From the IMG/VR virus record IMGVR_UViG_3300048592_000297, positions 1 to 62,814 of that record: DNA of 62,814 nucleotides, one strand, 5' to 3'. This document shows, in pieces, positions 1 to 62,814 of the stretch. The notes beneath the pieces were generated by a model. The model worked only from the letters and a program-made list of their open reading frames with translations. It made no database searches and was not told the DNA's origin. The position numbers and the translations under genes were made by a program. Numbering within the stretch: position 1 is the first letter of the stretch; every line of letters starts with the position of its first letter. This DNA is from a virus. Its lineage: Duplodnaviria; Caudoviricetes.

Positions 1-326
1 CGATCCCGCTGACTGGTGCCGGTCTGAAACGCAGTAAAGTCATTTGTAGCACGGTTGAAAAGGACGTTGATGCCCTTCTTCACCTTGGCCTCAACATCTA
101 CCGTAACCACTGGTACAGTTTTGTAGCCAATGTCTACGGCCCGTGCTAGCCGCTGGTGCCCTGACAATACAAGCCCGCTTCGGTCACAAAAGATCGGCTG
201 CACAAATCCGAGCTTCAGCAGCGACAGGCGTAGAAGCATAGTGCGTACAGCATCGGCCTTTCGTGGGTTGGATGCGTCTGGTCGAACGTCAGTTACACCG
301 ACCTTATCAATCGCAAACGTCACCAT
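1..326 (-). CDS. ParB/Sulfiredoxin-like N-terminal domain protein (partial, runs off window; absent from ORF track)
   Basis: Manual translation from ATG at 326: MVTFAIDKVGVTDVRPDASNPRKAD...SLLKLGFVQPIFCDRSGLVLSGHQRLARA. Shows the ParB-N motifs NPR, GF.QPI and GHQR. Confidence 0.8.
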   Translation of the reverse strand, partial: MVTFAIDKVGVTDVRPDASNPRKADAVRTMLLRLSLLKLGFVQPIFCDRSGLVLSGHQRLARAVDIGYKTVPVVTVDVEAKVKKGINVLFNRATNDFTAFQTGTSQRD

Positions 327-1035
327 CTCCGGTTCCTTCGGTAGCTATTCCGACTTCCGCCAGCGCCTCGTTATCCAGCCCAAGCCTACGAAACAGCTCC
401 TCTTGGATATTCGCATTGACGTAGTTGAACTGCACCTTAAGCGCAGTCGCCCACAGGTTGTACGTTTCTACTGGAAGATGAAGCACAAACTCGCCGATTA
501 CAATTCGCGTTCGAAGCGGTCCAAGTCCGTTGTTTGTGCTGGTAGCTGCCTGCACTGTGTCCTCGCTTGGCGTGGACGATAGGCAATCGTCTGCAACCAC
601 TTGCGTAAGGCAATCTACCTCCTCGCGAGAAAACCCCAGATACGTGAAATCGATTACGCCCACCAGCTCCGACAACTCGGCCGACAGCAAGTCTGTGTTC
701 CACGTAGCGATCTCGGCGAGCTTGTTGTCAACGATTCGAAACGCCCGAATCTGGTCCTCGGACAGATGGTGTACACGAACTACTGGAACGCTGCTGTAAC
801 CAAGAGCTTTCGCTGCCTTGACCCGTGTATGTCCGGCAACAAGCACATTATCAGCATCGACAAGGCACGGAATGATGAATCCAAACTCACGAATCGAGTT
901 CGCCACATACTCGACTGCAGCATCGTTGTCGCGGGGGTTGTTCTCGTATTCGTGAATGTCCTCAATTTCGAGGTATTCCAGCTCAAGCTGCTGCTGGGCG
1001 ACGGCAGCGCGACTACGTCTAGTGCGGGCGCTCAT
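307..1035 (-). CDS. ParB-like N-terminal domain protein
   Basis: YENNPRDND..VANSIREFGFIIPCLVD..LVAGHTRVKAA..AFRIVDNK is a classic phage ParB-N motif set. Start placed at MSART (ORF track gives 1047). Confidence 0.85.
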   Translation of the reverse strand: MSARTRRSRAAVAQQQLELEYLEIEDIHEYENNPRDNDAAVEYVANSIREFGFIIPCLVDADNVLVAGHTRVKAAKALGYSSVPVVRVHHLSEDQIRAFRIVDNKLAEIATWNTDLLSAELSELVGVIDFTYLGFSREEVDCLTQVVADDCLSSTPSEDTVQAATSTNNGLGPLRTRIVIGEFVLHLPVETYNLWATALKVQFNYVNANIQEELFRRLGLDNEALAEVGIATEGTGDGDVCD

Positions 1036-1066
1036 AGCCTGCCTCACTCACGCGGTGCATCATTCG

Positions 1067-1096
1067 AAAAAAAACGGCGGGGTTGCCCCCGCCGTG
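1067..1096 (-). terminator. Rho-independent terminator
   Basis: On - strand ACGGCGGGG-GCAA-CCCCGCCGT followed by a T run, just after the 1117 stop. Confidence 0.9.
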
Positions 1097-1116
1097 CTCC
1101 CCTCTAGCAGATTCGA

Positions 1117-2331
1117 CTACTCCTCCTCGGCGCCATCGACTGCCTTCTGCGCTTCCTGCCGCGCCTTCGCCCGCTGACGAACCAGACGACGAACGTCCTT
1201 CTGTTCGAGGAAGGATTCCGCCCAATCGAGAACGATACGCTCGAACGTCTCAGCGGGGGGCAGGTCAAGCGTCTCTTGCGCAATTGCGAGAATTGCACTT
1301 ACGGTATCGGACGCCGCCTCCGGCAGCGCGAACGTGAACCGCTCCATCTTGACAACGTCACGCTTGCTACCGGGCGTCGCCGTCTGGTTGCGGGTGGCGC
1401 TGATGGTCTCCTTCAGCTCGGTAACGGACTGCGTCGAAGCCGCTTCCATCAGGCCCGCCGGGTCGGCGTCGTCGAACACACGCTGAATGAGCGCAGCCTT
1501 CGAGTAGCCGATGGTGGCCAGATCGTCGGCTCCGAGACCGTGGCGTCGGAACTGGGTGTAGATCGCGAGCAGATCCATCGCCTTGCGATAACCGACGTTC
1601 ATGTCCTCGGTAAATAGACGAAACCCTCCCAACCCCTCGTAGCGCGAGTCCAGATAGCGATAGAGCTTGCGAACCCGCACCGCGTAGAGCGCGGCCCCCA
1701 ACTGCCACTCGGCGTTGATACTGGCCGTGGACAGTTCCGCAATCAACTCGCGGACATCGTCACTCTCCTCGACCATCTGCCGGACTTCAGGATCTTCCTC
1801 GTCTTCGGTGAGGACGATCATGTTGCCGAGTTCAGGGTCGGCTTCTTCTTCGTCTTCTTCGGCTTCTTCAGCCTCTTCTTCGTCTTCTTCGTCGTCTTCT
1901 TCTTCGACCGGCGCGACAGTCGCCTTGGCCTTGGCGGCAGGCTTGGCCTTGGCGGCAGGCTTGGCGGACTGCTTGCTCTTGTTCCCGGCGGAAGGCAGCG
2001 CAATCTCGTCTTCGAACACTTCGATGTCGAACACGTCGCCGTCTTCGCCCGTGACCTTGAGCTTGTACACCGTCTCGTCGTTGTCCTCGTCGGGCGGGAT
2101 CACGGCCGATACCGGGTACTGCTGGCCAGCTACCAGCATCTCCGCGCCATCGGGCAGGCTCTCAGGATCGGAAAATCCGACGAACTGGACGACCTGCTTC
2201 AGTTCGTACCGTGCTTCAGCGGCCTTGACGGCCGGCTTGGCAGCGGCCTTGACGGCCGGCTTGGCAGCGGCCTTGACGGCCGGCTTGACGGCAGGCTTGT
2301 TAACCTGCGGTTTCGTTACTGACTTGACCAT
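1117..2331 (-). CDS. Putative abundant DNA-binding/nucleoid protein (KPAVKAAA histone-H1-like repeats, acidic tract, helical HTH-like C-domain)
   Basis: 404 aa with AKPA repeats, a D/E tract and GC3-rich codons; flanked by its own promoter and terminator. Function is inferred. Confidence 0.6.
   Translation of the reverse strand: MVKSVTKPQVNKPAVKPAVKAAAKPAVKAAAKPAVKAAEARYELKQVVQFVGFSDPESLPDGAEMLVAGQQYPVSAVIPPDEDNDETVYKLKVTGEDGDVFDIEVFEDEIALPSAGNKSKQSAKPAAKAKPAAKAKATVAPVEEEDDEEDEEEAEEAEEDEEEADPELGNMIVLTEDEEDPEVRQMVEESDDVRELIAELSTASINAEWQLGAALYAVRVRKLYRYLDSRYEGLGGFRLFTEDMNVGYRKAMDLLAIYTQFRRHGLGADDLATIGYSKAALIQRVFDDADPAGLMEAASTQSVTELKETISATRNQTATPGSKRDVVKMERFTFALPEAASDTVSAILAIAQETLDLPPAETFERIVLDWAESFLEQKDVRRLVRQRAKARQEAQKAVDGAEEE
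2221..2297. repeat. 24-bp tandem repeat encoding KPAVKAAA
   Basis: GGCCTTGACGGCCGGCTTGGCAGC x2 plus partial copies. Confidence 0.85.
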
Positions 2332-2384
2332 TGTGCTTACTCCATGCGTGGATAAACGTACCGTATACCATTGCTGGCGTGACC

Positions 2385-2413
2385 ATTATCGACTTCCACA
2401 ATAACCAAGTCAA
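2385..2413 (-). promoter_or_regulatory. sigma70-type promoter for the 404-aa gene
   Basis: TTGACT-17bp-GATAAT on - strand; a TTGC-N8-GCAA site (2430-2445) lies just upstream of the -35. Confidence 0.75.
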
Positions 2414-2432
2414 CCGCTACAGCGAAGATTTG

Positions 2433-3005
2433 CTACCGTCTGCAAACCGCATATAACTGCTGAATCGTCCCAGCTACTTTCGCAAACGGCTCAACTCTTG
2501 CCTTGCGGGCCATGGCGAGTCGAATCTTGGCATCCCTATTATAGCGCAAATCAATCCCGAAAAACATAAGCAACACCGCATCCGCAATATCGTCGTTAGG
2601 GATGTGCGCACCTGTAGTCCTGCGTCTCGCCGCAGCAATCATATCCTGTTTATCAGCTCTGCCATTGCCGGTTGCGTACTTCTTCAGCGCCGACGGCGGC
2701 ACTGTAACGATGCTGCATCCTTGCAGCGCAGCAACAACACGAACAGCGCCATGCAGCTCGGCAATGTCGGCAACCCGCCCCACTCCGTGCATAGCGACGC
2801 CTTCCATGCAGACTGTGTCCGCCTTGTGCAGTGTCAAGAACTCATCAATCGAGGCAGCGACATAAAGCAATCGTGCTGTGCCAGTTGCTCTATTGTCGCT
2901 ACGGTTGTTGAGCCGCACATGCTGATAGGTCAAGCGCCCGCCCTGTAGAACTGCCAGCCCGGTCCCGTTCAGAGAAGGGTCGATCCCTACGACAACACTG
3001 TTCAT
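2433..3005 (-). CDS. ruvC: RuvC-like Holliday junction resolvase
   Basis: VVGIDPSLNGTG, MEG, PSALKKYATGNGRADKQDM and NDDIADA motifs. Confidence 0.88.
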   Translation of the reverse strand: MNSVVVGIDPSLNGTGLAVLQGGRLTYQHVRLNNRSDNRATGTARLLYVAASIDEFLTLHKADTVCMEGVAMHGVGRVADIAELHGAVRVVAALQGCSIVTVPPSALKKYATGNGRADKQDMIAAARRRTTGAHIPNDDIADAVLLMFFGIDLRYNRDAKIRLAMARKARVEPFAKVAGTIQQLYAVCRR

Positions 3006-3952
3006 CAGCCAGCAACCTCCGGCGCAAGTCGGAAGCAGGCAACCGCTGCTGGGCAGCTCTGAGCACGCTTCTGGCTTCGAGACGAACACAGCGTGCGGGG
3101 CGGCGGGGCACTAGACGTGCCTGTTCGATAGTCGTTAAGCTGCCGTGCTTCAATCAGGTAGCTGGTGGCTCGTTCGTAGTTCGAGGGCACGTCAACCACA
3201 AACTCTTTGAACGGAGTGCCAATCTTCCAATCTTTGCACACATACAAAATCGACACCTTGTCGTACAACGATATAGTGCGCTTACGCTCGAACAAGCGCC
3301 AATACAAGAGAGTTTGCACAATATGGTCCGGCTGCGGACGGTTAAGTTCTTCAAACTGCGGACGCGCCATGCTCTTAACCTCGACAATCAACAACGCATT
3401 CATGTAGAGCGCCAGATCGATATGCCCCACAATCTTATCGGTATCGTCAATGACCTGTAGCTCGGCATGGTTCAGTAAAGGCGATTGGCACTTATCACAC
3501 CGAACGCCGCGCTCGGCGGCTCTGCGAGCGTTCGCCAACGTCATCGGCTCAGAAAGCTGTCTATCGTCCTCCGAACAAACACACGTCCAGCGGGCATACA
3601 CATCGTCTCGCCTGCTCATGACCTTGTTGACTACAAACCGACCTATCGACTCGCCTATAGCGAATGTAATGCCTTGACTATCCCACAGCGTCTGTGGCGC
3701 TACAGGAATAGCAAGACGCTCCGTCAGCGCGATTTGCCGAACACATCTCGATACTAGATCAGAAACATGAATGTGCCCGCTTTCGCGCATGTGTCTTAAG
3801 ACGGGGCCGGTGTTTAAAGACGGCAGAATCGCTGTAGGACGATTGTATCCTCGTATGTGCGCCTCTGCAGCAGCGGGGGTCGGCGGCGTCTCGACTTCCC
3901 GCCTACGCCTCGTAGAACCGCTGCCGTAGAGTATATCCGCAGAACGACGCAT
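3005..3952 (-). CDS. Cas4-like PD-(D/E)XK exonuclease
   Basis: HVSDL..RC, GHID..IVEVKS, Q..LY and a C-terminal Cys cluster (C..C.....C); GGAG RBS before MRRSAD. Confidence 0.8.
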   Translation of the reverse strand: MRRSADILYGSGSTRRRREVETPPTPAAAEAHIRGYNRPTAILPSLNTGPVLRHMRESGHIHVSDLVSRCVRQIALTERLAIPVAPQTLWDSQGITFAIGESIGRFVVNKVMSRRDDVYARWTCVCSEDDRQLSEPMTLANARRAAERGVRCDKCQSPLLNHAELQVIDDTDKIVGHIDLALYMNALLIVEVKSMARPQFEELNRPQPDHIVQTLLYWRLFERKRTISLYDKVSILYVCKDWKIGTPFKEFVVDVPSNYERATSYLIEARQLNDYRTGTSSAPPPRTLCSSRSQKRAQSCPAAVACFRLAPEVAG

Positions 3953-3968
3953 ACCCACTCCTCTGTAG

Positions 3969-4346
3969 TTATGGCTTTCGCAGGTTATCTGCGTCCAGTG
4001 CATAGACAGGAACGACAGCGATTTCCTTAAACGGATTGCCCGCGCTGTCTAAGAACTCTATTACAATCGCTGGTAGTTCCCTGTTTGCAAGCGCAGCGTT
4101 TTCAATCTTCTCTAGCATCGCTAACGTAACCGAGAACGAACGGTGTGTAGTGCATTTAGCCTCAACGCGATAGAGACCGTTGTACCGAATCACATCGCCC
4201 TTGTGGAGCTTGTTACCACTACCGGGCGTGAGCTTGCCATCTCCGCGTCGTGCAAGGTACTTCTCCTGCGCTGCCGCTCGCTTGTGTGCAGCAGACCGAC
4301 GGTCGTTAGCGCCAGACATCCTAGCCAGTTTACTCGCTCGGGTCAT
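3969..4346 (-). CDS. Hjc-type PD-(D/E)XK resolvase/endonuclease
   Basis: QEKYLA..TPGSG..KGDV..VEAKCT motif pattern. Confidence 0.7.
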   Translation of the reverse strand: MTRASKLARMSGANDRRSAAHKRAAAQEKYLARRGDGKLTPGSGNKLHKGDVIRYNGLYRVEAKCTTHRSFSVTLAMLEKIENAALANRELPAIVIEFLDSAGNPFKEIAVVPVYALDADNLRKP

Positions 4347-5466
4347 CTTCGTGCACCGTAGTGTCGAACCGCAACAGGAACTTTCGAGGCATCCCCATGT
4401 GCTGGGCTTGCGCCCGAAGCAAGTAGTTGCTCAGGGCACGATAAACTCCACGATTCTGGTTCAAGAAGACGGCCGCTTTAGCGGGGCTTTCAAGCGAATA
4501 CTCCTGACCATCAAACTCCAGCTTCCAGTATTTCCCACCGCCCGTGAATACCCCAAACTTCTTGGCATACGCCAAGACAGTTGGCGAATCGTCCACGTCA
4601 CCGTCGTGGAGACCAGAATCGAGGTCATCCATACGGCACAACTTGAACTCGCCCTGCCTCGGGCCGTTGTTAACCTTGTTCTTGGTAATTGCAAACTCAT
4701 GCACGTTGTGGGTTACAACATCCACATCGTACTGGTCTTTGCCTACTGTCTCCTTGTTGAGCATCCGCCACACTAGACTAGGGAAGTGCTCTACCGCACG
4801 CCCGCCGGGCGCTATGCGATTGTCACCATACATCTGTCCGATCCGAGTGCGAAATTGATTGATGTACAAAACGGCAGGCTCGTGACCTCGCAGCCTTTCG
4901 TGCACCATCGAGCCAGTAATCTTGCGGCACAACCGACCAATCAATCTCGACTGCAGTCCAATATGTGCATCCTCAGCGCTACTGTCTGCTTCTGCAAACG
5001 GTAGCAAAGTCGCCAACGAGTCTATAACGAGGATGGATACCTGCTCGGTCGAGACGAACAGATCCGCCATATCCACCGCATGTTCGCCAATCTGAGATTC
5101 CACGACTTGGATTCGCTCAAGATCGACGCCCAACTTTTTGGCCCACACCGTGTCAAAGGCTTTCTCGCAGTCCATGAATACTGCAACACTGTCTGGATAT
5201 TTGCGCTGAGCGTTAGCAATTATCTTGCAGGCAATGGTAGTCTTGCCAGCATGTTTCTCGCCAACGATCATGCTCTGCCGCCCCTGCGGTATCCCGCCGA
5301 GCGTGCACAGATCCAGAATAAACGATCCAGTGCTTATGCGCTGTGGTGCATTGATATGTGTTCCCTTGTTGGATACAGGACCGTACTTCTTCGTAATGCT
5401 GGTGAGGGTTTCATCTAGTTCAGTCTGTTGAGAATCCGCAGGCCGCTTCAATCGTACCCTAGTCAT
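4330..5466 (-). CDS. recA: RecA-family recombinase
   Basis: ISTGSFILDLCTLGGIPQGR, Walker A GEKHAGKTT, LVIDSLA, INQFR..IG, PGGRA. Confidence 0.95.
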   Translation of the reverse strand: MTRVRLKRPADSQQTELDETLTSITKKYGPVSNKGTHINAPQRISTGSFILDLCTLGGIPQGRQSMIVGEKHAGKTTIACKIIANAQRKYPDSVAVFMDCEKAFDTVWAKKLGVDLERIQVVESQIGEHAVDMADLFVSTEQVSILVIDSLATLLPFAEADSSAEDAHIGLQSRLIGRLCRKITGSMVHERLRGHEPAVLYINQFRTRIGQMYGDNRIAPGGRAVEHFPSLVWRMLNKETVGKDQYDVDVVTHNVHEFAITKNKVNNGPRQGEFKLCRMDDLDSGLHDGDVDDSPTVLAYAKKFGVFTGGGKYWKLEFDGQEYSLESPAKAAVFLNQNRGVYRALSNYLLRAQAQHMGMPRKFLLRFDTTVHEDDPSE

Positions 5467-5816
5467 AGGACGCCCGCCTCTCGGTCTTTCAGATAGGCGT
5501 CTAGTTCTTCGACAAGACGCCGCTGAACCAGCCCAGCAATTTCCTCGGAACGCTGCTGAAGCTGCTCCTTGTAACAGGGTATGCGCACCTCTACATGCAC
5601 CCTCAGAGATTCGTAGTTGCCCAGATTACGGGTAACGGACGCCCCGACTTCGACATAGGCAGGATCGACCAAAAACTCCTCTACTTGCAGCGGTACGGTC
5701 TGCTCGCGGTCGTCAACAACTTCCTTGACGACGACATTCTTCACAGCAACGGTCATCTGGCCTTGCACCTTCACAACGTCAGAACGGCGCTTTCGTACAG
5801 AGGTCTGAGTAGTCAT
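5463..5816 (-). CDS. Conserved phage hypothetical protein
   Basis: TRNLGNYESLRV segment; ATGA-coupled to recA. Confidence 0.7.
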   Translation of the reverse strand: MTTQTSVRKRRSDVVKVQGQMTVAVKNVVVKEVVDDREQTVPLQVEEFLVDPAYVEVGASVTRNLGNYESLRVHVEVRIPCYKEQLQQRSEEIAGLVQRRLVEELDAYLKDREAGVL

Positions 5817-5829
5817 TGGTTGTGTGTCC

Positions 5830-6054
5830 TTATTCCTTCGGCAGATAATCGATTATGGATTCCGTTTCTAGGTCGAAAACATGCGCCCACGTTCCCCACT
5901 GATGGCAGACCAGCGCATCGCGCGCATCCTCAACAGTATCGAACGCTGCATGGAACTCGCGTGCCCCGCCTTCCGGGTAATAAGTATCGCCCGCAAACAC
6001 CAAATACCGCTTCATTATCGTCCCCCTCACAACGCAGTTGTGCGCTGTTGTCAT
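5830..6054 (-). CDS. Small phage hypothetical protein
   Basis: MKRYLVFAGDTYYPEGGA..; an alternative start at 6015 has a strong RBS. Confidence 0.65.
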   Translation of the reverse strand: MTTAHNCVVRGTIMKRYLVFAGDTYYPEGGAREFHAAFDTVEDARDALVCHQWGTWAHVFDLETESIIDYLPKE

Positions 6055-6602
6055 GGATAGTTGGCTCGCACACGTTCAATTACGTCAGCCATCACTTCTG
6101 CATAGATTCGTGCAGAAGGGTGAAAATAGTCATAGCCGCCGATGTGCAAACTCACTAGCGTAGCCGCAATCACATCCACCTCCTCTCGCAAGTATCTGCG
6201 GTGGTTGTACTTTGTGTCGCGATACACAGGCGCGGGAACGAGCCGTTTCGTCACCCAAGACTTCACAGTAACCAGCGTCTTTCCAGTAGCTAGTGCAAGC
6301 TCCTGCATGGAGTACGTCTCGGCCGTGAACAGCGTACCGCTAGTGGGCGACACAATTTCGCGCAAAACTCCCGCAACCAAAGGCCCGCCGGCTAGAGCGC
6401 TCGGTTCTGTTATCGTCTTGGTCTTCAGGTACGCCCTCCGCGCAGCGTTTTTCGCGCGTTGCCTGTAGTCGGCATCGCTACGATATTTCTCTCGTGCTCG
6501 TTGCCGCTTATTCGATGCGCTTTGAGCGCTTCCACGCGGCGTTTTACGTCGCGCAGAAGACGCGCCGGTTCTTGCTTCTGAAGTCCTCGCTCCAAGTCCC
6601 AT
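6051..6602 (-). CDS. MerR/excisionase-like HTH DNA-binding protein
   Basis: YSMQELALATGKTLVTVKSWVTKRLVPAP..RRYLREEV; basic N-terminus overlaps the helicase gene. Confidence 0.7.
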   Translation of the reverse strand: MGLGARTSEARTGASSARRKTPRGSAQSASNKRQRAREKYRSDADYRQRAKNAARRAYLKTKTITEPSALAGGPLVAGVLREIVSPTSGTLFTAETYSMQELALATGKTLVTVKSWVTKRLVPAPVYRDTKYNHRRYLREEVDVIAATLVSLHIGGYDYFHPSARIYAEVMADVIERVRANYP

Positions 6603-8032
6603 AAAAACACCTCAGCGTTCGATTTCACAAACTCTGCAACTCGCGCAGCAAACTGGTACTCTGCACGAAACGAATCGCGATCCCGGATCGTGACCCATAT
6701 CGGAGTTAGCTTATCAGGCGCAACTCGTAAAATCCTGCCATGCACCTGCACAAAGTTAGCTCTCGGCGTAACGTCTATCCCCGCATCGAGGTGCGGCACG
6801 TCTACTGCCTTGCCAAACACCGAGTAGGTGGTGAATATGATTCTTGCAGAATCTAGCAACGCTGCCTGCTTCCGCATATCCGTTTTCGTTTCGTACAGAC
6901 GAAACTGAATAGGGGTGTACTCCGTCCCTTTTTCCCAGTGCTCTGGACGTTTGTGCCCGCCAAGAACCTTCCGAAATCGCCACGTGTTTCGTCTGCCTGT
7001 GTACACCAAGATGTCTTCGCGTGGAACGCCTGCAAGTACCGCCATCGACGCCAAACACTCCAAATGATGGATTCGAGCGCCGATCACCAGCAGGTTACGG
7101 TGCTTCTGGTAAAGGCGGTGCACTAGCCGCGTAATGAGTGCATTCCTGTCCGAGTCTGCGACAAGCTCCGACACATACCTGCCATCCTTGGGCGAAATCT
7201 GCGCATACCAGCTAGGTATGTTGCCAGTATACTCCACATACCGTGCTTGTGACTTCGGCCGACCTTCCGCAAGAACAACCCTGTCAGACCCTAAGTGCCA
7301 CTCGATCAGCTTTTGTTTTGCGTCCTTGCGGTCTGTTGCGGACAACCCAAGTCTGTACCGGGCGGGGAACATGCCAAGCACATTACTGAACTGATCCGCC
7401 CCGCAAACTTGGTACTCGTCAAATATCACTGTACCGAACCGTTCATAGAACGAACTATGGTATTGACGATTGTACAGAGTCTGTATCATTGCAATCACAA
7501 ACCCGCAACGCTCGTAAACTGCCACCGAGCCTTGCACAATTCCGACTTCACTAACCTCGTAACCAAACAACTTGTTCAAGGTCACGACCCATTGATCCAT
7601 TATGCGTTCTTGATCGACCAAGATCAGGGTCTTCCTCCCGAGACGGGCGGCGATAGTGCAGCCCATCACGGTTTTCCCGGACCCAGTGTACGCTTGAAAG
7701 ATCAGATCGTAGTGCCTGTCGAACCTCCTAACTACGTCATTCACTGGCCTGTGCTGATGACCCCGCAACTCAGGCAATGTACGTGGAGCGCGCAGTCTGT
7801 CGCCAATAGACAAGCTGATGTTGCTATCGTTTGCAATACCTCGTGCAACCGCAAACGCCCGTGGCACATACAGCCCGCCATCGGTTTCTCGGTACGCAAG
7901 AACAGTATCGTTGCTGTTCGTGGCGTAGTTGCGGACCTTGACCTGCAAGGTATTCCGCAACGATGCCTCAGAGGCAGATAGCTGCGATCCTGCAGCTATC
8001 ATGCCTCGCACAAACTGCACGCTCCGCGACAC
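6425..8032 (-). CDS. Superfamily 2 (DEAD/DEAH-like) helicase
   Basis: AYTGSGKT, IFDEYQ, LGLSAT, GRILR; GTG start at 8032 after AGGAGG. Confidence 0.9.
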   Translation of the reverse strand: MSRSVQFVRGMIAAGSQLSASEASLRNTLQVKVRNYATNSNDTVLAYRETDGGLYVPRAFAVARGIANDSNISLSIGDRLRAPRTLPELRGHQHRPVNDVVRRFDRHYDLIFQAYTGSGKTVMGCTIAARLGRKTLILVDQERIMDQWVVTLNKLFGYEVSEVGIVQGSVAVYERCGFVIAMIQTLYNRQYHSSFYERFGTVIFDEYQVCGADQFSNVLGMFPARYRLGLSATDRKDAKQKLIEWHLGSDRVVLAEGRPKSQARYVEYTGNIPSWYAQISPKDGRYVSELVADSDRNALITRLVHRLYQKHRNLLVIGARIHHLECLASMAVLAGVPREDILVYTGRRNTWRFRKVLGGHKRPEHWEKGTEYTPIQFRLYETKTDMRKQAALLDSARIIFTTYSVFGKAVDVPHLDAGIDVTPRANFVQVHGRILRVAPDKLTPIWVTIRDRDSFRAEYQFAARVAEFVKSNAEVFLWDLERGLQKQEPARLLRDVKRRVEALKAHRISGNEHERNIVAMPTTGNARKTLRGGRT

Positions 8033-8033
8033 A

Positions 8034-9116
8034 CTACCTCCTACGAGTCGTCGGGCGCGTAACAGGTCGCACAGCGGGCCGTTCAGACGGGTCACGCGTT
8101 CGTGCGGCAGGCGCCGCCGTCCGTTGCGCAGGCTCGGCGGCTCGTGCGGTCGGACGGCCCGTAACAGGTCGGCTGGACGCTGCCGGACGGCCTCGCGATT
8201 CCGACCGACGAGAAGACGCAGACGGTTCCGGCGCATCGACTTCGTCGTCCTCCTCTATCGGCGCATCCCACGGCAGATCGTCCTCTTCCGCCGAAAACTC
8301 ACCGTTGAGCACCGAATCGGTTTCGGCATCCGATCCGGGGAGCGGGGCAGCGGATTGCTGTCGCCCAAACGGCCTGCCAGCAACTGCCGCCGACGGCCTG
8401 TAAGGCACTCCCGCCGCCTTCGCAACCTCCTCCTCCGACATCTCCGGGTACAACTCCATGTAATTGCATGGTTCCGAGCAGTCCTCCTCGACAGTCTGGT
8501 TGTTCTGCCCCATTCGAGTGCGAACGTAGATCGACAGATCCGGTGCCCACTCGATGAACTGCAAATCTGCCCCACTTCGAGGCTCCTTGTCAGTGTCGCG
8601 ATACAGCTCAACTACTGCACCGCGAATCCCGTCCTCGCCATCGCTGTGCTGCTCCTCAAACCGGAGCCATTTGTTCTGCATACCGGACTTGACGATCAGC
8701 AACTTGCGCGACCATTCCACGTAAGGCTTGGTTGCATCCTTCGGCTGGTAACCCTCCGGGTCGATGACGGTCAGGTACATCGCATAGTACGGGTTCTTGC
8801 CGGAGGCGCAGATGGGGCAACCTTCGATGTGGTTCGGGCACGGCAGGAACGTGTCTTCCCGCCCAGTCCTCGGATTCATCAGAGAATGCTCATACCTGTA
8901 GAACTCGATGTGCCGGTCCAGTATGATAACCCGACGCTGGCTGTTGGGAGCCATCCAGAACCTGAACGGCTCATTCACACGCGAACGCGCGGCGGCACGT
9001 CGTGCCGCAATCCGTTCCTGCTCAAGCCGCGCTTCTTCTCGCCCAGCGGAGCCAAAGAAGCTGGCTCTCGATCCCGCAGTCTGTTGAGGCGTGCGGTTCC
9101 TATCTCTCGTACTCAT
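8034..9116 (-). CDS. Putative single-stranded DNA-binding protein (gp32-like, Zn-binding)
   Basis: RFW..RRVIILD..EH..C..CPIC, acidic then R/P-rich tail; located in the replication cluster. Confidence 0.65.
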   Translation of the reverse strand: MSTRDRNRTPQQTAGSRASFFGSAGREEARLEQERIAARRAAARSRVNEPFRFWMAPNSQRRVIILDRHIEFYRYEHSLMNPRTGREDTFLPCPNHIEGCPICASGKNPYYAMYLTVIDPEGYQPKDATKPYVEWSRKLLIVKSGMQNKWLRFEEQHSDGEDGIRGAVVELYRDTDKEPRSGADLQFIEWAPDLSIYVRTRMGQNNQTVEEDCSEPCNYMELYPEMSEEEVAKAAGVPYRPSAAVAGRPFGRQQSAAPLPGSDAETDSVLNGEFSAEEDDLPWDAPIEEDDEVDAPEPSASSRRSESRGRPAASSRPVTGRPTARAAEPAQRTAAPAARTRDPSERPAVRPVTRPTTRRR

Positions 9117-9126
9117 TGAACACTCC

Positions 9127-9453
9127 TTAGACTATTCGCAGTCTCTTGTTGATTTCAGAGATCAACACCTTGGCTGATTGAATCTGTATCCCAAGCACAA
9201 AAAACCTCTGTACGCGTAGCCGGTGCAAGTCCATTACCTCGGCTCTGCCTCTATCAACCGCAACCAACAGCTTTGCGGTGTCGCCGTTAAACACGCTCAA
9301 TGGACACAGGAACAACAATGCCGTTCCCTGTCGTTTGTGAACCCTGTCAACGACGCACATCTTCAAAGCTACTGGATGTCCGTTGCACAACCTCGTAATC
9401 GGATGCGTGCCATCAGACTCGTTCGCGGCGTGAATTGGCTGTATCTCGTACAT
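9127..9453 (-). CDS. Hypothetical protein
   Basis: 108-aa ORF, TGATG-coupled to primase. Confidence 0.6.
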   Translation of the reverse strand: MYEIQPIHAANESDGTHPITRLCNGHPVALKMCVVDRVHKRQGTALLFLCPLSVFNGDTAKLLVAVDRGRAEVMDLHRLRVQRFFVLGIQIQSAKVLISEINKRLRIV

Positions 9454-10451
9454 CAGTACAACTCGGCTTCACGGACCATGCCGTGAACTTCATCTTCCGT
9501 CAGTTCATCTAAGTCATGTGCACCTACCTCCCTCCTCTGTGAATCGGATCGAAAGCAAACAGAATGCCTCCATTCCGGCACCAAGAATGGTATGTGTTTA
9601 CCCAGCCGAGCTTTGGCTTGTTTCGTTCCAAGCCTGCCCGCCTCGTCATTGTCGAAAAACGAGACCACCGGGCGATTCATACGAATCAGTATATCTGATT
9701 GCGCTTCCGTGAGCCCGGAATGCAACGCCGCCACCGTTGCGTAACCGTAGCTGAGCCCGCGTGCACAATCAAACGGCCCTTCGGTCAGAAGTATAAAAGG
9801 TCGTTCCGTGAATCGGTGGACCAGATGCGCCCCCAATAACAACAGCCGCTTCGGCAGACCGAAGTAATCGCGCACTTTCGGTTGCGCGCCGTCGCGTACT
9901 GCACGGCCAGTGAATCCGTACCACTGACAATCTGCCGTATAGACCGGGAACAGGATTCGAGACTCCTTCTGCGAATCTTGCGGATCGTACCGCAACCCCA
10001 TCAGCCTCGACACCTCCTTCGTAACAGAGCGATCCTCAAGGTAACAGTGGTTGTCTGCCCGGTCGAAAAGTTCCAGCAACTCCGGGTCAAGCGGCTCCCC
10101 AAGCTGTTCGCGAGTTGGAGAACGCATGTCGTCGCCCCACTCCTCTAACGGGTAGCCATACTCCTCGGCCGCGTTTATAGTTGCCAGCAGTTCGTCATAT
10201 CTGCCATCTGTGTAGTGTGCCGACAAAGCCACCACGAGCCGGGTAAGCGGACCTGTGGACTTGCAAGTGAAGCAATGAAAAACGCTCGGCGCAGCGTCAT
10301 GGACCGACACGCCGAATGACGGGCGCGCGTCAGTCCTCTTGTCGTGCTTGAACGGCGCAAACGGGCATGAGCCCATCACCCATTCTGAATGATGAGTCAC
10401 CGACTCGATATGCAAGTAGCTCAAAACCTGCACTATGCCTTCCCTGTTCAT
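9453..10451 (-). CDS. DNA primase (Zn-binding + TOPRIM)
   Basis: CPF..H..HCFTC, RILFP..GR, LTEGPFD, FFDNDEAG. Confidence 0.92.
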   Translation of the reverse strand: MNREGIVQVLSYLHIESVTHHSEWVMGSCPFAPFKHDKRTDARPSFGVSVHDAAPSVFHCFTCKSTGPLTRLVVALSAHYTDGRYDELLATINAAEEYGYPLEEWGDDMRSPTREQLGEPLDPELLELFDRADNHCYLEDRSVTKEVSRLMGLRYDPQDSQKESRILFPVYTADCQWYGFTGRAVRDGAQPKVRDYFGLPKRLLLLGAHLVHRFTERPFILLTEGPFDCARGLSYGYATVAALHSGLTEAQSDILIRMNRPVVSFFDNDEAGRLGTKQAKARLGKHIPFLVPEWRHSVCFRSDSQRREVGAHDLDELTEDEVHGMVREAELY

Positions 10452-10453
10452 GG

Positions 10454-10936
10454 CTACGCCTGCATGTCTTTGGCTTTCTTACCCGGCACTCGCGGCTTCT
10501 GCTGGAGAAGCGGCAGAAACCTGTATTGCGGTTCCTTCGGGGTGCCCGGGACAGAAGTCGTGACCGCTGCGAAATCTTTGGACGACAGCTCGGCCCTCAA
10601 CGCCGCTATGCTAACGTCTGCAATTTCACAGAATCGATGCTCCCCGACCAAAGCGACAACTGCCGCCTTGTCTATTTGCGTGGACGAGTTCGAACGAGGC
10701 GTGTACACCTCGTGTGTACCGTACTGCTCGACAGCAAACGTCGTTTGCCCAAGCGCAGCAAGTGCTGCTTCCGCTTCCGTGTGAAGCGATGCCAGCTCGG
10801 CCTTCATTCTAGCGATGGCCCGCTCCTTATAGGAGATCAACCGGCCGAGGCTCCTGAGCCGGTCAGTGGTAGTTGCTGCGTGCGCGTCGCGTGCTGGCGT
10901 GCGCCGCGTAATCTGCAGTTTTCTTGGTTCAGCCAT
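10454..10936 (-). CDS. Hypothetical coiled-coil protein
   Basis: 160 aa, strong AAGGAG RBS, directly downstream of a promoter. Confidence 0.7.
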   Translation of the reverse strand: MAEPRKLQITRRTPARDAHAATTTDRLRSLGRLISYKERAIARMKAELASLHTEAEAALAALGQTTFAVEQYGTHEVYTPRSNSSTQIDKAAVVALVGEHRFCEIADVSIAALRAELSSKDFAAVTTSVPGTPKEPQYRFLPLLQQKPRVPGKKAKDMQA

Positions 10937-10966
10937 TGTGTTTCTCCTTCGTGACGGTGCGGTACT

Positions 10967-10995
10967 ATTGTACCTAAGAATGGTTTATTAGTCAA
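10967..10995 (-). promoter_or_regulatory. sigma70-type promoter
   Basis: TTGACT-17bp-TACAAT on - strand. Confidence 0.8.
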
Positions 10996-10998
10996 CCT

Positions 10999-13635
10999 TT
11001 ATTCTATGCGCCACCGTAAATGGCTCGGCAAATCACGTAGACCATAATTTGGCGGATCATACTGCGCAGGCAACCCCTCGATCCCAGCTTGTGTTTCGAA
11101 GTCGTATGGATCGTCCAGTGTTAGCGCTTTGAGTTCTTTGACCCCGCCAAACCCATCAACAGCAACGGCAACATCCGCAATCAACGGAATCTTGAAATCC
11201 ACATCGAACAACGCTTTCAGATCCATACGCTCCATGTAATACTTCAGGGTTTTAGCGGCCCACTCTACATGCTGAAGCGGCGTCAAGACATAAATGGCGT
11301 CATGAACGAAACTCGCCAGCGCCATATACGCCGGATCAAGTTCTTGGTCTATCGCCGTCATTGCCATAAGCCCTAACGTAGACCCGAACTCCTGCACCGG
11401 GGCGTTTATGCCCATGCGTTCAGCGGCTGAACGTACATGCTGCTCGGCAGACCGAATCATCGGCAGGTGTCGAACCCGACCACTGTAGGATCGGACATAG
11501 CCATTGGCGCGAATGAACTCACGCATCTTCTGGTGCCACGAAACCAAGCCACTGTACTTACGGAAGTACAGATTACGAATATCCTCCGACTCCTGATCGG
11601 TAACGTCCACGCCGTACTGGGTCTTCGCGTAAACCTTGTATTTGCGAGCCCCCATACCGTACACATAGCCGAAGTTGATTGCTTTGCCCTTGAAGCGCAA
11701 AAGCGCTCGCTCGTCCTTGGACATAGCCGCAAACTGCTCGTCAGTGACCCGCGACGCAAACCGAGCAGTGTCTGTGTGGATGTCCCCGCCTTCGCGATAG
11801 ATGCGAACCATCTCAGGCTCATTCGCCATATTTGCTACTATTCGCAATTCGATTTGCGAATAGTCGGCCTCGACAACGGCGAAGCCTTCCGGCGGCACGA
11901 AAATGTTGCGATACTCCTTAGCAAACGTACCGCGCTTCGGCCAGTTCTGTGAGTTTGGTGATTGAGAACTGGTGCGGCCGGTAGAGGTGGTGTGCAGGCT
12001 GTACGATGGGTGAATCATCCCCTCGCGCATGTACTTCTCACGAAACTTCTTGATGTTCGCATCAAGCAAGCGTTTCAGCTTCTTGTACTCAATTAGTTGC
12101 AGAACAAACTCATTCGTATCAGCGAAGTACGGAAAATGATTCTTCGAGCTTAACGACGCCAGTCTCTGGTCAGCCGGTAGGTTTTTGGTCGAATCGGTGT
12201 ACAACACTGGCGTCAGCCGAAACCCGCTGGGATGGTCGAACAGGATGTCTCTAACAAACGAATCTCGCGAGAACTTCAAGCCATGCGGCTTCGCCTTATC
12301 CACGTGCGCTCGCTTAATCGGTCTCGGCACCTGCGCCAACAAAGCTGTCTCTATCTCCTTGACTCGGGTGGAAAGTGAGGTTTCAAGGCTGTCCAGCTTG
12401 GCTGCGTCGCAGTGCATACCGCGAAGCTCCATGCTCACCAGTGTGTTTATGCCCGGCATGGTGACGATGCGATAGTTGCGCCACAATTTCGCATCTCGGC
12501 GAACCAGCGGCTCTAGGTACTGAAACAGCCTGAAGGTCGCATCTACGTCTCCTGCGCCGTACATAAGCATGTCAGACAGCGGAACTTCCCGCATCTTAGC
12601 TTTGTCGTACTTCCGATTGAACCAGTCGTCGTACCCAGCAAGCTCGGGCACGAAAATCTTCGTTAGCGTAGACAAATCCTTAGATCGCTGATTCTCGTCA
12701 TGGAGTGCCGCCAGCAACAGAACATCATGGTCAATCTTGAATCGTATCCCGAGTCTGGTAGTGATCCACAGCAAATCGAACTTCAGATTGAATCCTATAA
12801 CAGACCTGTCTGTTGAGCACAGCAAGTGAGTGAGCTGCTGCTTCAGCTTGCGTCTTACCCGCCTTGGTGCCGGACGTTCTGGATGATCCCAAGACAACAG
12901 GTATCCTACGCCGGGTTGCGGGCTCAACTGAATCGTTAACAACTGCTTTGACCGATCAAACCAGTCGAGGCCGTCGGTTTCCACGTCAACAACCAACTGA
13001 CTGGGGTTTTGGTCTATCAAGAACTGCAAGTCATCCACAATCTCGTAGCCAGTAACAAGGCTGTGCTTCGCTGCATCGGCATGAAAATCACCATCCGCCA
13101 ACCGCTTAAGCGTCAGCGCATCAGCGCGAAATACGCCCCAATTCTGGGGGTAGCTTGCAACGACAAACGGATCAATCATCGGGTAGACAGGGCGCATGAA
13201 CTCCTCAGAGAACTCAACCTGCCCACGAATCTTGGTAATCTTCTTCGGCCGTCCGAAAACAGCCTTCGCCGCTTCCGCCCCTAGCGTGATGATTGCGACC
13301 GGCTTCATCTGCCGGACAACTGCTTTCAGATAATGTCTGCAGTGCTCTAGTATCGCCTTTCGTGATTTCGCACTGTAGGTGTCGGGCTTGTGTCCGCAGC
13401 GTACATGAGCATGAAACACGAACTCGTCTTTGCTGAACCCGGCTTCTTCCATCGCACGGTTAAAAACAGTCATCGACGCATGCGACAGATGCGATTGCTC
13501 GCCATATCCTCCTTCTTCGTTATCTACGAACGGAAGACCAGAAACAACTAGATATTTCGCAGTACGAAGATCCCCCGCCGCTTTGATTCGCGGTAGTTGT
13601 TCGCATGCAAGAGGGCATCCCTCGCAGATACTCAC
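10999..13635 (-). CDS. polA: Family A DNA polymerase with N-terminal UDG family-4-like domain and 3'-5' exonuclease
   Basis: Polymerase: TGRTSS..PNSQN, ADYSQIELR, KAINFGYVYG, VHDA. Exonuclease: DVETDG, FNLKFD, YGAGD. N-terminal CEGC..RC..C. Confidence 0.95.
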   Translation of the reverse strand: MSICEGCPLACEQLPRIKAAGDLRTAKYLVVSGLPFVDNEEGGYGEQSHLSHASMTVFNRAMEEAGFSKDEFVFHAHVRCGHKPDTYSAKSRKAILEHCRHYLKAVVRQMKPVAIITLGAEAAKAVFGRPKKITKIRGQVEFSEEFMRPVYPMIDPFVVASYPQNWGVFRADALTLKRLADGDFHADAAKHSLVTGYEIVDDLQFLIDQNPSQLVVDVETDGLDWFDRSKQLLTIQLSPQPGVGYLLSWDHPERPAPRRVRRKLKQQLTHLLCSTDRSVIGFNLKFDLLWITTRLGIRFKIDHDVLLLAALHDENQRSKDLSTLTKIFVPELAGYDDWFNRKYDKAKMREVPLSDMLMYGAGDVDATFRLFQYLEPLVRRDAKLWRNYRIVTMPGINTLVSMELRGMHCDAAKLDSLETSLSTRVKEIETALLAQVPRPIKRAHVDKAKPHGLKFSRDSFVRDILFDHPSGFRLTPVLYTDSTKNLPADQRLASLSSKNHFPYFADTNEFVLQLIEYKKLKRLLDANIKKFREKYMREGMIHPSYSLHTTSTGRTSSQSPNSQNWPKRGTFAKEYRNIFVPPEGFAVVEADYSQIELRIVANMANEPEMVRIYREGGDIHTDTARFASRVTDEQFAAMSKDERALLRFKGKAINFGYVYGMGARKYKVYAKTQYGVDVTDQESEDIRNLYFRKYSGLVSWHQKMREFIRANGYVRSYSGRVRHLPMIRSAEQHVRSAAERMGINAPVQEFGSTLGLMAMTAIDQELDPAYMALASFVHDAIYVLTPLQHVEWAAKTLKYYMERMDLKALFDVDFKIPLIADVAVAVDGFGGVKELKALTLDDPYDFETQAGIEGLPAQYDPPNYGLRDLPSHLRWRIE

Positions 13636-13637
13636 GT

Positions 13638-14915
13638 CTAATCCTCCAGCATCCAGTCGATATTGACGTTTTGGTTCAGTATTTCCCTACTGCTGAGCGC
13701 GTAATGAATCGGTATCTCCTCGAAGCAAACAGGATTGAACCGAAACGTGATCGCAATCTGCGCAGACTCACCTTCGCGACCTTTGATCGTGCGTATGATC
13801 CGCGTGCGCTTGTCGGACGCAGTCTTATGCGGGTACTCAAGCGAGTACACAACCGAGCAATGTGTCGAAAACGCATCAGTGAACCCGACTGTCTCCAGAG
13901 TCGTGTGCCCCGCTTTCGCGCCTTCCCGGCTTACCTGCGAAGACGCCAAGATGGGGATGTCTCGCCGCAGCGCAACATCCTTCAGGTCGTCGAGCACGTC
14001 CGAAATCTGAATGTTACGTGGTGCGCCTCGATTGGTGCGGGCACTTCGTAGCATGTAAACGCCATCTATAATGACAAAGTCGGGGCGTTGTTCGGCAATT
14101 ACAGCATCGATGCCTCCGACGTTCGACCCTTTCACATTGCCTTGGTAGATGTGAAGTCGAGCACTTGATGCTGCTTGGTCCAGCGCCTGTCTGAACCTGT
14201 TCTCGTCATACGTCCCTAGTTTACCACGTCGAGCGTGACTAGGGTTAACGCCAGCCACCATCGCCGCATACCGGGTTCCGATCTGCGCCATGCTCATTTC
14301 CATAGTAACGAACAGAACATTCGCACCATAGTCGAGGGCGCTTCTCAACGCTCGAAGTAGAATCCACGTCTTCCCCGTCTCCGGCCGCGCAACAATCACG
14401 TTGAGGTCACCATTCTGCATCCCGGAACTTTCACCGTCTAGCGTAGGGAACCCTATCGGCACTCCTACCAATCCGTCTATGCGGTGTCGGGCATCGTACC
14501 TGTCGAGCACAATCTCCGACACCTCTCGTATCGAAAGCAGGTCTGCCGCATCGTTACCTAATCTGCTAACGGATGCAAGTCGATCAATGATCGAAACAGC
14601 ATCCATCATATTCCGTTCGCTAAGCGCAACCCGTAGAGCGTTGTACTCAGGTACGATCTGGTTGTGGAATCGGCGCTCCCGCAACGCAGAGATGTAGTAT
14701 TCTAACGAGTCGGTTACTTCCGGCAGCTCTATCGATGTCCGTTCTTGGACCGTTGCGCTTGACGGTAATTCGCCAAACCTACGCACGTGCAAGACGCAAA
14801 ACCGAAATACTGTCGTCTCATTACCAGCAACAAAATAGCTCTCATCAACTCGCCGAAGTTCCCCGGTGTTGCCATTACGACAGATGGCCGCGATGTAATT
14901 GAGTCCGATTGACAT
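13638..14915 (-). CDS. dnaB: DnaB-like replicative helicase
   Basis: ARPETGKT, VTMEMS, IIDGVY, SSQVSR, IKGREG. Confidence 0.92.
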   Translation of the reverse strand: MSIGLNYIAAICRNGNTGELRRVDESYFVAGNETTVFRFCVLHVRRFGELPSSATVQERTSIELPEVTDSLEYYISALRERRFHNQIVPEYNALRVALSERNMMDAVSIIDRLASVSRLGNDAADLLSIREVSEIVLDRYDARHRIDGLVGVPIGFPTLDGESSGMQNGDLNVIVARPETGKTWILLRALRSALDYGANVLFVTMEMSMAQIGTRYAAMVAGVNPSHARRGKLGTYDENRFRQALDQAASSARLHIYQGNVKGSNVGGIDAVIAEQRPDFVIIDGVYMLRSARTNRGAPRNIQISDVLDDLKDVALRRDIPILASSQVSREGAKAGHTTLETVGFTDAFSTHCSVVYSLEYPHKTASDKRTRIIRTIKGREGESAQIAITFRFNPVCFEEIPIHYALSSREILNQNVNIDWMLED

Positions 14916-14923
14916 AAGCGCAC

Positions 14924-15490
14924 CTATAGGTCGATTCGCAGCATACTATCGGCCAGCCATTTGGCGAACACTTCTCCGTACCATACATCAAGCGGTTTGT
15001 GGGCACTTGATCGTATCGTCAGGATGTGTGTGCTCAGGTCGTTGTTTGCCCGGTCTTGCATGTACTCTACAACAGAGTAGGTATCGCTAGCCTGTAGCGG
15101 GCATTCAACGCCGCCGGTATGGAACCCAACCACAAACAGGTGCTGGTAAGCGTCGAGGCCGCAAGATTCTCGGTTGCTGTAAGCCTGCCCAACTTCGCCA
15201 CTGAGTTTCATCAACCCCAAAAGCAGCACCGACTGGTCTTGCAGAACCAATTCTTTAGCGGCAGTGCTGAACAGCAATCTTGCGCGAACAGGACCGGGCG
15301 CTTGTGCCTTTCCATAGACAGCATTAAACCACAACGATTTGCGTGACGTAATCCAGCCGGACTCTCTGACAAACGTAGTCAGTTCTTGACACCCCTCCTT
15401 CGCCAGAGTAGTGCGCATGGCATCGCTGCTTACGTTCGCGTTTCGCAGTTTCGTGAATACTTCCTGCCTATCCATCGCAGTCGCCCTCAT
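14924..15490 (-). CDS. Degenerate DnaC/IstB-like helicase loader
   Basis: Lies between initiator and DnaB; DRANNDLSTHILT resembles the DnaC C-terminal motif; no Walker A. Confidence 0.5.
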   Translation of the reverse strand: MRATAMDRQEVFTKLRNANVSSDAMRTTLAKEGCQELTTFVRESGWITSRKSLWFNAVYGKAQAPGPVRARLLFSTAAKELVLQDQSVLLLGLMKLSGEVGQAYSNRESCGLDAYQHLFVVGFHTGGVECPLQASDTYSVVEYMQDRANNDLSTHILTIRSSAHKPLDVWYGEVFAKWLADSMLRIDL

Positions 15491-16629
15491 TCGAATATGC
15501 TTAGGTCGCCATCATCCATAGCCGGACTTTCTTGTAGAGCGGACTTGCGACGCACTGGCTGACGCCGGGGGATTGCAGGCGGCGCTTGTTCGGGCACAGG
15601 CGTAGGGAGCTTAGCGACTTGCGCTTTAGGGTAGTACGACTTTGCCCAGCCTCGGCCCGTACCTAGTCGCTGATAGATGTCGCCATCTTCGTCACAGAAG
15701 TCGCCCGCCCGCGCTTCACGAGCGATAAGTGCCCTGCGGCCTGTATAGAGCCGAGCGCCATCGTCCAGCGCCGTAAACGCATGCCCGCCTCCAAGTACGC
15801 CTTGAGTGGAAGCAGTAGCGATCTGTTCAAGCCCTTCGACTACGTGCCGCACAAACCGCGCAACAAATCCAAACTCCGGGTTCTCCGGCATGCCCTTGAC
15901 CCACTTCATTGGCCCATGCTTGAGATCGTACCAATGTGTACAGATGTCCTCGAACAGCTTTCGTACCGGCGGAAGGTTCACATTCTTCGAGTTGTTCATG
16001 AACACGCCAACTTCTCGCGGCGATAGTAGCAGCGGGGGTTCTTTTCCGAACGCCTCCAGATACGCCAGTTTCCATGCCGGGGCGATAGACTTCCTTACGG
16101 TAGTCGAAGACTTGACCCGCGACTGCAGTTTGGTTTTGCGTTCGTTAGCAAATTGCTCAACAACCTCCGCTGCGGTCTGCGGAGGTTTGCGCAATCGTAG
16201 TCTCGGTCTCCGTGGTTCTGGCAGCGTCTTCATTGACAGTGCTTCGAGCTTGCGAGAAGCGTTGTTTTCATAGGTATCAGAATCCTTACTATATATCATT
16301 GGTATATTATGGGTCTCAGCGTGAGACGGGGGTAGTCTCACTGTGAGACGGGGGCAGTCTAATCCTGAGACGGGGGTAGTCTCACTGTGAGACTGGTTTG
16401 TGCAATTTTTGTACAAACCCGTCTCACTGTGAGACTGGTCTTCGGCGTGTTTTTGCGCTTCACCGGGCAAAATAAACTCACGATCCGCCTCTGAAGGCAG
16501 GAAGTCGCGGCTGCAATCTACCTGTACTCGTCCGTTTTCGGCTACAAATTGACGCATTCGACGGAACATTGCTAAGCGTTTATCCGCGTATCGCAGTCTT
16601 CTGCTCTTGGTCTTAAGATCGGTTTTCAT
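15487..16629 (-). CDS. Replication protein carrying the iterons (true start may be MKTLPE, ~16233)
   Basis: 380-aa open frame spanning the origin repeats, upstream of the loader and helicase. Confidence 0.55.
   Translation of the reverse strand: MKTDLKTKSRRLRYADKRLAMFRRMRQFVAENGRVQVDCSRDFLPSEADREFILPGEAQKHAEDQSHSETGLYKNCTNQSHSETTPVSGLDCPRLTVRLPPSHAETHNIPMIYSKDSDTYENNASRKLEALSMKTLPEPRRPRLRLRKPPQTAAEVVEQFANERKTKLQSRVKSSTTVRKSIAPAWKLAYLEAFGKEPPLLLSPREVGVFMNNSKNVNLPPVRKLFEDICTHWYDLKHGPMKWVKGMPENPEFGFVARFVRHVVEGLEQIATASTQGVLGGGHAFTALDDGARLYTGRRALIAREARAGDFCDEDGDIYQRLGTGRGWAKSYYPKAQVAKLPTPVPEQAPPAIPRRQPVRRKSALQESPAMDDGDLSIFE
16261..16435. repeat. Putative replication origin: 5 palindromic iterons plus AT-rich tract
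   Basis: GTCTCACTGTGAGAC-type units at 16313, 16335, 16357, 16379 (22-bp period) and 16421; AT-rich tract at 16261-16310; inner palindrome GTTTGTGCAA-TTT-TTGTACAAAC. Confidence 0.8.
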
Positions 16630-17029
16630 AGCTACGCACGTCGTTGATGTCGCTACTGTCGGCTATAGCCGTGAGTAGCGTGCTGGTGTTCAAGCTGTAC
16701 GAACAGCCTTTGAACGAGCCGCCAAGGTGCCGATTACTACGGCTAACATAGATTAGCTCCAGCGCTTCCAGCTCTGTTAGACAGCGAGCTACAGTAGCTC
16801 TGGATATCCCCAGCCCGTGATGGAGAGGCGAAGCAGCTCCGTTGCGCTGAATACCGCCGATGAAGTGCGCATACCGGATGTACTCCCACTGCTTGCCGTA
16901 CCGCAGCGTGCGCTCGGCGATGAACAAGAGCACGGCTCCTTGCGGAAGCCCAAGCTCAGCAATCCAGTAGTTGATGATAATCTGGAGTACCGGGACGTAC
17001 AGTAGCCGATGATTCGGGTCGTATGTCAT
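16613..17029 (-). CDS. Winged-HTH replication initiator (lambda O-like N-domain)
   Basis: VLLFIAERTLRYGK..LGISRATVARCLTELEALELI; adjacent to the iterons. Confidence 0.7.
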   Translation of the reverse strand: MTYDPNHRLLYVPVLQIIINYWIAELGLPQGAVLLFIAERTLRYGKQWEYIRYAHFIGGIQRNGAASPLHHGLGISRATVARCLTELEALELIYVSRSNRHLGGSFKGCSYSLNTSTLLTAIADSSDINDVRSYENRS

Positions 17030-17152
17030 AAGCGCGACCTAGACAACCGCTCCCAGCCCCCGAAATTCCTTTGCGTGGCTGCGAAATCGGGGGGTCTGAA
17101 GAGTACCCCTGTAGGGGTGTAGGGGGTAGCCCCCAGCGAGGCGTGCAGGGCT

Positions 17153-17491
17153 CTACAGCTCGTTGTTTCTGTAGCGTTCCTGCAGCCCCGAGGCGACTAT
17201 CGTACCAGCAAGAGAATGCGGGTCGCAGACCTGCATAAGCTCGCATGTTTGGAGCCACGCAACTTCGAACTTGCGGGCATCCCCATACCTCACGAAACCT
17301 GTTGCATAAGGCAGAGGGGTCGTCTTGCCAGACGGCAAAACATAAAACGTCTGGGACGTTTCGTCGAACTCGATGGACGACGCTCTGGACAGAGTTTTCG
17401 GGCCAAGGAACCCAAGGTCGAACTCGTCGTGGTGCAGCCCGTGCGCGGTGCCGTGCGGAGTGAAGCTCACTACAATCTTCTGTTCGTTCAT
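17153..17491 (-). CDS. Conserved partner of the AAA/DUF1257/DUF2997 module
   Basis: MNEQKIVVSFTPHG..DLGFLG..RASSIEFD..EVAWL; this pattern is recalled from such gene clusters, not searched. Confidence 0.65.
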   Translation of the reverse strand: MNEQKIVVSFTPHGTAHGLHHDEFDLGFLGPKTLSRASSIEFDETSQTFYVLPSGKTTPLPYATGFVRYGDARKFEVAWLQTCELMQVCDPHSLAGTIVASGLQERYRNNEL

Positions 17492-17507
17492 GGTGATTAC
17501 CCCGGAG

Positions 17508-17537
17508 ACACAAAGGGGGCTAGTCGCCCCCTCGTGT
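17508..17537 (-). terminator. Hairpin / weak terminator after DUF2997
   Basis: AGGGGGC-GACTA-GCCCCCT followed by TTGTGT on - strand. Confidence 0.5.
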
Positions 17538-17543
17538 TTGCTG

Positions 17544-17738
17544 CTAGAACACCTGCTTGATCGTTTCCACTGCGCCAGAGGCGGGCTGGTAGAACTCAGG
17601 CTTCTCCTTCTTGGCCCCGCCACCGCCCAAGACCAACTCAACTGCTTCGGTTGCAGAGACACAACCTTGCCCGGTGAACCCCTGCGCATCGAGCTTAACC
17701 CGCCCGTAAGGATCGATACTGACAACGACTTGTGACAT
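17544..17738 (-). CDS. DUF2997-family protein
   Basis: IDPYGRVKLDAQGFTGQGCVSATEAVE..KPEFYQ signature. Confidence 0.85.
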   Translation of the reverse strand: MSQVVVSIDPYGRVKLDAQGFTGQGCVSATEAVELVLGGGGAKKEKPEFYQPASGAVETIKQVF

Positions 17739-17760
17739 AACAGTCTCCTGTAGAGAGGCA

Positions 17761-18231
17761 CTAGGCTGCTTGGCGGATCACCAACTGAATGGTGCCGTCA
17801 TTCTGGGCAACACGCTCAGACTGCCCGCCATTGGCGAGTACGGCCTGCTCGGTCGCGTGCACGGCGTACATCTGCAGCAACCTGCCGAGGTACGTCTGCG
17901 CGGTCGATACGGTCGGATCACCGGCCGGTCGGCCCCCCGGAACGCCAAGGACTTGCTGAATGCGCGCCCCGGAGTACAGGTCGGCCCGCAACTCATACTC
18001 GCCAGCCTTCGAGGCGGGGTAGACGCCGATCTCGTAGGGGGCGCCCTCGACGGCGAGGACCAGTGCCGCCGCCTCCGACAGCCCGGCTTGATTGTTGAAG
18101 TACGCTTTGGGCACCGCATTCGCGGTGATCGACAGCTTGACACCTGTCGTTCGTTGCAATTCGGCACAAGCCGAACGCAACGCATAAAGGTTGGTGATCT
18201 TCACTTCGTTGATGTACGTGGTATGAGACAT
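17761..18231 (-). CDS. DUF1257 (Ycf35-like) protein
   Basis: MSHTT..ITNLYALRSACAEL..YEIG..YELRADLY..LLQMYA..DGTIQLVI. Confidence 0.82.
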   Translation of the reverse strand: MSHTTYINEVKITNLYALRSACAELQRTTGVKLSITANAVPKAYFNNQAGLSEAAALVLAVEGAPYEIGVYPASKAGEYELRADLYSGARIQQVLGVPGGRPAGDPTVSTAQTYLGRLLQMYAVHATEQAVLANGGQSERVAQNDGTIQLVIRQAA

Positions 18232-18275
18232 TCATCTGCCCTCGTGTGGTGATGTAGTCCTCGTGGGACCGTTAA

Positions 18276-18304
18276 ATTATAACCGCAAAACCTTTCTATG
18301 TCAA
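18276..18304 (-). promoter_or_regulatory. Perfect-consensus sigma70 promoter
   Basis: TTGACA-17bp-TATAAT on - strand, upstream of DUF1257. Confidence 0.9.
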
Positions 18305-19029
18305 CGTGGCGCAGGATTGCGTTTCCTGATGGTTATTTTCCTCCCTGCTGAACTTTTCAAAGACACCGTGAAGCCTCCCGAACCATCGCGCCGTCGAAAC
18401 ACGTCAAGACTTCTATACTTGTCATTCGTTTGTAGAGTCTCAACAGCAAAGAGCCTTCGATTCTCGCAGAGCGCGGGCGGGTAGAGATTTGCATACAAAC
18501 GCAATTTCGTCAGCGCCTCCACATCCAATACCCAAGCAGAACCGACAAAGACAGCAGAAGCGCCCACCAAAACACCGCTGATTACTGGCAGCGTGACGCT
18601 AATAAACGACGCTGCCGGGTGCACCAAAAGGTACATACATTCCGTCGTAGTCGAATCGTCGCCTTGCACAAAATTGCAATGCGCGACAACACCTATTAGA
18701 GTCTCGTCCCCGACCTTCAACCAATCCGATTTCCACCTGTCGTAGATGTGGTCGGTCCAAGGCTCACGGCCTTTGCTGGCGTAGAGGTAAGGGCCCTGTC
18801 TCATTTCCGTCGAGCCGCAGCGAATATACGAACGCGCACTACCATCGAACTCAACAACGTTACGACGCAGCAGCGGGAACTCGTCATCCTGCCCCTTAAC
18901 GGTCGCATCGTAAGGCACGCAGTACGAGCCTACACATACGCTGGGGTTGACCCGCCCGCTAGATTTCTTCAACACCGTCGCTCCGGTAGTGAGCATGATT
19001 TCGCTGTGGAACGCAGCAACCGCTTTCAT
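18301..19029 (-). CDS. Hypothetical protein (paralog of 19026-19838)
   Basis: Shares LIGVV..TECMYLLVH..AVFVGSAWVL with its neighbour. Confidence 0.7.
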   Translation of the reverse strand: MKAVAAFHSEIMLTTGATVLKKSSGRVNPSVCVGSYCVPYDATVKGQDDEFPLLRRNVVEFDGSARSYIRCGSTEMRQGPYLYASKGREPWTDHIYDRWKSDWLKVGDETLIGVVAHCNFVQGDDSTTTECMYLLVHPAASFISVTLPVISGVLVGASAVFVGSAWVLDVEALTKLRLYANLYPPALCENRRLFAVETLQTNDKYRSLDVFRRRDGSGGFTVSLKSSAGRKITIRKRNPAPR

Positions 19030-19838
19030 TGCCTCCCCCTCTTGTTTATCAGCAACTTCCTTCTAGTGTCATGAGCAATGGTGGAGGCGATGGCCCACTC
19101 GCCACTGTGCGAGACTACTGTGGCTACTTCCGTAAGCGCCACGCCTTTACGGAGTTCCTTTACACGAAGACAGCGTGTATCGTTTTCAGCAGTCATGTTG
19201 AAAACAGTTGCCCCGCAAGCGATGTCTATATAAAGGTGTTTGAGGAGTTGAAGCCTCTTCAGATCCCTGAGCGTCAGCACCCATGCTGGTCCTCTAAATA
19301 CTGCCAAGGTGTGCGGCAACCCCTTGAAGCCGACAGGGAGATCGATGTCGGCTTGGACTATAGGCGCCAGTGCATGCGTTAGCAAATACATCGTCTCCGT
19401 AGCTGTGGCAGCTCCAGTGTCCTCCATAAGTCCTTGCTGCACGACTACCCCGACAAGCTGATTGTTTACAGTGTCGGCCGGGTATCGACCCCAGACATTC
19501 TTGACACTTCTTCTATCGGTCGGAAAGGAAAAGCTATCTATACTCGTGGTATTGCGCAACGGATCAAACACGTTGCGGCTCGGCCACAACTCCACCGTTC
19601 GTGACTCAAAACCCCACACGCTGCCGGTCAAGGGCATGCCTCGTGTAGACCTTCGTACCACAGACGGGGAATACGAAGTTTCGTGCCCCGAAAGCACGCA
19701 AGCGTAATCCAGCCCGCTTGCATTAACCCTCATCCACATGCTCGTATTACGCGACCGTGCCGCGCGCCATTTACCAATTGTAAGCGTACCTCGCACGAAC
19801 TCTGTCTTATTGCCTAGCAGGTTGGGGTCGTTGTCCAT
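19026..19838 (-). CDS. Hypothetical protein (paralog of 18301-19029)
   Basis: LVGVV..TETMYLLTH..AVFRGPAWVL. Confidence 0.7.
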   Translation of the reverse strand: MDNDPNLLGNKTEFVRGTLTIGKWRAARSRNTSMWMRVNASGLDYACVLSGHETSYSPSVVRRSTRGMPLTGSVWGFESRTVELWPSRNVFDPLRNTTSIDSFSFPTDRRSVKNVWGRYPADTVNNQLVGVVVQQGLMEDTGAATATETMYLLTHALAPIVQADIDLPVGFKGLPHTLAVFRGPAWVLTLRDLKRLQLLKHLYIDIACGATVFNMTAENDTRCLRVKELRKGVALTEVATVVSHSGEWAIASTIAHDTRRKLLINKRGRQ

Positions 19839-19843
19839 GATCG

Positions 19844-21604
19844 TTACTCCGTTTCAATAGGACGCCGACGATTGCGGGTAGGTAGTCGACGTACAACAGT
19901 GCCTCTGTCTGCTCCAGTCGGCCTCGACCGGCTGCGACGACGTGCCCATTCCGATTCTGGGCTGGAAGCAGGCATTGCATTGTCCTGCCCCCACTTTATC
20001 ATGGCAGCAATGTGGACGGTATGGGACTTGGAAAGCGGAACCATCTCCTGTGCAACACGAATAAGATGCCGCATCTCCAGTCTCGGCCGGTCTCGATTCT
20101 CAGCGTAGGCCATGACGATGGCGTCTTTTACGATTGCCTCGATCTCCGCCGGAACGTAAGCGTCCGTCACCTGCCGGAACTGCGCAACCTCATTGTCAGT
20201 GAACTTGTCGATAGAGTGGCCACGAAGTTCGAGATGGATGCGCAACACGTCTTCGCGCTCCCATTCGTTTGGGAGCGTAGTCGCGAAGATGCCATCAAAC
20301 CGCCCACGGCGGAAAAGCTCTGGCGGGAGACCGTCGATATTGTTCGCAGTGACGATGGTGAACACCGGCGACGTATTGTCGTTCAGCCAAGTCAGGAACG
20401 ACCCGAACACACGCTGCGAGGTGCCGGAGTCCCCGGAGCCGCCAAGCCCGCCAAGCCCCTTGTCAATCTCGTCAACGAATAGACAGATCGGGGCCATCGC
20501 CTCTACCATCGCGAGCGCGGTTCGCATGCGCTCCTCAGATGACCCAACCAGCGACGAGAAGACTTTGGAGAAGTCCAACCGAACTACCGGGATGCCCAGT
20601 ACCCCGCCAACCGCCTTTGCGATTAGTGACTTGCCGGAACCGGGCACACCGATGACAACTACCCCCTTCGGCGGGGTGCCACCAAAATCCTTGAACTCCT
20701 GCGAATAGCAGTGTGACCGTTGAGCTACCCAATCTTTGAGACGGTCCATACCGCCAACATGCCCCATATCCTCCGACGACACAAGATCCAACAGGTCGTT
20801 CTTCTTCACTACCTCCATCTTGGTAGTCTGTAGGCGCTGGACCACATCTTCGAACGTAACCCTCAGCGGTTCATCTGCCGTCACTTGAACAGTCGTGGTT
20901 TCGATTATCGCGCGAGATACCGCCAGCTCGAACTCATAACTGGTCATTCCAGCTCCGGCGACGCAGACACGAACCTGCTCCTGCTCTGACAGCTCGAAGA
21001 TACTTGAATCTTCCAGACTCTCAACTACCGTATGGAGCCTATACATCAATTCACCATGCCCCGGCAACTCGTAATCGATAGAGGTTGCGTAGTCGGCAAC
21101 TACGCGCGGCAACGGCGAAGGCCCAGTGATGAGAACTAGCCGAACAGTGGACGTTGGAAGGAACTTGCAGAACTCGATAAACCGATGGAGCGCGACCGGG
21201 TTGTTTTCCATCTGGAACTGCGGATTCACGAGCGCGAAAATGTGCGACCGTGATGCGTCCACAGTTTGGGCGAGGCGACCGACGTATTCACGATACCTGT
21301 CCCACACCTGCTGAAGTATCGTCACTACCTGCATGGTGCCATCGCCAGTTATCGCCACGTCCTGATAGTTCTCCTTGTTGAACTCCCGGAGGCCGTTGCA
21401 AATGTCCCATTCACTGTAATGGGCGTCGTCCAGTACGCATAAGCGCCTGATGTCGGCAACAGCCCTGCCGATTTCGCGAGTACGTACCTGAATGATGCCT
21501 GCGCCTGCCGAGATGAGGTTGAAAAACGCTGTACTGAACTTGGCACTGGAATCCCGGTCCACAACCATCGTGGATACATCCATGCTCTCGTTTTTGTCGT
21601 CCAC
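19844..21604 (-). CDS. Ycf46-like AAA+ ATPase
   Basis: VGGMDRLKDW, GVPGSGKS, LFVDEIDK, TANN..LPPELFRRGRFD; degenerate N-terminal AAA domain; GTG start after AAGGAG. Confidence 0.9.
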   Translation of the reverse strand: MDDKNESMDVSTMVVDRDSSAKFSTAFFNLISAGAGIIQVRTREIGRAVADIRRLCVLDDAHYSEWDICNGLREFNKENYQDVAITGDGTMQVVTILQQVWDRYREYVGRLAQTVDASRSHIFALVNPQFQMENNPVALHRFIEFCKFLPTSTVRLVLITGPSPLPRVVADYATSIDYELPGHGELMYRLHTVVESLEDSSIFELSEQEQVRVCVAGAGMTSYEFELAVSRAIIETTTVQVTADEPLRVTFEDVVQRLQTTKMEVVKKNDLLDLVSSEDMGHVGGMDRLKDWVAQRSHCYSQEFKDFGGTPPKGVVVIGVPGSGKSLIAKAVGGVLGIPVVRLDFSKVFSSLVGSSEERMRTALAMVEAMAPICLFVDEIDKGLGGLGGSGDSGTSQRVFGSFLTWLNDNTSPVFTIVTANNIDGLPPELFRRGRFDGIFATTLPNEWEREDVLRIHLELRGHSIDKFTDNEVAQFRQVTDAYVPAEIEAIVKDAIVMAYAENRDRPRLEMRHLIRVAQEMVPLSKSHTVHIAAMIKWGQDNAMPASSPESEWARRRSRSRPTGADRGTVVRRLPTRNRRRPIETE

Positions 21605-21645
21605 CGTTATCTCCTTGTTAGACCATACGTGGGTGCGGCATAGAA

Positions 21646-21674
21646 ATCTTATACTATCACGGGGCAAAACGCAA
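21646..21674 (-). promoter_or_regulatory. sigma70-type promoter for the AAA ATPase
   Basis: TTGCGT-17bp-TAAGAT on - strand. Confidence 0.6.
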
Positions 21675-22019
21675 CGTCATGCAGAGGTCCGCAAACGACG
21701 CAAACGGACGGCCGTGACTAGTCTATCGAGGCAGAATGCCGACTTCAACCGGCATCAGAGAAGGGCAACCAAGCGGTGGGAAGTGCTAACGTTTGCAAAA
21801 CACGGCGCGACGATACATATAAGAAGTTGTCGAAGCCTGCACTGCGCTAGGTGCGCGCCTGCCATTTAACGCCAATAGGCCGAACAACACAATGCCGTAG
21901 CTGAAGGGTAGCCGCTTGCCGGAGGCGGCGACTTCCCACAGACTCTCGTTGCTGCGAACAGTTCAATCTCCATCGGACCTGAGACACCGAGTACTGAACC
22001 ATTTGACAGCCCCTGTAGG

Positions 22020-22475
22020 TTATGACAATAGCCAGCCTGCCTCAACTTCCCGACGGCGCACCAACCCCGGCAAAACTCGCCCGCCGCCCCGCACCCAGCG
22101 ACGGATCTCGTAGGCTGCGCCGGACCAGTCCCGTTGATTCACCCGGCGGCGAAGGGTTGAAGTCTGGAGCCGCCCTGCGCCCAGATTGAACGTGAAGTCC
22201 ACGATGGCGGCGAGACGCCGTTCAGGCTCGACCGCGAGTCCCGGACAGTGCCGGAGCGCCGCAGCCAGCGCGGTCTGCATGTCCTGTTCGAGGTACGCCT
22301 CGCCCTCCTCCAGCGTGATCGCCGGATGATCCTGCGGGCACAGATGCCCGTAGCCGATAGTCCAGTATCCTGCAGGGCAGATGTAGGGCGTCGCCGTGAC
22401 AACGGGCGTCCGCGCGACAACGCGATGGAACCCCTCGCTCTCCTGCGCGAGCACGACGGCAAGCCGAGGGACCAT
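22020..22475 (-). CDS. Endolysin, GH24 lysozyme
   Basis: ESEG..YICPAGYWTIGYGH..DFTFNLG..STLRR..LPGLVRRREVE. Confidence 0.95.
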   Translation of the reverse strand: MVPRLAVVLAQESEGFHRVVARTPVVTATPYICPAGYWTIGYGHLCPQDHPAITLEEGEAYLEQDMQTALAAALRHCPGLAVEPERRLAAIVDFTFNLGAGRLQTSTLRRRVNQRDWSGAAYEIRRWVRGGGRVLPGLVRRREVEAGWLLS

Positions 22476-22945
22476 CACCGCACCCTGTCGAACACGCGGC
22501 CGAGGAACCAGAAATTGAGAACGCTGGCCAACAGCGCCATGTCCGCTTCGGTCCACGACGCCGTAACCGCCGATGCCCAGCCGTCACCGGCCTGCAGCCC
22601 CGCCGCGAACGCCGCCGTGCGAGAGGCACAGTAGAGAGCCATTATCCAGTACGTGATGACGGGGCGCACGGACTGCGACAGCGCGTCGGTCCAGTGCCCG
22701 GTGGCCTTGCCTTGCGACTTGACCGCCTCACGCAGTGTGTCCAAAGCCCCGGTGTTCCAGTTGGCCTGCGCCTGCGCGCCGATCTCATCCATGCGCTGAG
22801 CACCGCGCAGCCGTTCGAAGTCCAGCGCCGCAGCCTGCATCGACAGCTCGTGCGCCCGCTCCGACTTGCGGTCGAGCCATTTGAGCACTTCCGGGGCGAG
22901 GCGGAACACCCCACCCAAGAGCCCGCCTAATAGTGTTTCGATCAT
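22475..22945 (-). CDS. Putative holin / lysis membrane protein
   Basis: MIETLLGGLLGG..SVRPVITY..NFWFLGR; coupled to the lysozyme. Confidence 0.75.
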   Translation of the reverse strand: MIETLLGGLLGGVFRLAPEVLKWLDRKSERAHELSMQAAALDFERLRGAQRMDEIGAQAQANWNTGALDTLREAVKSQGKATGHWTDALSQSVRPVITYWIMALYCASRTAAFAAGLQAGDGWASAVTASWTEADMALLASVLNFWFLGRVFDRVR

Positions 22946-22975
22946 AACTAACCCTCCAGCCTAAAACAAACCCGA

Positions 22976-23386
22976 TTACAGATGCTGTCGAACCCATGCT
23001 GCAAACGTCGGCGCCACGCGGCTAAAAGCAGCGAGCCCTAACGCCACCAACAAAGCCCGCTTGAACTGAATCCGCACCCCACGAAAGATATTCTGGTTCT
23101 CACGCTCTGAATCAAGCACACGCTTTACTAGTGCTCGTGACTCTTGATCTGGCGGGAACACTTCAAGCAGCCCACGTACCGATACGTCGAGCCGACCAGT
23201 AGTGGCGTCCAGACTGTCTAGCCGGAGCACTAGTAGTTTCTCGGTGCCGATATGGCCCTCGACTGTGTCGTTGAGACGCTGCTGCGTAGCGTGGATCTTT
23301 ACCAGCCACCGGATAACCTCCAAATCTGTGGACCGACGCTCAAGTTCAGGAGTGTTGAGAAGGTCAATTGGTTCTTCTTCGCTCAT
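22976..23386 (-). CDS. Coiled-coil protein with C-terminal hydrophobic helix (possible lysis accessory)
   Basis: ERRSTD..coiled coil..ALLVALGLAAF. Confidence 0.55.
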   Translation of the reverse strand: MSEEEPIDLLNTPELERRSTDLEVIRWLVKIHATQQRLNDTVEGHIGTEKLLVLRLDSLDATTGRLDVSVRGLLEVFPPDQESRALVKRVLDSERENQNIFRGVRIQFKRALLVALGLAAFSRVAPTFAAWVRQHL

Positions 23387-23398
23387 ACAGTGCTGGCC

Positions 23399-23914
23399 TT
23401 ATTTTAGGTTGGCGGCCGTCAGTGCTATCAGATTTCGCAAATCTCTCAACACTTGACGGAACTCTGCACCGTAAGTACCAGACCCTAAGTGTTCGTCAGA
23501 GCTTTCATCCCAAATGTCACCCGCATCTATCGGATTCTCGCCGTCAGAGGTCAACACAACTGCATTCGCAGAAAAGCTCGTAGTGATCGTAACTGTGTAA
23601 TGCCCCGTCGTCTGCACAAATACCCCGAGATCGGGGTCTCGTCCCTTCAGGTTGCCTTGAATATCTACAAACCCATCCATCTCAGCGGGCTTGATCCTCC
23701 AGCCGAGATCGTTTCTAAGGAAGAAGTAGGCGGCAATTTGCCCGCCACCGCCTATATCGTCCCCGCCTGTCGTATCGAACGCAATAGGGTACTTCAGGTT
23801 GTCGTTATCCTTCGACCACTCCTTCCAATCGGAATACAGGTCAATCTCAACATCGAACGTACCTACGCTCGGCAGAATGATTAGAAGGTTCTCCCCGTCA
23901 AATGTGGCAGACAT
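23399..23914 (-). CDS. Putative virion (tail appendage) protein
   Basis: LYSDWKEW..AFDTTGGD..FFLRNDLGWRI resembles the N-terminus of 26614-28767. Confidence 0.6.
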   Translation of the reverse strand: MSATFDGENLLIILPSVGTFDVEIDLYSDWKEWSKDNDNLKYPIAFDTTGGDDIGGGGQIAAYFFLRNDLGWRIKPAEMDGFVDIQGNLKGRDPDLGVFVQTTGHYTVTITTSFSANAVVLTSDGENPIDAGDIWDESSDEHLGSGTYGAEFRQVLRDLRNLIALTAANLK

Positions 23915-24315
23915 CAGTACGTGCCTCGCTCGCCAGCCCTAGCCACTAAGCGGTTCTCCACGTCCGCAACCCGCAACAGCGCTCGATAGATCTCGGCAGC
24001 TTCTTCTATCTTTGCATTCGCTGCGGCGATACTCAGAATCAGTTGGGCTCGTCGCTGTTCAATGGTTGTCGAGTCGGGCACAACATCGTTGCTGAGGTTC
24101 ACAACAATTCCAGACCGAATCGAGTAGAACAGTGAACTGAGTCGCTTTGCAAGCGTTACCAACCGCTCGGCGAGAACAACAGTCTCTCTCATGTCTGGCT
24201 CTGCGAACGACAGACGCCCCTCGTTGTCCAGCAACGACTGGACCAATGGCGATAGCTGCCCCCATTGCTCTTGCGTCAGTTGGTGCGGCGGGGCGTCGTT
24301 AAGCAGGATTGCCAT
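23914..24315 (-). CDS. Hypothetical helical protein
   Basis: 133-aa ORF coupled to genes on both sides. Confidence 0.55.
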   Translation of the reverse strand: MAILLNDAPPHQLTQEQWGQLSPLVQSLLDNEGRLSFAEPDMRETVVLAERLVTLAKRLSSLFYSIRSGIVVNLSNDVVPDSTTIEQRRAQLILSIAAANAKIEEAAEIYRALLRVADVENRLVARAGERGTY

Positions 24316-26593
24316 AGTTCCCGTCTACAGTCTGTTGCACAGTTTGTGTCGAAGACGCGTCTGTGAGAGTCACCCCAACCAACCGAATCGGGATATAGCT
24401 GACGTGGTGGATTATCACATCCACATCCACGTCGGTGACGTAAACGTACTGATACGTGAACGACGTTCCGCTGCTTTCTATGCCAGCAAGTTCATCAACC
24501 GTCCCGGTTTCGACAATACGGACTTCACTTCCCGCCACAAGACCAGACAACGTATACGTTACGTAGTCGGCAATTGTAACAGAAATAGCAAACCCAGAAA
24601 TAGCAGAAATCGTAGCGTTGCTGGAGCCTGACATAACAGCGGTCAGTGTGGCGTCCTCGGCGGCATAAAAATGAATGTCTGTTGTGTTGCCGCTCCACAA
24701 CACATCAGAAAATGTCAGAGTGATGTCCGCCGGGGAAGTGCCCGTATACTCAATACGGATAGCCACACTATTATCTACAAACGAACAGCCTTCTACCCCA
24801 CCCACCAGCGCCTGTAGCGCCGCTTCGCTATCGCCCGTGAGCGTAATAGCTTGTGTTCCTAAAGACGCCTCAAATGTTATGCCAGAAACATTGGCATCGT
24901 TATGTACCACTTCATCACACCCAAGAATAAGTAAGCCTGAGTATGCGCCGACTCCAATATCTCTCAACGTAACTGTCGCGTTCTTAAATATCGCAGCGTC
25001 ATGTGTCCACACACACGCATCAGAGCACAATGCATCATAGGTGATGTATCCTTTGGTGCGAAAGTCCACAGCCGTTTTTGACAGGTTAATAGTTTCCCCT
25101 GAAATACCGAGCACCTTCAGCCCTAACGCTCCCTCGCCGCCGTGGAACGCCAGACGTCGCACCGTAACATCAGAAGACAACCCGAACTGCACAGACTGTC
25201 CTAAACTATTCCAGTACAGATCGCCGTCACCCGCTCCTATTTTTAGAGGGTGCAGCGAAAAAAGCTGCGACGATGACAACCCATCGTTGTTGAATGTAGT
25301 CAACATCCCTGAACCACGAGCAATGCTGTGGAACGTACCAAAATTACATGGGTTCGTCTCGCTGCCTGCCGAACATACCAAATCGCTCAGAACAAAACAA
25401 GCACCCCAATACGAGGCAACACTGTTTCCGCCTACGTTTCCACGGTGTGCCATTACAAACACACCATCTATCGCTGCTGTGTTAATAGTTCCAATGTTGT
25501 CCATGTCGAAACTGGTATTATTAACCTCAAACACCAACGGAGCATTCGTGCCTAATGACGGCGGAGTAGAATCGACTCCTCCACCAAGCCAAAATCTGTA
25601 GCCGGGCGTTCCCGCGCCATCCGACCTGAGCCCAATAGAAAACGGTATCTGGTCAGTAATTTGTGACACTTCATCGTTTTTATATGACCACGCCAATAAG
25701 GTGCCTGCAGCAGACAAGTCCGTCGAAGACAACGGATAGACGGCACAATCCACTCTAGTCACGCCACCTGTCTGAATATACCCCCCACCAAGAATACGAC
25801 TAGCGAGATAGCCTATACCCTGCGGGGATGATGTTGGTGTTGTAAAGTTGAATGTTTCCGCTGTAGTGTAGGCCCCATTAGTGAGCGCGGTCACTGTAGC
25901 GGTCGGGTTAGCCCAAGTAACTTTTCCGCCCGTCATGGCGGCTAAACAAGAACCAGCGCCCTTACCACTCTGCGACGCCACCGGAGCGGCAGACGATTTG
26001 ATTGCTACTGTCCATAGCTGCCCGCCTGCTCCAGTGCCCCCAGCCACCCATGCATAAGGGCGGTAAACAGCTCCTGCAGTTTTCTGATAACCAAAACTGA
26101 CCATTACACCAGCTACTGAGCCGTCCCAAGATCCATTTAGCCCAATAGCGCCGACGACAGGGGACGCTGCTATCTCATCAAAAAAAGAGATATAGAGAAT
26201 CAGGCAGTCGTCTTCTGTGGTTGTTAGTGCCGGGAATTGTGTGTTTAGTTCCGAGGCTACATACGTCGCGCTAGCAGACCCGTTAGTGATTGCTGACGCA
26301 GGAACATCCTTTATCACTATACCAACACACGCCAAACTATCGCTTCTGACAGAAGTTGGAACCGCAAACGCCTCATTGGTTCCAGCAGATATTTTCCAAG
26401 ACAAGAAACTAGATAAGCCGTTAGAAGAACTGTCCCAGACTTCGGTATACCCTGCAGTAGTCCAGTTGTTTGCTCCGCCTTGGTCGCATGATCCTAGCAG
26501 AATCAAGGCATCGCCACTTACATTAGGCACAGTAGGTAGAGTAATTGTGGTTCCGGTTGTGTTATCCGCAACCGACCCTGAAATATAAGCCAC
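24299..26593 (-). CDS. Large G/S/T-rich virion appendage protein
   Basis: 764 aa, beta-rich; C-terminal LSGLVAGSEVRI..AGIESSGTSFTY..YGNP. Confidence 0.65.
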   Translation of the reverse strand: MAYISGSVADNTTGTTITLPTVPNVSGDALILLGSCDQGGANNWTTAGYTEVWDSSSNGLSSFLSWKISAGTNEAFAVPTSVRSDSLACVGIVIKDVPASAITNGSASATYVASELNTQFPALTTTEDDCLILYISFFDEIAASPVVGAIGLNGSWDGSVAGVMVSFGYQKTAGAVYRPYAWVAGGTGAGGQLWTVAIKSSAAPVASQSGKGAGSCLAAMTGGKVTWANPTATVTALTNGAYTTAETFNFTTPTSSPQGIGYLASRILGGGYIQTGGVTRVDCAVYPLSSTDLSAAGTLLAWSYKNDEVSQITDQIPFSIGLRSDGAGTPGYRFWLGGGVDSTPPSLGTNAPLVFEVNNTSFDMDNIGTINTAAIDGVFVMAHRGNVGGNSVASYWGACFVLSDLVCSAGSETNPCNFGTFHSIARGSGMLTTFNNDGLSSSQLFSLHPLKIGAGDGDLYWNSLGQSVQFGLSSDVTVRRLAFHGGEGALGLKVLGISGETINLSKTAVDFRTKGYITYDALCSDACVWTHDAAIFKNATVTLRDIGVGAYSGLLILGCDEVVHNDANVSGITFEASLGTQAITLTGDSEAALQALVGGVEGCSFVDNSVAIRIEYTGTSPADITLTFSDVLWSGNTTDIHFYAAEDATLTAVMSGSSNATISAISGFAISVTIADYVTYTLSGLVAGSEVRIVETGTVDELAGIESSGTSFTYQYVYVTDVDVDVIIHHVSYIPIRLVGVTLTDASSTQTVQQTVDGNYGNPA

Positions 26594-26613
26594 AGCAGTA
26601 GTCCCTAGTGTGG

Positions 26614-28767
26614 TTATGGGTTGGTGTAGTTGCGCTCTAGCGTCGCTTGTAGCTGGAAGTTCAGCCCAGTCGCTCTGGTGATTACGCCAGTTGTTTGCAC
26701 GTATTGAGCTAAGCTAAGCCCGATAGCACGGATCGTGATTGCCGCATCTTCTCCTGCAGTTCTCCCGCCTTGCGTGTTGCCGTCATAGTCAAAGTCAAAC
26801 GTCACTGACGCTACGTCTGCGTCACCGGCAATCGGAGTTCCAGAGCTGTCGTTAACCACGATACCGTCCGGGCTGTCGATTGGGTTCAGATCGACGTTGA
26901 CGCTGGCCGCGCTTGCATTGGCGACGGTTTTGCCGTCCACCTTTGTTGCATCGGCTTGAGTTGCAGAAGGAGACGCATCTGTGATCTTCCAAATACCGTT
27001 GTTATTCGAGTTCGCGAATCCACTCAAGCGCACATAGTCATTCTGCGCCAAGGACGGCAGGTTACCGCCTGCACTGTCTATACTTGCCGTACTCCCGGAC
27101 GCTCCAGAGAGCGCCAGATCCGTTACCGCAACTCGTTCAGTGTAGGTGAAAAACATCTTGTACTCTGCCGGACCGGGGTCGTCGATCAGGCTGGTGTTGA
27201 ACGAGATTGTGCCCGCCGACACAAACGGATAAACGCGCGACGTGCCAGTGTTATCATAGAAAAGCAAGTTGTTGATGTCGTTGATGTCGAACCCGACGAT
27301 CAAGACACCGCTGCCGCCGCCCATAGGGTTGACAGGAAACGACGTGCCGCCGTCCGCCGACCCGACTTCAAGAATCTCGCCCGCAAACCTCAGCATCGAA
27401 TCCGCCATACGGCCCACAACAACCCCAACAGATTCGTTGATGTCGGTAGTTTGGCGAAGGAGGTACGACACTTTCTCGTACACTTCTTCTTTCGTTGCCG
27501 TAACAGGCGATGCCGGAAACATAGAGAAGCTAATACTCGACGCCGTGGCCGACAGCGTCGTGGTGAGTGTGATTTCCAACGTACCGGCATTGTTAACCGG
27601 GGTGCCAGAAATTGTGTACGTACCCTGATCGGCCCCTTCGTAAATCTCGACCGTGCCGCCGGCATAGTCCGCAAGAGCTTCGCCAGTGCCCAGCGAGAGA
27701 TTTGCTGACGTTAGCAACGCGCTGGAGGCCGTCGTTGCTCCGTTCTCGCGAGTATAGGAGCCGACATCAATCACTATCCCGAAGTCGCGTTTCGTCGTGG
27801 AATCTACTTCCTTGTTCAGCGCTGCTGAAAGAAACCTGACACGAATCTCGGTATACGGCAAATCCGCGCCAATACTCGCATCACTTGCCGCGATCTTAAC
27901 GTCCATTGCATTGGACAGCGGGAACGCAACTACATAGTTGCTAAGCGCTGACTTGTCGGTGTTCGACAGATCGGCTTGAGCAAATCGCTTGCCAAACGGG
28001 TCTGCGTCACGAACCCGCAGATTGATGGTGACGGCGTTGCGGTTGTCTACGCACAACATCGCGCTCGAATCCGCCCCCGTGCCGAACGGAGTACCACTAA
28101 CCGTAAGCTCCAGCGCCGCGACAGCCGTGAGTTCGAACGTGCCGTCGTTCTGGGAATCTGTTGCATCGGTTATGGTAACTTGCCCGCCGACCACATACCC
28201 GTCGGCAATGAAACTGCCAGACGCCCGTGTTATGGTGCTGGAAGTCGCAAAGTTACAGGATGCCGGGTTACCCACCCGCAGATACACCGAAACTGCTTCA
28301 TTGACAGGTCCAGCAAAATCAAAGTCAACAGAGTTGTTGACGGTCTTATCGGTCCCGAACGCGTAGTAAGCGTTATCGTTCACCGAATCCTCAAACGTGC
28401 CGAGAGTCAAAACACAAGTGTGCACTTCTTGAAGGACTCCGGCATCGTCGTACTCGCTCCACCCGCCGTTACGAATCAGCTTGCGAGATGGTGTGCCCGC
28501 AAATCGCCAGCCATTGTAGTTGCCTGACGGGTCTTGACCCACAACATACTTGCCTGCGTCGTTGTCGATTGCAGTGACCGGGAATGGGTGCAGTCCAATC
28601 GAAGCGTTGTCCTTCCAAAGGATCTTGAAGAACGAGTACAGCGCAGCCATCGTAACGCCGTCGTTTGACAGGTTGCCCGCCACCGCCAGCTCGATAGTTC
28701 TCAAGTCGGTATCGAGAATAACCTCAGTGCTCAGGTTCAGGTCATCGGGGTCGGTGATAATCGCCAT
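26614..28767 (-). CDS. Large virion structural protein
   Basis: MAIITDPDDL..LYSFFKILWK..ERNYTNP; beta-rich, in the tail region. Confidence 0.65.
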   Translation of the reverse strand: MAIITDPDDLNLSTEVILDTDLRTIELAVAGNLSNDGVTMAALYSFFKILWKDNASIGLHPFPVTAIDNDAGKYVVGQDPSGNYNGWRFAGTPSRKLIRNGGWSEYDDAGVLQEVHTCVLTLGTFEDSVNDNAYYAFGTDKTVNNSVDFDFAGPVNEAVSVYLRVGNPASCNFATSSTITRASGSFIADGYVVGGQVTITDATDSQNDGTFELTAVAALELTVSGTPFGTGADSSAMLCVDNRNAVTINLRVRDADPFGKRFAQADLSNTDKSALSNYVVAFPLSNAMDVKIAASDASIGADLPYTEIRVRFLSAALNKEVDSTTKRDFGIVIDVGSYTRENGATTASSALLTSANLSLGTGEALADYAGGTVEIYEGADQGTYTISGTPVNNAGTLEITLTTTLSATASSISFSMFPASPVTATKEEVYEKVSYLLRQTTDINESVGVVVGRMADSMLRFAGEILEVGSADGGTSFPVNPMGGGSGVLIVGFDINDINNLLFYDNTGTSRVYPFVSAGTISFNTSLIDDPGPAEYKMFFTYTERVAVTDLALSGASGSTASIDSAGGNLPSLAQNDYVRLSGFANSNNNGIWKITDASPSATQADATKVDGKTVANASAASVNVDLNPIDSPDGIVVNDSSGTPIAGDADVASVTFDFDYDGNTQGGRTAGEDAAITIRAIGLSLAQYVQTTGVITRATGLNFQLQATLERNYTNP

Positions 28768-28782
28768 CGTCAATTCCTCGCG

Positions 28783-29187
28783 CTAAACAGCGGCTACAGT
28801 AACGGCAGTTATCCTGCCTTCGCCATCGAACTCAAACTCTCTGCGGTACAGCTCGCCTTCAATCGCTTGAAGCACACCTTCCCCGTCGTATTCGAACGTC
28901 AGGGTGTTGGCCCCGACTTCCACTTCAGAAATCAGCCCATCCACGCTATATGCTATAGCCACGTCACTCGGCGCAACCTCTGTAGGCGGTGGAGCATAAA
29001 CCTCCCCTATCGACACCTGATATGCTTCGTGCAGCTCTTGCAGAACTACTACGCGCTCTATACCGCCGATGTAGGTACCAAACTCAGTTTCGGATAGTGT
29101 AATCGCTACTGAATCTCGAACCGTAGCAATCTTCGCCGATTCAGGCTCCGTGATTACAACTATCTGGTCTTCGCTTATCTCAGCCAT
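28783..29187 (-). CDS. Hypothetical tail-associated protein
   Basis: C-terminal YD-like beta hairpins (YSVDG, YDGEG, FDGEG). Confidence 0.55.
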   Translation of the reverse strand: MAEISEDQIVVITEPESAKIATVRDSVAITLSETEFGTYIGGIERVVVLQELHEAYQVSIGEVYAPPPTEVAPSDVAIAYSVDGLISEVEVGANTLTFEYDGEGVLQAIEGELYRREFEFDGEGRITAVTVAAV

Positions 29188-29197
29188 TAGCTTCCGC

Positions 29198-29533
29198 CTA
29201 GACTGTGTCTTCTGCCGGCTGCACCGGCTCTTGCAAGAGAGCCCGAATGAGATCGTGCAGCGCAACGGTGACGACCTTGTATGGGCCTTTGCGCAGACGA
29301 CGCGCCACCTCCTCGAACTCCGAATCGAGGATGCTCACCGTAGTTCCTGCCGGGGAATCTTGGATAGTCCGCAACTTACGAATCAGTGGGACAACAGTCG
29401 CAATCTCCAAGTAGTCGGCCCCGACGCTGGGGTTAGACGGATAGCGAAGTAAGTCAAGAATCAGGCCGATGGAGTTCGTGCCGGTTGCAGCTCCGTCGTC
29501 GTCCAGCAATTCGATCACCGCAATACTGCGCAT
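29198..29533 (-). CDS. Hypothetical protein (possible fibre chaperone)
   Basis: 111-aa ORF downstream of the fibre gene. Confidence 0.55.
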   Translation of the reverse strand: MRSIAVIELLDDDGAATGTNSIGLILDLLRYPSNPSVGADYLEIATVVPLIRKLRTIQDSPAGTTVSILDSEFEEVARRLRKGPYKVVTVALHDLIRALLQEPVQPAEDTV

Positions 29534-29536
29534 AAC

Positions 29537-29746
29537 TTACACCTCATCGTGTTCAGTAGAAAGGGCTTCGTCTAGTTCGGCAATCAGCGCATCCCTGATC
29601 GCAGTACTTTCCGCGAACAGTGCGGCTTCTTGTTCCTGCTGTGCAACCAGCGTTGCACGCTGCGCGCGTAACTCATCGTATGGCACCTGCTCCTCTACAG
29701 TTCTCGTAATCGCCACAAGACCATCTTCGACTTTACGCACGTGCAC
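29537..29746 (-). CDS. Small hypothetical protein
   Basis: 69 aa, AAGGAG RBS. Confidence 0.55.
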   Translation of the reverse strand: MHVRKVEDGLVAITRTVEEQVPYDELRAQRATLVAQQEQEAALFAESTAIRDALIAELDEALSTEHDEV

Positions 29747-29767
29747 AGTCTACTCCTTCAGCAACTG

Positions 29768-31348
29768 CTAGGCATTGCCCATTATAGACCAAGTCTCGTA
29801 GTAAGCGATAGCCCGAACAACGCCGCCAGTAAACGTGCCAGAATTAGGGGTAATCACAATCGTCGCCACAGACCCTGCCACAATAGCCGAAGCGTAATTC
29901 GGGTCTACCATCGCCAAGGCTTTCGTGTTGACAGATAGCGACTGTCCGGTAACCAGCGACTGCGACAGCCCGCCCGCGAACGACGCCGACCACGACGTAG
30001 CTGCCCCAGATGTAATCGTCGTGTCAACCCTTAGCTGCACACCAAGCGCCCTTGCCCCTACAGGAATGTTAACCGCAATCGTCGCGGACGCTCCAGACAT
30101 CGTTCCGGTAGTGGCCTCAGCAAAGGTTCTGACATAACCTCCTAGCGAATCCTCCACTGCAGAACCTACCCTAAACGCTCCAGCAACATCAAACAATGCC
30201 GTAGGCAGCGCCCCAACCCCGACATTGCCGCTATTGTCTATGAACAATCGAGGAAGCGGGCTAGAGTGCCCGGTTTCAAACACAAGTCCAGTAACAGACG
30301 CACCAAGAGAGTATGCGCGAATGCGGGCAAGTGCGACATTAGTGCTTTGGTTTTCAAACAAAATCGCAGGACCGCTACCGATAGTTGATGCAGAAATAGG
30401 CCCGCCGACTATGACTACGTTAGTCCCATTGCCGTCTGCGACTCCGGCCCCGGTTATATGCAGTCGTGCTAACGGGGATGTAGTGCCGACACCGACATCC
30501 CCATCGTTGTCGATCAGTATTCGCGGAACCGGGCTAGAGTGCCCAGTCTCAAGCGTTAACCCAGAGATCGACGCACCCATTGCATAGGCACGTATCCGTG
30601 CCATCTTGACGTTAGTGCTCTGGTTTACAAACACAATGGCGGGACCGCTGCCTATAACCACAGACGAAATAGGAGCCCCAAGCACCAGCATATCGGTGCC
30701 GGTAGAAACTGCGGTTCCGGTTTCTGTGAAGTGCGCACGAGCTATTGGGGATGAAGTTCCTATCCCTAACTTGCCAACACCTGTGAGTGCAGCTAGGAAC
30801 GTCGCTCCAGAATTACCGCCACGATTCGCATACGCTTTGGCACGTATACGAAGACCGCCTTCGCTAGAAAAGTCCAGCGTTACGTTGTTGTCACCGGCCC
30901 AGATGTCTAATGCTCTAGTACCGCTATCGGCGACGAACTGCACAGCTCCGTCGGACGGATGGCGATACACATGGATCGGCGCAAGAGGCACTAAGGTGCC
31001 GTACCCTACATACCCGGCATTGGTAATGACGGCTGCAGTCTTGTCTCCGTCGTTACCTACCACGAACTTATGGGCGATTGACGCTAACGTCCCAGCACCG
31101 GACGTTCCTTTGTACGTAATGGCATCGTCAGACCCAGTTCCGCCCACAACGGTCTGCCCGCCTGCCTTGCCGACCACAAGATCGTTCGACAGAACGCCAT
31201 CGCCACTTAATGTAAGCCCCGCCCCGATGGTGTGAAGCGGACGGTTGACCCACGCTGATTCACGGAACACAACCGTCGCAGTTGGTTCTGCTAACGTCTG
31301 CAAAACCTGCAGCGTTTCCGTGACCAGAACTTGAATAATCTCAGCCAT
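29768..31348 (-). CDS. Tail fibre protein
   Basis: Repeated G(N/D)VG(I/V)GT.SP shaft motifs; internal 91-aa duplication. Confidence 0.8.
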   Translation of the reverse strand: MAEIIQVLVTETLQVLQTLAEPTATVVFRESAWVNRPLHTIGAGLTLSGDGVLSNDLVVGKAGGQTVVGGTGSDDAITYKGTSGAGTLASIAHKFVVGNDGDKTAAVITNAGYVGYGTLVPLAPIHVYRHPSDGAVQFVADSGTRALDIWAGDNNVTLDFSSEGGLRIRAKAYANRGGNSGATFLAALTGVGKLGIGTSSPIARAHFTETGTAVSTGTDMLVLGAPISSVVIGSGPAIVFVNQSTNVKMARIRAYAMGASISGLTLETGHSSPVPRILIDNDGDVGVGTTSPLARLHITGAGVADGNGTNVVIVGGPISASTIGSGPAILFENQSTNVALARIRAYSLGASVTGLVFETGHSSPLPRLFIDNSGNVGVGALPTALFDVAGAFRVGSAVEDSLGGYVRTFAEATTGTMSGASATIAVNIPVGARALGVQLRVDTTITSGAATSWSASFAGGLSQSLVTGQSLSVNTKALAMVDPNYASAIVAGSVATIVITPNSGTFTGGVVRAIAYYETWSIMGNA

Positions 31349-31352
31349 GTGG

Positions 31353-32039
31353 CTACGCCGTCGGGAGCCCTTTCGCGGGAACAATGACCTTGACAGTGCC
31401 CTTCTCGATTGTCTTCACAACATCTAAATCAGCATCAGACACATGCGGTAGGCGACGTTCAAACCCGTAGATGTACTTCTCGGCCGTAAGCGCCTGCGTT
31501 TCGCCGCTCGCCAGCGTCAGCGTTACGATACCATCCACCGGCTCATCCGTAGGATCGTCCCCGGCGGTGGTTGACACCTCCAACGCCGCCACAGTTGCGC
31601 CCTCTTCGATGAACGTCATCGTGATAACTAGGTCGGTGATGTTCTCCGGCACGTACTGTGCGACGGTAGAGAACGTAACCGTGTCCCCCGCCTCGAACAC
31701 CTTATTCGCAACCCAGCCGCCTTTCGCCAGTGTGAAGTACGGCGTATTCGTTACAGGGTTGTTGGGGGTTGCGTCTACAGTCTTGTTGCCTTCCCCCACC
31801 GCGCCAGCCGTAGTGCCTTCGATGTTGTATTCCGTCGCGCTAGTAAACGTCAGTGTCCAGTCTTCAGTAACGACGCCGGTCGAGGAGATATCCAGAGGAT
31901 ACGTGATGTGGTCGTAATCGCCAGTAGCTGCGGTCGTGACAGTTATCAGCGGTGGCTCGCCAGTGTAGTCAGGGTTGGGGATCTTGAACTCGAAACGATA
32001 CTGCTTCGTATCGCCACGATAAATGCTGTTGATTGTCAT
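31353..32039 (-). CDS. BppU-like baseplate/fibre adaptor with inserted domain
   Basis: IYRGDT..NITD..GIVTLTL..ET..Y.Y..KTIEKGTVKV. Confidence 0.6.
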   Translation of the reverse strand: MTINSIYRGDTKQYRFEFKIPNPDYTGEPPLITVTTAATGDYDHITYPLDISSTGVVTEDWTLTFTSATEYNIEGTTAGAVGEGNKTVDATPNNPVTNTPYFTLAKGGWVANKVFEAGDTVTFSTVAQYVPENITDLVITMTFIEEGATVAALEVSTTAGDDPTDEPVDGIVTLTLASGETQALTAEKYIYGFERRLPHVSDADLDVVKTIEKGTVKVIVPAKGLPTA

Positions 32040-32068
32040 ACTTCCTCCAGATCGTCTGTGCCAACCAG

Positions 32069-32296
32069 TTACGTTCTATACACCCTACTCGTCGTCACAG
32101 GTCGCCTACGGCTCAAAATTACGTCGCCTTGAACAGTAACTTCATCTCCGGCCCGAACCGCAAGTATCGATTGCGGTACAGTGCGCATACCGTCGCTAAA
32201 TTGGATGGCGACGGACTGCACAGCCGTTGCGACTACCGTGCCGCGCCTGACGAGCTTCTGTCGCTGCTGTAGGAACGCCGCAATTATGTCTGCCAC
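32069..32296 (-). CDS. Small tail-tip protein
   Basis: 75-aa beta-rich ORF with GGAG context. Confidence 0.55.
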   Translation of the reverse strand: MADIIAAFLQQRQKLVRRGTVVATAVQSVAIQFSDGMRTVPQSILAVRAGDEVTVQGDVILSRRRPVTTSRVYRT

Positions 32297-32298
32297 AT

Positions 32299-32640
32299 CT
32301 ACCTCGCCAGCACTTCAGAGGGAGTAAAGAACGCTTCTGGCACAGACATATCTACCCGCATCGTCGCAGATGGCGGTGTAGCAATGACGTTGATGTCTAC
32401 GTTATCAACCCGACCGACGTAATCTTCTTCCAGAAACTCGTCATGAACATAAACCATACACCCCGGCTCGATACCGGGCGTAAATGGAATGTTGGCGGTT
32501 CTGGAAACCTTACCAGTCGCCGTTTCATTCAATTCATGTTCGCCACGTGCAAGCGCAGCAGCGAGCGTGCTAAGTAGAGGTTCGACAATGTCGTCCCCTT
32601 GAGCTAGCCCAGCTCCACGAATAACGACTATATCAATCAT
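32299..32640 (-). CDS. Tail tip / hub protein fragment
   Basis: DIVEPLL..ALARGEHEL..PGIEPG; in the tail operon. Confidence 0.6.
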   Translation of the reverse strand: MIDIVVIRGAGLAQGDDIVEPLLSTLAAALARGEHELNETATGKVSRTANIPFTPGIEPGCMVYVHDEFLEEDYVGRVDNVDINVIATPPSATMRVDMSVPEAFFTPSEVLAR

Positions 32641-33163
32641 TGGCGACCCCCGTAAACACGACCACAATCTCGTAAGCGGACGTATTCGCGATTAAAGTGT
32701 TAGTGAGTTTGTACACATCCGCTTCGGTGGAATACGACACTTTCGCAACTGCTGCATACGGTTTCAACGGCTCCGACGAGAGCCGAAACGTCAGCTCGTC
32801 CGAGTCCAACGTGAGGTTGCCTGCGTTGTTGCCGAGCCACGTCACTTGGTAGCTCGACTTGACGGGCTTGCTTACAGAGGCTTCTCGCTCGTTCGGAAAA
32901 ATCAGCGTCTCCTCTACCGAGATCGTTTGCGGGCTATCGCCCGCCTGCCGGGTGATAGTCCCCTTACTGGCGATTACACTATCGATGGTGATGTTGTCGG
33001 ACTTGTAGAGAAGAAGATACACATCGTCGCCGGGTCGAAAGCTGGTCCGCCCGCTATTGAACCCTGCCGATCTGCCGTCAACTTCCGCGATCAGGGATTC
33101 AGCCCCAGAATCGACATTGAAGCCGATGGTCAGCGTTTGCGTTATTACTCTCGGGTCAGCCAT
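32633..33163 (-). CDS. Tail-associated protein
   Basis: 176-aa beta-rich ORF, translationally coupled. Confidence 0.6.
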   Translation of the reverse strand: MADPRVITQTLTIGFNVDSGAESLIAEVDGRSAGFNSGRTSFRPGDDVYLLLYKSDNITIDSVIASKGTITRQAGDSPQTISVEETLIFPNEREASVSKPVKSSYQVTWLGNNAGNLTLDSDELTFRLSSEPLKPYAAVAKVSYSTEADVYKLTNTLIANTSAYEIVVVFTGVAND

Positions 33164-33164
33164 A

Positions 33165-35669
33165 CTATAGATCCTCCAGAATTACTTGGGCGGGGAATAC
33201 TGACCCGTCTCCTTCGCGACTCGCAGTGAGCAGGTACTTCAGGAACTTGGTAGTGTATTTCACGTACAAGTACCCGTACCCATTGCTCGAATCAGTTGTG
33301 CGTATTATAGTCGATCCCGGTTCGAAAGTAACACTTCCAAGCGCGTTGCTTATCCACGTAACTTCATCGATTGCCCAGACCGGGTACGAAACACTCGCCT
33401 CGCTATTTATAACTTCCACCAGCTCCCCGCGTCCGTCTCCGGTAACTTGTCTGGTGTGCACACCGCCAATCTGAACAAGGCGCGCACGTGACGAGGGCGA
33501 CGTAGCATGCAGCGCGACGCTAGTGCGCCAAGGCGTCGGGTAGACAAACACATCCGCTGCTAGCGGGTTGTCATCGTGAATAGTTGCCTCCACTACATCT
33601 TGATAGAACTCCTCAACATCCAAAATACGGTACTTGTCGATGGTTCGTTGGGGCACATACTGTTCGCTGATGGAAAAGAGGCTGTCGGCTTCCGTCAGGA
33701 CAATGTCTGCCACTGCCTCCTTCAACAGAATCATATCCTCCGGGCGCTCTTTCCACGCTTTCCGTACTCGAAGGTTGCCATCCTTCGTTGCTTCTAAGAC
33801 GCCCCCAACAACCTCCACAAGAACTCTTGCGTAGGACAGTGGAATGGTTCTGCCAGCACCGATACGGTGCTTCGGCAACTGCCAAGTCAGTATACCCCAG
33901 TCTATGGAGGCGGTCGGCAGCAGAGTCGTCTCTACATAATCCTGAACATCTACGGACGATTCATTTGTTGCAAGCTCAACCGGCAGAACTCGCGGCGAAT
34001 CTAGCATTGCCGTCGGCGACACGCCGCTGAGCGTCATCGCAATTTGCACATTACCATTCTGCCCAATGGCGCGAGTCATCTCCTTGGAATCCACAATGAA
34101 CGAGTACAGTTCACCGAATAGGTCCAGTGTGAATGCCTGATCTCGTCGAAACCGGATGAAGTCACTAGGATGCGCTATCGCAATCTCGCACGCCCAATGC
34201 ACAACGTCCGCCGACTTGAACACATGCGCGGTTAGGATGTCTACTTCGTAGACAACCGCCTCGTTCTCAGGATCGGTAAAGGTGATCTTGGGCTGTCCGG
34301 TTATCTCGACCAATGCCGAAGCAGCCATCCTGTACCGTGCCCGATACCCAGACGTTACTTTTGCATTCGTTTGCAATTCATACCGAACATCATGTCCGAC
34401 TGCGAGCGCAGATGTCATCGCGTGGCGGGCCATAAACGAAGCCTGCTTAAGCCCGCGCACCGTATACGCAAGCTCGAATGACGCTACAGATATTGCCGTG
34501 TCGGCAACGGCAGAACGAATCTCGTAAGCTGAAACATGCGCCGCAACCGACTCGGCGAAGGCTCCTACAGCCGACCGAATCTCGTACTGCACTTCATGCG
34601 CTTGGATGTTCCCCGCACTTGCTGAAACAGCCCCGGCGATCTCGTACCCTACTGAGAAGGACTGTACGTTTGCGGCATTGTCCCCGACTGCTCCGCGCAG
34701 CTCGTAAACAGCGTCGAAGGACTGTCGGTTCGTGCCTTCTACAGATCCACGAATCCTGTAGTCTGCAACGAACGACGCCGCAAACCTCAAGCTCCACGAA
34801 GTTTTGAACGATGCTCTGACCGGGTCGTGGCTCAGCAACTTCAACTTCACTACATGGCTAAACTCGGCTGTGCTGCGAATCGCATACTGGGCCCCGAACC
34901 AGAAGCTGGTATAGATGCTGTAGTCGACCACGAACCCGTAATTGTCGCGCGACGCGAACACGTCGTATTCAATAACGTGGTTTGTATAGAACCCGCCAAC
35001 TTGCAGGTATCGACTACGGACGATGTGTGATGCAAAACTAGACGCAAACGCACCTACAGCGCCTCTAACTTCGTATTCCGTCTGGTAGTTAGTCCAGAAC
35101 GGGTCATACAGTAGCAGCTCGTATTCGGCAAACCACGAGAACCCTTTCCGTTCTCTCAGATCGTACCGAACTACATGCGAAAAGTCTGCAAGCTGCCGCA
35201 GATCGTACTTGACGACAATGCCGTAATTATCGCGAGAGGCGAATACATCGTACTCGATCCAGTGACTGAAAGTGCTGTTGCCTTGCAGCGTGTAAGCGAA
35301 ATCTATGACGTAGCTGAACGACACGGAGACTGCTTGCGGCCCGCTCTGCTCATCCGAAAACACACCGCCATTAACGGCACCGAGATTGAGAACCGTGCCG
35401 TTAACCAGTCTACGGTTGCGCCGTGCGTCTGGTTGAGTTATCGCAAGCTGAACCCCAGCGCCACCATTGATCGCGCCCATGTTGATGGTGCGGCGATTGA
35501 CGAGCGCGGACGTAGTTTCTCCAGAAACGATGTTGTAGCTAGCGCCAAGAACAGGAGTGCCGTTAACCGCCCAGCCGTTGATCTGCCGTCTTCGGCCACG
35601 CCAAAGCGGATCGCTCGCGGCTGCACCGTTAAGTGCACGTCCATTTACAGCATACCCATTCAGCATCAT
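33165..35669 (-). CDS. Tail hub-like protein with repetitive N-terminal half
   Basis: NGxAVNG repeats, then ~20-aa (F/H)xxxY(E/D)(I/L/V)R repeats, then a globular C-half. Confidence 0.65.
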   Translation of the reverse strand: MMLNGYAVNGRALNGAAASDPLWRGRRRQINGWAVNGTPVLGASYNIVSGETTSALVNRRTINMGAINGGAGVQLAITQPDARRNRRLVNGTVLNLGAVNGGVFSDEQSGPQAVSVSFSYVIDFAYTLQGNSTFSHWIEYDVFASRDNYGIVVKYDLRQLADFSHVVRYDLRERKGFSWFAEYELLLYDPFWTNYQTEYEVRGAVGAFASSFASHIVRSRYLQVGGFYTNHVIEYDVFASRDNYGFVVDYSIYTSFWFGAQYAIRSTAEFSHVVKLKLLSHDPVRASFKTSWSLRFAASFVADYRIRGSVEGTNRQSFDAVYELRGAVGDNAANVQSFSVGYEIAGAVSASAGNIQAHEVQYEIRSAVGAFAESVAAHVSAYEIRSAVADTAISVASFELAYTVRGLKQASFMARHAMTSALAVGHDVRYELQTNAKVTSGYRARYRMAASALVEITGQPKITFTDPENEAVVYEVDILTAHVFKSADVVHWACEIAIAHPSDFIRFRRDQAFTLDLFGELYSFIVDSKEMTRAIGQNGNVQIAMTLSGVSPTAMLDSPRVLPVELATNESSVDVQDYVETTLLPTASIDWGILTWQLPKHRIGAGRTIPLSYARVLVEVVGGVLEATKDGNLRVRKAWKERPEDMILLKEAVADIVLTEADSLFSISEQYVPQRTIDKYRILDVEEFYQDVVEATIHDDNPLAADVFVYPTPWRTSVALHATSPSSRARLVQIGGVHTRQVTGDGRGELVEVINSEASVSYPVWAIDEVTWISNALGSVTFEPGSTIIRTTDSSNGYGYLYVKYTTKFLKYLLTASREGDGSVFPAQVILEDL

Positions 35670-37597
35670 GGCGGTAGCACGAAGTGGCTATCAGTACCGA
35701 CTACATCATCGTAATCGTCGTTAGTGGCGTAGGTGCATTCAAACACTTGAGCCGGTGTCCCTAAAGCCCCATACGCAAAGTCCACAAACTTGTTGTATCG
35801 GGTGCGTATCGTCGCCGGATTGTTGCTGATTGATGTTCCTTTCCTGAGAACAGTGCCGCCAGTCAACGGCAGTGTACTAACTCGACTGGTGCCGGAAAGG
35901 TACGACATAGGTGTTACGTAGTGCAGAAACCACGTGATGGGAGTGCCCGTCTCAGAATACGACCACGAATTACTTTGGGTAGTGCCCGGCGCTATGTACT
36001 GAAACTCATCCATTGCAGTAAGCAACCAGACGTAGGGCGGCTGCTCCCCGCCCGGAATACCCGTCAACTCAGAAGTGTACTCATACGACGAATTAGTCAC
36101 CTCGAACTCGGTAACGCCGTTCTGTTCTGTCGGGGCAGGAGACGTTAACGCTGCTGAGTCGAGAACGTAGCGACCTTGCTTGAAGGCCGTCACGTGGTTG
36201 TGCTTTATGTCGCCGCTAGGCGACTCCCACGGAGTTTCGCCGTATTCACACCAGAAATAGTCGTATGCGTAAACGTTGTTGTACACGTCTATGTGGTTCA
36301 GCACCATCGCCGCATTCACCCGGACTTTCGGGTAGAAACTGAAGCTAGGGGGAGTTCCATACACTCCTGTCCCGTCGAAAGCCACAAACCCATCTGTCTC
36401 ACCAGTGCGAGAATACAGTGAAGGGTAGGTTTGGTAAGGGTCTTCCGTATACCCTTGCGCAGAACCTGATTCCGCGCACGTGAGAGTGCCTGCATGTACA
36501 CGACTGCCTACAGGAGTGAGTAAGGTGAAAGTCACGGCCCCTGACGCGCTGCCTGTTCCGGTTGTGGATGTGCCGCCTATATCGTAGGTGCCTGCCCCAG
36601 AATTGTGCCCGCGCGTGAAGGACTGAAACGTGGATGACTCACTTTCATAAGTGAACTCTACTGTTCGCGAAACACGCCTGATCGTGTCGTTGACATAGAC
36701 CGAACACAACACTTGCGTGTGTGAGTACGTAACGGACACGTCTGACGTTAAGTAGCCTTCGTAGTATCGGTGTTCGTTGTCGGCAGGAGGTGGAGCAGGC
36801 GTAACGCTCACAATTTCGGTGGTATCGTCAAACGTGTCCGACCAAGAGATTGCAGGCGCATCGCCCACTACTTGAACTGTGGTAATTGACGTGAGCGTAG
36901 CGTTCAGCGTGAATTGCCATTCACGAGTTCTATTAAGTCTGGTGTCATCTCGGCCAGGCTGCTCGTCACCAGTATCTGGCAACGCGTCCGAACTGATATT
37001 GTAGTCCGACTGATCCAGCCATACTGCTTTGAAGCCGTCGCCGCTGAACCACACCGTCTCTGCCTGCGTCGCGGAAACAGTACCTACATAAGGTTCGGTA
37101 TGAAACAGCGTTAGCGAAACTACAGAAGTGAACTCCGACAGTCTTTGTTTGTAGAACCGTAGCCCTGAAGCTCCGGCATGCGATGCAACAACCAGATAGT
37201 CTACCTGCTGATCGCCTTCAGTTACTGTAGCGATAGCACACCCAGACACTACAACGCTGCAAGCGTAAGCCTTACCGTGCCAAAGAATCCACGGGGTGTG
37301 GTTGTTGGCGGTGCGCGGCGAATGCCAGTGCCCGGTCGCCGGGCCGCTGAAGCCAAGGAACTTGGTTGGTTTCAGTTCCGCCGGTTCGCCTACGAGTTTA
37401 TAGTCGCCCTGCCAGTACAGGTTCTCGGTTCGGTGAGGAACGTCAGGCTTGTTGACAACAGTCCATGTGCCGTCCTTGAATGCTGCCTGCCTGTCGTTAG
37501 AAGACAGACTGTTCCAAATCAGGATACCTACGAGCCCGCCAAGCACAAAGCGGGTTACTCGCCCGAATAGGTGGTACGGCATCCCTTTTAGCGCCAC
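35666..37597 (-). CDS. Putative tail/receptor-binding protein
   Basis: 643 aa, T/S/Y-rich; MPYH..G N-terminus. Confidence 0.6.
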   Translation of the reverse strand: MALKGMPYHLFGRVTRFVLGGLVGILIWNSLSSNDRQAAFKDGTWTVVNKPDVPHRTENLYWQGDYKLVGEPAELKPTKFLGFSGPATGHWHSPRTANNHTPWILWHGKAYACSVVVSGCAIATVTEGDQQVDYLVVASHAGASGLRFYKQRLSEFTSVVSLTLFHTEPYVGTVSATQAETVWFSGDGFKAVWLDQSDYNISSDALPDTGDEQPGRDDTRLNRTREWQFTLNATLTSITTVQVVGDAPAISWSDTFDDTTEIVSVTPAPPPADNEHRYYEGYLTSDVSVTYSHTQVLCSVYVNDTIRRVSRTVEFTYESESSTFQSFTRGHNSGAGTYDIGGTSTTGTGSASGAVTFTLLTPVGSRVHAGTLTCAESGSAQGYTEDPYQTYPSLYSRTGETDGFVAFDGTGVYGTPPSFSFYPKVRVNAAMVLNHIDVYNNVYAYDYFWCEYGETPWESPSGDIKHNHVTAFKQGRYVLDSAALTSPAPTEQNGVTEFEVTNSSYEYTSELTGIPGGEQPPYVWLLTAMDEFQYIAPGTTQSNSWSYSETGTPITWFLHYVTPMSYLSGTSRVSTLPLTGGTVLRKGTSISNNPATIRTRYNKFVDFAYGALGTPAQVFECTYATNDDYDDVVGTDSHFVLPP

Positions 37598-37609
37598 TGC
37601 ACACCTTCC

Positions 37610-38593
37610 TTACAGCCCTGAAATATCGTGCCCGGGGAATCTGCTAACGATTTCGTTTTCTATCGCATTAAGATCCAGCGCGTCGTAAGCGTCCATCCAT
37701 TCCGTGCCATAGAACTCAGAGCCTGCCGAAAACCGCACCGTCAATGCTGGTTTGAATGTCGAGTCAGGCGGTCCCTGCTCCATAAAGAACTTGCTAGTCG
37801 CGAACACATACCCTCTACCCGCTACCGTAACGTACCCCACTTCATGGACCCGCTCCGTCTCTAGCAAAGCATCTTCGTTGTCAGGATCAGGCGCGTCTTC
37901 ATCGTCCCATTTGTCCCCCGAATCGTAGGTCGGATGTTTCTCCCACGCGCCTGCGGCGTTCACCTGAACAACGGACGTTACCCTGTACAGCTCCTTGTCG
38001 CGTGCCGGTGGTTCGTCATGCTCTGGAGGTTCGATCTCCAAAACCGCACCAGACGGATTCTTGAATGCCAGAACCGTGCCGTAGTTTCGGTACATCGCTG
38101 TACCAGTTCCTGAGCGCGACACACCCCCTTGTGGCTGATACTTGTAGATCCGGTAGGATGATGTGTACACCACCTGCACTGCGCCGGTGAACGGTCTGTT
38201 CGCTGTTATGGTCTTACTGTTGGGGCGGGCCACAAAACTCAACTGGCCTCCGCTAATCTCCCGCCCATCAGCATCGTAGGCAAACTTGACTGTCACCGCG
38301 ATCCTGCCGCCATCAATCGGATACTGAGTGGATAGCGAATCCGACGACGATGCGAGCACGTACTCATTGCGCTCAAGCTGCCCAGTATTGCCGGTGTACT
38401 CAACCTTGCCAACGGATGCAACCACAACAACACCAGTAACGTTCGGGAACAACCGCAGTGCCTGCCAACCCAACAGGCTGTTTTCGCCTGTCGGGTCGTT
38501 CGACGTGTGCAGCTCAAGCTCTGCTGCATCCGCACCCGACAGGCCGTCACCAAACTGCGTGACGACATGCGTGCTGACACTGCGTTCAGCCAT
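37610..38593 (-). CDS. Tail protein
   Basis: 327-aa ORF in the tail operon, TGATG-coupled. Confidence 0.6.
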   Translation of the reverse strand: MAERSVSTHVVTQFGDGLSGADAAELELHTSNDPTGENSLLGWQALRLFPNVTGVVVVASVGKVEYTGNTGQLERNEYVLASSSDSLSTQYPIDGGRIAVTVKFAYDADGREISGGQLSFVARPNSKTITANRPFTGAVQVVYTSSYRIYKYQPQGGVSRSGTGTAMYRNYGTVLAFKNPSGAVLEIEPPEHDEPPARDKELYRVTSVVQVNAAGAWEKHPTYDSGDKWDDEDAPDPDNEDALLETERVHEVGYVTVAGRGYVFATSKFFMEQGPPDSTFKPALTVRFSAGSEFYGTEWMDAYDALDLNAIENEIVSRFPGHDISGL

Positions 38594-39594
38594 CAGACGT
38601 TCTCGCCGTTCACAATCAATTCGAGCGTGTTGCTCGCAATCGCGTCAGCCCCAGCGGGCACGGTGCGCTTGAACCAGACTCCGCGAGCAGCCGCATGTGT
38701 GGTGAACGTGATGGTATCAGAGGTGGCGAACGTCCCGCTGAAACCGCCGGATGCCAGAGTAAAATACGGCTCCGAAAAGTCAGGATTGCTTGGCGACGCA
38801 CCCGCTCCGACCGTGCCCGAGCCAACACTACCGAGCGTATCACCGACAATGTTGAAGTTCGTAGCGCTGGTAAACGTCAGTGTCCAGTCTTGCTCTACGC
38901 CGCCAATGCTATTCACAACAATCGGGTTGGTAACATCGTTGTAGTCGCCTGCTCCTGACGTAACTACAAACGTGTCATACTCACCGACAATGTCGCCGAG
39001 ACTCAGCCCCGACCCCACATAGGTATCGGTATTGGAGTAGTTGTTCGCCAGCGGATCTGACAACCCGATCGTCGCAACGTTGCCGACATACGACAGCGAA
39101 TCGACGGTGAAAAACTCCTCGTTCCCGGAGTCCTCCAGCGTCTGCTTGTCAGTAATGCGGATTACATCATCTTCCCGGAAGATGCGATCTATCGAATCAT
39201 CTTCCACAAGAACAGTAATGGATGTTGCCCCCGCAGTAGCGGATGCGTTGAGCTTGCCAGTGCCAAAGTGGTCCTCGGTGCCTGTGATGTCGTCTTGCGT
39301 GTCGGTGGCGCCACTAGTCGCCAAGAACATCGTAACCAGATCGTCGCCGGGCGTCGTCTGGTTCGCGAACAGGAGAGTGTTGTAAAGCGTTTCGTCGCCC
39401 GCGCTTGCAATCTTCAGAAACAGCTTCCTGAACTTCTCGCTGCCTGCGATTCGCTCAGCCTGTGGAACATCCGGGAACAGATTGCCGGATGTGTTGCTGA
39501 CGGATTCGGTCGCAGTCATGCGCCCGCCGTTGGTGGAAACATCACTACGTTCTTCCGGGTGGTAAAACTTGACTTCAGCAGCCAGAATCGTCAT
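38593..39594 (-). CDS. Minor tail protein
   Basis: NGGRM..NLFPDV..ER.AG..RKLF..VWFKRTVPAG. Confidence 0.7.
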   Translation of the reverse strand: MTILAAEVKFYHPEERSDVSTNGGRMTATESVSNTSGNLFPDVPQAERIAGSEKFRKLFLKIASAGDETLYNTLLFANQTTPGDDLVTMFLATSGATDTQDDITGTEDHFGTGKLNASATAGATSITVLVEDDSIDRIFREDDVIRITDKQTLEDSGNEEFFTVDSLSYVGNVATIGLSDPLANNYSNTDTYVGSGLSLGDIVGEYDTFVVTSGAGDYNDVTNPIVVNSIGGVEQDWTLTFTSATNFNIVGDTLGSVGSGTVGAGASPSNPDFSEPYFTLASGGFSGTFATSDTITFTTHAAARGVWFKRTVPAGADAIASNTLELIVNGENV

Positions 39595-39610
39595 ATAGGT
39601 ATCCTTTCAA

Positions 39611-39626
39611 TTGCAAATGATAGCAA
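39611..39626. promoter_or_regulatory. Intergenic copy of the TTGC-N8-GCAA motif
   Basis: TTGCAAATGATAGCAA fills the short gap directly upstream of the RBS of 38593-39594. Confidence 0.6.
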
Positions 39627-39631
39627 ACACA

Positions 39632-40066
39632 TCATACCGTAATTAGCCGCAGACTTCCAATGAACCAGTTGTCTGTCGTCAACTGCATCGCCCGCAGCGG
39701 CGCAAAATCAACAGCGGGGGACTCATGATGTGCAAACACAACTTCATACTCCTCAGTAAAGAACGTGAGCTTGAACCGCTGGTTGGAGTCGGAAATAGCT
39801 GCCCACTCCAGCAACGGCTCAAGATGAGCCCACTTTAACCACCCGTGTTCGTTTGTCGCGGACAAGGTGATTGTTCGCCCATTCAGCAAGCCCGCCCTGA
39901 AAACGACCAGACCGCCTCCAAGAGTCCTGTAAGCGCTGGAACCTACAGAATGCGACGCGAAGCGGTCTGTCCACTGCATCGCATTGTTTAGTGGCACTAC
40001 AACAAGCGAGGAGAGGTTCTGCAGCGTAATATCACCAAACGCTATCCCATTAACGTAGGTAGTCAT
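39632..40066 (-). CDS. Distal tail-like protein
   Basis: Follows the tape measure; W.D..RTLGG..GRTITL. Confidence 0.7.
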   Translation of the reverse strand: MTTYVNGIAFGDITLQNLSSLVVVPLNNAMQWTDRFASHSVGSSAYRTLGGGLVVFRAGLLNGRTITLSATNEHGWLKWAHLEPLLEWAAISDSNQRFKLTFFTEEYEVVFAHHESPAVDFAPLRAMQLTTDNWFIGSLRLITV

Positions 40067-43000
40067 CGCTGCCCTCCCCGACCTAGTGCTACTACAGCCC
40101 GCTTCAGCCTCTCGACCTCGTCCCGGCTACCGCTAAGGCGTGCAGCGCCTTCCGGCAATCTGAGGACTACATCCACAATATCTCGCCCGCCGGTGACAAG
40201 CCCGCCACTAGCATATGCCGGTAGCCCCAACCGCCGTGCCCCGCTCATCGCCTGCAGCGACTCGAAGAACCCTGCCCCAAACTTGCGGACAGTCGCCGCG
40301 TCCATCACATACTCGCCATTCGACAAGCGAGCGAGTATCGAATCCGATGTCCCAGTCCCAGGCCCGCGAACGAAACCGCCTGTTGCAAGCCCCTCCGCGT
40401 TGAGTATGCCACCGACATCCCCAGTCAACTTCGGCTTTAGCCGCAGTTCGTAAGTCTTGTCTAACAGGCGCGAAAGAGCGGTGTCTAGCACCTCCGGGTC
40501 AGGTTCGAGCGCCAACTTGTACTGAGCCGTCTCCTTTCCTTCTCCAGACGTAGCCGACAAATCATTCAGAAGTCGGGCGAGGCCCTCCACTTCGGCTTTG
40601 TCAGGGATCAGCCCTTCAGCGAGGCGTGAACGAGTGTTGCCTGCCTTTATCAGATTCTGCAGCATCTCATTAAACGCAGTGATGTTCGCCGGCCCTAGCC
40701 ACCCTTCATTGGCGGCAATGAACTGCTGGACAAATCCCTTGGCGCTCGCCTCCATCTCACGTAGATGTGTGCTTGAAATCCCCAAACGATCCGCAAGCGT
40801 AGCGGCAGACTTAGTCGCATCGTCAGCCTTGGTAGCAAAGCTGTTGAACAACTCAACCGCAGCTTTGTTCGCCTCGGCACTGTTGTTCGCGGCAGTGATT
40901 AGTCGAGTCGTGATGGGCGCAGCCTCAGCAGCCATATCCACCAATAGCTTGCCCATCGCCTCTATTTCTGCTTCCGAGATCGTGAACCGACTTCCGCTGA
41001 GATCCCCGGAAAACTCACTCAATGTCCCAGCGCCCTTGGATGCGGCCTGAACCAGCCGCGTCAGCTCGTCGTAGCCGTTCTTGAGCGCAGTATTTAGCGC
41101 GGCTGCTTGGTTGTTCATCCGGTCGAGAGTTTCAATCTCCTCGGCACTGCTAGGCCCTTCACCGAACTCTTCTCGTACCCGCTGAATTGCTTTCGTTTGC
41201 AATTCTGCGTCCCTCAACAGCTTGTTGTATCGTTCTTGCTGCCGCAAAACAGCATCGTTAAGGGCTTTCTGCTTAACCCGCAGCGCGTTATCGGACGCGA
41301 GCGTCCTATTCAGCTCGGTACGTTCTTCGACCCTAATTCCAGTTCGCTGAACTCGCTTCAGAGTCCGTTCGAGATCCTCCTCAATCGCTCGCAGATCGAG
41401 GTCAACCTTCAGATCAATCTGCCGTTCCTCCACCCCACGCCGAAGCTCATCAACAATCTTCTGAGCACCTAGAATGGTAGCCCTAACAGACAGATTGATG
41501 TTGTCGAACAGCCCCTTGATCGACTTCTGGGTCGATGTGACGCGAATCTGAAACTCGTCCATAGAATCAAGCTGGGCACGAAAAAATGCAGCGCGGAGAA
41601 CGTTCTCGCTCAACTCGTCCCGTGCCGATTTGCGTGCGGCTTGCGCACCAGCGTCAACTTCGCTTCGATACCTTGTGGCAAGGTCGGTGACTGTTTTCCA
41701 CGATTCCTCCGTCAATGCCAACGCCGCAGAAACTGCCGGTCCGCCAATGGCCTCACTAAGCCCTTCAAGAGCCTTATCGGTTGCGGGACCAAGCTCACGT
41801 ATAACCCGCTCGGCCTGCTGCGCTTTCAACAATGCCTCACCGAATTGCGAAAGGGTTGCCGTCCCAAAAACAGATCCAGTATCTTGAGCTTCGACTTTCG
41901 CTGTTCCGCGCGACGCGTCGGACAGCAACCGTCGTGCCGCGTCAACTTGACGCGCTCGCGTCAGCAACAGGAGCTGCTCGTCGTCAAGTACAGTAGCGAG
42001 GCCCTTAATTTGTCTTTGCAGAACCTCAGCGGCTTGTGCCCGCCGCAATTCTGCTTCCTGTATTTTGTTCTGCACCGCATCCGCCGCTGCAGAAAACGTA
42101 GCATACTTTTGCGATAAGGATTCTATCGCCGCGTCGGCCGCAACGGTATCGGCTGTCAGCGCTGCAATCTGCGTAGAATTGCCTAGCGGATCGACACCGC
42201 TAAGCGTGTTCACTGTCAGAGTTCGCGCGGCCGATTCTTCGCCGAGCTTCGCCATCTCTGCGCGAACGCTTTCCACTTCCTTGACAATCCCTTCCCACTG
42301 AAGCCGGTAAACGCGAATCTGCTCCTCCGATCCGCGCAAAATCTGTTGCAGTCGGCTCGCGTTGATAATTGCAGTCTCTACCTGCCCTTCGAGCCCGGAC
42401 ATGCCTTCACCTTCGGCCACCAAGTCCGGCACAACTACTTCCGGCATACCATCGCCAATTGCGACAAGAGCTTCCTGATACTCAGACAACAGCTTCTTGC
42501 TCTTTTCCAGTTCTTCGCGCAGTCTGGCGTTCGCTTCGCTTGCTGTCCCCGGCGGGAATCCGAAAAACTCTCTAACAGCGTTACGGAAGCCAGTGGACGA
42601 CGCAAACAACGCAGTAACGGAGGCAATCACGACCGCTATCGCCACCCCCCACGGACCAAGCGCCGCCCCAACCCGCGTAACAACACTAGCTATCAACGCA
42701 AGAGCGCCACGCAATCCATTCAACAACGGAGCCAGAGCTGGGAACCGCTTTAGCAGCGCAAGCAATATGTCGTCGAGCTTCGTATAGACCTTTACCAGAA
42801 TGTCGCCAAGACGCGCAGCAATGCCTACATAGGTTTTTGTTGTTACGCCTGTTGCCGCGACTGTAGTTGTAATCGTGCCGAACGCCCGCGCCAGCCCGAT
42901 CAACCCTTTGATGATCTTAGCGCCGAACAGAAGCGAAAGCGCGGTGATAAGAACCTCAATGTCCGGCAAGATCGTAACAAGCGCCACGGACAGCGTCGCA

Positions 43001-44157
43001 AACGTCTCGGACGCCTGCAACAGGTTTTCCGCAATTGCGTTAACTCGGTCGCTTAGTGCAGGGTCGTCTGCAAACGCATGCAAACGCTCTACAATATCGG
43101 CTATAGCAGGCAAAAACTTCTGGCCTGCCGCCACGGCAAGATCAACAAACTTCGCCGTCAGAATCTCAACTTGCCGAGACGTTGACAACGCCTGTCTATC
43201 AAACTCAATCTGCGCACTGTTGCCTAGAAGATAGGCAGCGGCAGCATCCTCCAAAGAACGAGTCAGAATCTTCCCGCCATTCGCAGCGTCTTCGATGGTG
43301 CGTTCTGCAAACGCGGCTTGCCGACCTTCACCAAACAACTCCTTGATAGCGGTGCTGCGAGCAACCCGATCCATCTCAGAGATTCTTAGCTGCACATCAC
43401 GAAGCGTCTGCAGCGCATCTGTGTCCAGCCTCGACACCCACTCTTTTGTGGAGATCCTCATCACCTTGGCAAAGGCTTCTGCCTTGGTTGCCATATTCGC
43501 GAACGTCTTCGCGATAGCAGTACCGCTTACCTCAGTCGTTTGGCCAAGCTCAAGTGCTTGTGCCGCTAACGCGGCAGTTTCGACGATTCCTAGCAGACCG
43601 CCAGCAGACCCTACCCGCCGGGTAACGTCAGCGATTTCTGCGGCAGTGGCAACCGTAGTATCCGAGAGTCTGTTGTAGACAGAAGCAAGCCGCTCGGCTT
43701 GCGTGATGGGGATGTCAAACAGGTTGCTTGTCTTGGCGATAGTTGTCGCAGCTTCTTCCACCGACAGTTCGGCAACGGAACTAAACCGCGCAACAGTCTC
43801 AGTGAAGGCTTCTACGGCTTCCCGACCCTGAGAAGCCACACCCAACTGTCCGGCTATTTCAGCGATAGACGCAAGATCGGTTGCGGCAATGCCGGTAGCC
43901 CTAGACATCTCGCGCAGCGAGTTAGCCAGAAGATCGAGCGATTGCGAGGTGTAGCCGGTAGTCTTACCGACCAGCACCATCGCCTTCTCGAACTCGATGG
44001 CTTTGGCAATCGGGAATCCGATAACGCCAACAGCGGCCGTCAACGACGCTACAGCGCCCACAAGTCGAATAATTGAGGATTCAACCTGCTTGAAGACTTT
44101 CGAGGCTTCATCAACCCCGAAGACAGTTATGCCAAGGGCATTCTGGTTGTTAGCCAT
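40063..44157 (-). CDS. Tail tape measure protein (TP901 family)
   Basis: AIEFEKAM.LVGKTT..AGQLG; Ala-rich helical; C-terminal ATGGFVRGPGTGTSDSILARLSNGEYV. Confidence 0.95.
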   Translation of the reverse strand: MANNQNALGITVFGVDEASKVFKQVESSIIRLVGAVASLTAAVGVIGFPIAKAIEFEKAMVLVGKTTGYTSQSLDLLANSLREMSRATGIAATDLASIAEIAGQLGVASQGREAVEAFTETVARFSSVAELSVEEAATTIAKTSNLFDIPITQAERLASVYNRLSDTTVATAAEIADVTRRVGSAGGLLGIVETAALAAQALELGQTTEVSGTAIAKTFANMATKAEAFAKVMRISTKEWVSRLDTDALQTLRDVQLRISEMDRVARSTAIKELFGEGRQAAFAERTIEDAANGGKILTRSLEDAAAAYLLGNSAQIEFDRQALSTSRQVEILTAKFVDLAVAAGQKFLPAIADIVERLHAFADDPALSDRVNAIAENLLQASETFATLSVALVTILPDIEVLITALSLLFGAKIIKGLIGLARAFGTITTTVAATGVTTKTYVGIAARLGDILVKVYTKLDDILLALLKRFPALAPLLNGLRGALALIASVVTRVGAALGPWGVAIAVVIASVTALFASSTGFRNAVREFFGFPPGTASEANARLREELEKSKKLLSEYQEALVAIGDGMPEVVVPDLVAEGEGMSGLEGQVETAIINASRLQQILRGSEEQIRVYRLQWEGIVKEVESVRAEMAKLGEESAARTLTVNTLSGVDPLGNSTQIAALTADTVAADAAIESLSQKYATFSAAADAVQNKIQEAELRRAQAAEVLQRQIKGLATVLDDEQLLLLTRARQVDAARRLLSDASRGTAKVEAQDTGSVFGTATLSQFGEALLKAQQAERVIRELGPATDKALEGLSEAIGGPAVSAALALTEESWKTVTDLATRYRSEVDAGAQAARKSARDELSENVLRAAFFRAQLDSMDEFQIRVTSTQKSIKGLFDNINLSVRATILGAQKIVDELRRGVEERQIDLKVDLDLRAIEEDLERTLKRVQRTGIRVEERTELNRTLASDNALRVKQKALNDAVLRQQERYNKLLRDAELQTKAIQRVREEFGEGPSSAEEIETLDRMNNQAAALNTALKNGYDELTRLVQAASKGAGTLSEFSGDLSGSRFTISEAEIEAMGKLLVDMAAEAAPITTRLITAANNSAEANKAAVELFNSFATKADDATKSAATLADRLGISSTHLREMEASAKGFVQQFIAANEGWLGPANITAFNEMLQNLIKAGNTRSRLAEGLIPDKAEVEGLARLLNDLSATSGEGKETAQYKLALEPDPEVLDTALSRLLDKTYELRLKPKLTGDVGGILNAEGLATGGFVRGPGTGTSDSILARLSNGEYVMDAATVRKFGAGFFESLQAMSGARRLGLPAYASGGLVTGGRDIVDVVLRLPEGAARLSGSRDEVERLKRAVVALGRGGQR

Positions 44158-44494
44158 CGAAGGCACTCCTGATGATGGCGTCCAGCGTGTCTATGTGTTC
44201 TTTCAGCGGGGAATCCTTACTCTTTCCACCGCTTAAGATACCTGCAACCGCGAAGGATATGTCAGTAACAAAATCCTGCCGTTGTCTGTAGTAGCGTCTT
44301 CGCACCCCTTTCAAGATCAATTTGAACTTGGGGTAGGGCCACTTGTAGAGCACATCGTGCTCGCGGAATCCTGCCCCTACCAGATCGACTACACCATCAA
44401 CAATGTCTCGCGCTAGTGCTTGTCGGTTTGTCAACTTTCTCGCTTTCTTATTCCCTTTCCCGGCTTCGCGACTGGCGCGAGCCTGCGCCATCAT
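44150..44494 (-). CDS. Tail assembly chaperone, frameshift extension (gpT-like)
   Basis: In the -1 frame relative to the upstream chaperone and open back to the T8 slippery run. Confidence 0.75.
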   Translation of the reverse strand: MMAQARASREAGKGNKKARKLTNRQALARDIVDGVVDLVGAGFREHDVLYKWPYPKFKLILKGVRRRYYRQRQDFVTDISFAVAGILSGGKSKDSPLKEHIDTLDAIIRSAFDG

Positions 44495-44934
44495 CAGCTC
44501 GTGGCGGGCTTTTGGAGTGAGAGCGTCGGGATCAGCTTGCTCACTCTCCTCGAAAAAAAACTCTCATTTACCCGCCACACTGCCATCGCAACCAGAAGAA
44601 GATGATCCAACTCCAGCTCGTTCAACTCCTCGCGCGACAGCGAAGTAAGCTCCTGCAGCAACAGGACTACCCTTGGGTATGCCTGCAGCACCGCTTTGAA
44701 AAACTCCGCAGGGTCTTTCATCGCTGTTGCTATCGTATGCAAATCCTTGAAGTCGCCGATCTTGAAGTGCTCAATCAGCGTCTTCACAAGATCGATAATG
44801 CTGTACAACTGGACTGTCGTAACCCGCCTGATGCGCACACTCTTGTGCGGGCCTACATCCAGGACCGGCTCCGGCATCTCGATCAGAGCTTCGAAGAATG
44901 CCTGAAGATCAATGTCTGGTTGTTCGTCGCTCAT
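44494..44934 (-). CDS. Tail assembly chaperone (gpG-like)
   Basis: Between major tail and tape measure genes; ends ..VNESFF at the slippery site. Confidence 0.8.
   Translation of the reverse strand: MSDEQPDIDLQAFFEALIEMPEPVLDVGPHKSVRIRRVTTVQLYSIIDLVKTLIEHFKIGDFKDLHTIATAMKDPAEFFKAVLQAYPRVVLLLQELTSLSREELNELELDHLLLVAMAVWRVNESFFSRRVSKLIPTLSLQKPATS
44553..44560 (-). other. Programmed -1 frameshift slippery site
   Basis: AGT TTT TTT TCG on - strand; the -1 frame reads FEESEQAD..ELMMAQ into 44150-44494. Confidence 0.8.
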
Positions 44935-44957
44935 ACACCGTTTCTCCTAGTACACCT

Positions 44958-44987
44958 AAACGCAAAAGCGCCCACACGGGGCGCTCT
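44958..44987 (-). terminator. Terminator after the major tail gene
   Basis: AGCGCCC-CGTGT-GGGCGCT-TTTGCGTTT. Confidence 0.75.
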
Positions 44988-45007
44988 GCGCATCCGCTAT
45001 GTTTCCG

Positions 45008-45775
45008 TTACGATACCGCTTGAGTGCGTCGCTCGATGAAGAACGCCGAGCCTTCCCTCGCCAGCGCAAGGGTGTCGTACAGGATAGTACCAGCCACCGT
45101 CAACTGTGCAATGTCGTCGTTGATGAGGCCGAAGTTCTGGGCCGGGTCCAGCTCGGCCTTGAAGATGTCCACGATCACCGCCTCGCCATCAACGGTGTTG
45201 ATGCCCTCGAACCGGAGATACTTCTCGACACGGGTCTTGGTAAACGCCGACACCTTGAAGTGGCTGAGGTAGGTGTAGGAAACACTCAGATCCTCTGGAA
45301 CGCCTTGCGCGGACGCTTCCAACAGCGTGATGGTGCCGTTGACGTAGTCGATGGTGTAGTCCGTGTCCTCCACAAGAGTGGTGGGCACTTCATTCTCCAC
45401 TACCGGAGAAACAGCGTCGTTCAGGTTGACATGATCAAGCAGGTACTTGACCCCCTTCGTCGTCACCGGAACGATCTCGTCCACAACCGCCGCGCCAGTG
45501 ACGGTTGTGGAATCCCCGAAAAACGCCAGCGCCAGATTCTCGGACGAGAGGGATTCCAGCACCATCGAGAACGAGCCTTTGGTCTCCTGAATCGTAGTGT
45601 GGTCGATACCGCGCGAGCCAGACTCCGACTCCTTGTGTTCTGCCTTCGTGACTTCGATGGACAGCTCCAACGTGGGCACGTTTCCAATCGGAACAAGCCC
45701 GTCCGGCCTGCCGGTGGTTTCGTCACGGTCGCCAACGTACAGCGACCCTTGACCAGAGTAGTAGTAGTTTGACAT
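45008..45775 (-). CDS. Major tail (tube) protein
   Basis: YYSGQG..IGNV..EHKES.SG..ENLALA..LRFEGINT. Confidence 0.9.
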   Translation of the reverse strand: MSNYYYSGQGSLYVGDRDETTGRPDGLVPIGNVPTLELSIEVTKAEHKESESGSRGIDHTTIQETKGSFSMVLESLSSENLALAFFGDSTTVTGAAVVDEIVPVTTKGVKYLLDHVNLNDAVSPVVENEVPTTLVEDTDYTIDYVNGTITLLEASAQGVPEDLSVSYTYLSHFKVSAFTKTRVEKYLRFEGINTVDGEAVIVDIFKAELDPAQNFGLINDDIAQLTVAGTILYDTLALAREGSAFFIERRTQAVS

Positions 45776-45793
45776 GATCCCATCTCCAGAGTG

Positions 45794-46264
45794 TTATACA
45801 GAATTACCCTTTTCGATACAGGAGGTCGCCCACACCTGCTCGTAGAAGATCACTCCTACGATGTTCGAATCCAGCCGAGATTCAGCAAGAAATCTCCACG
45901 GGCGACCGCCGACTCCTTGGAACCCCATCAACCTACCACGTACCCCGTCAAGCAAGTCCGTCGCCACCGGCATCGTGTTCTCAGCATCTACCCAATTATA
46001 CTCCACCCCGATCAAAATGGAAAACCGTTTCTCTACAAGGGCAGAGTCTACCGGACCACGCCCCTTTCCAGATGCCCCGACTACGTTGTTCTGGACAGGC
46101 TCAGCTCCGATATAGGCGACGCACGCTAGCGGGTACGATAGTCCTTGCTCGATCATGTCCGTGACTTCTTCGATACTGTAAATCGTGTACCCTCGGCCAC
46201 GGAAGTCGCTAATAGCGGTAACCTCAGTTACCAACTCTGTGAGCAGATCAGCGACTCTGCTCAC
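45794..46264 (-). CDS. Tail terminator-like protein
   Basis: Position before the major tail gene; YP.ACVAY.G..LLDGVRGRLMG. Confidence 0.7.
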   Translation of the reverse strand: MSRVADLLTELVTEVTAISDFRGRGYTIYSIEEVTDMIEQGLSYPLACVAYIGAEPVQNNVVGASGKGRGPVDSALVEKRFSILIGVEYNWVDAENTMPVATDLLDGVRGRLMGFQGVGGRPWRFLAESRLDSNIVGVIFYEQVWATSCIEKGNSV

Positions 46265-46842
46265 AACGACTGAATCTCGTCTCGAATCTGGTCACGCATC
46301 GACTTCAGCACATCGTCTGCGTCTTTCTTGGTGATGCCCAAAAACTCGCGTGGCGGTATTCGATGACCACGAATACCCGGCAAGAACGACATCCCGCCTT
46401 TCTGCATGATGGTGCCCCAGATCGAGGCCGGGCCAACGACACCAATCCGAAAACCTGCGCCAGTGTTCTTCTTCAACGGGGTTCTCTCGCCCTTACCAAC
46501 GCGCTTGATAGAGTCGCGTAGCAACCCGGTATTAACCAGAACTTGGCTTCTGGTAGGGCGGAGGACAGCACCGCCTGTCGGCGCGGTGGTGCGTGGAAAG
46601 TTACCAGCAACAATTGCCCTCCACGGATGGCCCTTCAGGTCTCGTTTTGTCGTGAACCGCCGACGTATGCGCTCGATCAGCATGTCGCTAACCACATTAC
46701 GCTGGTCGGTAAGTGTGGCGCCTATTGCAGCCGTAATGGTCCTGAAATTGGCAGAAATCTGGCGCATCCCAGAAATCGACGCCCCGCTACGTCCTTTGCC
46801 CTTTGGCTTTACTGCGTCTTGTAGTACAGGCTTAGCGGCCAT
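46261..46842 (-). CDS. Virion morphogenesis / tail completion protein
   Basis: RRRF..G.PW..LVNTGLLRDSI..IPPREFLG. Confidence 0.8.
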   Translation of the reverse strand: MAAKPVLQDAVKPKGKGRSGASISGMRQISANFRTITAAIGATLTDQRNVVSDMLIERIRRRFTTKRDLKGHPWRAIVAGNFPRTTAPTGGAVLRPTRSQVLVNTGLLRDSIKRVGKGERTPLKKNTGAGFRIGVVGPASIWGTIMQKGGMSFLPGIRGHRIPPREFLGITKKDADDVLKSMRDQIRDEIQSL

Positions 46843-46843
46843 A

Positions 46844-47512
46844 TCATCCGACCTCAGAACTCTCAGCAATTGCGCCGGTTAGGAAGGATCGAATCAGGGA
46901 CGCATACACATCCCTCGCGCTGTAGGACAAGTCGGTGATGTTGAACTCATCCTTCGTCTTCGGACGTGGACCGCTCCCTACCCGCAGCATGCGAAGCGCC
47001 AAGATCATCGCGGCATGTTTGACCTTCGGGTGTACTCCTGTTGCAACGCCGTCATCGCCTTCGGCAAACCCAGCGGTGTACCGAACCGCAACAGTACGAC
47101 GTAGGCCTACGATGACATCGGGGTAGTACACGAAGACTCGTCCTTTCTGAGCGTCAACACTATATTTCAGTTCGGACAGTTTCGACACATTCGAGTCCGT
47201 GACTCGGACAATTCCAACGTCGTCTTCAGTCGCAGACTCAATGTCTGCAGCGTAGACAGAAACATCCTCGTTTGCGTCGAGAAACCCTTGCGTCAAGTTG
47301 AGGATATATTGCGGACTACTTCGGGTTCCGATGTTGCGCACACCAACACCAAAGTAGTCGGTGCGTTCTGCACGGTCGAAATCGGTGTGAATGGAACTAG
47401 CCAACTGAGACGTGACAGTCTCAAGCGCCATCTCCACAGCGGCTGTGTTAGACCCGGCACGCTCCAGAAGACCAGCGAGCGCCAGCGTGTCTGCTGCATT
47501 GGCTAGTTTCAT
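46844..47512 (-). CDS. Head-tail adaptor
   Basis: YSVDAQKGRV..VRYTAGF..VKHAA. Confidence 0.75.
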   Translation of the reverse strand: MKLANAADTLALAGLLERAGSNTAAVEMALETVTSQLASSIHTDFDRAERTDYFGVGVRNIGTRSSPQYILNLTQGFLDANEDVSVYAADIESATEDDVGIVRVTDSNVSKLSELKYSVDAQKGRVFVYYPDVIVGLRRTVAVRYTAGFAEGDDGVATGVHPKVKHAAMILALRMLRVGSGPRPKTKDEFNITDLSYSARDVYASLIRSFLTGAIAESSEVG

Positions 47513-47521
47513 CCAAACGAC

Positions 47522-47971
47522 CTACGGTTTCGCAGCGCGAGCGCTGTTTCTCTGCTTTGCCAACGCCTGTTGCTGCTTTACGCTGTCGGCAGTTTCCTGT
47601 CCGGCGATCCCCATGTTGATCGCTTCCTCACGCGCCGCTGCCGCCAGTGCCGAATCTGAAACAAGCGCTACATTACGCACGTCCTTGTCCTTCCAGTACC
47701 TCACCCTTTCCTCAAGGGTTGCAACTCGAAAAACAGGCACATCCTCGTTAATGCGAGGATCGAGCACTCTCGTGCGCAGAAGCCGTTGTGCCATCAACTC
47801 ACCGACACGAATCGTCATGCCCCTGGTGATGACCTTGCCATCGTTCGCGTAAGCGACAACCAGCCTTCGGCATGGTGACCCGTCCATCGTCAGATAACTA
47901 GCGCCATCCGTGTCCGGTGGCATATTAGTCATTGAGTCGTCGCTTACAAATCCAGACCGTCTGCGAGCCAT
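47522..47971 (-). CDS. Hypothetical protein after the capsid gene
   Basis: 149 aa, GAGG RBS. Confidence 0.65.
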   Translation of the reverse strand: MARRRSGFVSDDSMTNMPPDTDGASYLTMDGSPCRRLVVAYANDGKVITRGMTIRVGELMAQRLLRTRVLDPRINEDVPVFRVATLEERVRYWKDKDVRNVALVSDSALAAAAREEAINMGIAGQETADSVKQQQALAKQRNSARAAKP

Positions 47972-47986
47972 ACTGCACCTCTCAAT

Positions 47987-48002
47987 TTGCTAACGATTGC
48001 AC
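47987..48002. promoter_or_regulatory. Intergenic copy of the dispersed motif
   Basis: TTGCTAACGATTGCAC between the post-capsid hairpin and the next RBS. Confidence 0.55.
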
Positions 48003-48010
48003 CTTGATCG

Positions 48011-48038
48011 TCCCTGCAGGCCCGAAAGCCTGCAGGGA
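48011..48038 (-). terminator. Stable hairpin after the capsid gene (terminator or mRNA stabiliser)
   Basis: TCCCTGCAGGC-TTTCGG-GCCTGCAGGGA; no U tail. Confidence 0.6.
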
Positions 48039-48051
48039 TTCTTCCCCCAGG

Positions 48052-48996
48052 TTAGTTGATGTTGATGAGCTTCACCACAGCGGTCTCGTCTTCGTAGACG
48101 ACATCGATCCGTGTGGACAGCACAACCACCAACGTTCGTGCGCGAATGTCGCGCTCCGTCTCCACCATGATCGCACGCTGAATCCCGAAGATGATATTCT
48201 GCGGGAACGTGAACAGGCCAAAGTCGGCCGTCATCTGCGGAACCGCCCGGATCGGCACGCCGAACCCAACCAGCTCGCCCGCCGTCTGCAGGGCCGAGTC
48301 GCCATAGCCGGTAGCCCTCGCGGCCACATTGCTGCGGTAGCGAATCGTGTCGGCGACGGTGTTATAGAACCGCATGCTGCTCAGGTTCCGCAGAAACTTC
48401 TGCGGCATGGCGAGCTGGGCATCGCGATACATGTCAGGCGTCGGACCAGCATTGAGGACGTCAACCACGTTGGAGGTCGCCGACTTCAGCAGCCCGTCCT
48501 GCAGGGCGAGGTAGTCGTCGCCGGACGCGGTGTCCGCCTTGACGATCCACTCCTCCAGATCGAGCGCAGCTCGCTCAGCAATGAGCCGCATCAGGTGCGT
48601 CTCCAGATCCCCACGTTCGATGTTGTCCTCCAGAACTTCATACGGAAGATGAACCTCAGCCATCACTTCCTTCGAGGTGAGTTCGATCTTCGACGTAGTC
48701 GGTTCGGATCGGTCTGCAGCCGCGAGGTGGCGGGTGTTGGTCCCGTCATCGTCAGCGCCGCCCGTCTGTGACGCAGCCTTCATGATCCTCGATGCGAAGC
48801 CAATCTTGTTGATACGCATCGTCGGCGCAGTCATCCGCTGCACGCGGATCTCCCGCATGATCGTAGGCTGTTCGAGGACAAGGTCGATGAACGAATCCGC
48901 CTGCTCCGGCTGGAGCAGGCCCCCATTGGAAGTCAGATCGGAAAGACTGATGTCGGCCCGTTGCAGCACTTCTCTAACACGAGCATTGGTCGGCAT
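48052..48996 (-). CDS. Major capsid protein (XkdG-like, HK97 fold)
   Basis: GGLLQPEQADSFI..LEDNIE..DG.LK..NIIFG; strongly GC3-biased codons. Confidence 0.93.
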   Translation of the reverse strand: MPTNARVREVLQRADISLSDLTSNGGLLQPEQADSFIDLVLEQPTIMREIRVQRMTAPTMRINKIGFASRIMKAASQTGGADDDGTNTRHLAAADRSEPTTSKIELTSKEVMAEVHLPYEVLEDNIERGDLETHLMRLIAERAALDLEEWIVKADTASGDDYLALQDGLLKSATSNVVDVLNAGPTPDMYRDAQLAMPQKFLRNLSSMRFYNTVADTIRYRSNVAARATGYGDSALQTAGELVGFGVPIRAVPQMTADFGLFTFPQNIIFGIQRAIMVETERDIRARTLVVVLSTRIDVVYEDETAVVKLININ

Positions 48997-49029
48997 TGCA
49001 AAATCTCCTGGATTGTTGAATAGTGCGGC

Positions 49030-50706
49030 TCAGTTCCCGTACATACGTCGGGTAAGTGACGTAGGCAGGAACGAGTTGCGGAACGGGTCGTGTTCAGGGC
49101 GTGCGACAGCGTCGTCAGCCTCAGCGTCATCCGAATCGGCTCGAACAGCCACATGCTCGGTAACTTCCTTGATGCTCTTGTCTTGAGCATCCATTCGAGT
49201 CTGCAGGGAAGCGACGACTTGTGCGAGGCCGGCAACAGCCTTCGTAATGTCATCCAGCGGCTCGGAATCGACGGCCCCCGTGTCAGAGCCGCGTTTCCCC
49301 ATCACAGCCGTGGGAGTGCCGATATGACCAATTGTGGATCGAGGCCCCCACTTCTTCTCGTGGGCCTTGAACCCACCACTGGCATCCTTGTTGAGGAACG
49401 GACGCCCTCCGGCTTGAACCAGCCGATTCAGCACTTCGTTGATGCTCTCCTCGACAATCTCCCCCAACTGGACTGTCGTCAGTTGGATCAGTTCGTCGGT
49501 GCTAGCATCACTGCTAGGATCGGTATCCTTGTCATCCCCGGTAGCGTCGGCAACGGCATCGTCACGAGCCACGGAGTCTTTCTGTTTGTCGTTTGCAGGC
49601 ATAGTCGCCGCTCTCCTCTTGGATGAATTGTCTGCACCACCATCGTCGTTTCGTGACGCAGCAGTAGCAGCGTTGTCGCTGGCTCCGCGCTGGGCCGAAA
49701 CTATCCTAGCAATGGGCAAAGCCGACAACAGCAGCTCTGCCCAAGCGTAGAACTCGTCAAGAACTTGTTTCAAGATACGTGCGCGCATCTCCGGCTCCTC
49801 ACCGGAATGTAACAGCGTTCTTCGTACAATGCATTGTAGCAGCTCCACCCCGGTTTCGACGGAGGTCGTGTAGTGCTTGTCAGCAATCGCGGACACAAAA
49901 AACGTGTGTCCCCACCCATCAGATCCGTAGGAACCGTTGATGATAGACGGGCGGATAGCAAACGGGAGGTCGTCCTCCACATCGGCTCTGGAGATGACTA
50001 CAGTCACATTGTCGTCTAACGCAGTCGTTTCGCTGATGGCAGTCTTCGGCCGGTCATGCCGCACAAGCACGAGTTTGTCGCCCTGCGGGATCAAGTCTTC
50101 TGCGGCGTAAGCTATAGCGTTTGCTGCAAGCCACGCTTCTGCGGTTTCACGATTGTCGGAAGCAAAGACCACACGGTCCAGCGACAAGTACGCGCTCGCG
50201 TTGTCGTACTTCGTGAGCAACGCCTCTGCTTGCGCACCATCCACCGTCACGACCAAACCATCCCGCACCGGAATGGAAACAGTTCTGGGCTCGTTGTCGG
50301 AAGCGGTCTGAACGATCTGCTTACGTTTCAGGTAGAGCGCGGTGTCGGTGCGTACTACCTCGTACTGCTCCTGTGGCAGTCCAAACTCCGCAAGGATTTT
50401 CCCAACGTCCTCCTCGGCAGTTTCGTAAGGCAAAACCAAACTCAGCGGCAGCAGATCTAAAACCACCATGTCCTCGGTCTGGTGCCGACGCCGACGCGAG
50501 CGCGACAGCAGAACGTCACCATCCTCGCCTCGCACGATCTTGAACGCTTTGCGATTGGCAGGGGTCTTGACTACAGACAGAAACCGAGGCTCCTCAAGCT
50601 CTAGGAGCTTGGCGCTTTTCAGATCGACGCCGTCTACAGTAGACGGTAGATCCTCGCGTCGTACCGTGCCACGACGCCTTCGCGTTCTGAAATCTGAACT
50701 AGCCAT
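49030..50706 (-). CDS. Putative scaffold/head assembly protein
   Basis: Between protease and capsid; N-terminal FLSVVKTPAN motif; acidic, low-complexity C-terminus. Confidence 0.65.
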   Translation of the reverse strand: MASSDFRTRRRRGTVRREDLPSTVDGVDLKSAKLLELEEPRFLSVVKTPANRKAFKIVRGEDGDVLLSRSRRRRHQTEDMVVLDLLPLSLVLPYETAEEDVGKILAEFGLPQEQYEVVRTDTALYLKRKQIVQTASDNEPRTVSIPVRDGLVVTVDGAQAEALLTKYDNASAYLSLDRVVFASDNRETAEAWLAANAIAYAAEDLIPQGDKLVLVRHDRPKTAISETTALDDNVTVVISRADVEDDLPFAIRPSIINGSYGSDGWGHTFFVSAIADKHYTTSVETGVELLQCIVRRTLLHSGEEPEMRARILKQVLDEFYAWAELLLSALPIARIVSAQRGASDNAATAASRNDDGGADNSSKRRAATMPANDKQKDSVARDDAVADATGDDKDTDPSSDASTDELIQLTTVQLGEIVEESINEVLNRLVQAGGRPFLNKDASGGFKAHEKKWGPRSTIGHIGTPTAVMGKRGSDTGAVDSEPLDDITKAVAGLAQVVASLQTRMDAQDKSIKEVTEHVAVRADSDDAEADDAVARPEHDPFRNSFLPTSLTRRMYGN

Positions 50707-51319
50707 TAAGCTGTTCCTTCACGTTTGCAAACAAAGTGTATCGATGTCGATGTACCCTGCCCGCTTCGTCTGCCGCCAGATCAGTATACGTGTGGCTTGC
50801 TATCGTATGCAAGTGCCCGACACTGTCGGCCGTCTCTCCTCGAACAACGCGCCCGAAATCATCCAACTCAACCGAAAACGAGTGCACGTGCCCGTCTAGG
50901 ATGGACGGGTACGTTACCCCACGAGCTTCAGTTAGGTTTGGGTAGACTACCCCGACTTCGAGACTGGACACCAGAGCTTCATAGGAGAAACCATTCAGCT
51001 CACCGGACAGTATATCACCCCAAATCTTGTCGTCAAGCACTAAAATACCGATGACCCAAGCCCCAGTGATGAACGTCGAATCCCCCTCACGGGCTATGAA
51101 ACTCTCCACTACCCTGATCTTGTCGCTCACATCCTTGTTGTCGTGATCCAGATCAATCTGGAACCCATTTATCATGAACCCGTAGGCGAACTGACGGATG
51201 TTCTCAGCGGTGTGCAGATCGCCGTACACATTACGCTCGTCTGGCACGAGCACTTCAGCAAATACAAGCCGTTCATGCTCCCCGGAAACCGGCTTGAACT
51301 TCAGCGTTGTCTTTGCCAC
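50699..51319 (-). CDS. XkdF-like prohead serine protease
   Basis: VFAEVLVPD..GD..IDLDH..VVESF..GELNGFS; GTG start after GGAG (ORF track gives 51415). Confidence 0.85.
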   Translation of the reverse strand: MAKTTLKFKPVSGEHERLVFAEVLVPDERNVYGDLHTAENIRQFAYGFMINGFQIDLDHDNKDVSDKIRVVESFIAREGDSTFITGAWVIGILVLDDKIWGDILSGELNGFSYEALVSSLEVGVVYPNLTEARGVTYPSILDGHVHSFSVELDDFGRVVRGETADSVGHLHTIASHTYTDLAADEAGRVHRHRYTLFANVKEQLNG

Positions 51320-51336
51320 TACACGCTCCGCTAGGT

Positions 51337-51352
51337 TTGCAATCGTATGCAA
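51337..51352. promoter_or_regulatory. Intergenic copy of the dispersed motif
   Basis: TTGCAATCGTATGCAA just upstream of the protease RBS. Confidence 0.55.
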
Positions 51353-51380
51353 CGATACAACAGATGCGCCGTATTTACAA

Positions 51381-53453
51381 CTACCCAGCAAACACAGCCA
51401 CACCCGGGTGAACATATACCTTGTCGGTGGTGATGTCTACGCTGGTCAAATTGGTCCCAACATACGCCAACCCGGAGACGTCCCCCGCAGGAGTAGCAAA
51501 ACTGGTGATTACTGCGCCAGACTTCCCATCGACCCGCCACACCTTGTCGTTGTTTTCGTCCCCTATAAGCAGATCGCCCTCGTAATACGAAAGAGCAGCA
51601 GGTTTTGTGTCGGTCTCGCCGACGGGCAGAGACAGAGTATGATCTACCGCACCTGCACCTGTGTAGAACGAGATGCCTGTCTCCGCAGGGCTGGTCCGCC
51701 GATATGCCTGCACAACGAACCGCCCATCGAACACGATACTGCTGAAGTCGTACTCATGGGCTGCGAACGTGCTCTGCACAGTCGATGTCTTGCCCGTCAT
51801 CCGGCTCACTACCTTGGGAGTGGTCCCGCCAAGAACCCACAAATCCGTGCCATCCCACGTCAACGCAACCGGAGACGTGAGTCCGTGCGCAACAGTGGAC
51901 GTTACTGTGGAAGACACGCCTGAGTGCACGTAAAAGTTGGTGTCGTCCATCGTTACTAGATTCGCACCATCAAAGCACATACCACGAATCGTCGCTGTCG
52001 GAGTAGAAAAGCTCGTGTTCTGTGAGCCGTTATTGGCCGCAAACCACGTAGGCCAGAACGGCATCAAGCCGTTGTGCACATACGCATAGCCGTCTGCGTT
52101 GTCAATAGTGATGAGGTTCACGCCATCAAACGCTACCCCCTCCACATCGTTGCCTTTCGGCGACGCGAACGAGTCTTCGACAGTGACGGTTCGCCCAGTA
52201 TGTACGTACAGCTTGTTGGCGTCGCTATCTGCCGTGACCAGCTTATCGCCACACCAACACACTTGCCGGGTGTTAGTTGACGGTGCAGAAAACGTCTCGG
52301 CGAGAGAGTTCCGTGTTAAGTTCAGCGTACCGACCAGATCCGCAGCGCCCGTAGTGCCAAGAATGATATTCCGGCCATCGGTCGCCAACCCACGAACATA
52401 AGTACTCAGCGACGTGACGTTCATAGTGCTTAGTACAGTTGACGAAAAGCCGTCCATGTGTAGGACGTTCTTTGCTCCATCCAGCAGGTACAAATCGTCA
52501 TTGAGCACTACCATACCAAACACATAGTTCGCGTTGTTGTAGGTGAAACTGCTCGCCACAGAACCGGAAATGCCGCTCATGGTGATAATCTTGTCCAGCG
52601 TACCGTCATAGTACGCGATGTTCTCTCCGTCTGCGGTAAGGCAAGCAGCGGTGATGTCACTGCCGGGCAGGGCGATTCTGGTATTGGGTTTGCCCGCCCC
52701 ATTGCCCAAGTACGGCGGGGCATCAGGGAAGGTATACGCGCCTTTGCCGTCGTGAACATAAGCGCGAGCCTCAGACCTGCTCAAGGTGATGATGTTTGTG
52801 CCGTCGAACGTGAGGTCCGACATCCCCGCATCAGTTCCAAAATCGAACGGACACGGGAACGTCTCCAACACCGAGGAGCTTATACCATCGTGGTGGTAGA
52901 GCAGGTTGGTTTCTTCGTCTATCGACCACAAGTCGCCGTCAATGACGGTGATGCCGCGAATATCGCTCGCAGGAGTAGCGAACGAGGTGGTAACGGTGGA
53001 CGAGACGCCAGCGTGGACGTATATCTTGTCGTTCGTGCCATCGCATGTTATGAGGTTTGTGCCGTCGAAGGCGACTCCCGCCAATGCAGTCAGGCTTCCA
53101 GATACACTGAACGAACTGTCAACAGTGGAGGAGTTGCCTTGCATCACCCAAATGGTTTCTGCCGAATCGCCCAGAATGATGTTGTCGCCGTCGTACACCA
53201 TACCGAACACATCAATCCCGCCCGGTTCCGACCACGTACTGCTGACCGTATCAGTAACGCCAGAATGCGTCTTAACTTCGCTGGCGGACCTGTTGTTCAC
53301 TATCAGGTTGTCGCCATCGAAAGTTATAGCGTCGTGGTTGTTGCTGATTGTCAGTGCGACAATTGCACCTGCCGTGCTGTTCAATTCGCCCAGCCACGGA
53401 GGCCATGCCCCAGACATCGCCGCAGCCATCAGAGCCTTGAATCCAAGAGGCAT
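51381..53453 (-). CDS. Triple beta-propeller-repeat protein (putative head appendage/adhesin)
   Basis: ~40-aa blades SF.TP..G..FDG.NL..D..YVH.G in three blocks; start MPLGF after TAGGAG. Confidence 0.7.
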   Translation of the reverse strand: MPLGFKALMAAAMSGAWPPWLGELNSTAGAIVALTISNNHDAITFDGDNLIVNNRSASEVKTHSGVTDTVSSTWSEPGGIDVFGMVYDGDNIILGDSAETIWVMQGNSSTVDSSFSVSGSLTALAGVAFDGTNLITCDGTNDKIYVHAGVSSTVTTSFATPASDIRGITVIDGDLWSIDEETNLLYHHDGISSSVLETFPCPFDFGTDAGMSDLTFDGTNIITLSRSEARAYVHDGKGAYTFPDAPPYLGNGAGKPNTRIALPGSDITAACLTADGENIAYYDGTLDKIITMSGISGSVASSFTYNNANYVFGMVVLNDDLYLLDGAKNVLHMDGFSSTVLSTMNVTSLSTYVRGLATDGRNIILGTTGAADLVGTLNLTRNSLAETFSAPSTNTRQVCWCGDKLVTADSDANKLYVHTGRTVTVEDSFASPKGNDVEGVAFDGVNLITIDNADGYAYVHNGLMPFWPTWFAANNGSQNTSFSTPTATIRGMCFDGANLVTMDDTNFYVHSGVSSTVTSTVAHGLTSPVALTWDGTDLWVLGGTTPKVVSRMTGKTSTVQSTFAAHEYDFSSIVFDGRFVVQAYRRTSPAETGISFYTGAGAVDHTLSLPVGETDTKPAALSYYEGDLLIGDENNDKVWRVDGKSGAVITSFATPAGDVSGLAYVGTNLTSVDITTDKVYVHPGVAVFAG

Positions 53454-53463
53454 CGAGAGTCTC

Positions 53464-54042
53464 CTAAATCGCAATTGTAGTGTAGTGCAGACAACGCTGA
53501 GTAGCGTCGAAGTAAATGGCTGGACGGTCGCTGCTTCGTTGAACCCGTTCGCAGAAATTGAAGTCCTCGCCACCGACCCTGTTTCCGTCCGAGTCGTATG
53601 GAAACTTGAAGTAAGGTTTGCTAATGCTTGCAAATACGTCACGACGAATCATAACGCACCCAGTCCCCACTACATCAACTTCATGCAAACCGGGCTGGGA
53701 ATGTTGATAATCGTGATGATACCCGCCTTGTTCATTACGCACAAAACCTACAGGAATCCTTTCCAACCCACGCGCCATACAGACATGAGCAGAGCACACC
53801 AAAACATTGTGCTGCGCCATGCTCAAAATGTCAGTAACTGGCACAACGTCGCTGTCGATCATCAACAAAAACTCAAAATCGAAACCGCTGTGCAAGAACT
53901 CATTTACGATAACGTTCCTGCAGTAGTCGTGCGGCCGCTCTTGTGGAAAGAACACATTCCTGATACCAGATTGGAGAATCCACTGCACCAGTTCTGTTCG
54001 TAGATTCCCGGTATTTGGTACACCAAGCATGATCTTCGGCAT
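53464..54042 (-). CDS. GT-A fold (family 2-like) glycosyltransferase
   Basis: GVP, RN.IV..FL, LMIDSD (DxD), GTGCVMIRRDVF, GEDFNFC, C-terminal H. Confidence 0.85.
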   Translation of the reverse strand: MPKIMLGVPNTGNLRTELVQWILQSGIRNVFFPQERPHDYCRNVIVNEFLHSGFDFEFLLMIDSDVVPVTDILSMAQHNVLVCSAHVCMARGLERIPVGFVRNEQGGYHHDYQHSQPGLHEVDVVGTGCVMIRRDVFASISKPYFKFPYDSDGNRVGGEDFNFCERVQRSSDRPAIYFDATQRCLHYTTIAI

Positions 54043-54749
54043 TACGTCTCCTTGAACGAGTTCATCAGCGTGTAGCTCGAACCTCCATCCAGAGTAATGA
54101 GTGTGGCAATGGTTCGCTTGCTAGCGTTCAGGTTCAGGTTCAGCGCGCCCTTTGTGACGGAGCCGGGCATCGTGACAGTCCAGCCTCCGGTGCCGTCTTG
54201 GTCGAATATCAGTGTCATATGGGCGGCGACGCCAGACGAAGGCGGGTTGCTGAAAGCGATTGTGGTGTCTGTCGTGAGTGTGATGTGCGCCACATTACCG
54301 GCTTCGAAGTTGACTGTAGTAGTGCCGCCAGAGTCAGTCGGCGTAGAGCGTGTTTCGGCGTAGTCCTTCAAAACCGCCCGCTTTACCGTCTGGTCTGCAG
54401 CATTCATCTCGCCAGTAAGCGCAGCGTTAGCGGCTTGCATAAACCCCGAAAGGGCGTCAGCCGTAGCGCGATGCTGCAAGGTAGTTGACGACGACCACGA
54501 TTGTGCGGTTGTGTTGTCTTGGGCTCGAACGACGGTGATTACATCGCCAGTAACGTCCGTGACCTTTACTACCTCCCACGAGGTTTCATTGTCGGGGAAT
54601 CCGACTGCCGCCGTCATGCGAATGTAATCCCCGCCCGACAGAGTTGGGAACAAATCCCCGTGCCCGGTACTCAACGTCCACTCTACATCGTCAGTGTCTA
54701 CACCGGACGCTAGGGTTACAGCGAAGTTGTTCTTGAATATCTCAGCCAT
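54042..54749 (-). CDS. Putative fibre/appendage adaptor protein
   Basis: KNNF..TLASG..EVVKVT..VVRAQDNT; C-domain LKDYAE..QDGTGGWTVT. Confidence 0.65.
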   Translation of the reverse strand: MAEIFKNNFAVTLASGVDTDDVEWTLSTGHGDLFPTLSGGDYIRMTAAVGFPDNETSWEVVKVTDVTGDVITVVRAQDNTTAQSWSSSTTLQHRATADALSGFMQAANAALTGEMNAADQTVKRAVLKDYAETRSTPTDSGGTTTVNFEAGNVAHITLTTDTTIAFSNPPSSGVAAHMTLIFDQDGTGGWTVTMPGSVTKGALNLNLNASKRTIATLITLDGGSSYTLMNSFKET

Positions 54750-56496
54750 TGAGCGATCTCCTACGTCGTGGTCGGCCTTTCGTCAGATTGCGTCTCGCGC
54801 CTACGTCGCCAACTCCTTTCCCATCTTCCACTAGGTCTATATCTGGAGTTCGCACAGCGGATTCCTCGCGCGGCTCGCTCGGCTGATCCAGCCGTCCGCC
54901 CGCATCAATAGCAGTCTTACGCACACCAATCTGGATTGGAAGATCCATCCAGTCCATCCACCCGTCCTGCCCCTTTTCAGGGTAGAGCGGAATCGATACC
55001 TGCATCTGTTCATTGATGATCGAAATTGCAGAACGAGGGGTAAGAGCACCCATCGCATTCGCTGCAGTAAGTGCATTTACAACTTCGCCCGGATTCGTCA
55101 GCGGCGGTCCTTTCGACTCCAGCTTCACGGTGCGAAGCCCTAGCCCTAGCTCGCTGTTGACGAACGAGTTGTTCAGCCAGTCGTCATGCGCCATGCGCTG
55201 CGGCTGAAAGACTTGCATCTCTGCCACAAAAGTGGAGACATTCGCAGTTGCAAACGAAACGTCTTGACTCTGCCCGAGCAGAACAGGCGGCAATCGAAAG
55301 CATGAGCGCACCTTGTTCTGATTGGCGACATCGTACACGCTGAATAGCCCGTCACTTGGCCGCGAATCGGCAAGCCGCTCAATTGAGATGTGGGCGACCC
55401 CGTGGTCTTCGATACCGCCTGTCTCAGGGATTGCCTCAAGTAGCATAAGCTGGTTTTGCTTACCGAGCCCGCCTTCTTCAGCTACACGTCTGATTTCGTT
55501 GAAGGAATCAGCCGTGAGCCGTCCGCCAGAAATCGTGATGATTGCGGCAGGCACCATGTTGTCTTCGAAGTATCGAAGGTTGCATTCTTCAGCTTCTGCC
55601 GATCCGAGAATGATCTTGAACATGCTGCACCAGCGCGGGATTCCATACACGTCTTCCGAGTCCTGCTTATGGTGCATCAATTCGGTCGCACGATACTTGT
55701 CCGGTATCTTCCCGCCTGCCTTGCTTTGGTACTCGCCAGTGCGATAGTCCATTGTGCGGGGGTCGCCGTACTCCTTGAAGTACACAACCGTTGCGCCGAT
55801 CCGTTGCACATACTTTCGAAATCGCTTGAGTTCTGCGACAGAAACTCTGCTACCGCCCCTGAGCACAGTTTTCGTTACCCGTACCGGCGTCTTCTGGCGC
55901 GACAAAATACGCACGGTCGATACCGGAACGTGGCGCAGCAGAGTTGGACGGCCGGTAATGTTTCGAATAACCTCAAGATAGCGCAGTCCGTACTTCTCGA
56001 ACTCGTATATCTGCGCCCGGTTTTCCTGCACTAGCGAACGGTCGGTGTTCGCATGTTTGATCCACGACATCAGCGTGGCGCGTTCACGAGGGTCAATATC
56101 CACATCCTCGTCGTATGGCACGACTCGATAGCCAAACCCAGCTATATTCGTGACCATAGCATCCACGCATTGTCGCAAAACGTTGCTCTTGCTAAAGAGC
56201 CCGTCCAGAATCCCGAACTGATATACAGGACGCATCTCGACATTGTTGCCGAGAAGTTGTGATAAGCCAGAAGTTCCGTCCAGCATCTCCTGCCTAGACT
56301 GGTCGGCTCGTTTGATGTCCCCAAGCGTCCTACTACCGTCGCCATCAGCGCGGCGAAAGACAACAGCTCTGCCGCCAGACGGCGACAAGCTCATAACCCC
56401 AGTCGCGGCTGGGCGTAGATTGCTAACGTTTGCAACTCCCTCATTCGGGACTCCAACCATCAGATTAGAACGACTACGTCTGCGGGGCTTCATCAA
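54742..56496 (-). CDS. Portal protein (PBSX XkdE-like)
   Basis: YLEVIRN.TG..YFKEYGDPR..YGIPRW..YFEDN..FRLPP.LG. Confidence 0.9.
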   Translation of the reverse strand: MMKPRRRSRSNLMVGVPNEGVANVSNLRPAATGVMSLSPSGGRAVVFRRADGDGSRTLGDIKRADQSRQEMLDGTSGLSQLLGNNVEMRPVYQFGILDGLFSKSNVLRQCVDAMVTNIAGFGYRVVPYDEDVDIDPRERATLMSWIKHANTDRSLVQENRAQIYEFEKYGLRYLEVIRNITGRPTLLRHVPVSTVRILSRQKTPVRVTKTVLRGGSRVSVAELKRFRKYVQRIGATVVYFKEYGDPRTMDYRTGEYQSKAGGKIPDKYRATELMHHKQDSEDVYGIPRWCSMFKIILGSAEAEECNLRYFEDNMVPAAIITISGGRLTADSFNEIRRVAEEGGLGKQNQLMLLEAIPETGGIEDHGVAHISIERLADSRPSDGLFSVYDVANQNKVRSCFRLPPVLLGQSQDVSFATANVSTFVAEMQVFQPQRMAHDDWLNNSFVNSELGLGLRTVKLESKGPPLTNPGEVVNALTAANAMGALTPRSAISIINEQMQVSIPLYPEKGQDGWMDWMDLPIQIGVRKTAIDAGGRLDQPSEPREESAVRTPDIDLVEDGKGVGDVGARRNLTKGRPRRRRSLNG

Positions 56497-56851
56497 CTAC
56501 TGCCTCCAGCCTCTGATAGACAAAGCCCAACGTTCTTAGGTGATCGTTAACGTTGAGCTTGCCTGTTCCGGTATGAACAAACAGGGTTACGATCCAGCCA
56601 TTGCGCCCTTGCGAATGGACTTCGATGGTGCATCGTTTGTTCAGGGTCAACCCGCGAACAAGTTCACGGCATTGCCCAGCGGGCGTGGTGCGAGGGGCTT
56701 TATACGCGTCAGGCGTATCGACGCCATGCAGGCGCGCGCGGGTTTTCTTGAACAGGTTGTCTACGCCAAGATCCACCAAGAGAACCAAATCATCTCCTGA
56801 TGTCACTTGTTCGACTGTTGCAGCATAAACAGGCAAGATACTTACAGACAT
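56474..56851 (-). CDS. Thermonuclease (SNase)-like protein
   Basis: V..GD..LVDLG..RLHGVDTPD..NVNDHL..G. Confidence 0.75.
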   Translation of the reverse strand: MSVSILPVYAATVEQVTSGDDLVLLVDLGVDNLFKKTRARLHGVDTPDAYKAPRTTPAGQCRELVRGLTLNKRCTIEVHSQGRNGWIVTLFVHTGTGKLNVNDHLRTLGFVYQRLEAVVDEAPQT

Positions 56852-56869
56852 CTGCCCAACCTACTTCGC

Positions 56870-56896
56870 CCAAGTAGACAGATTCTACTTGGTTTT
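56870..56896. promoter_or_regulatory. Inverted repeat at the start of the morphogenesis operon
   Basis: CCAAGTAGA-CAGAT-TCTACTTGG; the T run is on the + (antisense) side. Confidence 0.5.
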
Positions 56897-56899
56897 CAG

Positions 56900-57247
56900 T
56901 TACGCATCAACTACTTTGGCGCGACGACGTTGACGTAGACGCGAAACGGTGTTATTGGCGGGCTCTGCAGCCTGCATGACAGTCGATTGCAGCGGTCTTC
57001 GTTGCCGGAGGCGGGTAGGGGCTGGACGAGTAACCGTGGGCGGTTCATAGAACGTCAGCGCCCTTCTAACAAGGCGAAGGTCGTTTCCAAACGCTACTTT
57101 GAAAATGCCAGTGAAGTACGATTCCGGCCGCGCACAATCGGCGGCGGCGGCTTCATGGTTTGAGATCAACTCCCGAACCTTGTCGGCAAACCCGACCGGC
57201 TTCGCCGCCACCAACTGCGGTTTTGTATTCCGACGACGCGCTCTCAC
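56900..57247 (-). CDS. Small Arg-rich hypothetical protein
   Basis: 115 aa; RLRQRR occurs twice. Confidence 0.6.
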   Translation of the reverse strand: MRARRRNTKPQLVAAKPVGFADKVRELISNHEAAAADCARPESYFTGIFKVAFGNDLRLVRRALTFYEPPTVTRPAPTRLRQRRPLQSTVMQAAEPANNTVSRLRQRRRAKVVDA

Positions 57248-57324
57248 AAAGCATTCCCCTTAACGCAACTATCTCGGTGCGTATATTATCGATGTGCAGT
57301 TCTGCGTTGTAAAGCTCAAGCAAC

Positions 57325-57684
57325 TTAGCTGCCAACATTAAATGGTACGCCCGTTCTACCGCCACTGGACCGCCGACCATCTTTACGCACCTCGTTTAGG
57401 ATACGGTTACACCTTGCTATCTGCTTGCAAATCGTTGAGCGTTCTACGCCCACTATCAGCAACAAATGACGTGTCTTCGCCACAAACGCCGTGAACTGCT
57501 TGGTTGTCGGATATAGTGACTTTCGCACCTGCCCGTCGTTAGATGCGGCACGCAAATCGCTTTTCAATGCACGAATCCGTTCGTCCAGTACCTGAAGCTG
57601 TGCGACCAAGTCCTCACGTCTCTCCTGCACAGAACCTCTTGCGCGAGCGGTGTACGTGATTATGGGCCGCTTCGAGTCCGTCAT
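57325..57684 (-). CDS. Hypothetical coiled-coil protein
   Basis: MTDSKRP start, ATGA-coupled. Confidence 0.55.
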   Translation of the reverse strand: MTDSKRPIITYTARARGSVQERREDLVAQLQVLDERIRALKSDLRAASNDGQVRKSLYPTTKQFTAFVAKTRHLLLIVGVERSTICKQIARCNRILNEVRKDGRRSSGGRTGVPFNVGS

Positions 57685-58160
57685 TCGCCCAGCCTCGAAC
57701 CGCGATAGGTAAGCGCACGTATTCGGTGCGTTGCCCATGCAGGCAACGCATTACAACGCCAAAGACACACTGGGTGTGTATAGTCGGAATAGCAGGCCGT
57801 AACCCACCATTGCCCTTTCGTCCTGTATGCGCGAACAAGAAGTATGAGTGCCAGCGAACCGCGCGGGAGCCCATGCACCAGTGACGTTGCCACTTTCGTC
57901 ACAAATCGCTCCGAAAACGCGATACCAGTGAAGTATGTTTCGTAGCGCTGCTTGACGGCAGTCTGCTGCGCAACCACCGCAACTCGGCTAATCTGAAACG
58001 CGCTGCTCTTGGCAGGCATCTTGACCGACTTCAGAGCATAGGCTGCAACTTCTTTAGCCCGCGTCCCAGCGTCGCGTATTGACGTAACGTATTCCGAGAA
58101 GTCGGCAAAGATAACCTCACCGTGATCGGCGTCTGCGCTGAATGTTACCGGCTCCAGCAT
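57681..58160 (-). CDS. Hypothetical protein
   Basis: Start MLEPV after GAAGGGG. Confidence 0.5.
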   Translation of the reverse strand: MLEPVTFSADADHGEVIFADFSEYVTSIRDAGTRAKEVAAYALKSVKMPAKSSAFQISRVAVVAQQTAVKQRYETYFTGIAFSERFVTKVATSLVHGLPRGSLALILLVRAYRTKGQWWVTACYSDYTHPVCLWRCNALPAWATHRIRALTYRGSRLGE

Positions 58161-58365
58161 ACAAGATTTCCCCTTCTGTCTGAACCTGAAGCACCTGTAT
58201 GGTGCTTTTCTCATTCCACCAAGCACGCTCGTCGGCTGGTCGATACTTGCTAACAATAGCAATCGCCGCCTGTTTAGTTGGCGCATCGCAGGCAATCTGT
58301 ACGTGTACGCGCTCAGTCTTCCCTTTGCTAACAGTTACAACGCAACAAAGTGCAAAATACTTCAT
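58117..58365 (-). CDS. Small hypothetical protein
   Basis: 82 aa, ends QRRRRSR. Confidence 0.5.
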   Translation of the reverse strand: MKYFALCCVVTVSKGKTERVHVQIACDAPTKQAAIAIVSKYRPADERAWWNEKSTIQVLQVQTEGEILYAGAGNIQRRRRSR

Positions 58366-58383
58366 GCAACCCCCAGACTCTGC

Positions 58384-59511
58384 TTAAGCAAACCGAAACG
58401 CAACCACCGAAAACACAGAGCCATCATACTCTACTTCTTTCACAAAGACCGGAACCGCACGCCGATGTTGCTTGAAGTAAGCATCTGCCTGCTCGGCAAT
58501 GCTAACACCGCAATACGCGCTAACCGCGAACAGCATGGCCCCACCATTGGTCCAGTCTAGTATGGCGGGATCGTTTGCGTACTCAACCGAATACAAGCTC
58601 CGTACAGGAACGTTCGAGTAATCCCCGTTGCACCCGAGAACCGGGCTGACGCGATACAAGTCATCAGACTGCGTTCGCTGCGCAGCATAGACAAGTTCGA
58701 GGATTGCATCAAACTCGCGAGCAGTGCGACGAACCGCCATTACGTCAGAACGAGATGAAAGCCGAAACGGCGCTATAGGGGCCGACGATACCGGCCATAC
58801 ATACTCACAACGACGTACCACATCCGACAGCAACAAGTACTTACCCAGCCGATAGTGATGACTGCCGCGAGAGCCGTTGTTATGGTAGGTGGGGTATCCA
58901 GCGCCGCGCCAGCCATACTGCTGGACAGCCGACATCGCTGTAGACGCAACCTTCGGCCCAACGCCCTTCACGAACAACGGACGAGTTACGCCTTTGTACA
59001 GATTGTAGTAGGCTTTCTGCCGCGCGACGCTACCCTCGTCCGGGATTGCAACACATATTGCAGACGATTCGCTGTAGGTGATAATCCTGTCTAGTCTATC
59101 CCAAAACCGCTCCTGCAAATCCAGCGACTGCCGCGCTGGTGAGGATCTCCAATCATCGCCAGTGGACCAAACGCCTTGATCCTGCCTACAGCCTAGCTGC
59201 TCGTGAAGCACGAGATCGACCGCTGCACCATCGTCCCATCTGTGGTATGACGGAAGATGGCCCGGTTTCCACCGGACAATCCGACGCGATACCTCATCAG
59301 AGATGAACCCGTATGTCATACTTGCCACGCCGAATACATCAACAATCGCATCAACCAACTGCGCCAACGCAAAACCGTTGAACTGTATCCTGCTAACGTC
59401 TGCAAATATGTTGCGATACCCGTGCACAAACATGCTGTTGTGGAAAAGGTAATCATAGAGCAGAGAATGTCTTCCGAGGCGCGTAAACGGGTGTAGCCCC
59501 GCAGCGCTCAC
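58384..59511 (-). CDS. Peptidase M15-like (Hedgehog/DD-peptidase fold) protein
   Basis: RLGRHSLLYDYL..TYGF..SYHRWDDGAAVD; second RLGKYLLLSD repeat. Confidence 0.55.
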   Translation of the reverse strand: MSAAGLHPFTRLGRHSLLYDYLFHNSMFVHGYRNIFADVSRIQFNGFALAQLVDAIVDVFGVASMTYGFISDEVSRRIVRWKPGHLPSYHRWDDGAAVDLVLHEQLGCRQDQGVWSTGDDWRSSPARQSLDLQERFWDRLDRIITYSESSAICVAIPDEGSVARQKAYYNLYKGVTRPLFVKGVGPKVASTAMSAVQQYGWRGAGYPTYHNNGSRGSHHYRLGKYLLLSDVVRRCEYVWPVSSAPIAPFRLSSRSDVMAVRRTAREFDAILELVYAAQRTQSDDLYRVSPVLGCNGDYSNVPVRSLYSVEYANDPAILDWTNGGAMLFAVSAYCGVSIAEQADAYFKQHRRAVPVFVKEVEYDGSVFSVVAFRFA

Positions 59512-60227
59512 AAGACCCCTCCGTTCGATACGTCATCCCGAAAAACATCCTCGACGGCCGGACCGCTAGAGTCGCGATCGCCCCTATACACATAAGCGGC
59601 CGACATCCGGGCTAAGCCTCTCTGGAACAAAGAAACCCACGAATAGCGGATGGGTTGCCTAAACGATTGTCCACGCTGACCTGCGTATATGGCGTCCTCG
59701 TCAACGAACAACCGCCAGATTTCTAGGGCCGAAGCCTGCCCACTTGATGCACTGGGGTCCAAAACCCATTCAGCCGCCCAGTTATCGATTGAATCAGTTT
59801 GCTGCTTGAAATCGGCACCTGCTTCACAGAAGTCGTTCATGTTAGTGGTGCGAACTTCGCAGAACTCATCGCTAATTACGGTCTTAAGATGGCCACACGA
59901 CGCCTCGTAGTAGCTCATCAGCTCAAGCAAGGATGTCGTTACCACTGTGTTCATCGCCTCATCAAACGGCTGGCTCGGTGCAGCCACCTCGCTCGGCGGG
60001 CTAAACATAGATGACACAGCCGCCAACCTAGCCCTGATCGATGAAAACAACTGCGCTACCATGCAGACCAAATAGTACGCAGCTTCGATAGATCGCTTGT
60101 ACTTGTTCAGTTCCGCGCGTTGCTCCAGAACCAGCTTCTCCAGAACATCTACACGGGCCGCTAGCGCAGCTAGCGAAGGAGGCTCCTCCTTTCGCTTCTG
60201 CAGAAGAATCCTACGCATCTTCATCAT
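59508..60227 (-). CDS. Hypothetical protein
   Basis: N-terminal coiled coil; translationally coupled. Confidence 0.55.
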   Translation of the reverse strand: MMKMRRILLQKRKEEPPSLAALAARVDVLEKLVLEQRAELNKYKRSIEAAYYLVCMVAQLFSSIRARLAAVSSMFSPPSEVAAPSQPFDEAMNTVVTTSLLELMSYYEASCGHLKTVISDEFCEVRTTNMNDFCEAGADFKQQTDSIDNWAAEWVLDPSASSGQASALEIWRLFVDEDAIYAGQRGQSFRQPIRYSWVSLFQRGLARMSAAYVYRGDRDSSGPAVEDVFRDDVSNGGVL

Positions 60228-60672
60228 CCTTGAGCAGCCCGGCTTCGGCAAGTAAATCGACGTAAACTTTAGGCTGGCGATTCATGTCCCTAACTGTTTC
60301 CACAACCATCGCAAGATGCGCCGCAACAAGCACCGTCAACAATAGGCAGGTTGCCGAGATCGCAAGGTTTTGGTGCGCGAAGCCAACGAACAAGCCAGTA
60401 AGCAGTATGCAAATCGACTCCTGATAGAACAACAATTTATGCCTGTCCTTTTCGTCAGAAAGGACAAACAACCACCATACGTGCATGAGGCACACCGGAT
60501 GTCCGAAGCTCAGCACTAGCCAAATCCGTGGTATGCCAAGATAGAGCACGGCGAGAACCACAACCCAATTCAATTCGGGCTCGTACAAGAACGTGCTAAG
60601 AAGCAGCACCAAAAGGGCAATCACAGTTACAATAGGGTGCGTCACTAGCCTGAGGATGAGGTTGTGATTCAT
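60211..60672 (-). CDS. Membrane protein (~4 TM)
   Basis: Four hydrophobic stretches. Confidence 0.7.
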   Translation of the reverse strand: MNHNLILRLVTHPIVTVIALLVLLLSTFLYEPELNWVVVLAVLYLGIPRIWLVLSFGHPVCLMHVWWLFVLSDEKDRHKLLFYQESICILLTGLFVGFAHQNLAISATCLLLTVLVAAHLAMVVETVRDMNRQPKVYVDLLAEAGLLKDDEDA

Positions 60673-60704
60673 TGCGGCGCTTCCGTTAGGTTGGAGGTTT
60701 CATT

Positions 60705-60962
60705 CTACCCCTCCACTCTCCGGGCCACAATTCCCTTCCACGCATCAACTAACGGCCGAACAGCATCTTGTGCAGCCCGCAAGTTAAGGTGCGGATCGTC
60801 ATGGTCGCGACACTCAACGCAGATTCGTGACTGGATATGGAACACTTGAACCCCGACAAAATCCCACGTGTACGGCGAAACAGCACTGCCATCGCGTTTG
60901 GACACCAACCGAACAATGAACTCGGACGACTCAAGTTTCTTGGTTATGTCAACTGCAGGCAT
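60705..60962 (-). CDS. Hypothetical protein
   Basis: 85 aa, AGGAGG RBS. Confidence 0.6.
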   Translation of the reverse strand: MPAVDITKKLESSEFIVRLVSKRDGSAVSPYTWDFVGVQVFHIQSRICVECRDHDDPHLNLRAAQDAVRPLVDAWKGIVARRVEG

Positions 60963-61363
60963 GTAAGGCCCTCCTTCTCGATGATAGCCGTAAGGCTCTC
61001 CACGATGGAATCCAGAATACGATCCTGAACACGCCGGTCATCTACCGAGCGCCATACACAAATCGCTCGAATCACTGCAGCTTCCTGCGCACGTATGTGG
61101 TTGAGGGCGATGTAGCTGCCAACGGCATGAGCGCTGTCAACATGGCGCACGTTGCGAGGACTCCACAATCGGAGTAACTCAACAGTGTGGGCGGCTTTTC
61201 GTAAATCCTCGATGCCGTTCTTCGTGCGCCAGCGCGACACATACCGAACGACGCTGCCCTCTAAGGCAGAAAGACAAATATCCTCAGAGAAATGACCCGG
61301 CTGGTACGCCATCGTCTTGTAGTGGCCCCCGCCAACCTGCACACGATCTGGTGACGTGTCCAT
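60944..61363 (-). CDS. DUF3310 (SaV-like) protein
   Basis: QVGGGHYK..QP..EGSVVRYVSRWRTKNGIEDLRKA. Confidence 0.85.
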   Translation of the reverse strand: MDTSPDRVQVGGGHYKTMAYQPGHFSEDICLSALEGSVVRYVSRWRTKNGIEDLRKAAHTVELLRLWSPRNVRHVDSAHAVGSYIALNHIRAQEAAVIRAICVWRSVDDRRVQDRILDSIVESLTAIIEKEGLTCLQLT

Positions 61364-61833
61364 CAGTTGACTCCAGTAGAGCCGAACCCGCCAGTTCCGC
61401 GTGCGCTTTCGTCCAGCGTTTCGACGTGAGTGAACACCGCCTTGCAACTTTCGACAAGCAGAGCTTGTGCGATGCGCATGCCCGGAGTGATGACCGAACT
61501 TGCCCCCGGCGCGACACAATGCACAATCACGCCGATCTCGCCTCGGTAATCCGAATCGATGATACCGGGCGCATTCACCACTGTCAGCCCGTCATTCAGC
61601 GCAAGACCTGAACGCGGGCAAACCAAGAGCACCATGCCCGGCGGCAACTGTACAAAGACTCCAGTAGGGATGAGCATGGGCGAGTTGGCAACGCGCGTCG
61701 GGTACTTGACCGCTGCTCGCAGATCAAAAGCTCCAGCCTCGTAAGTTGCATACGTTGGCAATTGCGGAGATCCATCCGGGTACGTCCATTGCGTAGCGAT
61801 TTTCACTTCTGTCAGCCTTCGGCCTGAACTCAT
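61363..61833 (-). CDS. dut: dUTPase
   Basis: AGAFDL, PRSGLA, GIIDSDYRGEI, RIAQ, RGTGGFGSTG. Confidence 0.97.
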   Translation of the reverse strand: MSSGRRLTEVKIATQWTYPDGSPQLPTYATYEAGAFDLRAAVKYPTRVANSPMLIPTGVFVQLPPGMVLLVCPRSGLALNDGLTVVNAPGIIDSDYRGEIGVIVHCVAPGASSVITPGMRIAQALLVESCKAVFTHVETLDESARGTGGFGSTGVN

Positions 61834-61834
61834 C

Positions 61835-62215
61835 TCAACCCCTCCTTCTTCGTCGTTGTGCGCCCGAGCGCGGAAACCTGTCCACTACCCCCGCCTTTGA
61901 CGGATGCGGCCCCTCCCCGGATGGAATCCTACCATAACGGAAGTTCACTTCAATCGCAAACGCATCCGCCACGGCGTGAGCAATCGCCATCCGTAGTTCG
62001 GAATGTATCCCCCGGTTGTTCGATCCGTCGCGCGAAGCACAATCCGCGTACCATTGCCGGTGCGTGAACTCATACACTAGATCGATCTTGAACGCCTCAA
62101 TCACTGCGCCAAGATCATCAGCATCTACGCCAAACATGGCGGCGGCTGCACGAAACGCCCCCAGCACGACGTGAGGGGCAGGCTCTTCGTGATGCAAGTT
62201 AGGTTTTCGTGTCAT
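61835..62215 (-). CDS. Hypothetical protein
   Basis: Start MTRKP after GAGGGGCTGGAG; ends QRRRRRG. Confidence 0.55.
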   Translation of the reverse strand: MTRKPNLHHEEPAPHVVLGAFRAAAAMFGVDADDLGAVIEAFKIDLVYEFTHRQWYADCASRDGSNNRGIHSELRMAIAHAVADAFAIEVNFRYGRIPSGEGPHPSKAGVVDRFPRSGAQRRRRRG

Positions 62216-62279
62216 CTCCAGCCCCTCCGGCCCTCTTAGCCAAGAATCTCCACCGTCTACCTTGGCTGCAATCCTACCT

Positions 62280-62582
62280 TTAAGCATCGTCAGGCTTGCG
62301 CATGCGCACCACTGTCTCGTACTTTGCCTGCAGCAGATCGGCTTGCTCGCGAGCATCTTCAAGATCGCCACCAATGCGTGCAATCAGAAACGCCGATGCC
62401 TTATTCCACGTGTCGTGGTAATTGCGGATCGCCCCGCATTTCGGATATTTCCGCTCCTCAGTTTTGCCGCCCGCCATTTCTGGCGCGTGCTTGAGAACCC
62501 AGACATACTCCTCCGACTCTCGAACGCATTCAATCGGCTCGATGGTCGCGAGATAATCGTCGGTTTTCCACCTTATAAACAT
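62280..62582 (-). CDS. Hypothetical protein
   Basis: 100-aa ORF with GAGGTGGG RBS. Confidence 0.6.
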   Translation of the reverse strand: MFIRWKTDDYLATIEPIECVRESEEYVWVLKHAPEMAGGKTEERKYPKCGAIRNYHDTWNKASAFLIARIGGDLEDAREQADLLQAKYETVVRMRKPDDA

Positions 62583-62592
62583 CTAACCCACC

Positions 62593-62814
62593 TCACCCCA
62601 GAATCTCGGCCCGCACCTTAGCCAAGTCCATTCCGCCGTGGTAAACGCCAATCACCTTCGGGTCGCCATGCAGGATCATCTCCCGCGTTATTTCCGTGTC
62701 GGCAAATACCGGGTTATAGAACCCGAGCGTGTTGCACCGCAGAACAGCTATCGGGCTGTCCTTCGGAGCATCCTTGATGCGCTGCATTGTGTCCTGAAAG
62801 CTGCTAATGCTCAT
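62593..62814 (-). CDS. Hypothetical protein (may extend beyond window)
   Basis: 73-aa ORF at the window edge. Confidence 0.55.
   Translation of the reverse strand: MSISSFQDTMQRIKDAPKDSPIAVLRCNTLGFYNPVFADTEITREMILHGDPKVIGVYHGGMDLAKVRAEILG

Follow-up and report, generated by a model that had tools for sequence, protein, structure and literature searches.

Charged terminal tails on DNA-handling and head proteins of a phage lineage, putative nucleic-acid-binding arms

In DNA-binding proteins, disordered tails with a positive charge serve as "arms" for search and affinity. The arginine-rich motifs of lambda and P22 N and of HIV Tat and Rev depend on Arg and each recognise a single, specific RNA hairpin. 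Acidic C-terminal SSB tips, as in E. coli SSB and T7 gp2.5, recruit partners electrostatically. According to PMC2582624, which cites Xiao 2005, the N-terminus of gp10, the connector protein of phi29, is rich in Arg/Lys and binds pRNA as well as unrelated RNA and DNA. PMC11177979 describes a variable disordered N-terminal region of the coronavirus nucleocapsid that retains function.

Here we examined a viral DNA window (the whole stretch of 62,814 nucleotides analysed, IMGVR_UViG_3300048592_000297:1-62814). The completeness of this record is only about 66%. In this window the tagged ORFs are all on the minus strand. An earlier note had described Arg-rich tags at the ends of many unrelated proteins here and inferred that they act as one shared targeting code. 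Like the arms of DNA-binding proteins, these tails flank folded nucleic-acid-binding domains and conserve charge rather than sequence, but in the window phage many different enzymes of one module are tailed. With the lambda/P22 N and Tat/Rev motifs they share an Arg-rich stretch of 10-20 residues at the N-terminus of a viral protein, but Lys freely replaces Arg in the tails of this lineage. Electrostatic recruitment by tails within a replication/recombination machinery, as by the E. coli SSB and T7 gp2.5 tips, is putative in the window, and the polarity is opposite: the SSB-like protein ends in Arg and the would-be partners carry tails. Like gp10 as described in PMC2582624, the window portal has a short basic N-terminal peptide outside the ordered core; unlike gp10, it belongs to family PF04860, and binding by its tail is only putative.

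Tails outside the cores of particular protein families

The strings quoted in the earlier note were all recovered from minus-strand ORF translations, but the two in ORF 15487-16629 are not terminal, since PRRPRLRLRK is internal (residue 139 of 380) and 19 residues separate the end of PRRQPVRRK from the C-terminus. The features of the replication genes and of the AAA+ ATPase region are as follows.

1006..1035 (-): ParB-like protein (gene 307-1035), N-terminal basic tail MSARTRRSRA; translation
1117..2331 (-): 404-aa protein, KPAV/KPAA repeats, extended poly-Glu/Asp stretch and conserved C-terminal domain; charge map
3896..3952 (-): Cas4-like exonuclease (gene 3005-3952), N-terminal tail MRRS...STRRRRE; translation
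4275..4346 (-): resolvase-like protein (gene 3969-4346), N-terminal basic region; translation
5440..5466 (-): RecA-like recombinase (gene 4330-5466), N-terminal tail MTRVRLKRP; translation
5778..5816 (-): replication-module protein (gene 5463-5816), N-terminal tail MTTQTSVRKRRSD; translation
6428..6457 (-): ResIII/DEAD helicase (gene 6425-8032), C-terminal basic end; translation
8037..8216 (-): SSB-like protein, 60-residue Arg-rich C-terminal extension ending PTTRRR
9090..9116 (-): SSB-like protein (gene 8034-9116), N-terminal tail MSTRDRNRT; translation
10889..10936 (-): protein 10454-10936, N-terminal tail MAEPRKLQITRRTPAR; translation
18304..18339 (-): paralog 18301-19029, C-terminal basic end KITIRKRNPAPR; translation
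19029..19064 (-): paralog 19026-19838, C-terminal basic end RRKLLINKRGRQ; partly the next gene's Shine-Dalgarno site
19847..19951 (-): classic-clade AAA+ ATPase (gene 19844-21604), Arg-rich C-terminal tail; translation

The tails sit outside the Pfam, PHROG and BLAST cores. Pfam ParB_N begins at residue 18 of the ParB-like protein, beyond its tail, the PHROG exonuclease match at residue 53 of the Cas4-like protein and the phrog_2002 match at residue 15 of the resolvase-like protein. Pfam RecA begins at residue 17 of the RecA-like recombinase, whose AlphaFold2 model has a pLDDT below 50 for residues 1-9 (protein mean, 87). On the AAA+ ATPase, Pfam AAA + lid end at residue 514, and tblastn alignments with phage orthologs end at residue 545 of 586. 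The 404-aa protein, a candidate acidic partner in the earlier note, matches phrog_17202 over residues 116-356. The two paralogs share 27% identity over 157 aa (E=1.6e-11).

Conservation was assessed in IMG/VR loci, where 22% of all N-termini and 10% of interior 15-mers have a net charge of at least +3. At least +3 was found in residues 2-16 of 18/19 (95%) ParB-like orthologs, at the N-terminus of 52% of 27 resolvase-like orthologs and in the last 15 residues of 41% of 39 ResIII/DEAD helicase orthologs. Basic N-termini occur in 68% of 28 Cas4-like orthologs, 47% of 30 orthologs of gene 5463-5816 and 58% of 24 SSB-like orthologs, and basic C-ends in 67% of the latter and in 80% for the 404-aa protein (orthologs in 20 loci). 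Among named relatives, the orthologs of gene 5463-5816 have a basic N-terminus in 4/4, with K in Ares1, and those of the AAA+ ATPase a basic C-tail in 5/5 (mean net +6.2). In the SSB-like protein an acidic tract (EEDDLPWD...EEDDEVD) precedes the extension; in distant orthologs the C-terminus is an acidic tip instead (...DDNIPF in RHph_I4).

The RecA clade has at least four K/R in residues 2-16 in 76% of 119 homologs (45-64% identity). Head-module and other features are listed here.

47954..47971 (-): head-module protein 47522-47971, N-terminus MARRRS; translation
50653..50706 (-): 558-aa protein encoded between the prohead protease and major capsid protein genes, N-terminal tail; translation
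54745..54780 (-): portal, C-terminal Arg run KGRPRRRRSLNG; partly the next gene's Shine-Dalgarno site
56464..56493 (-): portal (gene 54742-56493), N-terminal tail MKPRRRSRSN; translation
58120..58140 (-): weakly supported ORF 58117-58365, C-terminus QRRRRSR; translation
61838..61858 (-): ORF 61835-62215, C-terminus QRRRRRG; largely the next gene's Shine-Dalgarno site

For the portal clade, the first 15 residues carry at least +3 in 74% of 119 homologs, and the basic block can be aligned, followed by an invariant RADxSRQ motif at residues 62-68. The public portal call (514 aa) omits both block and motif. The homologs rule out wrong start calls as the origin of the RecA and portal tails, both of which the public calls truncate. 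The Cas4-like gene has AGGAG 5 nt upstream of its start; gene 10454-10936, for which a single ortholog was found, has an AAGGAG RBS and starts at the first start in its ORF. Pfam and PHROG scans found no family match for protein 47522-47971. The ortholog of the 558-aa protein in PA_L9 begins MSKNQRIRRST; since no Pfam or PHROG family matched this protein, its "scaffold-like" label reflects gene order only.

Lys and Arg are interchangeable in these tails. The RecA homolog N-tails (n=119) hold 287 R and 224 K, orthologous tails are Lys-rich at matching places in JP1, RcMenchie and Ares1, and R/(R+K) is 0.63 in the window N-tails versus 0.65 in interiors. The homologs thus point to charge, not Arg itself, as the selected property, and to selection that maintains the tails across hundreds of relatives, conserving charge but not sequence.

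Enrichment of terminal arginine and its generic share

Composition was tested on 72 window proteins of at least 60 aa. The Arg fraction was 0.079 in residues 2-21 and 0.106 in the last 20 residues, compared to 0.064 in interiors. Random interior windows (20,000 draws) gave a total of 97.7 +/- 8.4 Arg. The N-terminal total was 114 (p=0.032), and the C-terminal total of 153 was reached by none of the draws, the highest being 137. With an R-tag defined as at least 4 Arg within 9 residues, at most 25 residues from a protein end, the window has 4 N-terminal and 7 C-terminal tags versus 1.15 expected per terminus from interiors, or 11 tags in 148 termini against about 2.4.

Ten unrelated phages (GC 0.50-0.65) and seven related phages were run through the identical pipeline, giving 18 sets with the window. 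The unrelated phages had 32 tags in 1410 termini, so that window tags came at 3.5 times their rate (Fisher odds ratio 3.46, p=0.0015). Arg-rich terminal runs on unrelated proteins, as the earlier note described them, are therefore confirmed, both against interiors and against GC-similar phages. The window's C-terminal Arg ratio (1.65) was the highest of the 18 sets. Related phages had 69 tags in 1672 termini; the odds ratio was 1.87 for the window versus the related phages (p=0.089) and 1.85 for the related versus the unrelated phages (p=0.004). Beyond the generic share, the tails are a property of the phage lineage, not of the window phage alone. The lineage carries about 1.8 times more tags than the unrelated phages, among them three controls with their own replication modules (PB1, phiW-14, Corndog). 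This excess counts against the reading of the tails as electrostatic arms and is accounted for by none of the readings considered here.

A substantial share of the signal at C-termini is generic or nucleotide-derived. Third-position A in the window rises to 0.208 in codons 2-11 and 0.196 in the last 10 codons, from 0.150, and is in excess at both gene ends in 6/6 phage sets examined, where A-enrichment affects all three codon positions. The share of AGR (AGA/AGG) among Arg codons is raised at both gene ends in 10/10 sets, related and unrelated; these two codons account for roughly 45% of the surplus Arg over the final 10 codons and, over codons 2-11, for roughly two thirds. Among 705 proteins of the unrelated phages, C-terminal R-tags number 22 versus 8.6 expected, 2.6 times the interior rate. 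In PMC7246954 (Weber et al. 2020), Lys is 2.32x and Arg 1.76x enriched at the last position across 1,582 bacterial genomes, with a K/R gradient that reaches position -20 and enriched AGA, AGG and CGA. The window and most controls share the gradient of about 20 residues and the AGA/AGG over-use with the bias as described there; the window's dense runs of 4-6 Arg and its N-terminal tails do not belong to that bias.

Ribosome binding sites add to this, because the AGG AGG of a Shine-Dalgarno site reads as Arg-Arg in the frame of the upstream gene. Three of the seven C-terminal R-tags (61835, portal and SSB-like) are the next gene's site read as codons, and in these tags and the 19026 end the AGG/AGA codons sit 4-12 nt before the next start. 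ORF 61835-62215 ends CGA CGA AGA AGG AGG GGT TGA, and the dUTPase gene (AAGGAG RBS) starts 1 nt after its stop. The last SSB-like codons, CGT AGG AGG, supply the AGGAGG site for the helicase start, 1 nt past the stop. At the portal C-end, CGA CGT AGG AGA lie 8 nt before the following ATG, the genes overlapping by 8 nt. Gene 19026-19838 ends in AAG AGG GGG AGG CAA, and the next start overlaps it by 4 nt.

Another possible explanation is that the tails lack any function at the protein level, being a by-product of RNA-level selection for unstructured, A/purine-rich regions of translation initiation and for Shine-Dalgarno sites located within upstream genes, of generic terminus biases and of some wrong gene or start calls. 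The codon biases at both gene ends, the tags encoded by ribosome binding sites and the universal C-terminal bias described in PMC7246954 all agree with it, as does the portal C-terminal run, a basic C-end being present in only 7.6% of 119 homologs. Two ORFs listed in the earlier note are also doubtful as genes: ORF 56900-57247, with 116 codons, has a coding score of 3.3 (range for called genes, 0.08-0.3 per codon), so weak that it may not be a gene, and ORF 58117-58365 scores 6.4 and lacks an RBS. We nevertheless consider this explanation quite unlikely. CGN, not AGR, encodes most Arg within tags, and the Arg codons of the AAA+ ATPase tail are CGN and no part of a Shine-Dalgarno site. N-terminal R-tags are not enriched in the unrelated phages (10 versus 8.6 expected among 705 proteins). 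The N-tail charge of RecA and portal is conserved, tails follow protein family rather than expression or gene junctions, and the major capsid and tail tube proteins, abundant virion components, have none.

One shared signal or independent arms

Tails concentrate on DNA-handling and head proteins. In the window, 13/25 replication-module proteins have a basic terminus compared to 5/27 lysis and tail proteins (p=0.019), which bears out the earlier remark that tail and fibre proteins mostly lack tags. This placement is compatible with DNA contact. Basic tails were found in 0% of primase, 10% of DnaB and 8% of RuvC orthologs in IMG/VR loci, so the core replisome is untagged. With DNA polymerase (N-end) included, only 0-20% of orthologs are tailed; these four proteins act on DNA, and DNA contact alone is therefore not predictive. 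Tails also occur on proteins with no known DNA link (the AAA+ ATPase, its two paralogous neighbours, 47522 and the scaffold-like protein), an observation that goes against the arm reading.

The code proposed in the earlier note would have many tails read by one partner, gathering proteins into a replication/recombination compartment or condensate. Candidate partners would be the AAA+ ATPase or one of two acidic stretches, the poly-acidic one in the 404-aa protein and the one in the SSB-like protein. Two conserved neighbours with large acidic tracts fit this proposal, as do the lineage excess over GC-similar phages and the RecA tails, whose mean net charge is +3.2 where the record has a full-length AAA+ ortholog (n=9) versus +0.84 where it does not (n=25; p=0.003). 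However, the latter association, the one link to the ATPase, is confounded by phylogeny, because the records form a single clade split (RecA identity at least 37% in one group and at most 40% in the other). The 404-aa ortholog was undetected in JP1 and HJ05, both of which bear tails. Tail strength is not significantly correlated in 14/15 family pairs (33 non-redundant loci); the sole correlated pair, RecA/SSB-like (rho 0.56, p=0.016), is lost after correction. Since Lys and Arg interchange, the Arg share is that of the background, tails are bound to families, core replisome proteins are untagged and families are uncorrelated, a single code is unsupported and we regard it as unlikely.

What speaks for a common partner is that individual phages have their own flavour of tail. 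Ser follows terminal Arg runs 10 times in the window versus 2.5 expected, 8 versus 3.8 in PA_L9 and 31 versus 15.3 in 16 IMG/VR relatives; in unrelated phages, Ser is outside the five most enriched residues at this place. In JP1, 11/128 proteins start M[AP]I[KRQ], and in Ares1, 8/114 start with the related M[APS][ILVFM][KRQ]. Such flavours are the pattern predicted by co-evolution with one phage-specific partner and count against arms. Among 238 tails of RecA and portal homologs, S/T is not enriched after basic pairs (28% versus 35.5% shuffled), which counts against a shared signal.

The Ser could instead mark modification sites, with RRxS-like ends phosphorylated, for example, by a basophilic Ser/Thr kinase that would switch the tail charge. 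"RRS" occurs 10 times in the terminal 25-residue stretches of the window versus 2.3 when shuffled (reached in 0/3000 shuffles) and 4 times in the interiors, though these are 4.4 times larger; PA_L9 termini have 8 versus 3.4 (p=0.015). We think this very unlikely. The motif was chosen post hoc from the same data, it is not enriched in HJ05 (1 versus 1.7 expected), RHph_I4 (0 versus 2.1) or the RecA and portal homolog tails, and in this incomplete record none of the 74 window proteins matched a kinase-like Pfam domain, nor did any of the 21 uncharacterized ones when re-scanned at E<=0.5.

We favor, at a probability of roughly 55%, the reading that the tails are independent, disordered, electrostatic nucleic-acid-binding arms. 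Their presence, enrichment, position outside the folds, charge-only conservation, Lys/Arg interchange and family specificity are direct observations, from which we infer DNA as binding partner and the benefit of the arms. The tags fall into three layers. A generic layer comes from Lys/Arg-rich C-termini found everywhere together with gene ends that, as RNA, are A/purine-rich in packed phage operons. A by-product layer arises where the next start lies within a few bases of the stop and AGGAGG is read as Arg-Arg. The third layer, selected across the lineage, comprises short intrinsically disordered basic extensions on particular protein families: the ParB-like, Cas4-like, resolvase-like, RecA and SSB-like proteins and the portal N-end, and at C-ends the ResIII/DEAD helicase and the AAA+ ATPase. 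These arms would hold their proteins non-specifically on phage DNA or another polyanion (RNA or an acidic protein tract), which would raise the local protein concentration at the substrate, and the portal arm would touch nucleic acid or the packaging machinery in the manner of the phi29 connector.

Gene set and terminal arginine runs

The window spans an entire IMG/VR virus record of 62,814 bases. The record is linear and approximately 66% complete (CheckV), with a GC content of 0.549 and all of its genes on the minus strand. No tRNA genes were found in the window, and a megablast of the window against GenBank gave no near-identical phage. The top-listed matches of the major capsid protein, at 46-49% identity, come from siphophages of Pseudomonas, Vibrio, Rhizobium, and Aeromonas with lengths of 79-108 kb. 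The module layout was derived from Pfam and PHROGs.

Module layout of the window
307-21,604, minus strand: replication and recombination module (Pfam, PHROGs), with ParB-like protein, 404-aa repeat protein, RuvC, Cas4-like exonuclease, resolvase-like protein, RecA, ResIII helicase, SSB-like protein, primase, UDG-PolA polymerase, DnaB, and classic-clade AAA+ ATPase
22,020-47,512, minus strand: lysis and tail module (Pfam, PHROGs)
47,522-56,851, minus strand: head module, with major capsid protein, XkdF-type protease, and PF04860 portal
From the head module to 62,814, minus strand: small unknown genes

No terminase was found among the window genes using Pfam and PHROGs, and this gene presumably sits past the end of the record. 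The two longest stretches lacking a confident gene, 21605-22019 (415 nt) and 56852-57324 (473 nt), may be regulatory regions; the doubtful ORF 56900-57247 lies within the second. In the family A DNA polymerase (10999-13635, minus strand), a domain of the uracil-DNA-glycosylase superfamily (PF03167, residues 30-157) lies at the N-terminus, before the 3'-5' exonuclease and polymerase domains.

Genes were called by codon log-likelihood trained on long ORFs, a Shine-Dalgarno (SD) score, and a start-codon weight. A two-strand version of the caller, which gave 73-75 genes in the window, was applied identically to all controls. Over the first 15 kb of the related phage PA_L9, most calls agreed with the deposited annotation, while some starts differed and a few genes were missed or added. 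ORFs lacking a name are designated by their lower coordinate.

The earlier note proposed that short Arg-rich tags are appended to many unrelated proteins of this phage. All of the strings it quoted were found in the window translations, although not every one marks the end of a secure gene. Of the two strings in 15487-16629, one is internal and one only near-terminal. The string in 56900-57247 is present, but the gene itself is doubtful (coding score 3.3 over 116 codons), and the ORF carrying the string at 58117-58365 is likewise weakly supported. The two neighbors described as paralogs, 18301-19029 and 19026-19838, are indeed related (27% identity, E=1.6e-11).

Across 72 window proteins, the Arg content is 7.9% in residues 2-21, 10.6% in the last 20 residues, and 6.4% in interiors. 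The N-terminal excess is modest (114 Arg compared to 97.7 +/- 8.4 in 20,000 interior-window draws, p=0.032), and the C-terminal excess is strong (153 observed, when the highest of 20,000 interior draws was 137). Dense Arg runs were found at four N-termini and seven C-termini of these proteins, with 1.15 expected per terminus. The tags were said to be missing from most tail proteins, and this holds: a basic terminus is present in 5 of 27 lysis and tail proteins compared to 13 of 25 replication-module proteins (p=0.019).

The comparison set beforehand as decisive was with GC-matched phages. Ten unrelated controls with a GC content of 0.50-0.65 (D3, Mu, 16-3, Xp10, KP34, lambda, PB1, the first 100 kb of phiW-14, Corndog, and LUZ24) and seven relatives (PA_L9, RHph_I4, JP1, HJ05, RcMenchie, DLP5, and Ares1) were passed through the identical pipeline. 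An R-tag was defined as at least four Arg in nine residues within 25 residues of a protein end.

R-tags in the window, related phages, and unrelated phages
Unrelated phages: 705 proteins; 10 N-terminal and 22 C-terminal; 8.6 expected per terminus
Related phages: 836 proteins; 28 N-terminal and 41 C-terminal; 12.7 expected per terminus
Window: 74 proteins; 4 N-terminal and 7 C-terminal; 1.18 expected per terminus

Terminal Arg in the window exceeds that of the controls rather than simply matching it. The odds ratio for R-tags is 3.46 for the window against unrelated phages (p=0.0015), 1.85 for related against unrelated phages (p=0.004), and 1.87 for the window against its relatives (p=0.089). 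Of the 18 sets, the window has the highest C-terminal Arg ratio, 1.65, and the second-highest N-terminal ratio, 1.22, behind RHph_I4 (1.25). The excess is therefore moderate and a property of the lineage. An excess of Arg at the C-terminus is common to most phages, since the ratio of the last 20 residues to the interior was above 1.0 in 8 of the 10 unrelated phages, the exceptions being lambda (1.00) and LUZ24 (0.85).

DLP5 is the relative with the fewest basic tails, having 5 Lys/Arg-dense termini where 3.5 were expected. It is described as a temperate phage maintained as a phagemid (PMC5834331), which fits the ParB-like genes of this lineage.

Nucleotide-level contributions at gene ends

Part of the excess is generic or arises at the nucleotide level. 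A is enriched at all three codon positions in codons 2-11 and the last 10 codons in all six sets profiled; third-position A in the window is 0.208 and 0.196 in these regions, compared to 0.150. The share of AGA and AGG among Arg codons is higher at both gene ends in 10 of the 10 sets examined. In the window, these two codons make up 2.9% of codons 2-11, 3.5% of the last 10 codons, and 1.2% inside, while CGN codons rise merely 1.15-fold and 1.5-fold at the two ends. CGA accounts for 18 of 82 Arg codons in the last 10 codons and 175 of 1094 in interiors. By window codon counts, about two thirds of the Arg excess at N-termini is due to AGA and AGG, and at C-termini about 45%.

At three of the seven C-terminal R-tags, and also at 19026, the next gene's SD sequence, 4-12 nt before its start, is read as codons.

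C-terminal ends encoded by a Shine-Dalgarno sequence
61835: AGA AGG AGG GGT then stop; next start 1 nt on
Portal: CGT AGG AGA; the following ATG overlaps by 8 nt
SSB-like protein: CGT AGG AGG then stop; next start 1 nt on
19026: AAG AGG GGG AGG; 4 nt overlap

No such reading was found at the C-termini of the AAA+ ATPase, 58117, 32069, and 1117. A DNA-level motif behind the Arg runs was rejected. In the 40 nt before the 74 minus-strand starts, the enriched words are all SD-like or contain a stop, and no 6-mers are enriched downstream of these starts.

In 1,582 bacterial genomes, Lys is 2.32-fold and Arg 1.76-fold enriched at the last C-terminal position, in a gradient that extends to position -20, and AGA, AGG, and CGA are over-used (Weber et al., PMC7246954). 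Given the universal bacterial bias described there, the C-terminal observation is in good part ordinary, and the C-terminal runs of the window belong with this bias and with SD-in-coding effects. The window C-tails show a weak preference for Arg (R/(R+K) of 0.79 compared to 0.65, p=0.011), partly because of the SD codons.

Conserved basic tails on particular protein families

Orthologs in PA_L9 with 30-45% core identity carry basic tails too, and the BLAST alignments start past them. The tails occur on ParB, the Cas4-like nuclease, RecA, 5463, the scaffold-like protein, the portal, and both ends of the SSB-like protein, and at the C-ends of the helicase and AAA+ ATPase. The pattern of tailed orthologs was confirmed across the seven relatives; in the two most distant, DLP5 and Ares1, RecA and the portal are mostly without tails.

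N-termini of portal and RecA orthologs
Portal: MSETTQRVTRRRRAS (PA_L9); MPKLAKRRRR (JP1); MARTRTLKIRPNPK (RcMenchie)
RecA: MAVQRRAPKTSRK (PA_L9); MAEAPRRRRAP (HJ05); MKKPIRKKPG (RcMenchie)

Among 119 RecA homologs with 45-64% identity, 76% have at least four Lys or Arg in residues 2-16, and 53% have a net charge of at least +3. The basic residues of these tails comprise 287 Arg and 224 Lys. Among 119 portal homologs, a net charge of at least +3 was found at the N-end in 74% and at the C-end in only 7.6%. The portal basic block aligns between homologs and is followed by an invariant R-A-D-x-S-R-Q (window residues 62-68).

Wrong start calls could have produced such tags. For RecA and the portal, the opposite was found, as wrong starts hide the tags and do not create them. 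The public RecA call (4330-5466, minus strand) begins at residue 6, giving 373 aa where homologs support 378. The public portal call (54742-56493, minus strand) begins at residue 70, giving 514 aa instead of 583 and losing both the tag and RADxSRQ. By comparison with the homologs, the longer forms are right.

The tails lie outside the folded cores, with Pfam, PHROG, and BLAST envelopes all beginning past them. RecA was modeled with AlphaFold2 (27-row alignment, mean pLDDT 87); residues 1-9 have a pLDDT below 50, and no secondary structure was predicted over residues 1-15. Several portal homologs of 881-905 residues (protein records P0147, P0149, P0153, P0157, and others) also carry PF14528, a LAGLIDADG homing-endonuclease family; in homologs of about 885 aa, this would point to an intein-like insert within the portal gene.

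An alignment-based scan of IMG/VR gave 79 loci around RecA relatives, in which 1,886 genes were called and orthologs were assigned by BLASTP. Scans of viral contigs with the portal or RecA as a single protein found no relatives, and an alignment query was needed.

Orthologs with an N-end net charge of at least +3 (residues 2-16)
ParB: 95% of 19
Cas4-like: 68% of 28
SSB-like: 58% of 24
Resolvase-like: 52% of 27
5463: 47% of 30
RecA: 28% of 78, distant ones included
Polymerase: 20% of 30
DnaB: 10% of 21
RuvC: 8% of 26
Primase: 0% of 30

The C-end is basic in 80% of orthologs of the 404-aa protein, 67% of the SSB-like protein, 41% of the helicase, and 0% of DnaB. As background, 22% of N-termini, 17% of C-termini, and 10% of interior 15-mers are basic.

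Orthologs share the net charge of the tail rather than its sequence, and Lys and Arg replace each other. The tags are thus basic tags, and the emphasis of the earlier note on Arg as such was not upheld for the N-tails, which show no Arg preference (R/(R+K) of 0.63 compared to 0.65 in interiors). They look Arg-rich because Arg is the usual basic residue of this proteome. The orthologous tails of JP1 and RcMenchie use Lys (R/(R+K) of 0.32 compared to 0.51 and 0.39 compared to 0.63, respectively). The terminal tags are real and partly ordinary; what is not ordinary is that, throughout the clade, particular protein families carry basic tails.

Proposed electrostatic arms and a possible shared partner

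The simplest account of the tails, to which we give a probability of roughly 0.55, is that they are non-specific electrostatic arms for nucleic acid. They are short, disordered, domain-flanking, conserved in charge, variable in sequence, and accepting of Lys or Arg, and their carriers include ParB, the nuclease, the resolvase-like protein, RecA, and the SSB-like protein. We infer that nucleic acid is the binding partner; such an arm would tether a phage enzyme to DNA and so raise its local concentration on the genome. As a class, the N-tails fall among the disordered, positively charged arms found on nucleic-acid-binding proteins. For the portal N-tail, there is a direct precedent in the Arg/Lys-rich N-terminus of the phi29 connector, which binds not only pRNA but other, unrelated RNA and DNA (PMC2582624, referring to Xiao 2005). 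Similarly, the disordered N-terminal region of the coronavirus nucleocapsid keeps its function despite sequence turnover (PMC11177979).

Two other classes of signal were rejected. The N-tails loosely resemble the arginine-rich motif of lambda N, which strictly needs Arg and its cognate RNA hairpin; this defining feature fails, since Lys replaces Arg in orthologs. On inspection of the tail sequences, a Tat export signal does not fit either, as the residues after the RR runs are polar or charged and lead into cytoplasmic enzyme domains.

Three observations sit poorly with electrostatic arms. The polymerase, primase, DnaB, and RuvC handle DNA yet are untagged. The AAA+ ATPase, its paralogous neighbors, 47522, and the scaffold-like protein are tagged and have no known DNA role. 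The lineage is also more tagged than PB1, phiW-14, and Corndog, which are unrelated controls with replication modules of their own. These misfits keep alive the reading that a shared partner recognizes the tails, as in the shared targeting code of the earlier note, although we regard it as unlikely. Tails are not gained or lost together across genomes: in 33 non-redundant loci, 14 of 15 family pairs showed no significant correlation of tail charge, with low power at 10-24 loci per pair. The exception, RecA with the SSB-like protein (rho 0.56, p=0.016), fails correction for 15 tests.

Further points in favor of a shared partner are flavors within single phages. The one candidate for a motif common to the tagged proteins is Ser after Arg runs, which is enriched in the window and in part of the clade but not in the tails of RecA and portal homologs. 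Ser follows terminal Arg runs in the window 10 times compared to 2.5 expected, and RRS, a motif chosen after inspection of the data, occurs 10 times in termini compared to 2.3 expected (reached in 0 of 3000 shuffles) and just 4 times in interiors. RRS occurs 8 times in PA_L9 termini (3.4 expected), once in HJ05 (1.7 expected), and not in RHph_I4, while 16 IMG/VR relatives have Ser after Arg runs 31 times compared to 15.3. In unrelated phages, Ser is outside the top five residues enriched after Arg runs. The within-phage flavors are the single lead by which the tails might gain in interest. RHph_I4 has 147 Arg-Arg dipeptides in its called proteins, 51 of them terminal and 96 interior, and Ser never comes next; about two RRS were expected in its termini alone, and the absence is possibly due to chance. 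A conserved RRxS/T kinase site was rejected, as Ser or Thr stands at +1/+2 after 136 of 484 basic pairs (28%) in 238 RecA and portal homolog tails compared to 35.5% when shuffled, and Pfam scans found no kinase domain in the window proteins.

In JP1, 11 of 128 proteins begin M[AP]I[KRQ], including the AAA+ ATPase, DNA polymerase, RecA, and RuvC. In Ares1, 8 of 114 proteins match M[APS][ILVFM][KRQ], seven of them with Lys at position 4; in each of the ten unrelated controls, 0-3 proteins match this second pattern. These starts could reflect translation context or a peptide signal.

The AAA+ ATPase also bears on a shared partner, as stronger RecA tails co-occur with it. The mean RecA tail charge is +3.2 in 9 records with a full-length AAA+ ortholog and +0.84 in 25 without (p=0.003), an association that is real but uninterpretable because it is a single split of one clade from the rest.

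The ATPase (PF00004 and AAA_lid_3) lies in a conserved cluster at 17544-21604 (minus strand) with two mutually paralogous unknown proteins, DUF2997, and a weak DUF1257 match below the cut-off (E=0.0014). Full-length orthologs of the ATPase were found in 9 of the 34 related virus records searched, and AAA-ATPases of Corndog-type mycobacteriophages match it with 27-28% identity over 65% of the query. In one complete related record, the match (G003:C1:12550-14157) crosses a single in-frame TAA; a sequencing error, gene splitting, or recoding could each account for it.

Two proteins of the window have acidic tracts. The SSB-like protein (8034-9116, minus strand; a predicted function) matches phrog_17226 and has no Pfam match. 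Its sequence includes CPNHIEGCPIC, rich in Cys, and an acidic tract with EEDDLPWD, followed by a 60-residue Arg-rich extension. Its distant orthologs have an acidic tip (DDNIPF in RHph_I4, poly-Asp in JP1 and RcMenchie) and PA_L9 has an Arg-rich end like the window, so that tip charge is reversed within one family. The 404-aa protein (1117-2331, minus strand) has N-terminal KPAV/KPAA repeats, a Glu/Asp tract of roughly 60 residues, and a conserved C-terminal domain, phrog_17202. The repeats resemble those of the histone-H1/AlgP type; in the PA_L9 and RcMenchie orthologs, Lys-Pro-Ala repeats are at the C-end instead.

A more elaborate form of a shared partner, which we consider slightly less probable still, is a loose, charge-based address system of short basic peptides in a clade of roughly 80-110-kb siphophages. 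The peptides are those at the termini of recombination and DNA-binding enzymes, the AAA+ ATPase and its neighbors, and the portal. They would dock on conserved poly-acidic tracts of the 404-aa KPAA/poly-Glu protein or the SSB-like protein or, alternatively, be handled by the clade's own AAA+ ATPase. Tagged proteins would then be gathered alongside phage DNA in a compartment for replication and recombination that lacks a membrane, and the flavors seen in the window (Arg-Arg-Ser) and in JP1 (Met-Pro-Ile-Lys) would have co-evolved with the partner. If the tails were a shared address for such a compartment in an ordinary-sized siphophage, the notion of phage-built replication compartments would reach well past jumbo phages.

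Literature searches found no account of terminal basic tails in this phage group, nor, in the papers returned, of a clade-wide basic N-tail on RecA or on the portal; the hits for the named relatives were genome announcements and surveys. The tails matter for annotation, since public calls clip those of RecA and the portal and, with the latter, an invariant motif. Both N-tails are testable in cultured relatives. If the tails are DNA-tethering arms, they would be a cheap way for phage enzymes to concentrate on the genome.

Follow-up and report, generated by a model that had tools for sequence, protein, structure and literature searches.

The closest described counterparts of the element studied here are the binding sites of ParB-family proteins. 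The parS sites of ParB and the NBS sites of Noc are palindromes of 14–16 bp located on chromosomes or plasmids, and in the case of Noc many of them are dispersed. KorB, a ParB-family global regulator encoded by the ~60 kb mobile element RK2, controls its own synthesis and uses dispersed palindromic operators, 12 of which are present on RK2. Dispersed operators are also known from temperate phages (L5 stoperators, phiC31 conserved inverted repeats, P1 C1 operators, and N15 SopB sites). There, one phage protein, either an immunity repressor or a prophage partition protein, reads tens of 13–17 bp sites, many of them distant from promoters; the stoperators are asymmetric and strictly oriented. The Cluster O mycobacteriophages, which are non-temperate siphophages, carry more than 30 dispersed copies of the 17-bp palindrome TGTTCGG-N3-CCGAACA between genes, at gene starts, and inside genes. 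A dimeric binder has been predicted for this palindrome, and no reader has been proposed. According to a recent report, DBD-less phage ParBs activate a DNA-modifying enzyme, 5mYOX (thymine dioxygenases), on double-stranded DNA (2026, PMC13229309). In the literature searched, we found no description of a dispersed-site arrangement for the phage group considered here.

We analyzed a window of 62,814 nucleotides, corresponding to positions 1 to 62,814 of IMG/VR virus record IMGVR_UViG_3300048592_000297, in which a first-pass annotation had noticed a dispersed palindrome, TTGC-N8-GCAA. The window contains 20 exact copies, compared with a mean of 1.30 in 100 dinucleotide shuffles, of which the richest had 4 and none had at least 20. 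All other spacer lengths from k = 0 to k = 20 yielded 0–5 copies of TTGC-Nk-GCAA each (five for N7 and three for N9). In codon-preserving controls, permuting synonymous codons per gene gave a mean of 4.4 copies (maximum 9), and permuting the codon order per gene gave 3.2 (maximum 8). None of 200 shuffles attained 20 copies in either control, with 2 of the 20 exact sites falling outside the shuffled codons. Thus, as the annotation had claimed, the palindrome is under selection as DNA and not via the encoded peptide.

An iterated position matrix with a threshold of 12 bits retrieved 28 sites with the consensus TTGCTAACGTTTGCAA, comprising 17 exact copies and 11 with a single arm mismatch. The three exact copies missed by the matrix (6844, 18664, and 57731) are compatible in number with the chance expectation. 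All six example positions given previously proved correct, and the central dinucleotide is indeed usually CG (22 of the 28 sites). The sites are listed below without strand; exact copies were found by both the exact count and the matrix, those with an arm mismatch by the matrix.

2430..2445, exact, TTGCTACCGTCTGCAA; anchor copy outside called genes, 17 bp ahead of the promoter-like element that precedes the 404-aa protein gene
4992..5007, one arm mismatch (21.1 bits); within RecA-like gene
7821..7836, exact; within helicase gene
10608..10623, one arm mismatch
11832..11847, exact arms, non-CG center; within DNA polymerase gene
14563..14578, one arm mismatch; within DnaB-like gene
16136..16151, exact
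18489..18504, exact arms, non-CG center
19370..19385, one arm mismatch
21783..21798, one arm mismatch; outside called genes, ~120 bp upstream of AAA+ ATPase gene
24147..24162, one arm mismatch
27702..27717, exact
31288..31303, one arm mismatch; within the initial 5% of its gene
34361..34376, exact
38406..38421, exact
39611..39626, exact arms, non-CG center; occupies a 37-bp intergenic gap
41187..41202, exact; within tape-measure gene
43068..43083, one arm mismatch; within tape-measure gene
44727..44742, exact
47987..48002, one arm mismatch; outside called genes, directly downstream of major capsid gene
50797..50812, exact
51337..51352, exact
53618..53633, exact arms, non-CG center; extreme start of its gene
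56420..56435, exact, top score (31 bits); start of portal gene
58247..58262, exact arms, non-CG center
58325..58340, lowest score (18.4 bits); outside called genes
59390..59405, one arm mismatch
61746..61761, exact

The 28 sites are spaced by ~2.2 kb, with a largest gap of 4,045 bp and a coefficient of variation of the gaps of 0.43, compared with 0.95 for the null; none of 20,000 random placements was as even. For the 20 exact copies alone the coefficient was 0.71 (P = 0.08), so the even spacing hinges on the inclusion of near-exact copies. The grid, originally called genome-wide, extends along the whole contig. The terminase large subunit is absent from the record and the left-end open reading frame (ORF) is truncated, which limits the term to contig-wide. 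Based on a simple ORF list made here, 23 of the 28 sites are intragenic. All three reading frames are occupied, as noted earlier, albeit unevenly (15, 7, and 1 in frames 0, 1, and 2), and the five sites outside called genes compare with a non-coding share of 5%. The flanks of the palindrome carry no information content, and we therefore rejected its identity as a promoter or terminator.

Of the proposed shared orientation, a weak but real tendency remained. On the plus strand, 14 sites have T/T at positions 5 and 12, and 4 have A/A (two-sided binomial P ~0.03), the remaining 10 of the 28 not being orientable. Moreover, TGCTA systematically replaces TGCAA in one arm of the window's sites, which is unexplained by a symmetric dimer. 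The suggested analogy to stoperators does not hold, as the site is palindromic, its orientation bias is weak, and neither an integrase nor an immunity repressor was found in the window. Like the temperate-phage operators, the sites number in the tens, are spread along the genome, and often lie remote from promoters; unlike those phages, however, the window has no detected integrase, immunity repressor, or ParA. The Cluster O palindrome differs in sequence, host phylum, and phage lineage.

All distant syntenic relatives tested, as well as many metagenomic contigs, show a strong excess of the core TGCAA-N4-TTGCA. Five distant relatives, fetched whole or largely and with DNA polymerase identities of 33–41%, contained 16–43 exact copies per record, whereas the reversed-sequence controls contained none. 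These are phages of Pseudomonas, Aeromonas, Rhizobium, and Rhodobacter, and the arms are conserved across contigs of 39–64% G+C. Since the same core occurs in phages of alpha- and gamma-proteobacteria, the reader is most likely phage-encoded, as had been supposed. This distribution also argues against a host factor and a LacI/PurR operator. The latter analogy was abandoned, as the arms but not the central CG are kept in relatives, with other centers present in Rhizobium phage L338C and in Aeromonas phage HJ05, and as a LacI-family protein was not detected.

One position is held in common. A site lies about 50–145 bp upstream of the gene for a 404-aa protein in six of six genomes, where the distances are 55–137 bp, and, using a generalized motif, 30–170 bp upstream of the homologous gene in 36 of 45 testable loci. 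Counted by distinct 404-aa-type proteins, this amounts to 34 of 42, compared with ~5% expected from the site density. No other gene among the 14 anchor genes compared had a similarly constant site. In phages with other genome-wide arms (TGAAA, mixed, or TGCAG), the copy upstream of the 404-aa-type gene is the local variant. Among 10 records chosen solely for several motif copies, eight encode a homologue, and the two lacking one are 13- and 26-kb fragments. Only these 10 records form an independent sample, because the 69 homologue loci were picked by presence of the protein, which makes co-occurrence there partly circular. The gene and its putative promoter are located as follows:

1117..2331, minus strand: 404-aa protein gene, encoding the proposed reader (sequence, AF2 model, and structural matches)
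2385..2413, minus strand: sigma-70-like promoter TTGACT-17-GATAAT of this gene (10/12 matches, assigned by consensus match)

The 404-aa protein belongs to a family of 257 clusters and consists, in order, of KPAV/AKP repeats, a small domain, an acidic tract, a Noc/ParB-type DNA-binding domain (about residues 203–320), and a ribbon-helix-helix-like tail. The Lys/Ala/Pro repeats resemble histone H1. A Pfam scan assigned no family, and Foldseek alone gave no match for the AF2 model (pLDDT 94). The top structural matches of the domain were DNA-bound Noc proteins (7ol9_A, Z 8.7 over 101 residues at 2.5 Å; 6y93_A, Z 8.2 over 101/105 residues), followed by ParB-parS (6s6h_B, Z 7.1), KorB (8qa8, Z 6.4; 1r71, Z 5.9), Spo0J (Z 6.1), SopB (5.0), P1 ParB (4.5), and VirB (4.3), with the next unrelated structure at Z 5.6; values of 7–8.7 are near the level at which, according to the tool's warning, common helical arrangements can produce matches. 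The tail matched the ribbon-helix-helix protein Reg576 (Z 5.2, 61/61 residues) and CopG (Z 2.8, 41/41 residues, 1.7 Å). Some homologues carry the database label ‘putative single-stranded DNA binding protein’.

RcDurkin has canonical TGCAA arms, yet its protein has other residues in place of YRKA, the best-conserved of the putative recognition residues in the family. Arginine occupies model position 35 in 20 of the 21 phages with TGAAA or mixed arms and in 2 of the 16 with TGCAA arms; this covariation with arm type is imperfect, with three exceptions at the lineage level. Switches of the arm variant in individual phages are a better fit to a co-evolving phage reader than to a host protein.

Downstream of the 404-aa gene lie two genes with ParB nucleotide-binding domains:

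307..1047, minus strand: gene of a 246-aa ParB_N protein (Pfam ParB_N, E 2.7e-8; AF2 pLDDT 79; synteny)
3..326, minus strand: start of a second ParB_N gene, truncated by the contig end (comparison with full-length relatives)

The AF2 model of the 246-aa protein comprises the nucleotide-binding domain and a small C-terminal domain, matches ParB-CDP/CTPgS structures in Foldseek (E 1e-7), and is devoid of a helix-turn-helix, which speaks against the earlier suggestion that the two ParB-like proteins are direct readers. The 246-aa gene comes after the 404-aa gene in most relatives. Full-length relatives of the second gene encode ~500 aa with ParB_N and a methyltransferase domain, and most of the 41 IMG/VR loci show the order 404-aa gene, ParB_N gene, ParB_N-methyltransferase gene.

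The analogy to parS and Noc sites was the one that gained from this comparison, given the best matches of the 404-aa domain and the site upstream of its gene in 6/6 genomes. The domain superposes best on DNA-bound Noc and ParB domains, the site adjoins the gene of the presumed reader, and that gene's cluster also encodes ParB N-terminal domains. In contrast to ParB and Noc, DNA-binding and nucleotide-binding domains belong to different proteins, the window yielded no ParA, ~28 sites are distributed over 63 kb of a seemingly lytic phage, and the 404-aa protein adds H1-like repeats, an acidic tract, and the ribbon-helix-helix-like tail. It has no ParB N-terminal domain, so clamp-like behavior is not implied. 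The fold matches include KorB structures, but the phages have 28–50 sites, mainly intragenic with no promoter nearby, and no single-chain clamp.

We regard it as an evenly balanced proposition that the palindromes serve the 404-aa protein, one part of a split ParB-like module, as parS/NBS-like sites. The protein would use them like parS, NBS, or KorB operators. Its tail may mediate dimerization, and the dimers would occupy the TGCAA/TTGCA arms, one helical turn apart. The anchor copy, located directly before the promoter of the protein's gene, probably controls the level of the protein, and the other ~27 copies, at ~2 kb spacing, would be footholds along the phage DNA. From there, the 404-aa protein might recruit the two DBD-less ParB_N proteins, and the three jointly, as a split ParB, could organize, silence, or chemically mark the phage DNA.

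Alternatively, the sites might be operators of another dimeric phage regulator exerting global transcription control in the infected cell, with the 404-aa gene as one target. The main candidate is the following:

6051..6602, minus strand: encodes a MerR-like helix-turn-helix protein of 183 aa (Pfam MerR_1 match below the cut-off, E 0.0022); overlaps the end of the helicase gene

MerR-family proteins are dimers that bind palindromes, and the weak MerR_1/HTH_17 match covers residues 97–146. The enrichment of sites at gene boundaries in six of six genomes (20–45% compared with ~10% expected) would suit such a regulator, but most sites lie within genes and their flanks are not promoter-like. The gene keeps its place behind that of the helicase in SM1, G001, L338C, and most IMG/VR loci reaching that far; it has, however, no conserved site nearby, and the protein was not detected in HJ05 and RcDurkin or, as weak evidence from a single-sequence search, in three of five large motif-bearing records. 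Its putative recognition helix is quite variable while the arms are constant. Overall, this explanation appears rather unlikely.

It is still less probable that the motif is chiefly where the ParB_N-methyltransferase and a neighboring methyltransferase, aided by the DBD-less ParB_N protein, act on or enter the phage DNA to modify it, although such modification can coexist with the split-module explanation as its output. In four of six scanned relatives, the module's third gene encodes a ParB_N-Methyltransf_23 fusion, and a further class I methyltransferase follows the module in L268 and is also annotated in SM1. The methyltransferase matches score below Pfam's cut-off, however, the families are of general small-molecule or RNA type and not the usual DNA methyltransferases, and the window's own copy is truncated. 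The 246-aa protein shares the layout of the 5mYOX-activating ParBs, a ParB nucleotide-binding plus a C-terminal domain, and its gene likewise lies beside putative modification enzymes. By contrast, no TET/JBP dioxygenase was found in the 13 neighboring ORFs scanned, the proposed partners here being the methyltransferase fusion and a separate DNA-binding protein. Furthermore, the enzymes of that study favor 3-base contexts rather than 16-bp palindromes, and the accessible part of the report describes no long recognition motif (PMC13229309).

We consider it very improbable that the element is an RNA hairpin acting, for example, as a processing, stability, or protein-binding signal in long co-directional transcripts. 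All genes lie on one strand, so each copy is transcribed, and many SM1 copies directly follow stop codons. In the relatives, the motif can fold into a 5–6 bp stem with a 4-nt loop (20-mer means of −4.3 to −5.9 kcal/mol, compared with −1.9 kcal/mol for random window 20-mers). In the window, however, the hairpins are weak (mean −3.3 kcal/mol, with only 16 of 28 reaching −3), arm mismatches are uncompensated, and positions 5/12 form mostly a T/T mismatch. An Rfam search returned 0 matches, and a T-tract is absent. Comparison of the phages shows an unchanging stem sequence and a variable loop, the opposite of what characterizes a structure-only element. Least credible of all is a host protein, for example a LacI/PurR-type repressor or a nucleoid protein, that reads the sites and is exploited or titrated by the phage: the window consensus resembles the PurR-box core, and the embedded CAA-N4-TTG resembles part of the IHF consensus, but the central CG is not conserved and the arms stay constant across the phages of all four host genera and across contigs of 39–64% G+C.

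The first-pass annotation had described a dispersed pseudo-palindrome, TTGC-N8-GCAA, and its coordinates and counts proved correct. We counted 20 exact copies in the window, whereas dinucleotide shuffles gave a mean of 1.30 and a maximum of 4. The claimed enrichment of the N8 spacer was confirmed as well: among spacers of 0–20 nt it alone stood out, the others occurring in 0–5 copies, and TTGC-N8 ranked first in the window in an unbiased scan of all 4-mer dyads. In codon-preserving shuffles, which had been set beforehand as a test, the means were 4.4 and 3.2, and 20 copies were never reached in 200 trials each. An iterated position matrix yielded a set of 28 sites (17 exact and 11 with one arm mismatch) with the consensus TTGCTAACGTTTGCAA. 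Five of these lie outside called genes, and the remaining 23 occupy frames 0, 1, and 2 in a ratio of 15:7:1. The 28 sites are evenly spread, with a gap CV of 0.43 vs 0.95 by chance, and none of 20,000 random placements was as even; for the exact copies alone (n = 20), the CV was 0.71 and the evenness was not significant (P = 0.08). The window motif is an imperfect palindrome. T/T is found at positions 5 and 12 in 14 sites and A/A in 4, so that the two arms read TGCTA and TGCAA; one orientation is slightly preferred.

DNA-level relatives of the window were not found in the phage collection. The closest DNA polymerases, with no more than 41% identity, come from Samunavirus phages of Pseudomonas; next are those of Aeromonas, Rhizobium, Agrobacterium, and Rhodobacter phages. 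A capsid-based search of IMG/VR returned a single relative of 5.5 kb. Scanning IMG/VR with the window's own consensus gave 112 stretches with a single copy each. From there we reached G001, a 65-kb contig on which the pattern scan detected 32 TTGC-N8-GCAA copies vs none in the backwards-read control. For comparison, we used G001, Pseudomonas phage SM1, Aeromonas phage HJ05, Rhizobium phage L338C (first 100 kb), and Rhodobacter phage RcDurkin, all of which share the gene order of the window. In all five relatives, the top dyads were versions of TGCAA-N4-TTGCA. Exact copies numbered 16–43 per record with none in reversed controls, and 28–51 copies were found with one mismatch allowed, vs 1–4 in controls. 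The centre and the outer bases differ by phage: SM1 prefers GTGCAARCGYTTGCAC, RcDurkin TGCAATCGATTGCA, HJ05 TTTGCAAC..GTTGCAAA, and L338C TGCAAC..GTTGCA. For the one-mismatch sets, site spacing was more even than random in all five relatives (P ≤ 0.003); the exact-only sets reached significance in SM1 and L338C, whereas those of G001, HJ05, and RcDurkin did not. In each of the six genomes, gene ends (−10 to +60 bases) were enriched in sites (20–45% vs ~10% expected), most of which nonetheless lay inside genes. A second IMG/VR scan revealed further contigs with several motif copies, of 39–61% G+C, and wherever a contig could be assigned, its capsid or replication genes were those of the same clade. 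Serratia phage Serbin, the negative control with a 28% identical DNA polymerase, has one near-site, no TTGC-N8-GCAA copy, and no homologue of the gene module described below.

The window is a single contig of 62,814 bases and represents the entire record for this virus. Long minus-strand ORFs account for 95% of its length. PHROG and Pfam scans identified a siphophage gene set (portal, protease, major capsid, major tail, tape measure, and endolysin) and a replication/recombination block comprising an AAA+ ATPase, a DnaB-like helicase, a family A DNA polymerase, a primase, a helicase, a RecA-like protein, two junction resolvases, and a Cas4-like exonuclease; at the end of this block are a 404-aa protein without a family and a ParB_N protein. 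The scans revealed no terminase large subunit, and neither an integrase nor a repressor was found in the window. The left-end ORF runs off the contig, and joining the contig ends (1–326 and 62593–62814) leads to a stop after 109 aa, whereas its homologues are ParB_N-methyltransferase fusions of ~500 aa. The contig is therefore probably incomplete and holds about two thirds of the genome, the relatives measuring 79–110 kb. The elements relevant to the palindrome are the following:

3–326, minus strand, second ParB_N gene, cut by the contig end
307–1047, minus strand, gene of a 246-aa ParB_N protein
1117–2331, minus strand, gene of the 404-aa protein
2430–2445, anchor site, the motif copy separated by 17 bp from a downstream sigma-70-like element, TTGACT-17-GATAAT, with the ATG at 2331 beyond this element
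6051–6602, minus strand, gene of a MerR-like 183-aa protein

To relate the palindrome to the gene content, we mapped the sites relative to 14 genes common to the six genomes. The sole constant position was upstream of the 404-aa gene, where a site occurs in all six, 55–137 bp from the gene and directly behind the RuvC stop. Searching exhaustively with HMMER, we found 257 family clusters, mostly of 400–450 aa, for the 220 C-terminal residues of the protein, and their alignment was used to retrieve 41 IMG/VR and 28 metagenome loci, which were thus chosen by presence of the protein. A generalised motif scored on the 41 IMG/VR loci and the six genomes (1.05 Mb) gave 407 sites vs 56 in reversed controls. 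A site centred 30–170 bp upstream of the 404-aa gene was present in 36 of 45 testable loci, with ~5% expected. Some loci have changed arms (TGAAA, mixed TGAAA/TGCAA, one TGCAG with 20 half-sites, and one TGCAC), and the copy upstream of the 404-aa gene matches the local arm variant. In a test that avoids this selection by the protein, 10 records were picked solely for several motif copies. Eight contained a 404-aa homologue, and the two lacking one are pieces of 13 kb and 26 kb from the structural region. Among the larger of these records, a single-sequence search detected the ParB_N protein in three of five and the MerR-like protein in two of five, an uneven comparison since the 404-aa search used a profile.

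The lineages with TGCAG, TGCAC, TGAAA, or mixed TGAAA/TGCAA arms are found among the relatives L276, L261/L307/L308, and L254–L262. They represent natural specificity variants and a possible guide for mutagenesis. In L276, the TGCAG lineage, the 404-aa homologue has GWWKA where the others have GW[TSA]KA.

The element has arms of 5 bp with centres 9–10 bp apart, which corresponds to two self-complementary TTGCAA hexamers exactly 10 bp apart. It is very probably a double-stranded DNA site for a phage-encoded binding protein of two-fold symmetry, the reading left once the alternatives are disfavoured. A host factor is an unlikely reader: the arms persist in phages of hosts from two classes, and yet individual phages have switched to other arm variants. 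We also consider an RNA hairpin unlikely, because the stem sequence is constant while the loop varies, arm mismatches are uncompensated, and the window hairpins are weak (mean −3.3 kcal/mol). Intrinsic terminators and REP-like RNA hairpins call for a stable stem that varies in a compensatory way, the terminators also for a T-tract; with these energies and mismatches, and with empty flanks, the sites do not resemble them, and Rfam gave no match to a known RNA family. The L5-type stoperators suggested earlier are asymmetric sites, strictly co-oriented with transcription and bound by the immunity repressor of a temperate phage. The orientation preference of the window copies is only 14:4, the site is palindromic in all relatives, and the analogy was rejected, also because no integrase or repressor was found in the window. 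A promoter or terminator was rejected as well: nothing else is conserved within 45 bases on either side of the sites in the six genomes. The proposed likeness to LacI/PurR operators, in which a conserved central CG is read by hinge helices of a LacI-family repressor, fails because the CG is not kept, the centre differing in L338C and HJ05 and between contigs; moreover, the window encodes no LacI-family protein, and the hosts of the clade are outside the PurR range. The proposal that a phage-encoded reader marks the DNA was supported in part: a phage-encoded ParB-like reader was, whereas the LacI and stoperator analogies were not.

The position of the anchor site directs attention to the 404-aa protein. 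It consists, in this order, of N-terminal KPAVKAAA repeats, a small domain, AKP repeats, ~25 acidic residues, and a conserved C-terminal half, which no Pfam family covers. Through such repeats, 3 of 71 family members match HC2, the chlamydial histone-H1-like family. Searches of PDB with the sequence and the family profile returned low-complexity or repeat matches only, and a protein-atlas search gave only weak leads (0.80) to 'ParB HTH' and DUF3102 clusters. An AlphaFold2 model based on 71 sequences reached a pLDDT of 94. Foldseek found nothing in PDB for this model at E ≤ 0.001. In a wide VIA-align search of 48,161 chains, however, the top row was the parS-bound DNA-binding domain of ParB (Z 7.1), and KorB, Spo0J, SopB, P1 ParB, and VirB were also listed. 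A second look gave DNA-bound Noc with Z 8.7 (7ol9_A) and 8.2 (6y93_A; 101/105 residues), the next unrelated row being at Z 5.6; these values are close to the tool's caution level for helical proteins. What persuades us that the modelled protein may carry a ParB/Noc-type helix-turn-helix DNA-binding domain is the recurrence of one family, always with its DNA-bound domain.

The last 80 residues of the model match the ribbon-helix-helix proteins Reg576 (Z 5.2, 61/61 residues) and CopG (Z 2.8, rmsd 1.7 Å), and the family consensus of this tail, TFKFRL.ED.A..V...LE.A, reads as a strand-helix pattern of the ribbon-helix-helix kind. Ribbon-helix-helix domains are obligate dimers and would therefore suit a palindrome. 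Homodimer prediction for the C-terminal half scored 0.40, the mark being 0.42, and is weighed on neither side. We regard the chances that the 404-aa protein is the reader of the palindromes as evenly balanced. Against this assignment stand three observations. In RcDurkin, the most conserved putative recognition residues are replaced and the arms are still TGCAA. The covariation between arm type and model residue 35 is imperfect; it is suggestive at this one position and, because of the exceptions, was not used as support. Lastly, the asymmetric arm of the window motif is left unexplained.

The 404-aa gene directly precedes that of the 246-aa ParB_N homologue in most of the 41 IMG/VR loci, and the second ParB_N gene comes next. 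The ParB_N domain is absent from the 404-aa protein according to Pfam and present in these two following genes. The model of the 246-aa protein (pLDDT 79) superposes on the N-terminal domains of nucleotide-bound ParB, Noc, PadC, and KorB with E ~1e-7 and matches CDP/CTPgS-bound ParB structures. The protein keeps a GHTR box at the place of the GERR box of ParB. Besides a linker that is disordered, the model has a small C-terminal domain but no helix-turn-helix. This C-terminal domain looks ribbon-helix-helix-like in the model, and one idea is that the 246-aa protein might pair through it with the 404-aa protein, whose tail is similar. Residues 176–232 form a strand pair and helices with the sequence FVLHLPVETYNLW....

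The second ParB_N gene encodes ~500 aa in the relatives, with a class I methyltransferase domain, below the Pfam cut-off, in four of six scanned, and a further methyltransferase follows in SM1 and in the locus L268. No TET/JBP thymine dioxygenase was detected in 13 neighbouring ORFs of two loci. Neither did we detect a ParA-like family among 62 proteins with PHROGs and 50 with Pfam on this incomplete contig. The cluster looks like a ParB taken apart, with the DNA-binding domain in one protein and the nucleotide-binding domains in two, one of which is joined to an enzyme.

The closest mechanistic relatives, by analogy, are ParB-parS, Noc-NBS, and KorB with its operators. Like these systems, the module has a cis site that is a palindrome of 13–16 bp in one to many copies and adjoins the candidate reader's own gene. 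ParB, Noc, and KorB, however, carry both domains on a single chain, whereas the nucleotide-binding domain resides here on separate proteins, and ParABS has a ParA-type ATPase, for which we found no counterpart among the proteins scanned on the incomplete contig. Systems of the ParB type also bind and hydrolyse CTP, close into a clamp, and slide away from the site. The module would thus work like the ParB family, and we do not call it a member. Further analogues, namely stoperators, phiC31 inverted repeats, P1 C1 operators, and N15 SopB sites, come from temperate phages. The non-temperate Cluster O mycobacteriophages, also siphophages, have dispersed palindromes with perfect arms in 30 or more copies between and inside genes (PMC4351075); the likeness to the 28 copies in the window and the 28–51 in the relatives is one of kind. 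Phage ParBs that lack a DNA-binding domain were described in 2026 to activate thymine dioxygenases on double-stranded DNA (PMC13229309), and such an enzyme was not found among the neighbouring ORFs scanned here.

The sites and their conservation, the anchor site, the folds, and the synteny are what the analysis showed. A working model built on them would start from a dimer of the 404-aa protein that binds the palindromes and controls its own promoter through the anchor site, the remaining sites serving as evenly spread footholds on the phage DNA. The H1-like repeats could bind adjacent DNA without sequence preference and thereby compact it, and the ParB_N proteins could reach the DNA via the 404-aa protein. 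Candidate outcomes are an organisation of the replicating DNA, KorB-like long-range silencing, or modification. A more far-reaching version, which we regard as rather improbable, is a split ParB in which the site-bound 404-aa protein recruits the two ParB_N proteins devoid of a DNA-binding domain, and these mark or coat the whole phage chromosome. The 404-aa protein would supply the DNA-binding domain and sit on loading sites every ~2 kb, recruitment might occur through the ribbon-helix-helix-like tails of the 404-aa and 246-aa proteins, and one recruited partner would be the methyltransferase fusion. The partners would spread or slide from these entry points and reach only site-bearing DNA. 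If true, a split ParB would be a phage system for marking and organising its own DNA, built from ParB parts.

The element together with the gene module is a hallmark of a large, little-studied group of Proteobacteria siphophages. Among its members are the Samunavirus phages of Pseudomonas aeruginosa, which feature in phage therapy papers. The pairing of site and candidate reader is a concrete proposal for dispersed palindromes in lytic phage genomes, hitherto unexplained, for example, in Cluster O mycobacteriophages. The parts of ParB are separately encoded as DNA-binding domain, nucleotide-binding domain, and enzyme fusion, and this arrangement is relevant to the way in which CTP-switch proteins and the recently described phage ParBs without a DNA-binding domain locate DNA. 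The literature searched, on the isolates, ParB, and phage palindromes, with subscription journals and supplements outside its scope, held no description of the motif or the 404-aa family, and the word 'motif' is absent from the Rhodobacter phage paper.

Several minor features accompany these results. The MerR-like gene, a rival candidate for the reader, overlaps the helicase 3' end by 178 nt (6425–6602) in another frame; this overlap recurs in SM1, along with a conserved Arg-rich stretch at the N terminus. A word-index search found no homologues of the MerR-like protein, and the comparison with PDB gave one weak match (E 0.27). A 360-aa ORF at 8034–9116 on the minus strand, absent from the greedy gene list, overlaps the long helicase ORF. 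This place is taken by a gene of 404 aa in SM1 and by that of a gp32-like single-strand binding protein in RcDurkin; a helicase start later than 8236 is therefore probable. The replication block is headed by a conserved 607-aa AAA+ ATPase (19844–21667) with an unknown 330-aa N-terminal region. Its gene has a motif copy upstream in the window (21783–21798), SM1, G001, and L338C, whereas HJ05 and RcDurkin lack one there. The IMG/VR contig L156 (1996–4275; 39% G+C) has 16 exact TGCAA-N4-TTGCA copies in 6 kb, several of them in runs phased at 10 bp, on a stretch where no clade genes were found; these sites look like an iteron-type array rather than a dispersed set. Finally, the window contains a second dyad, GTCT-N7-AGAC, in 8 copies vs 0.96 expected from the arm frequencies.
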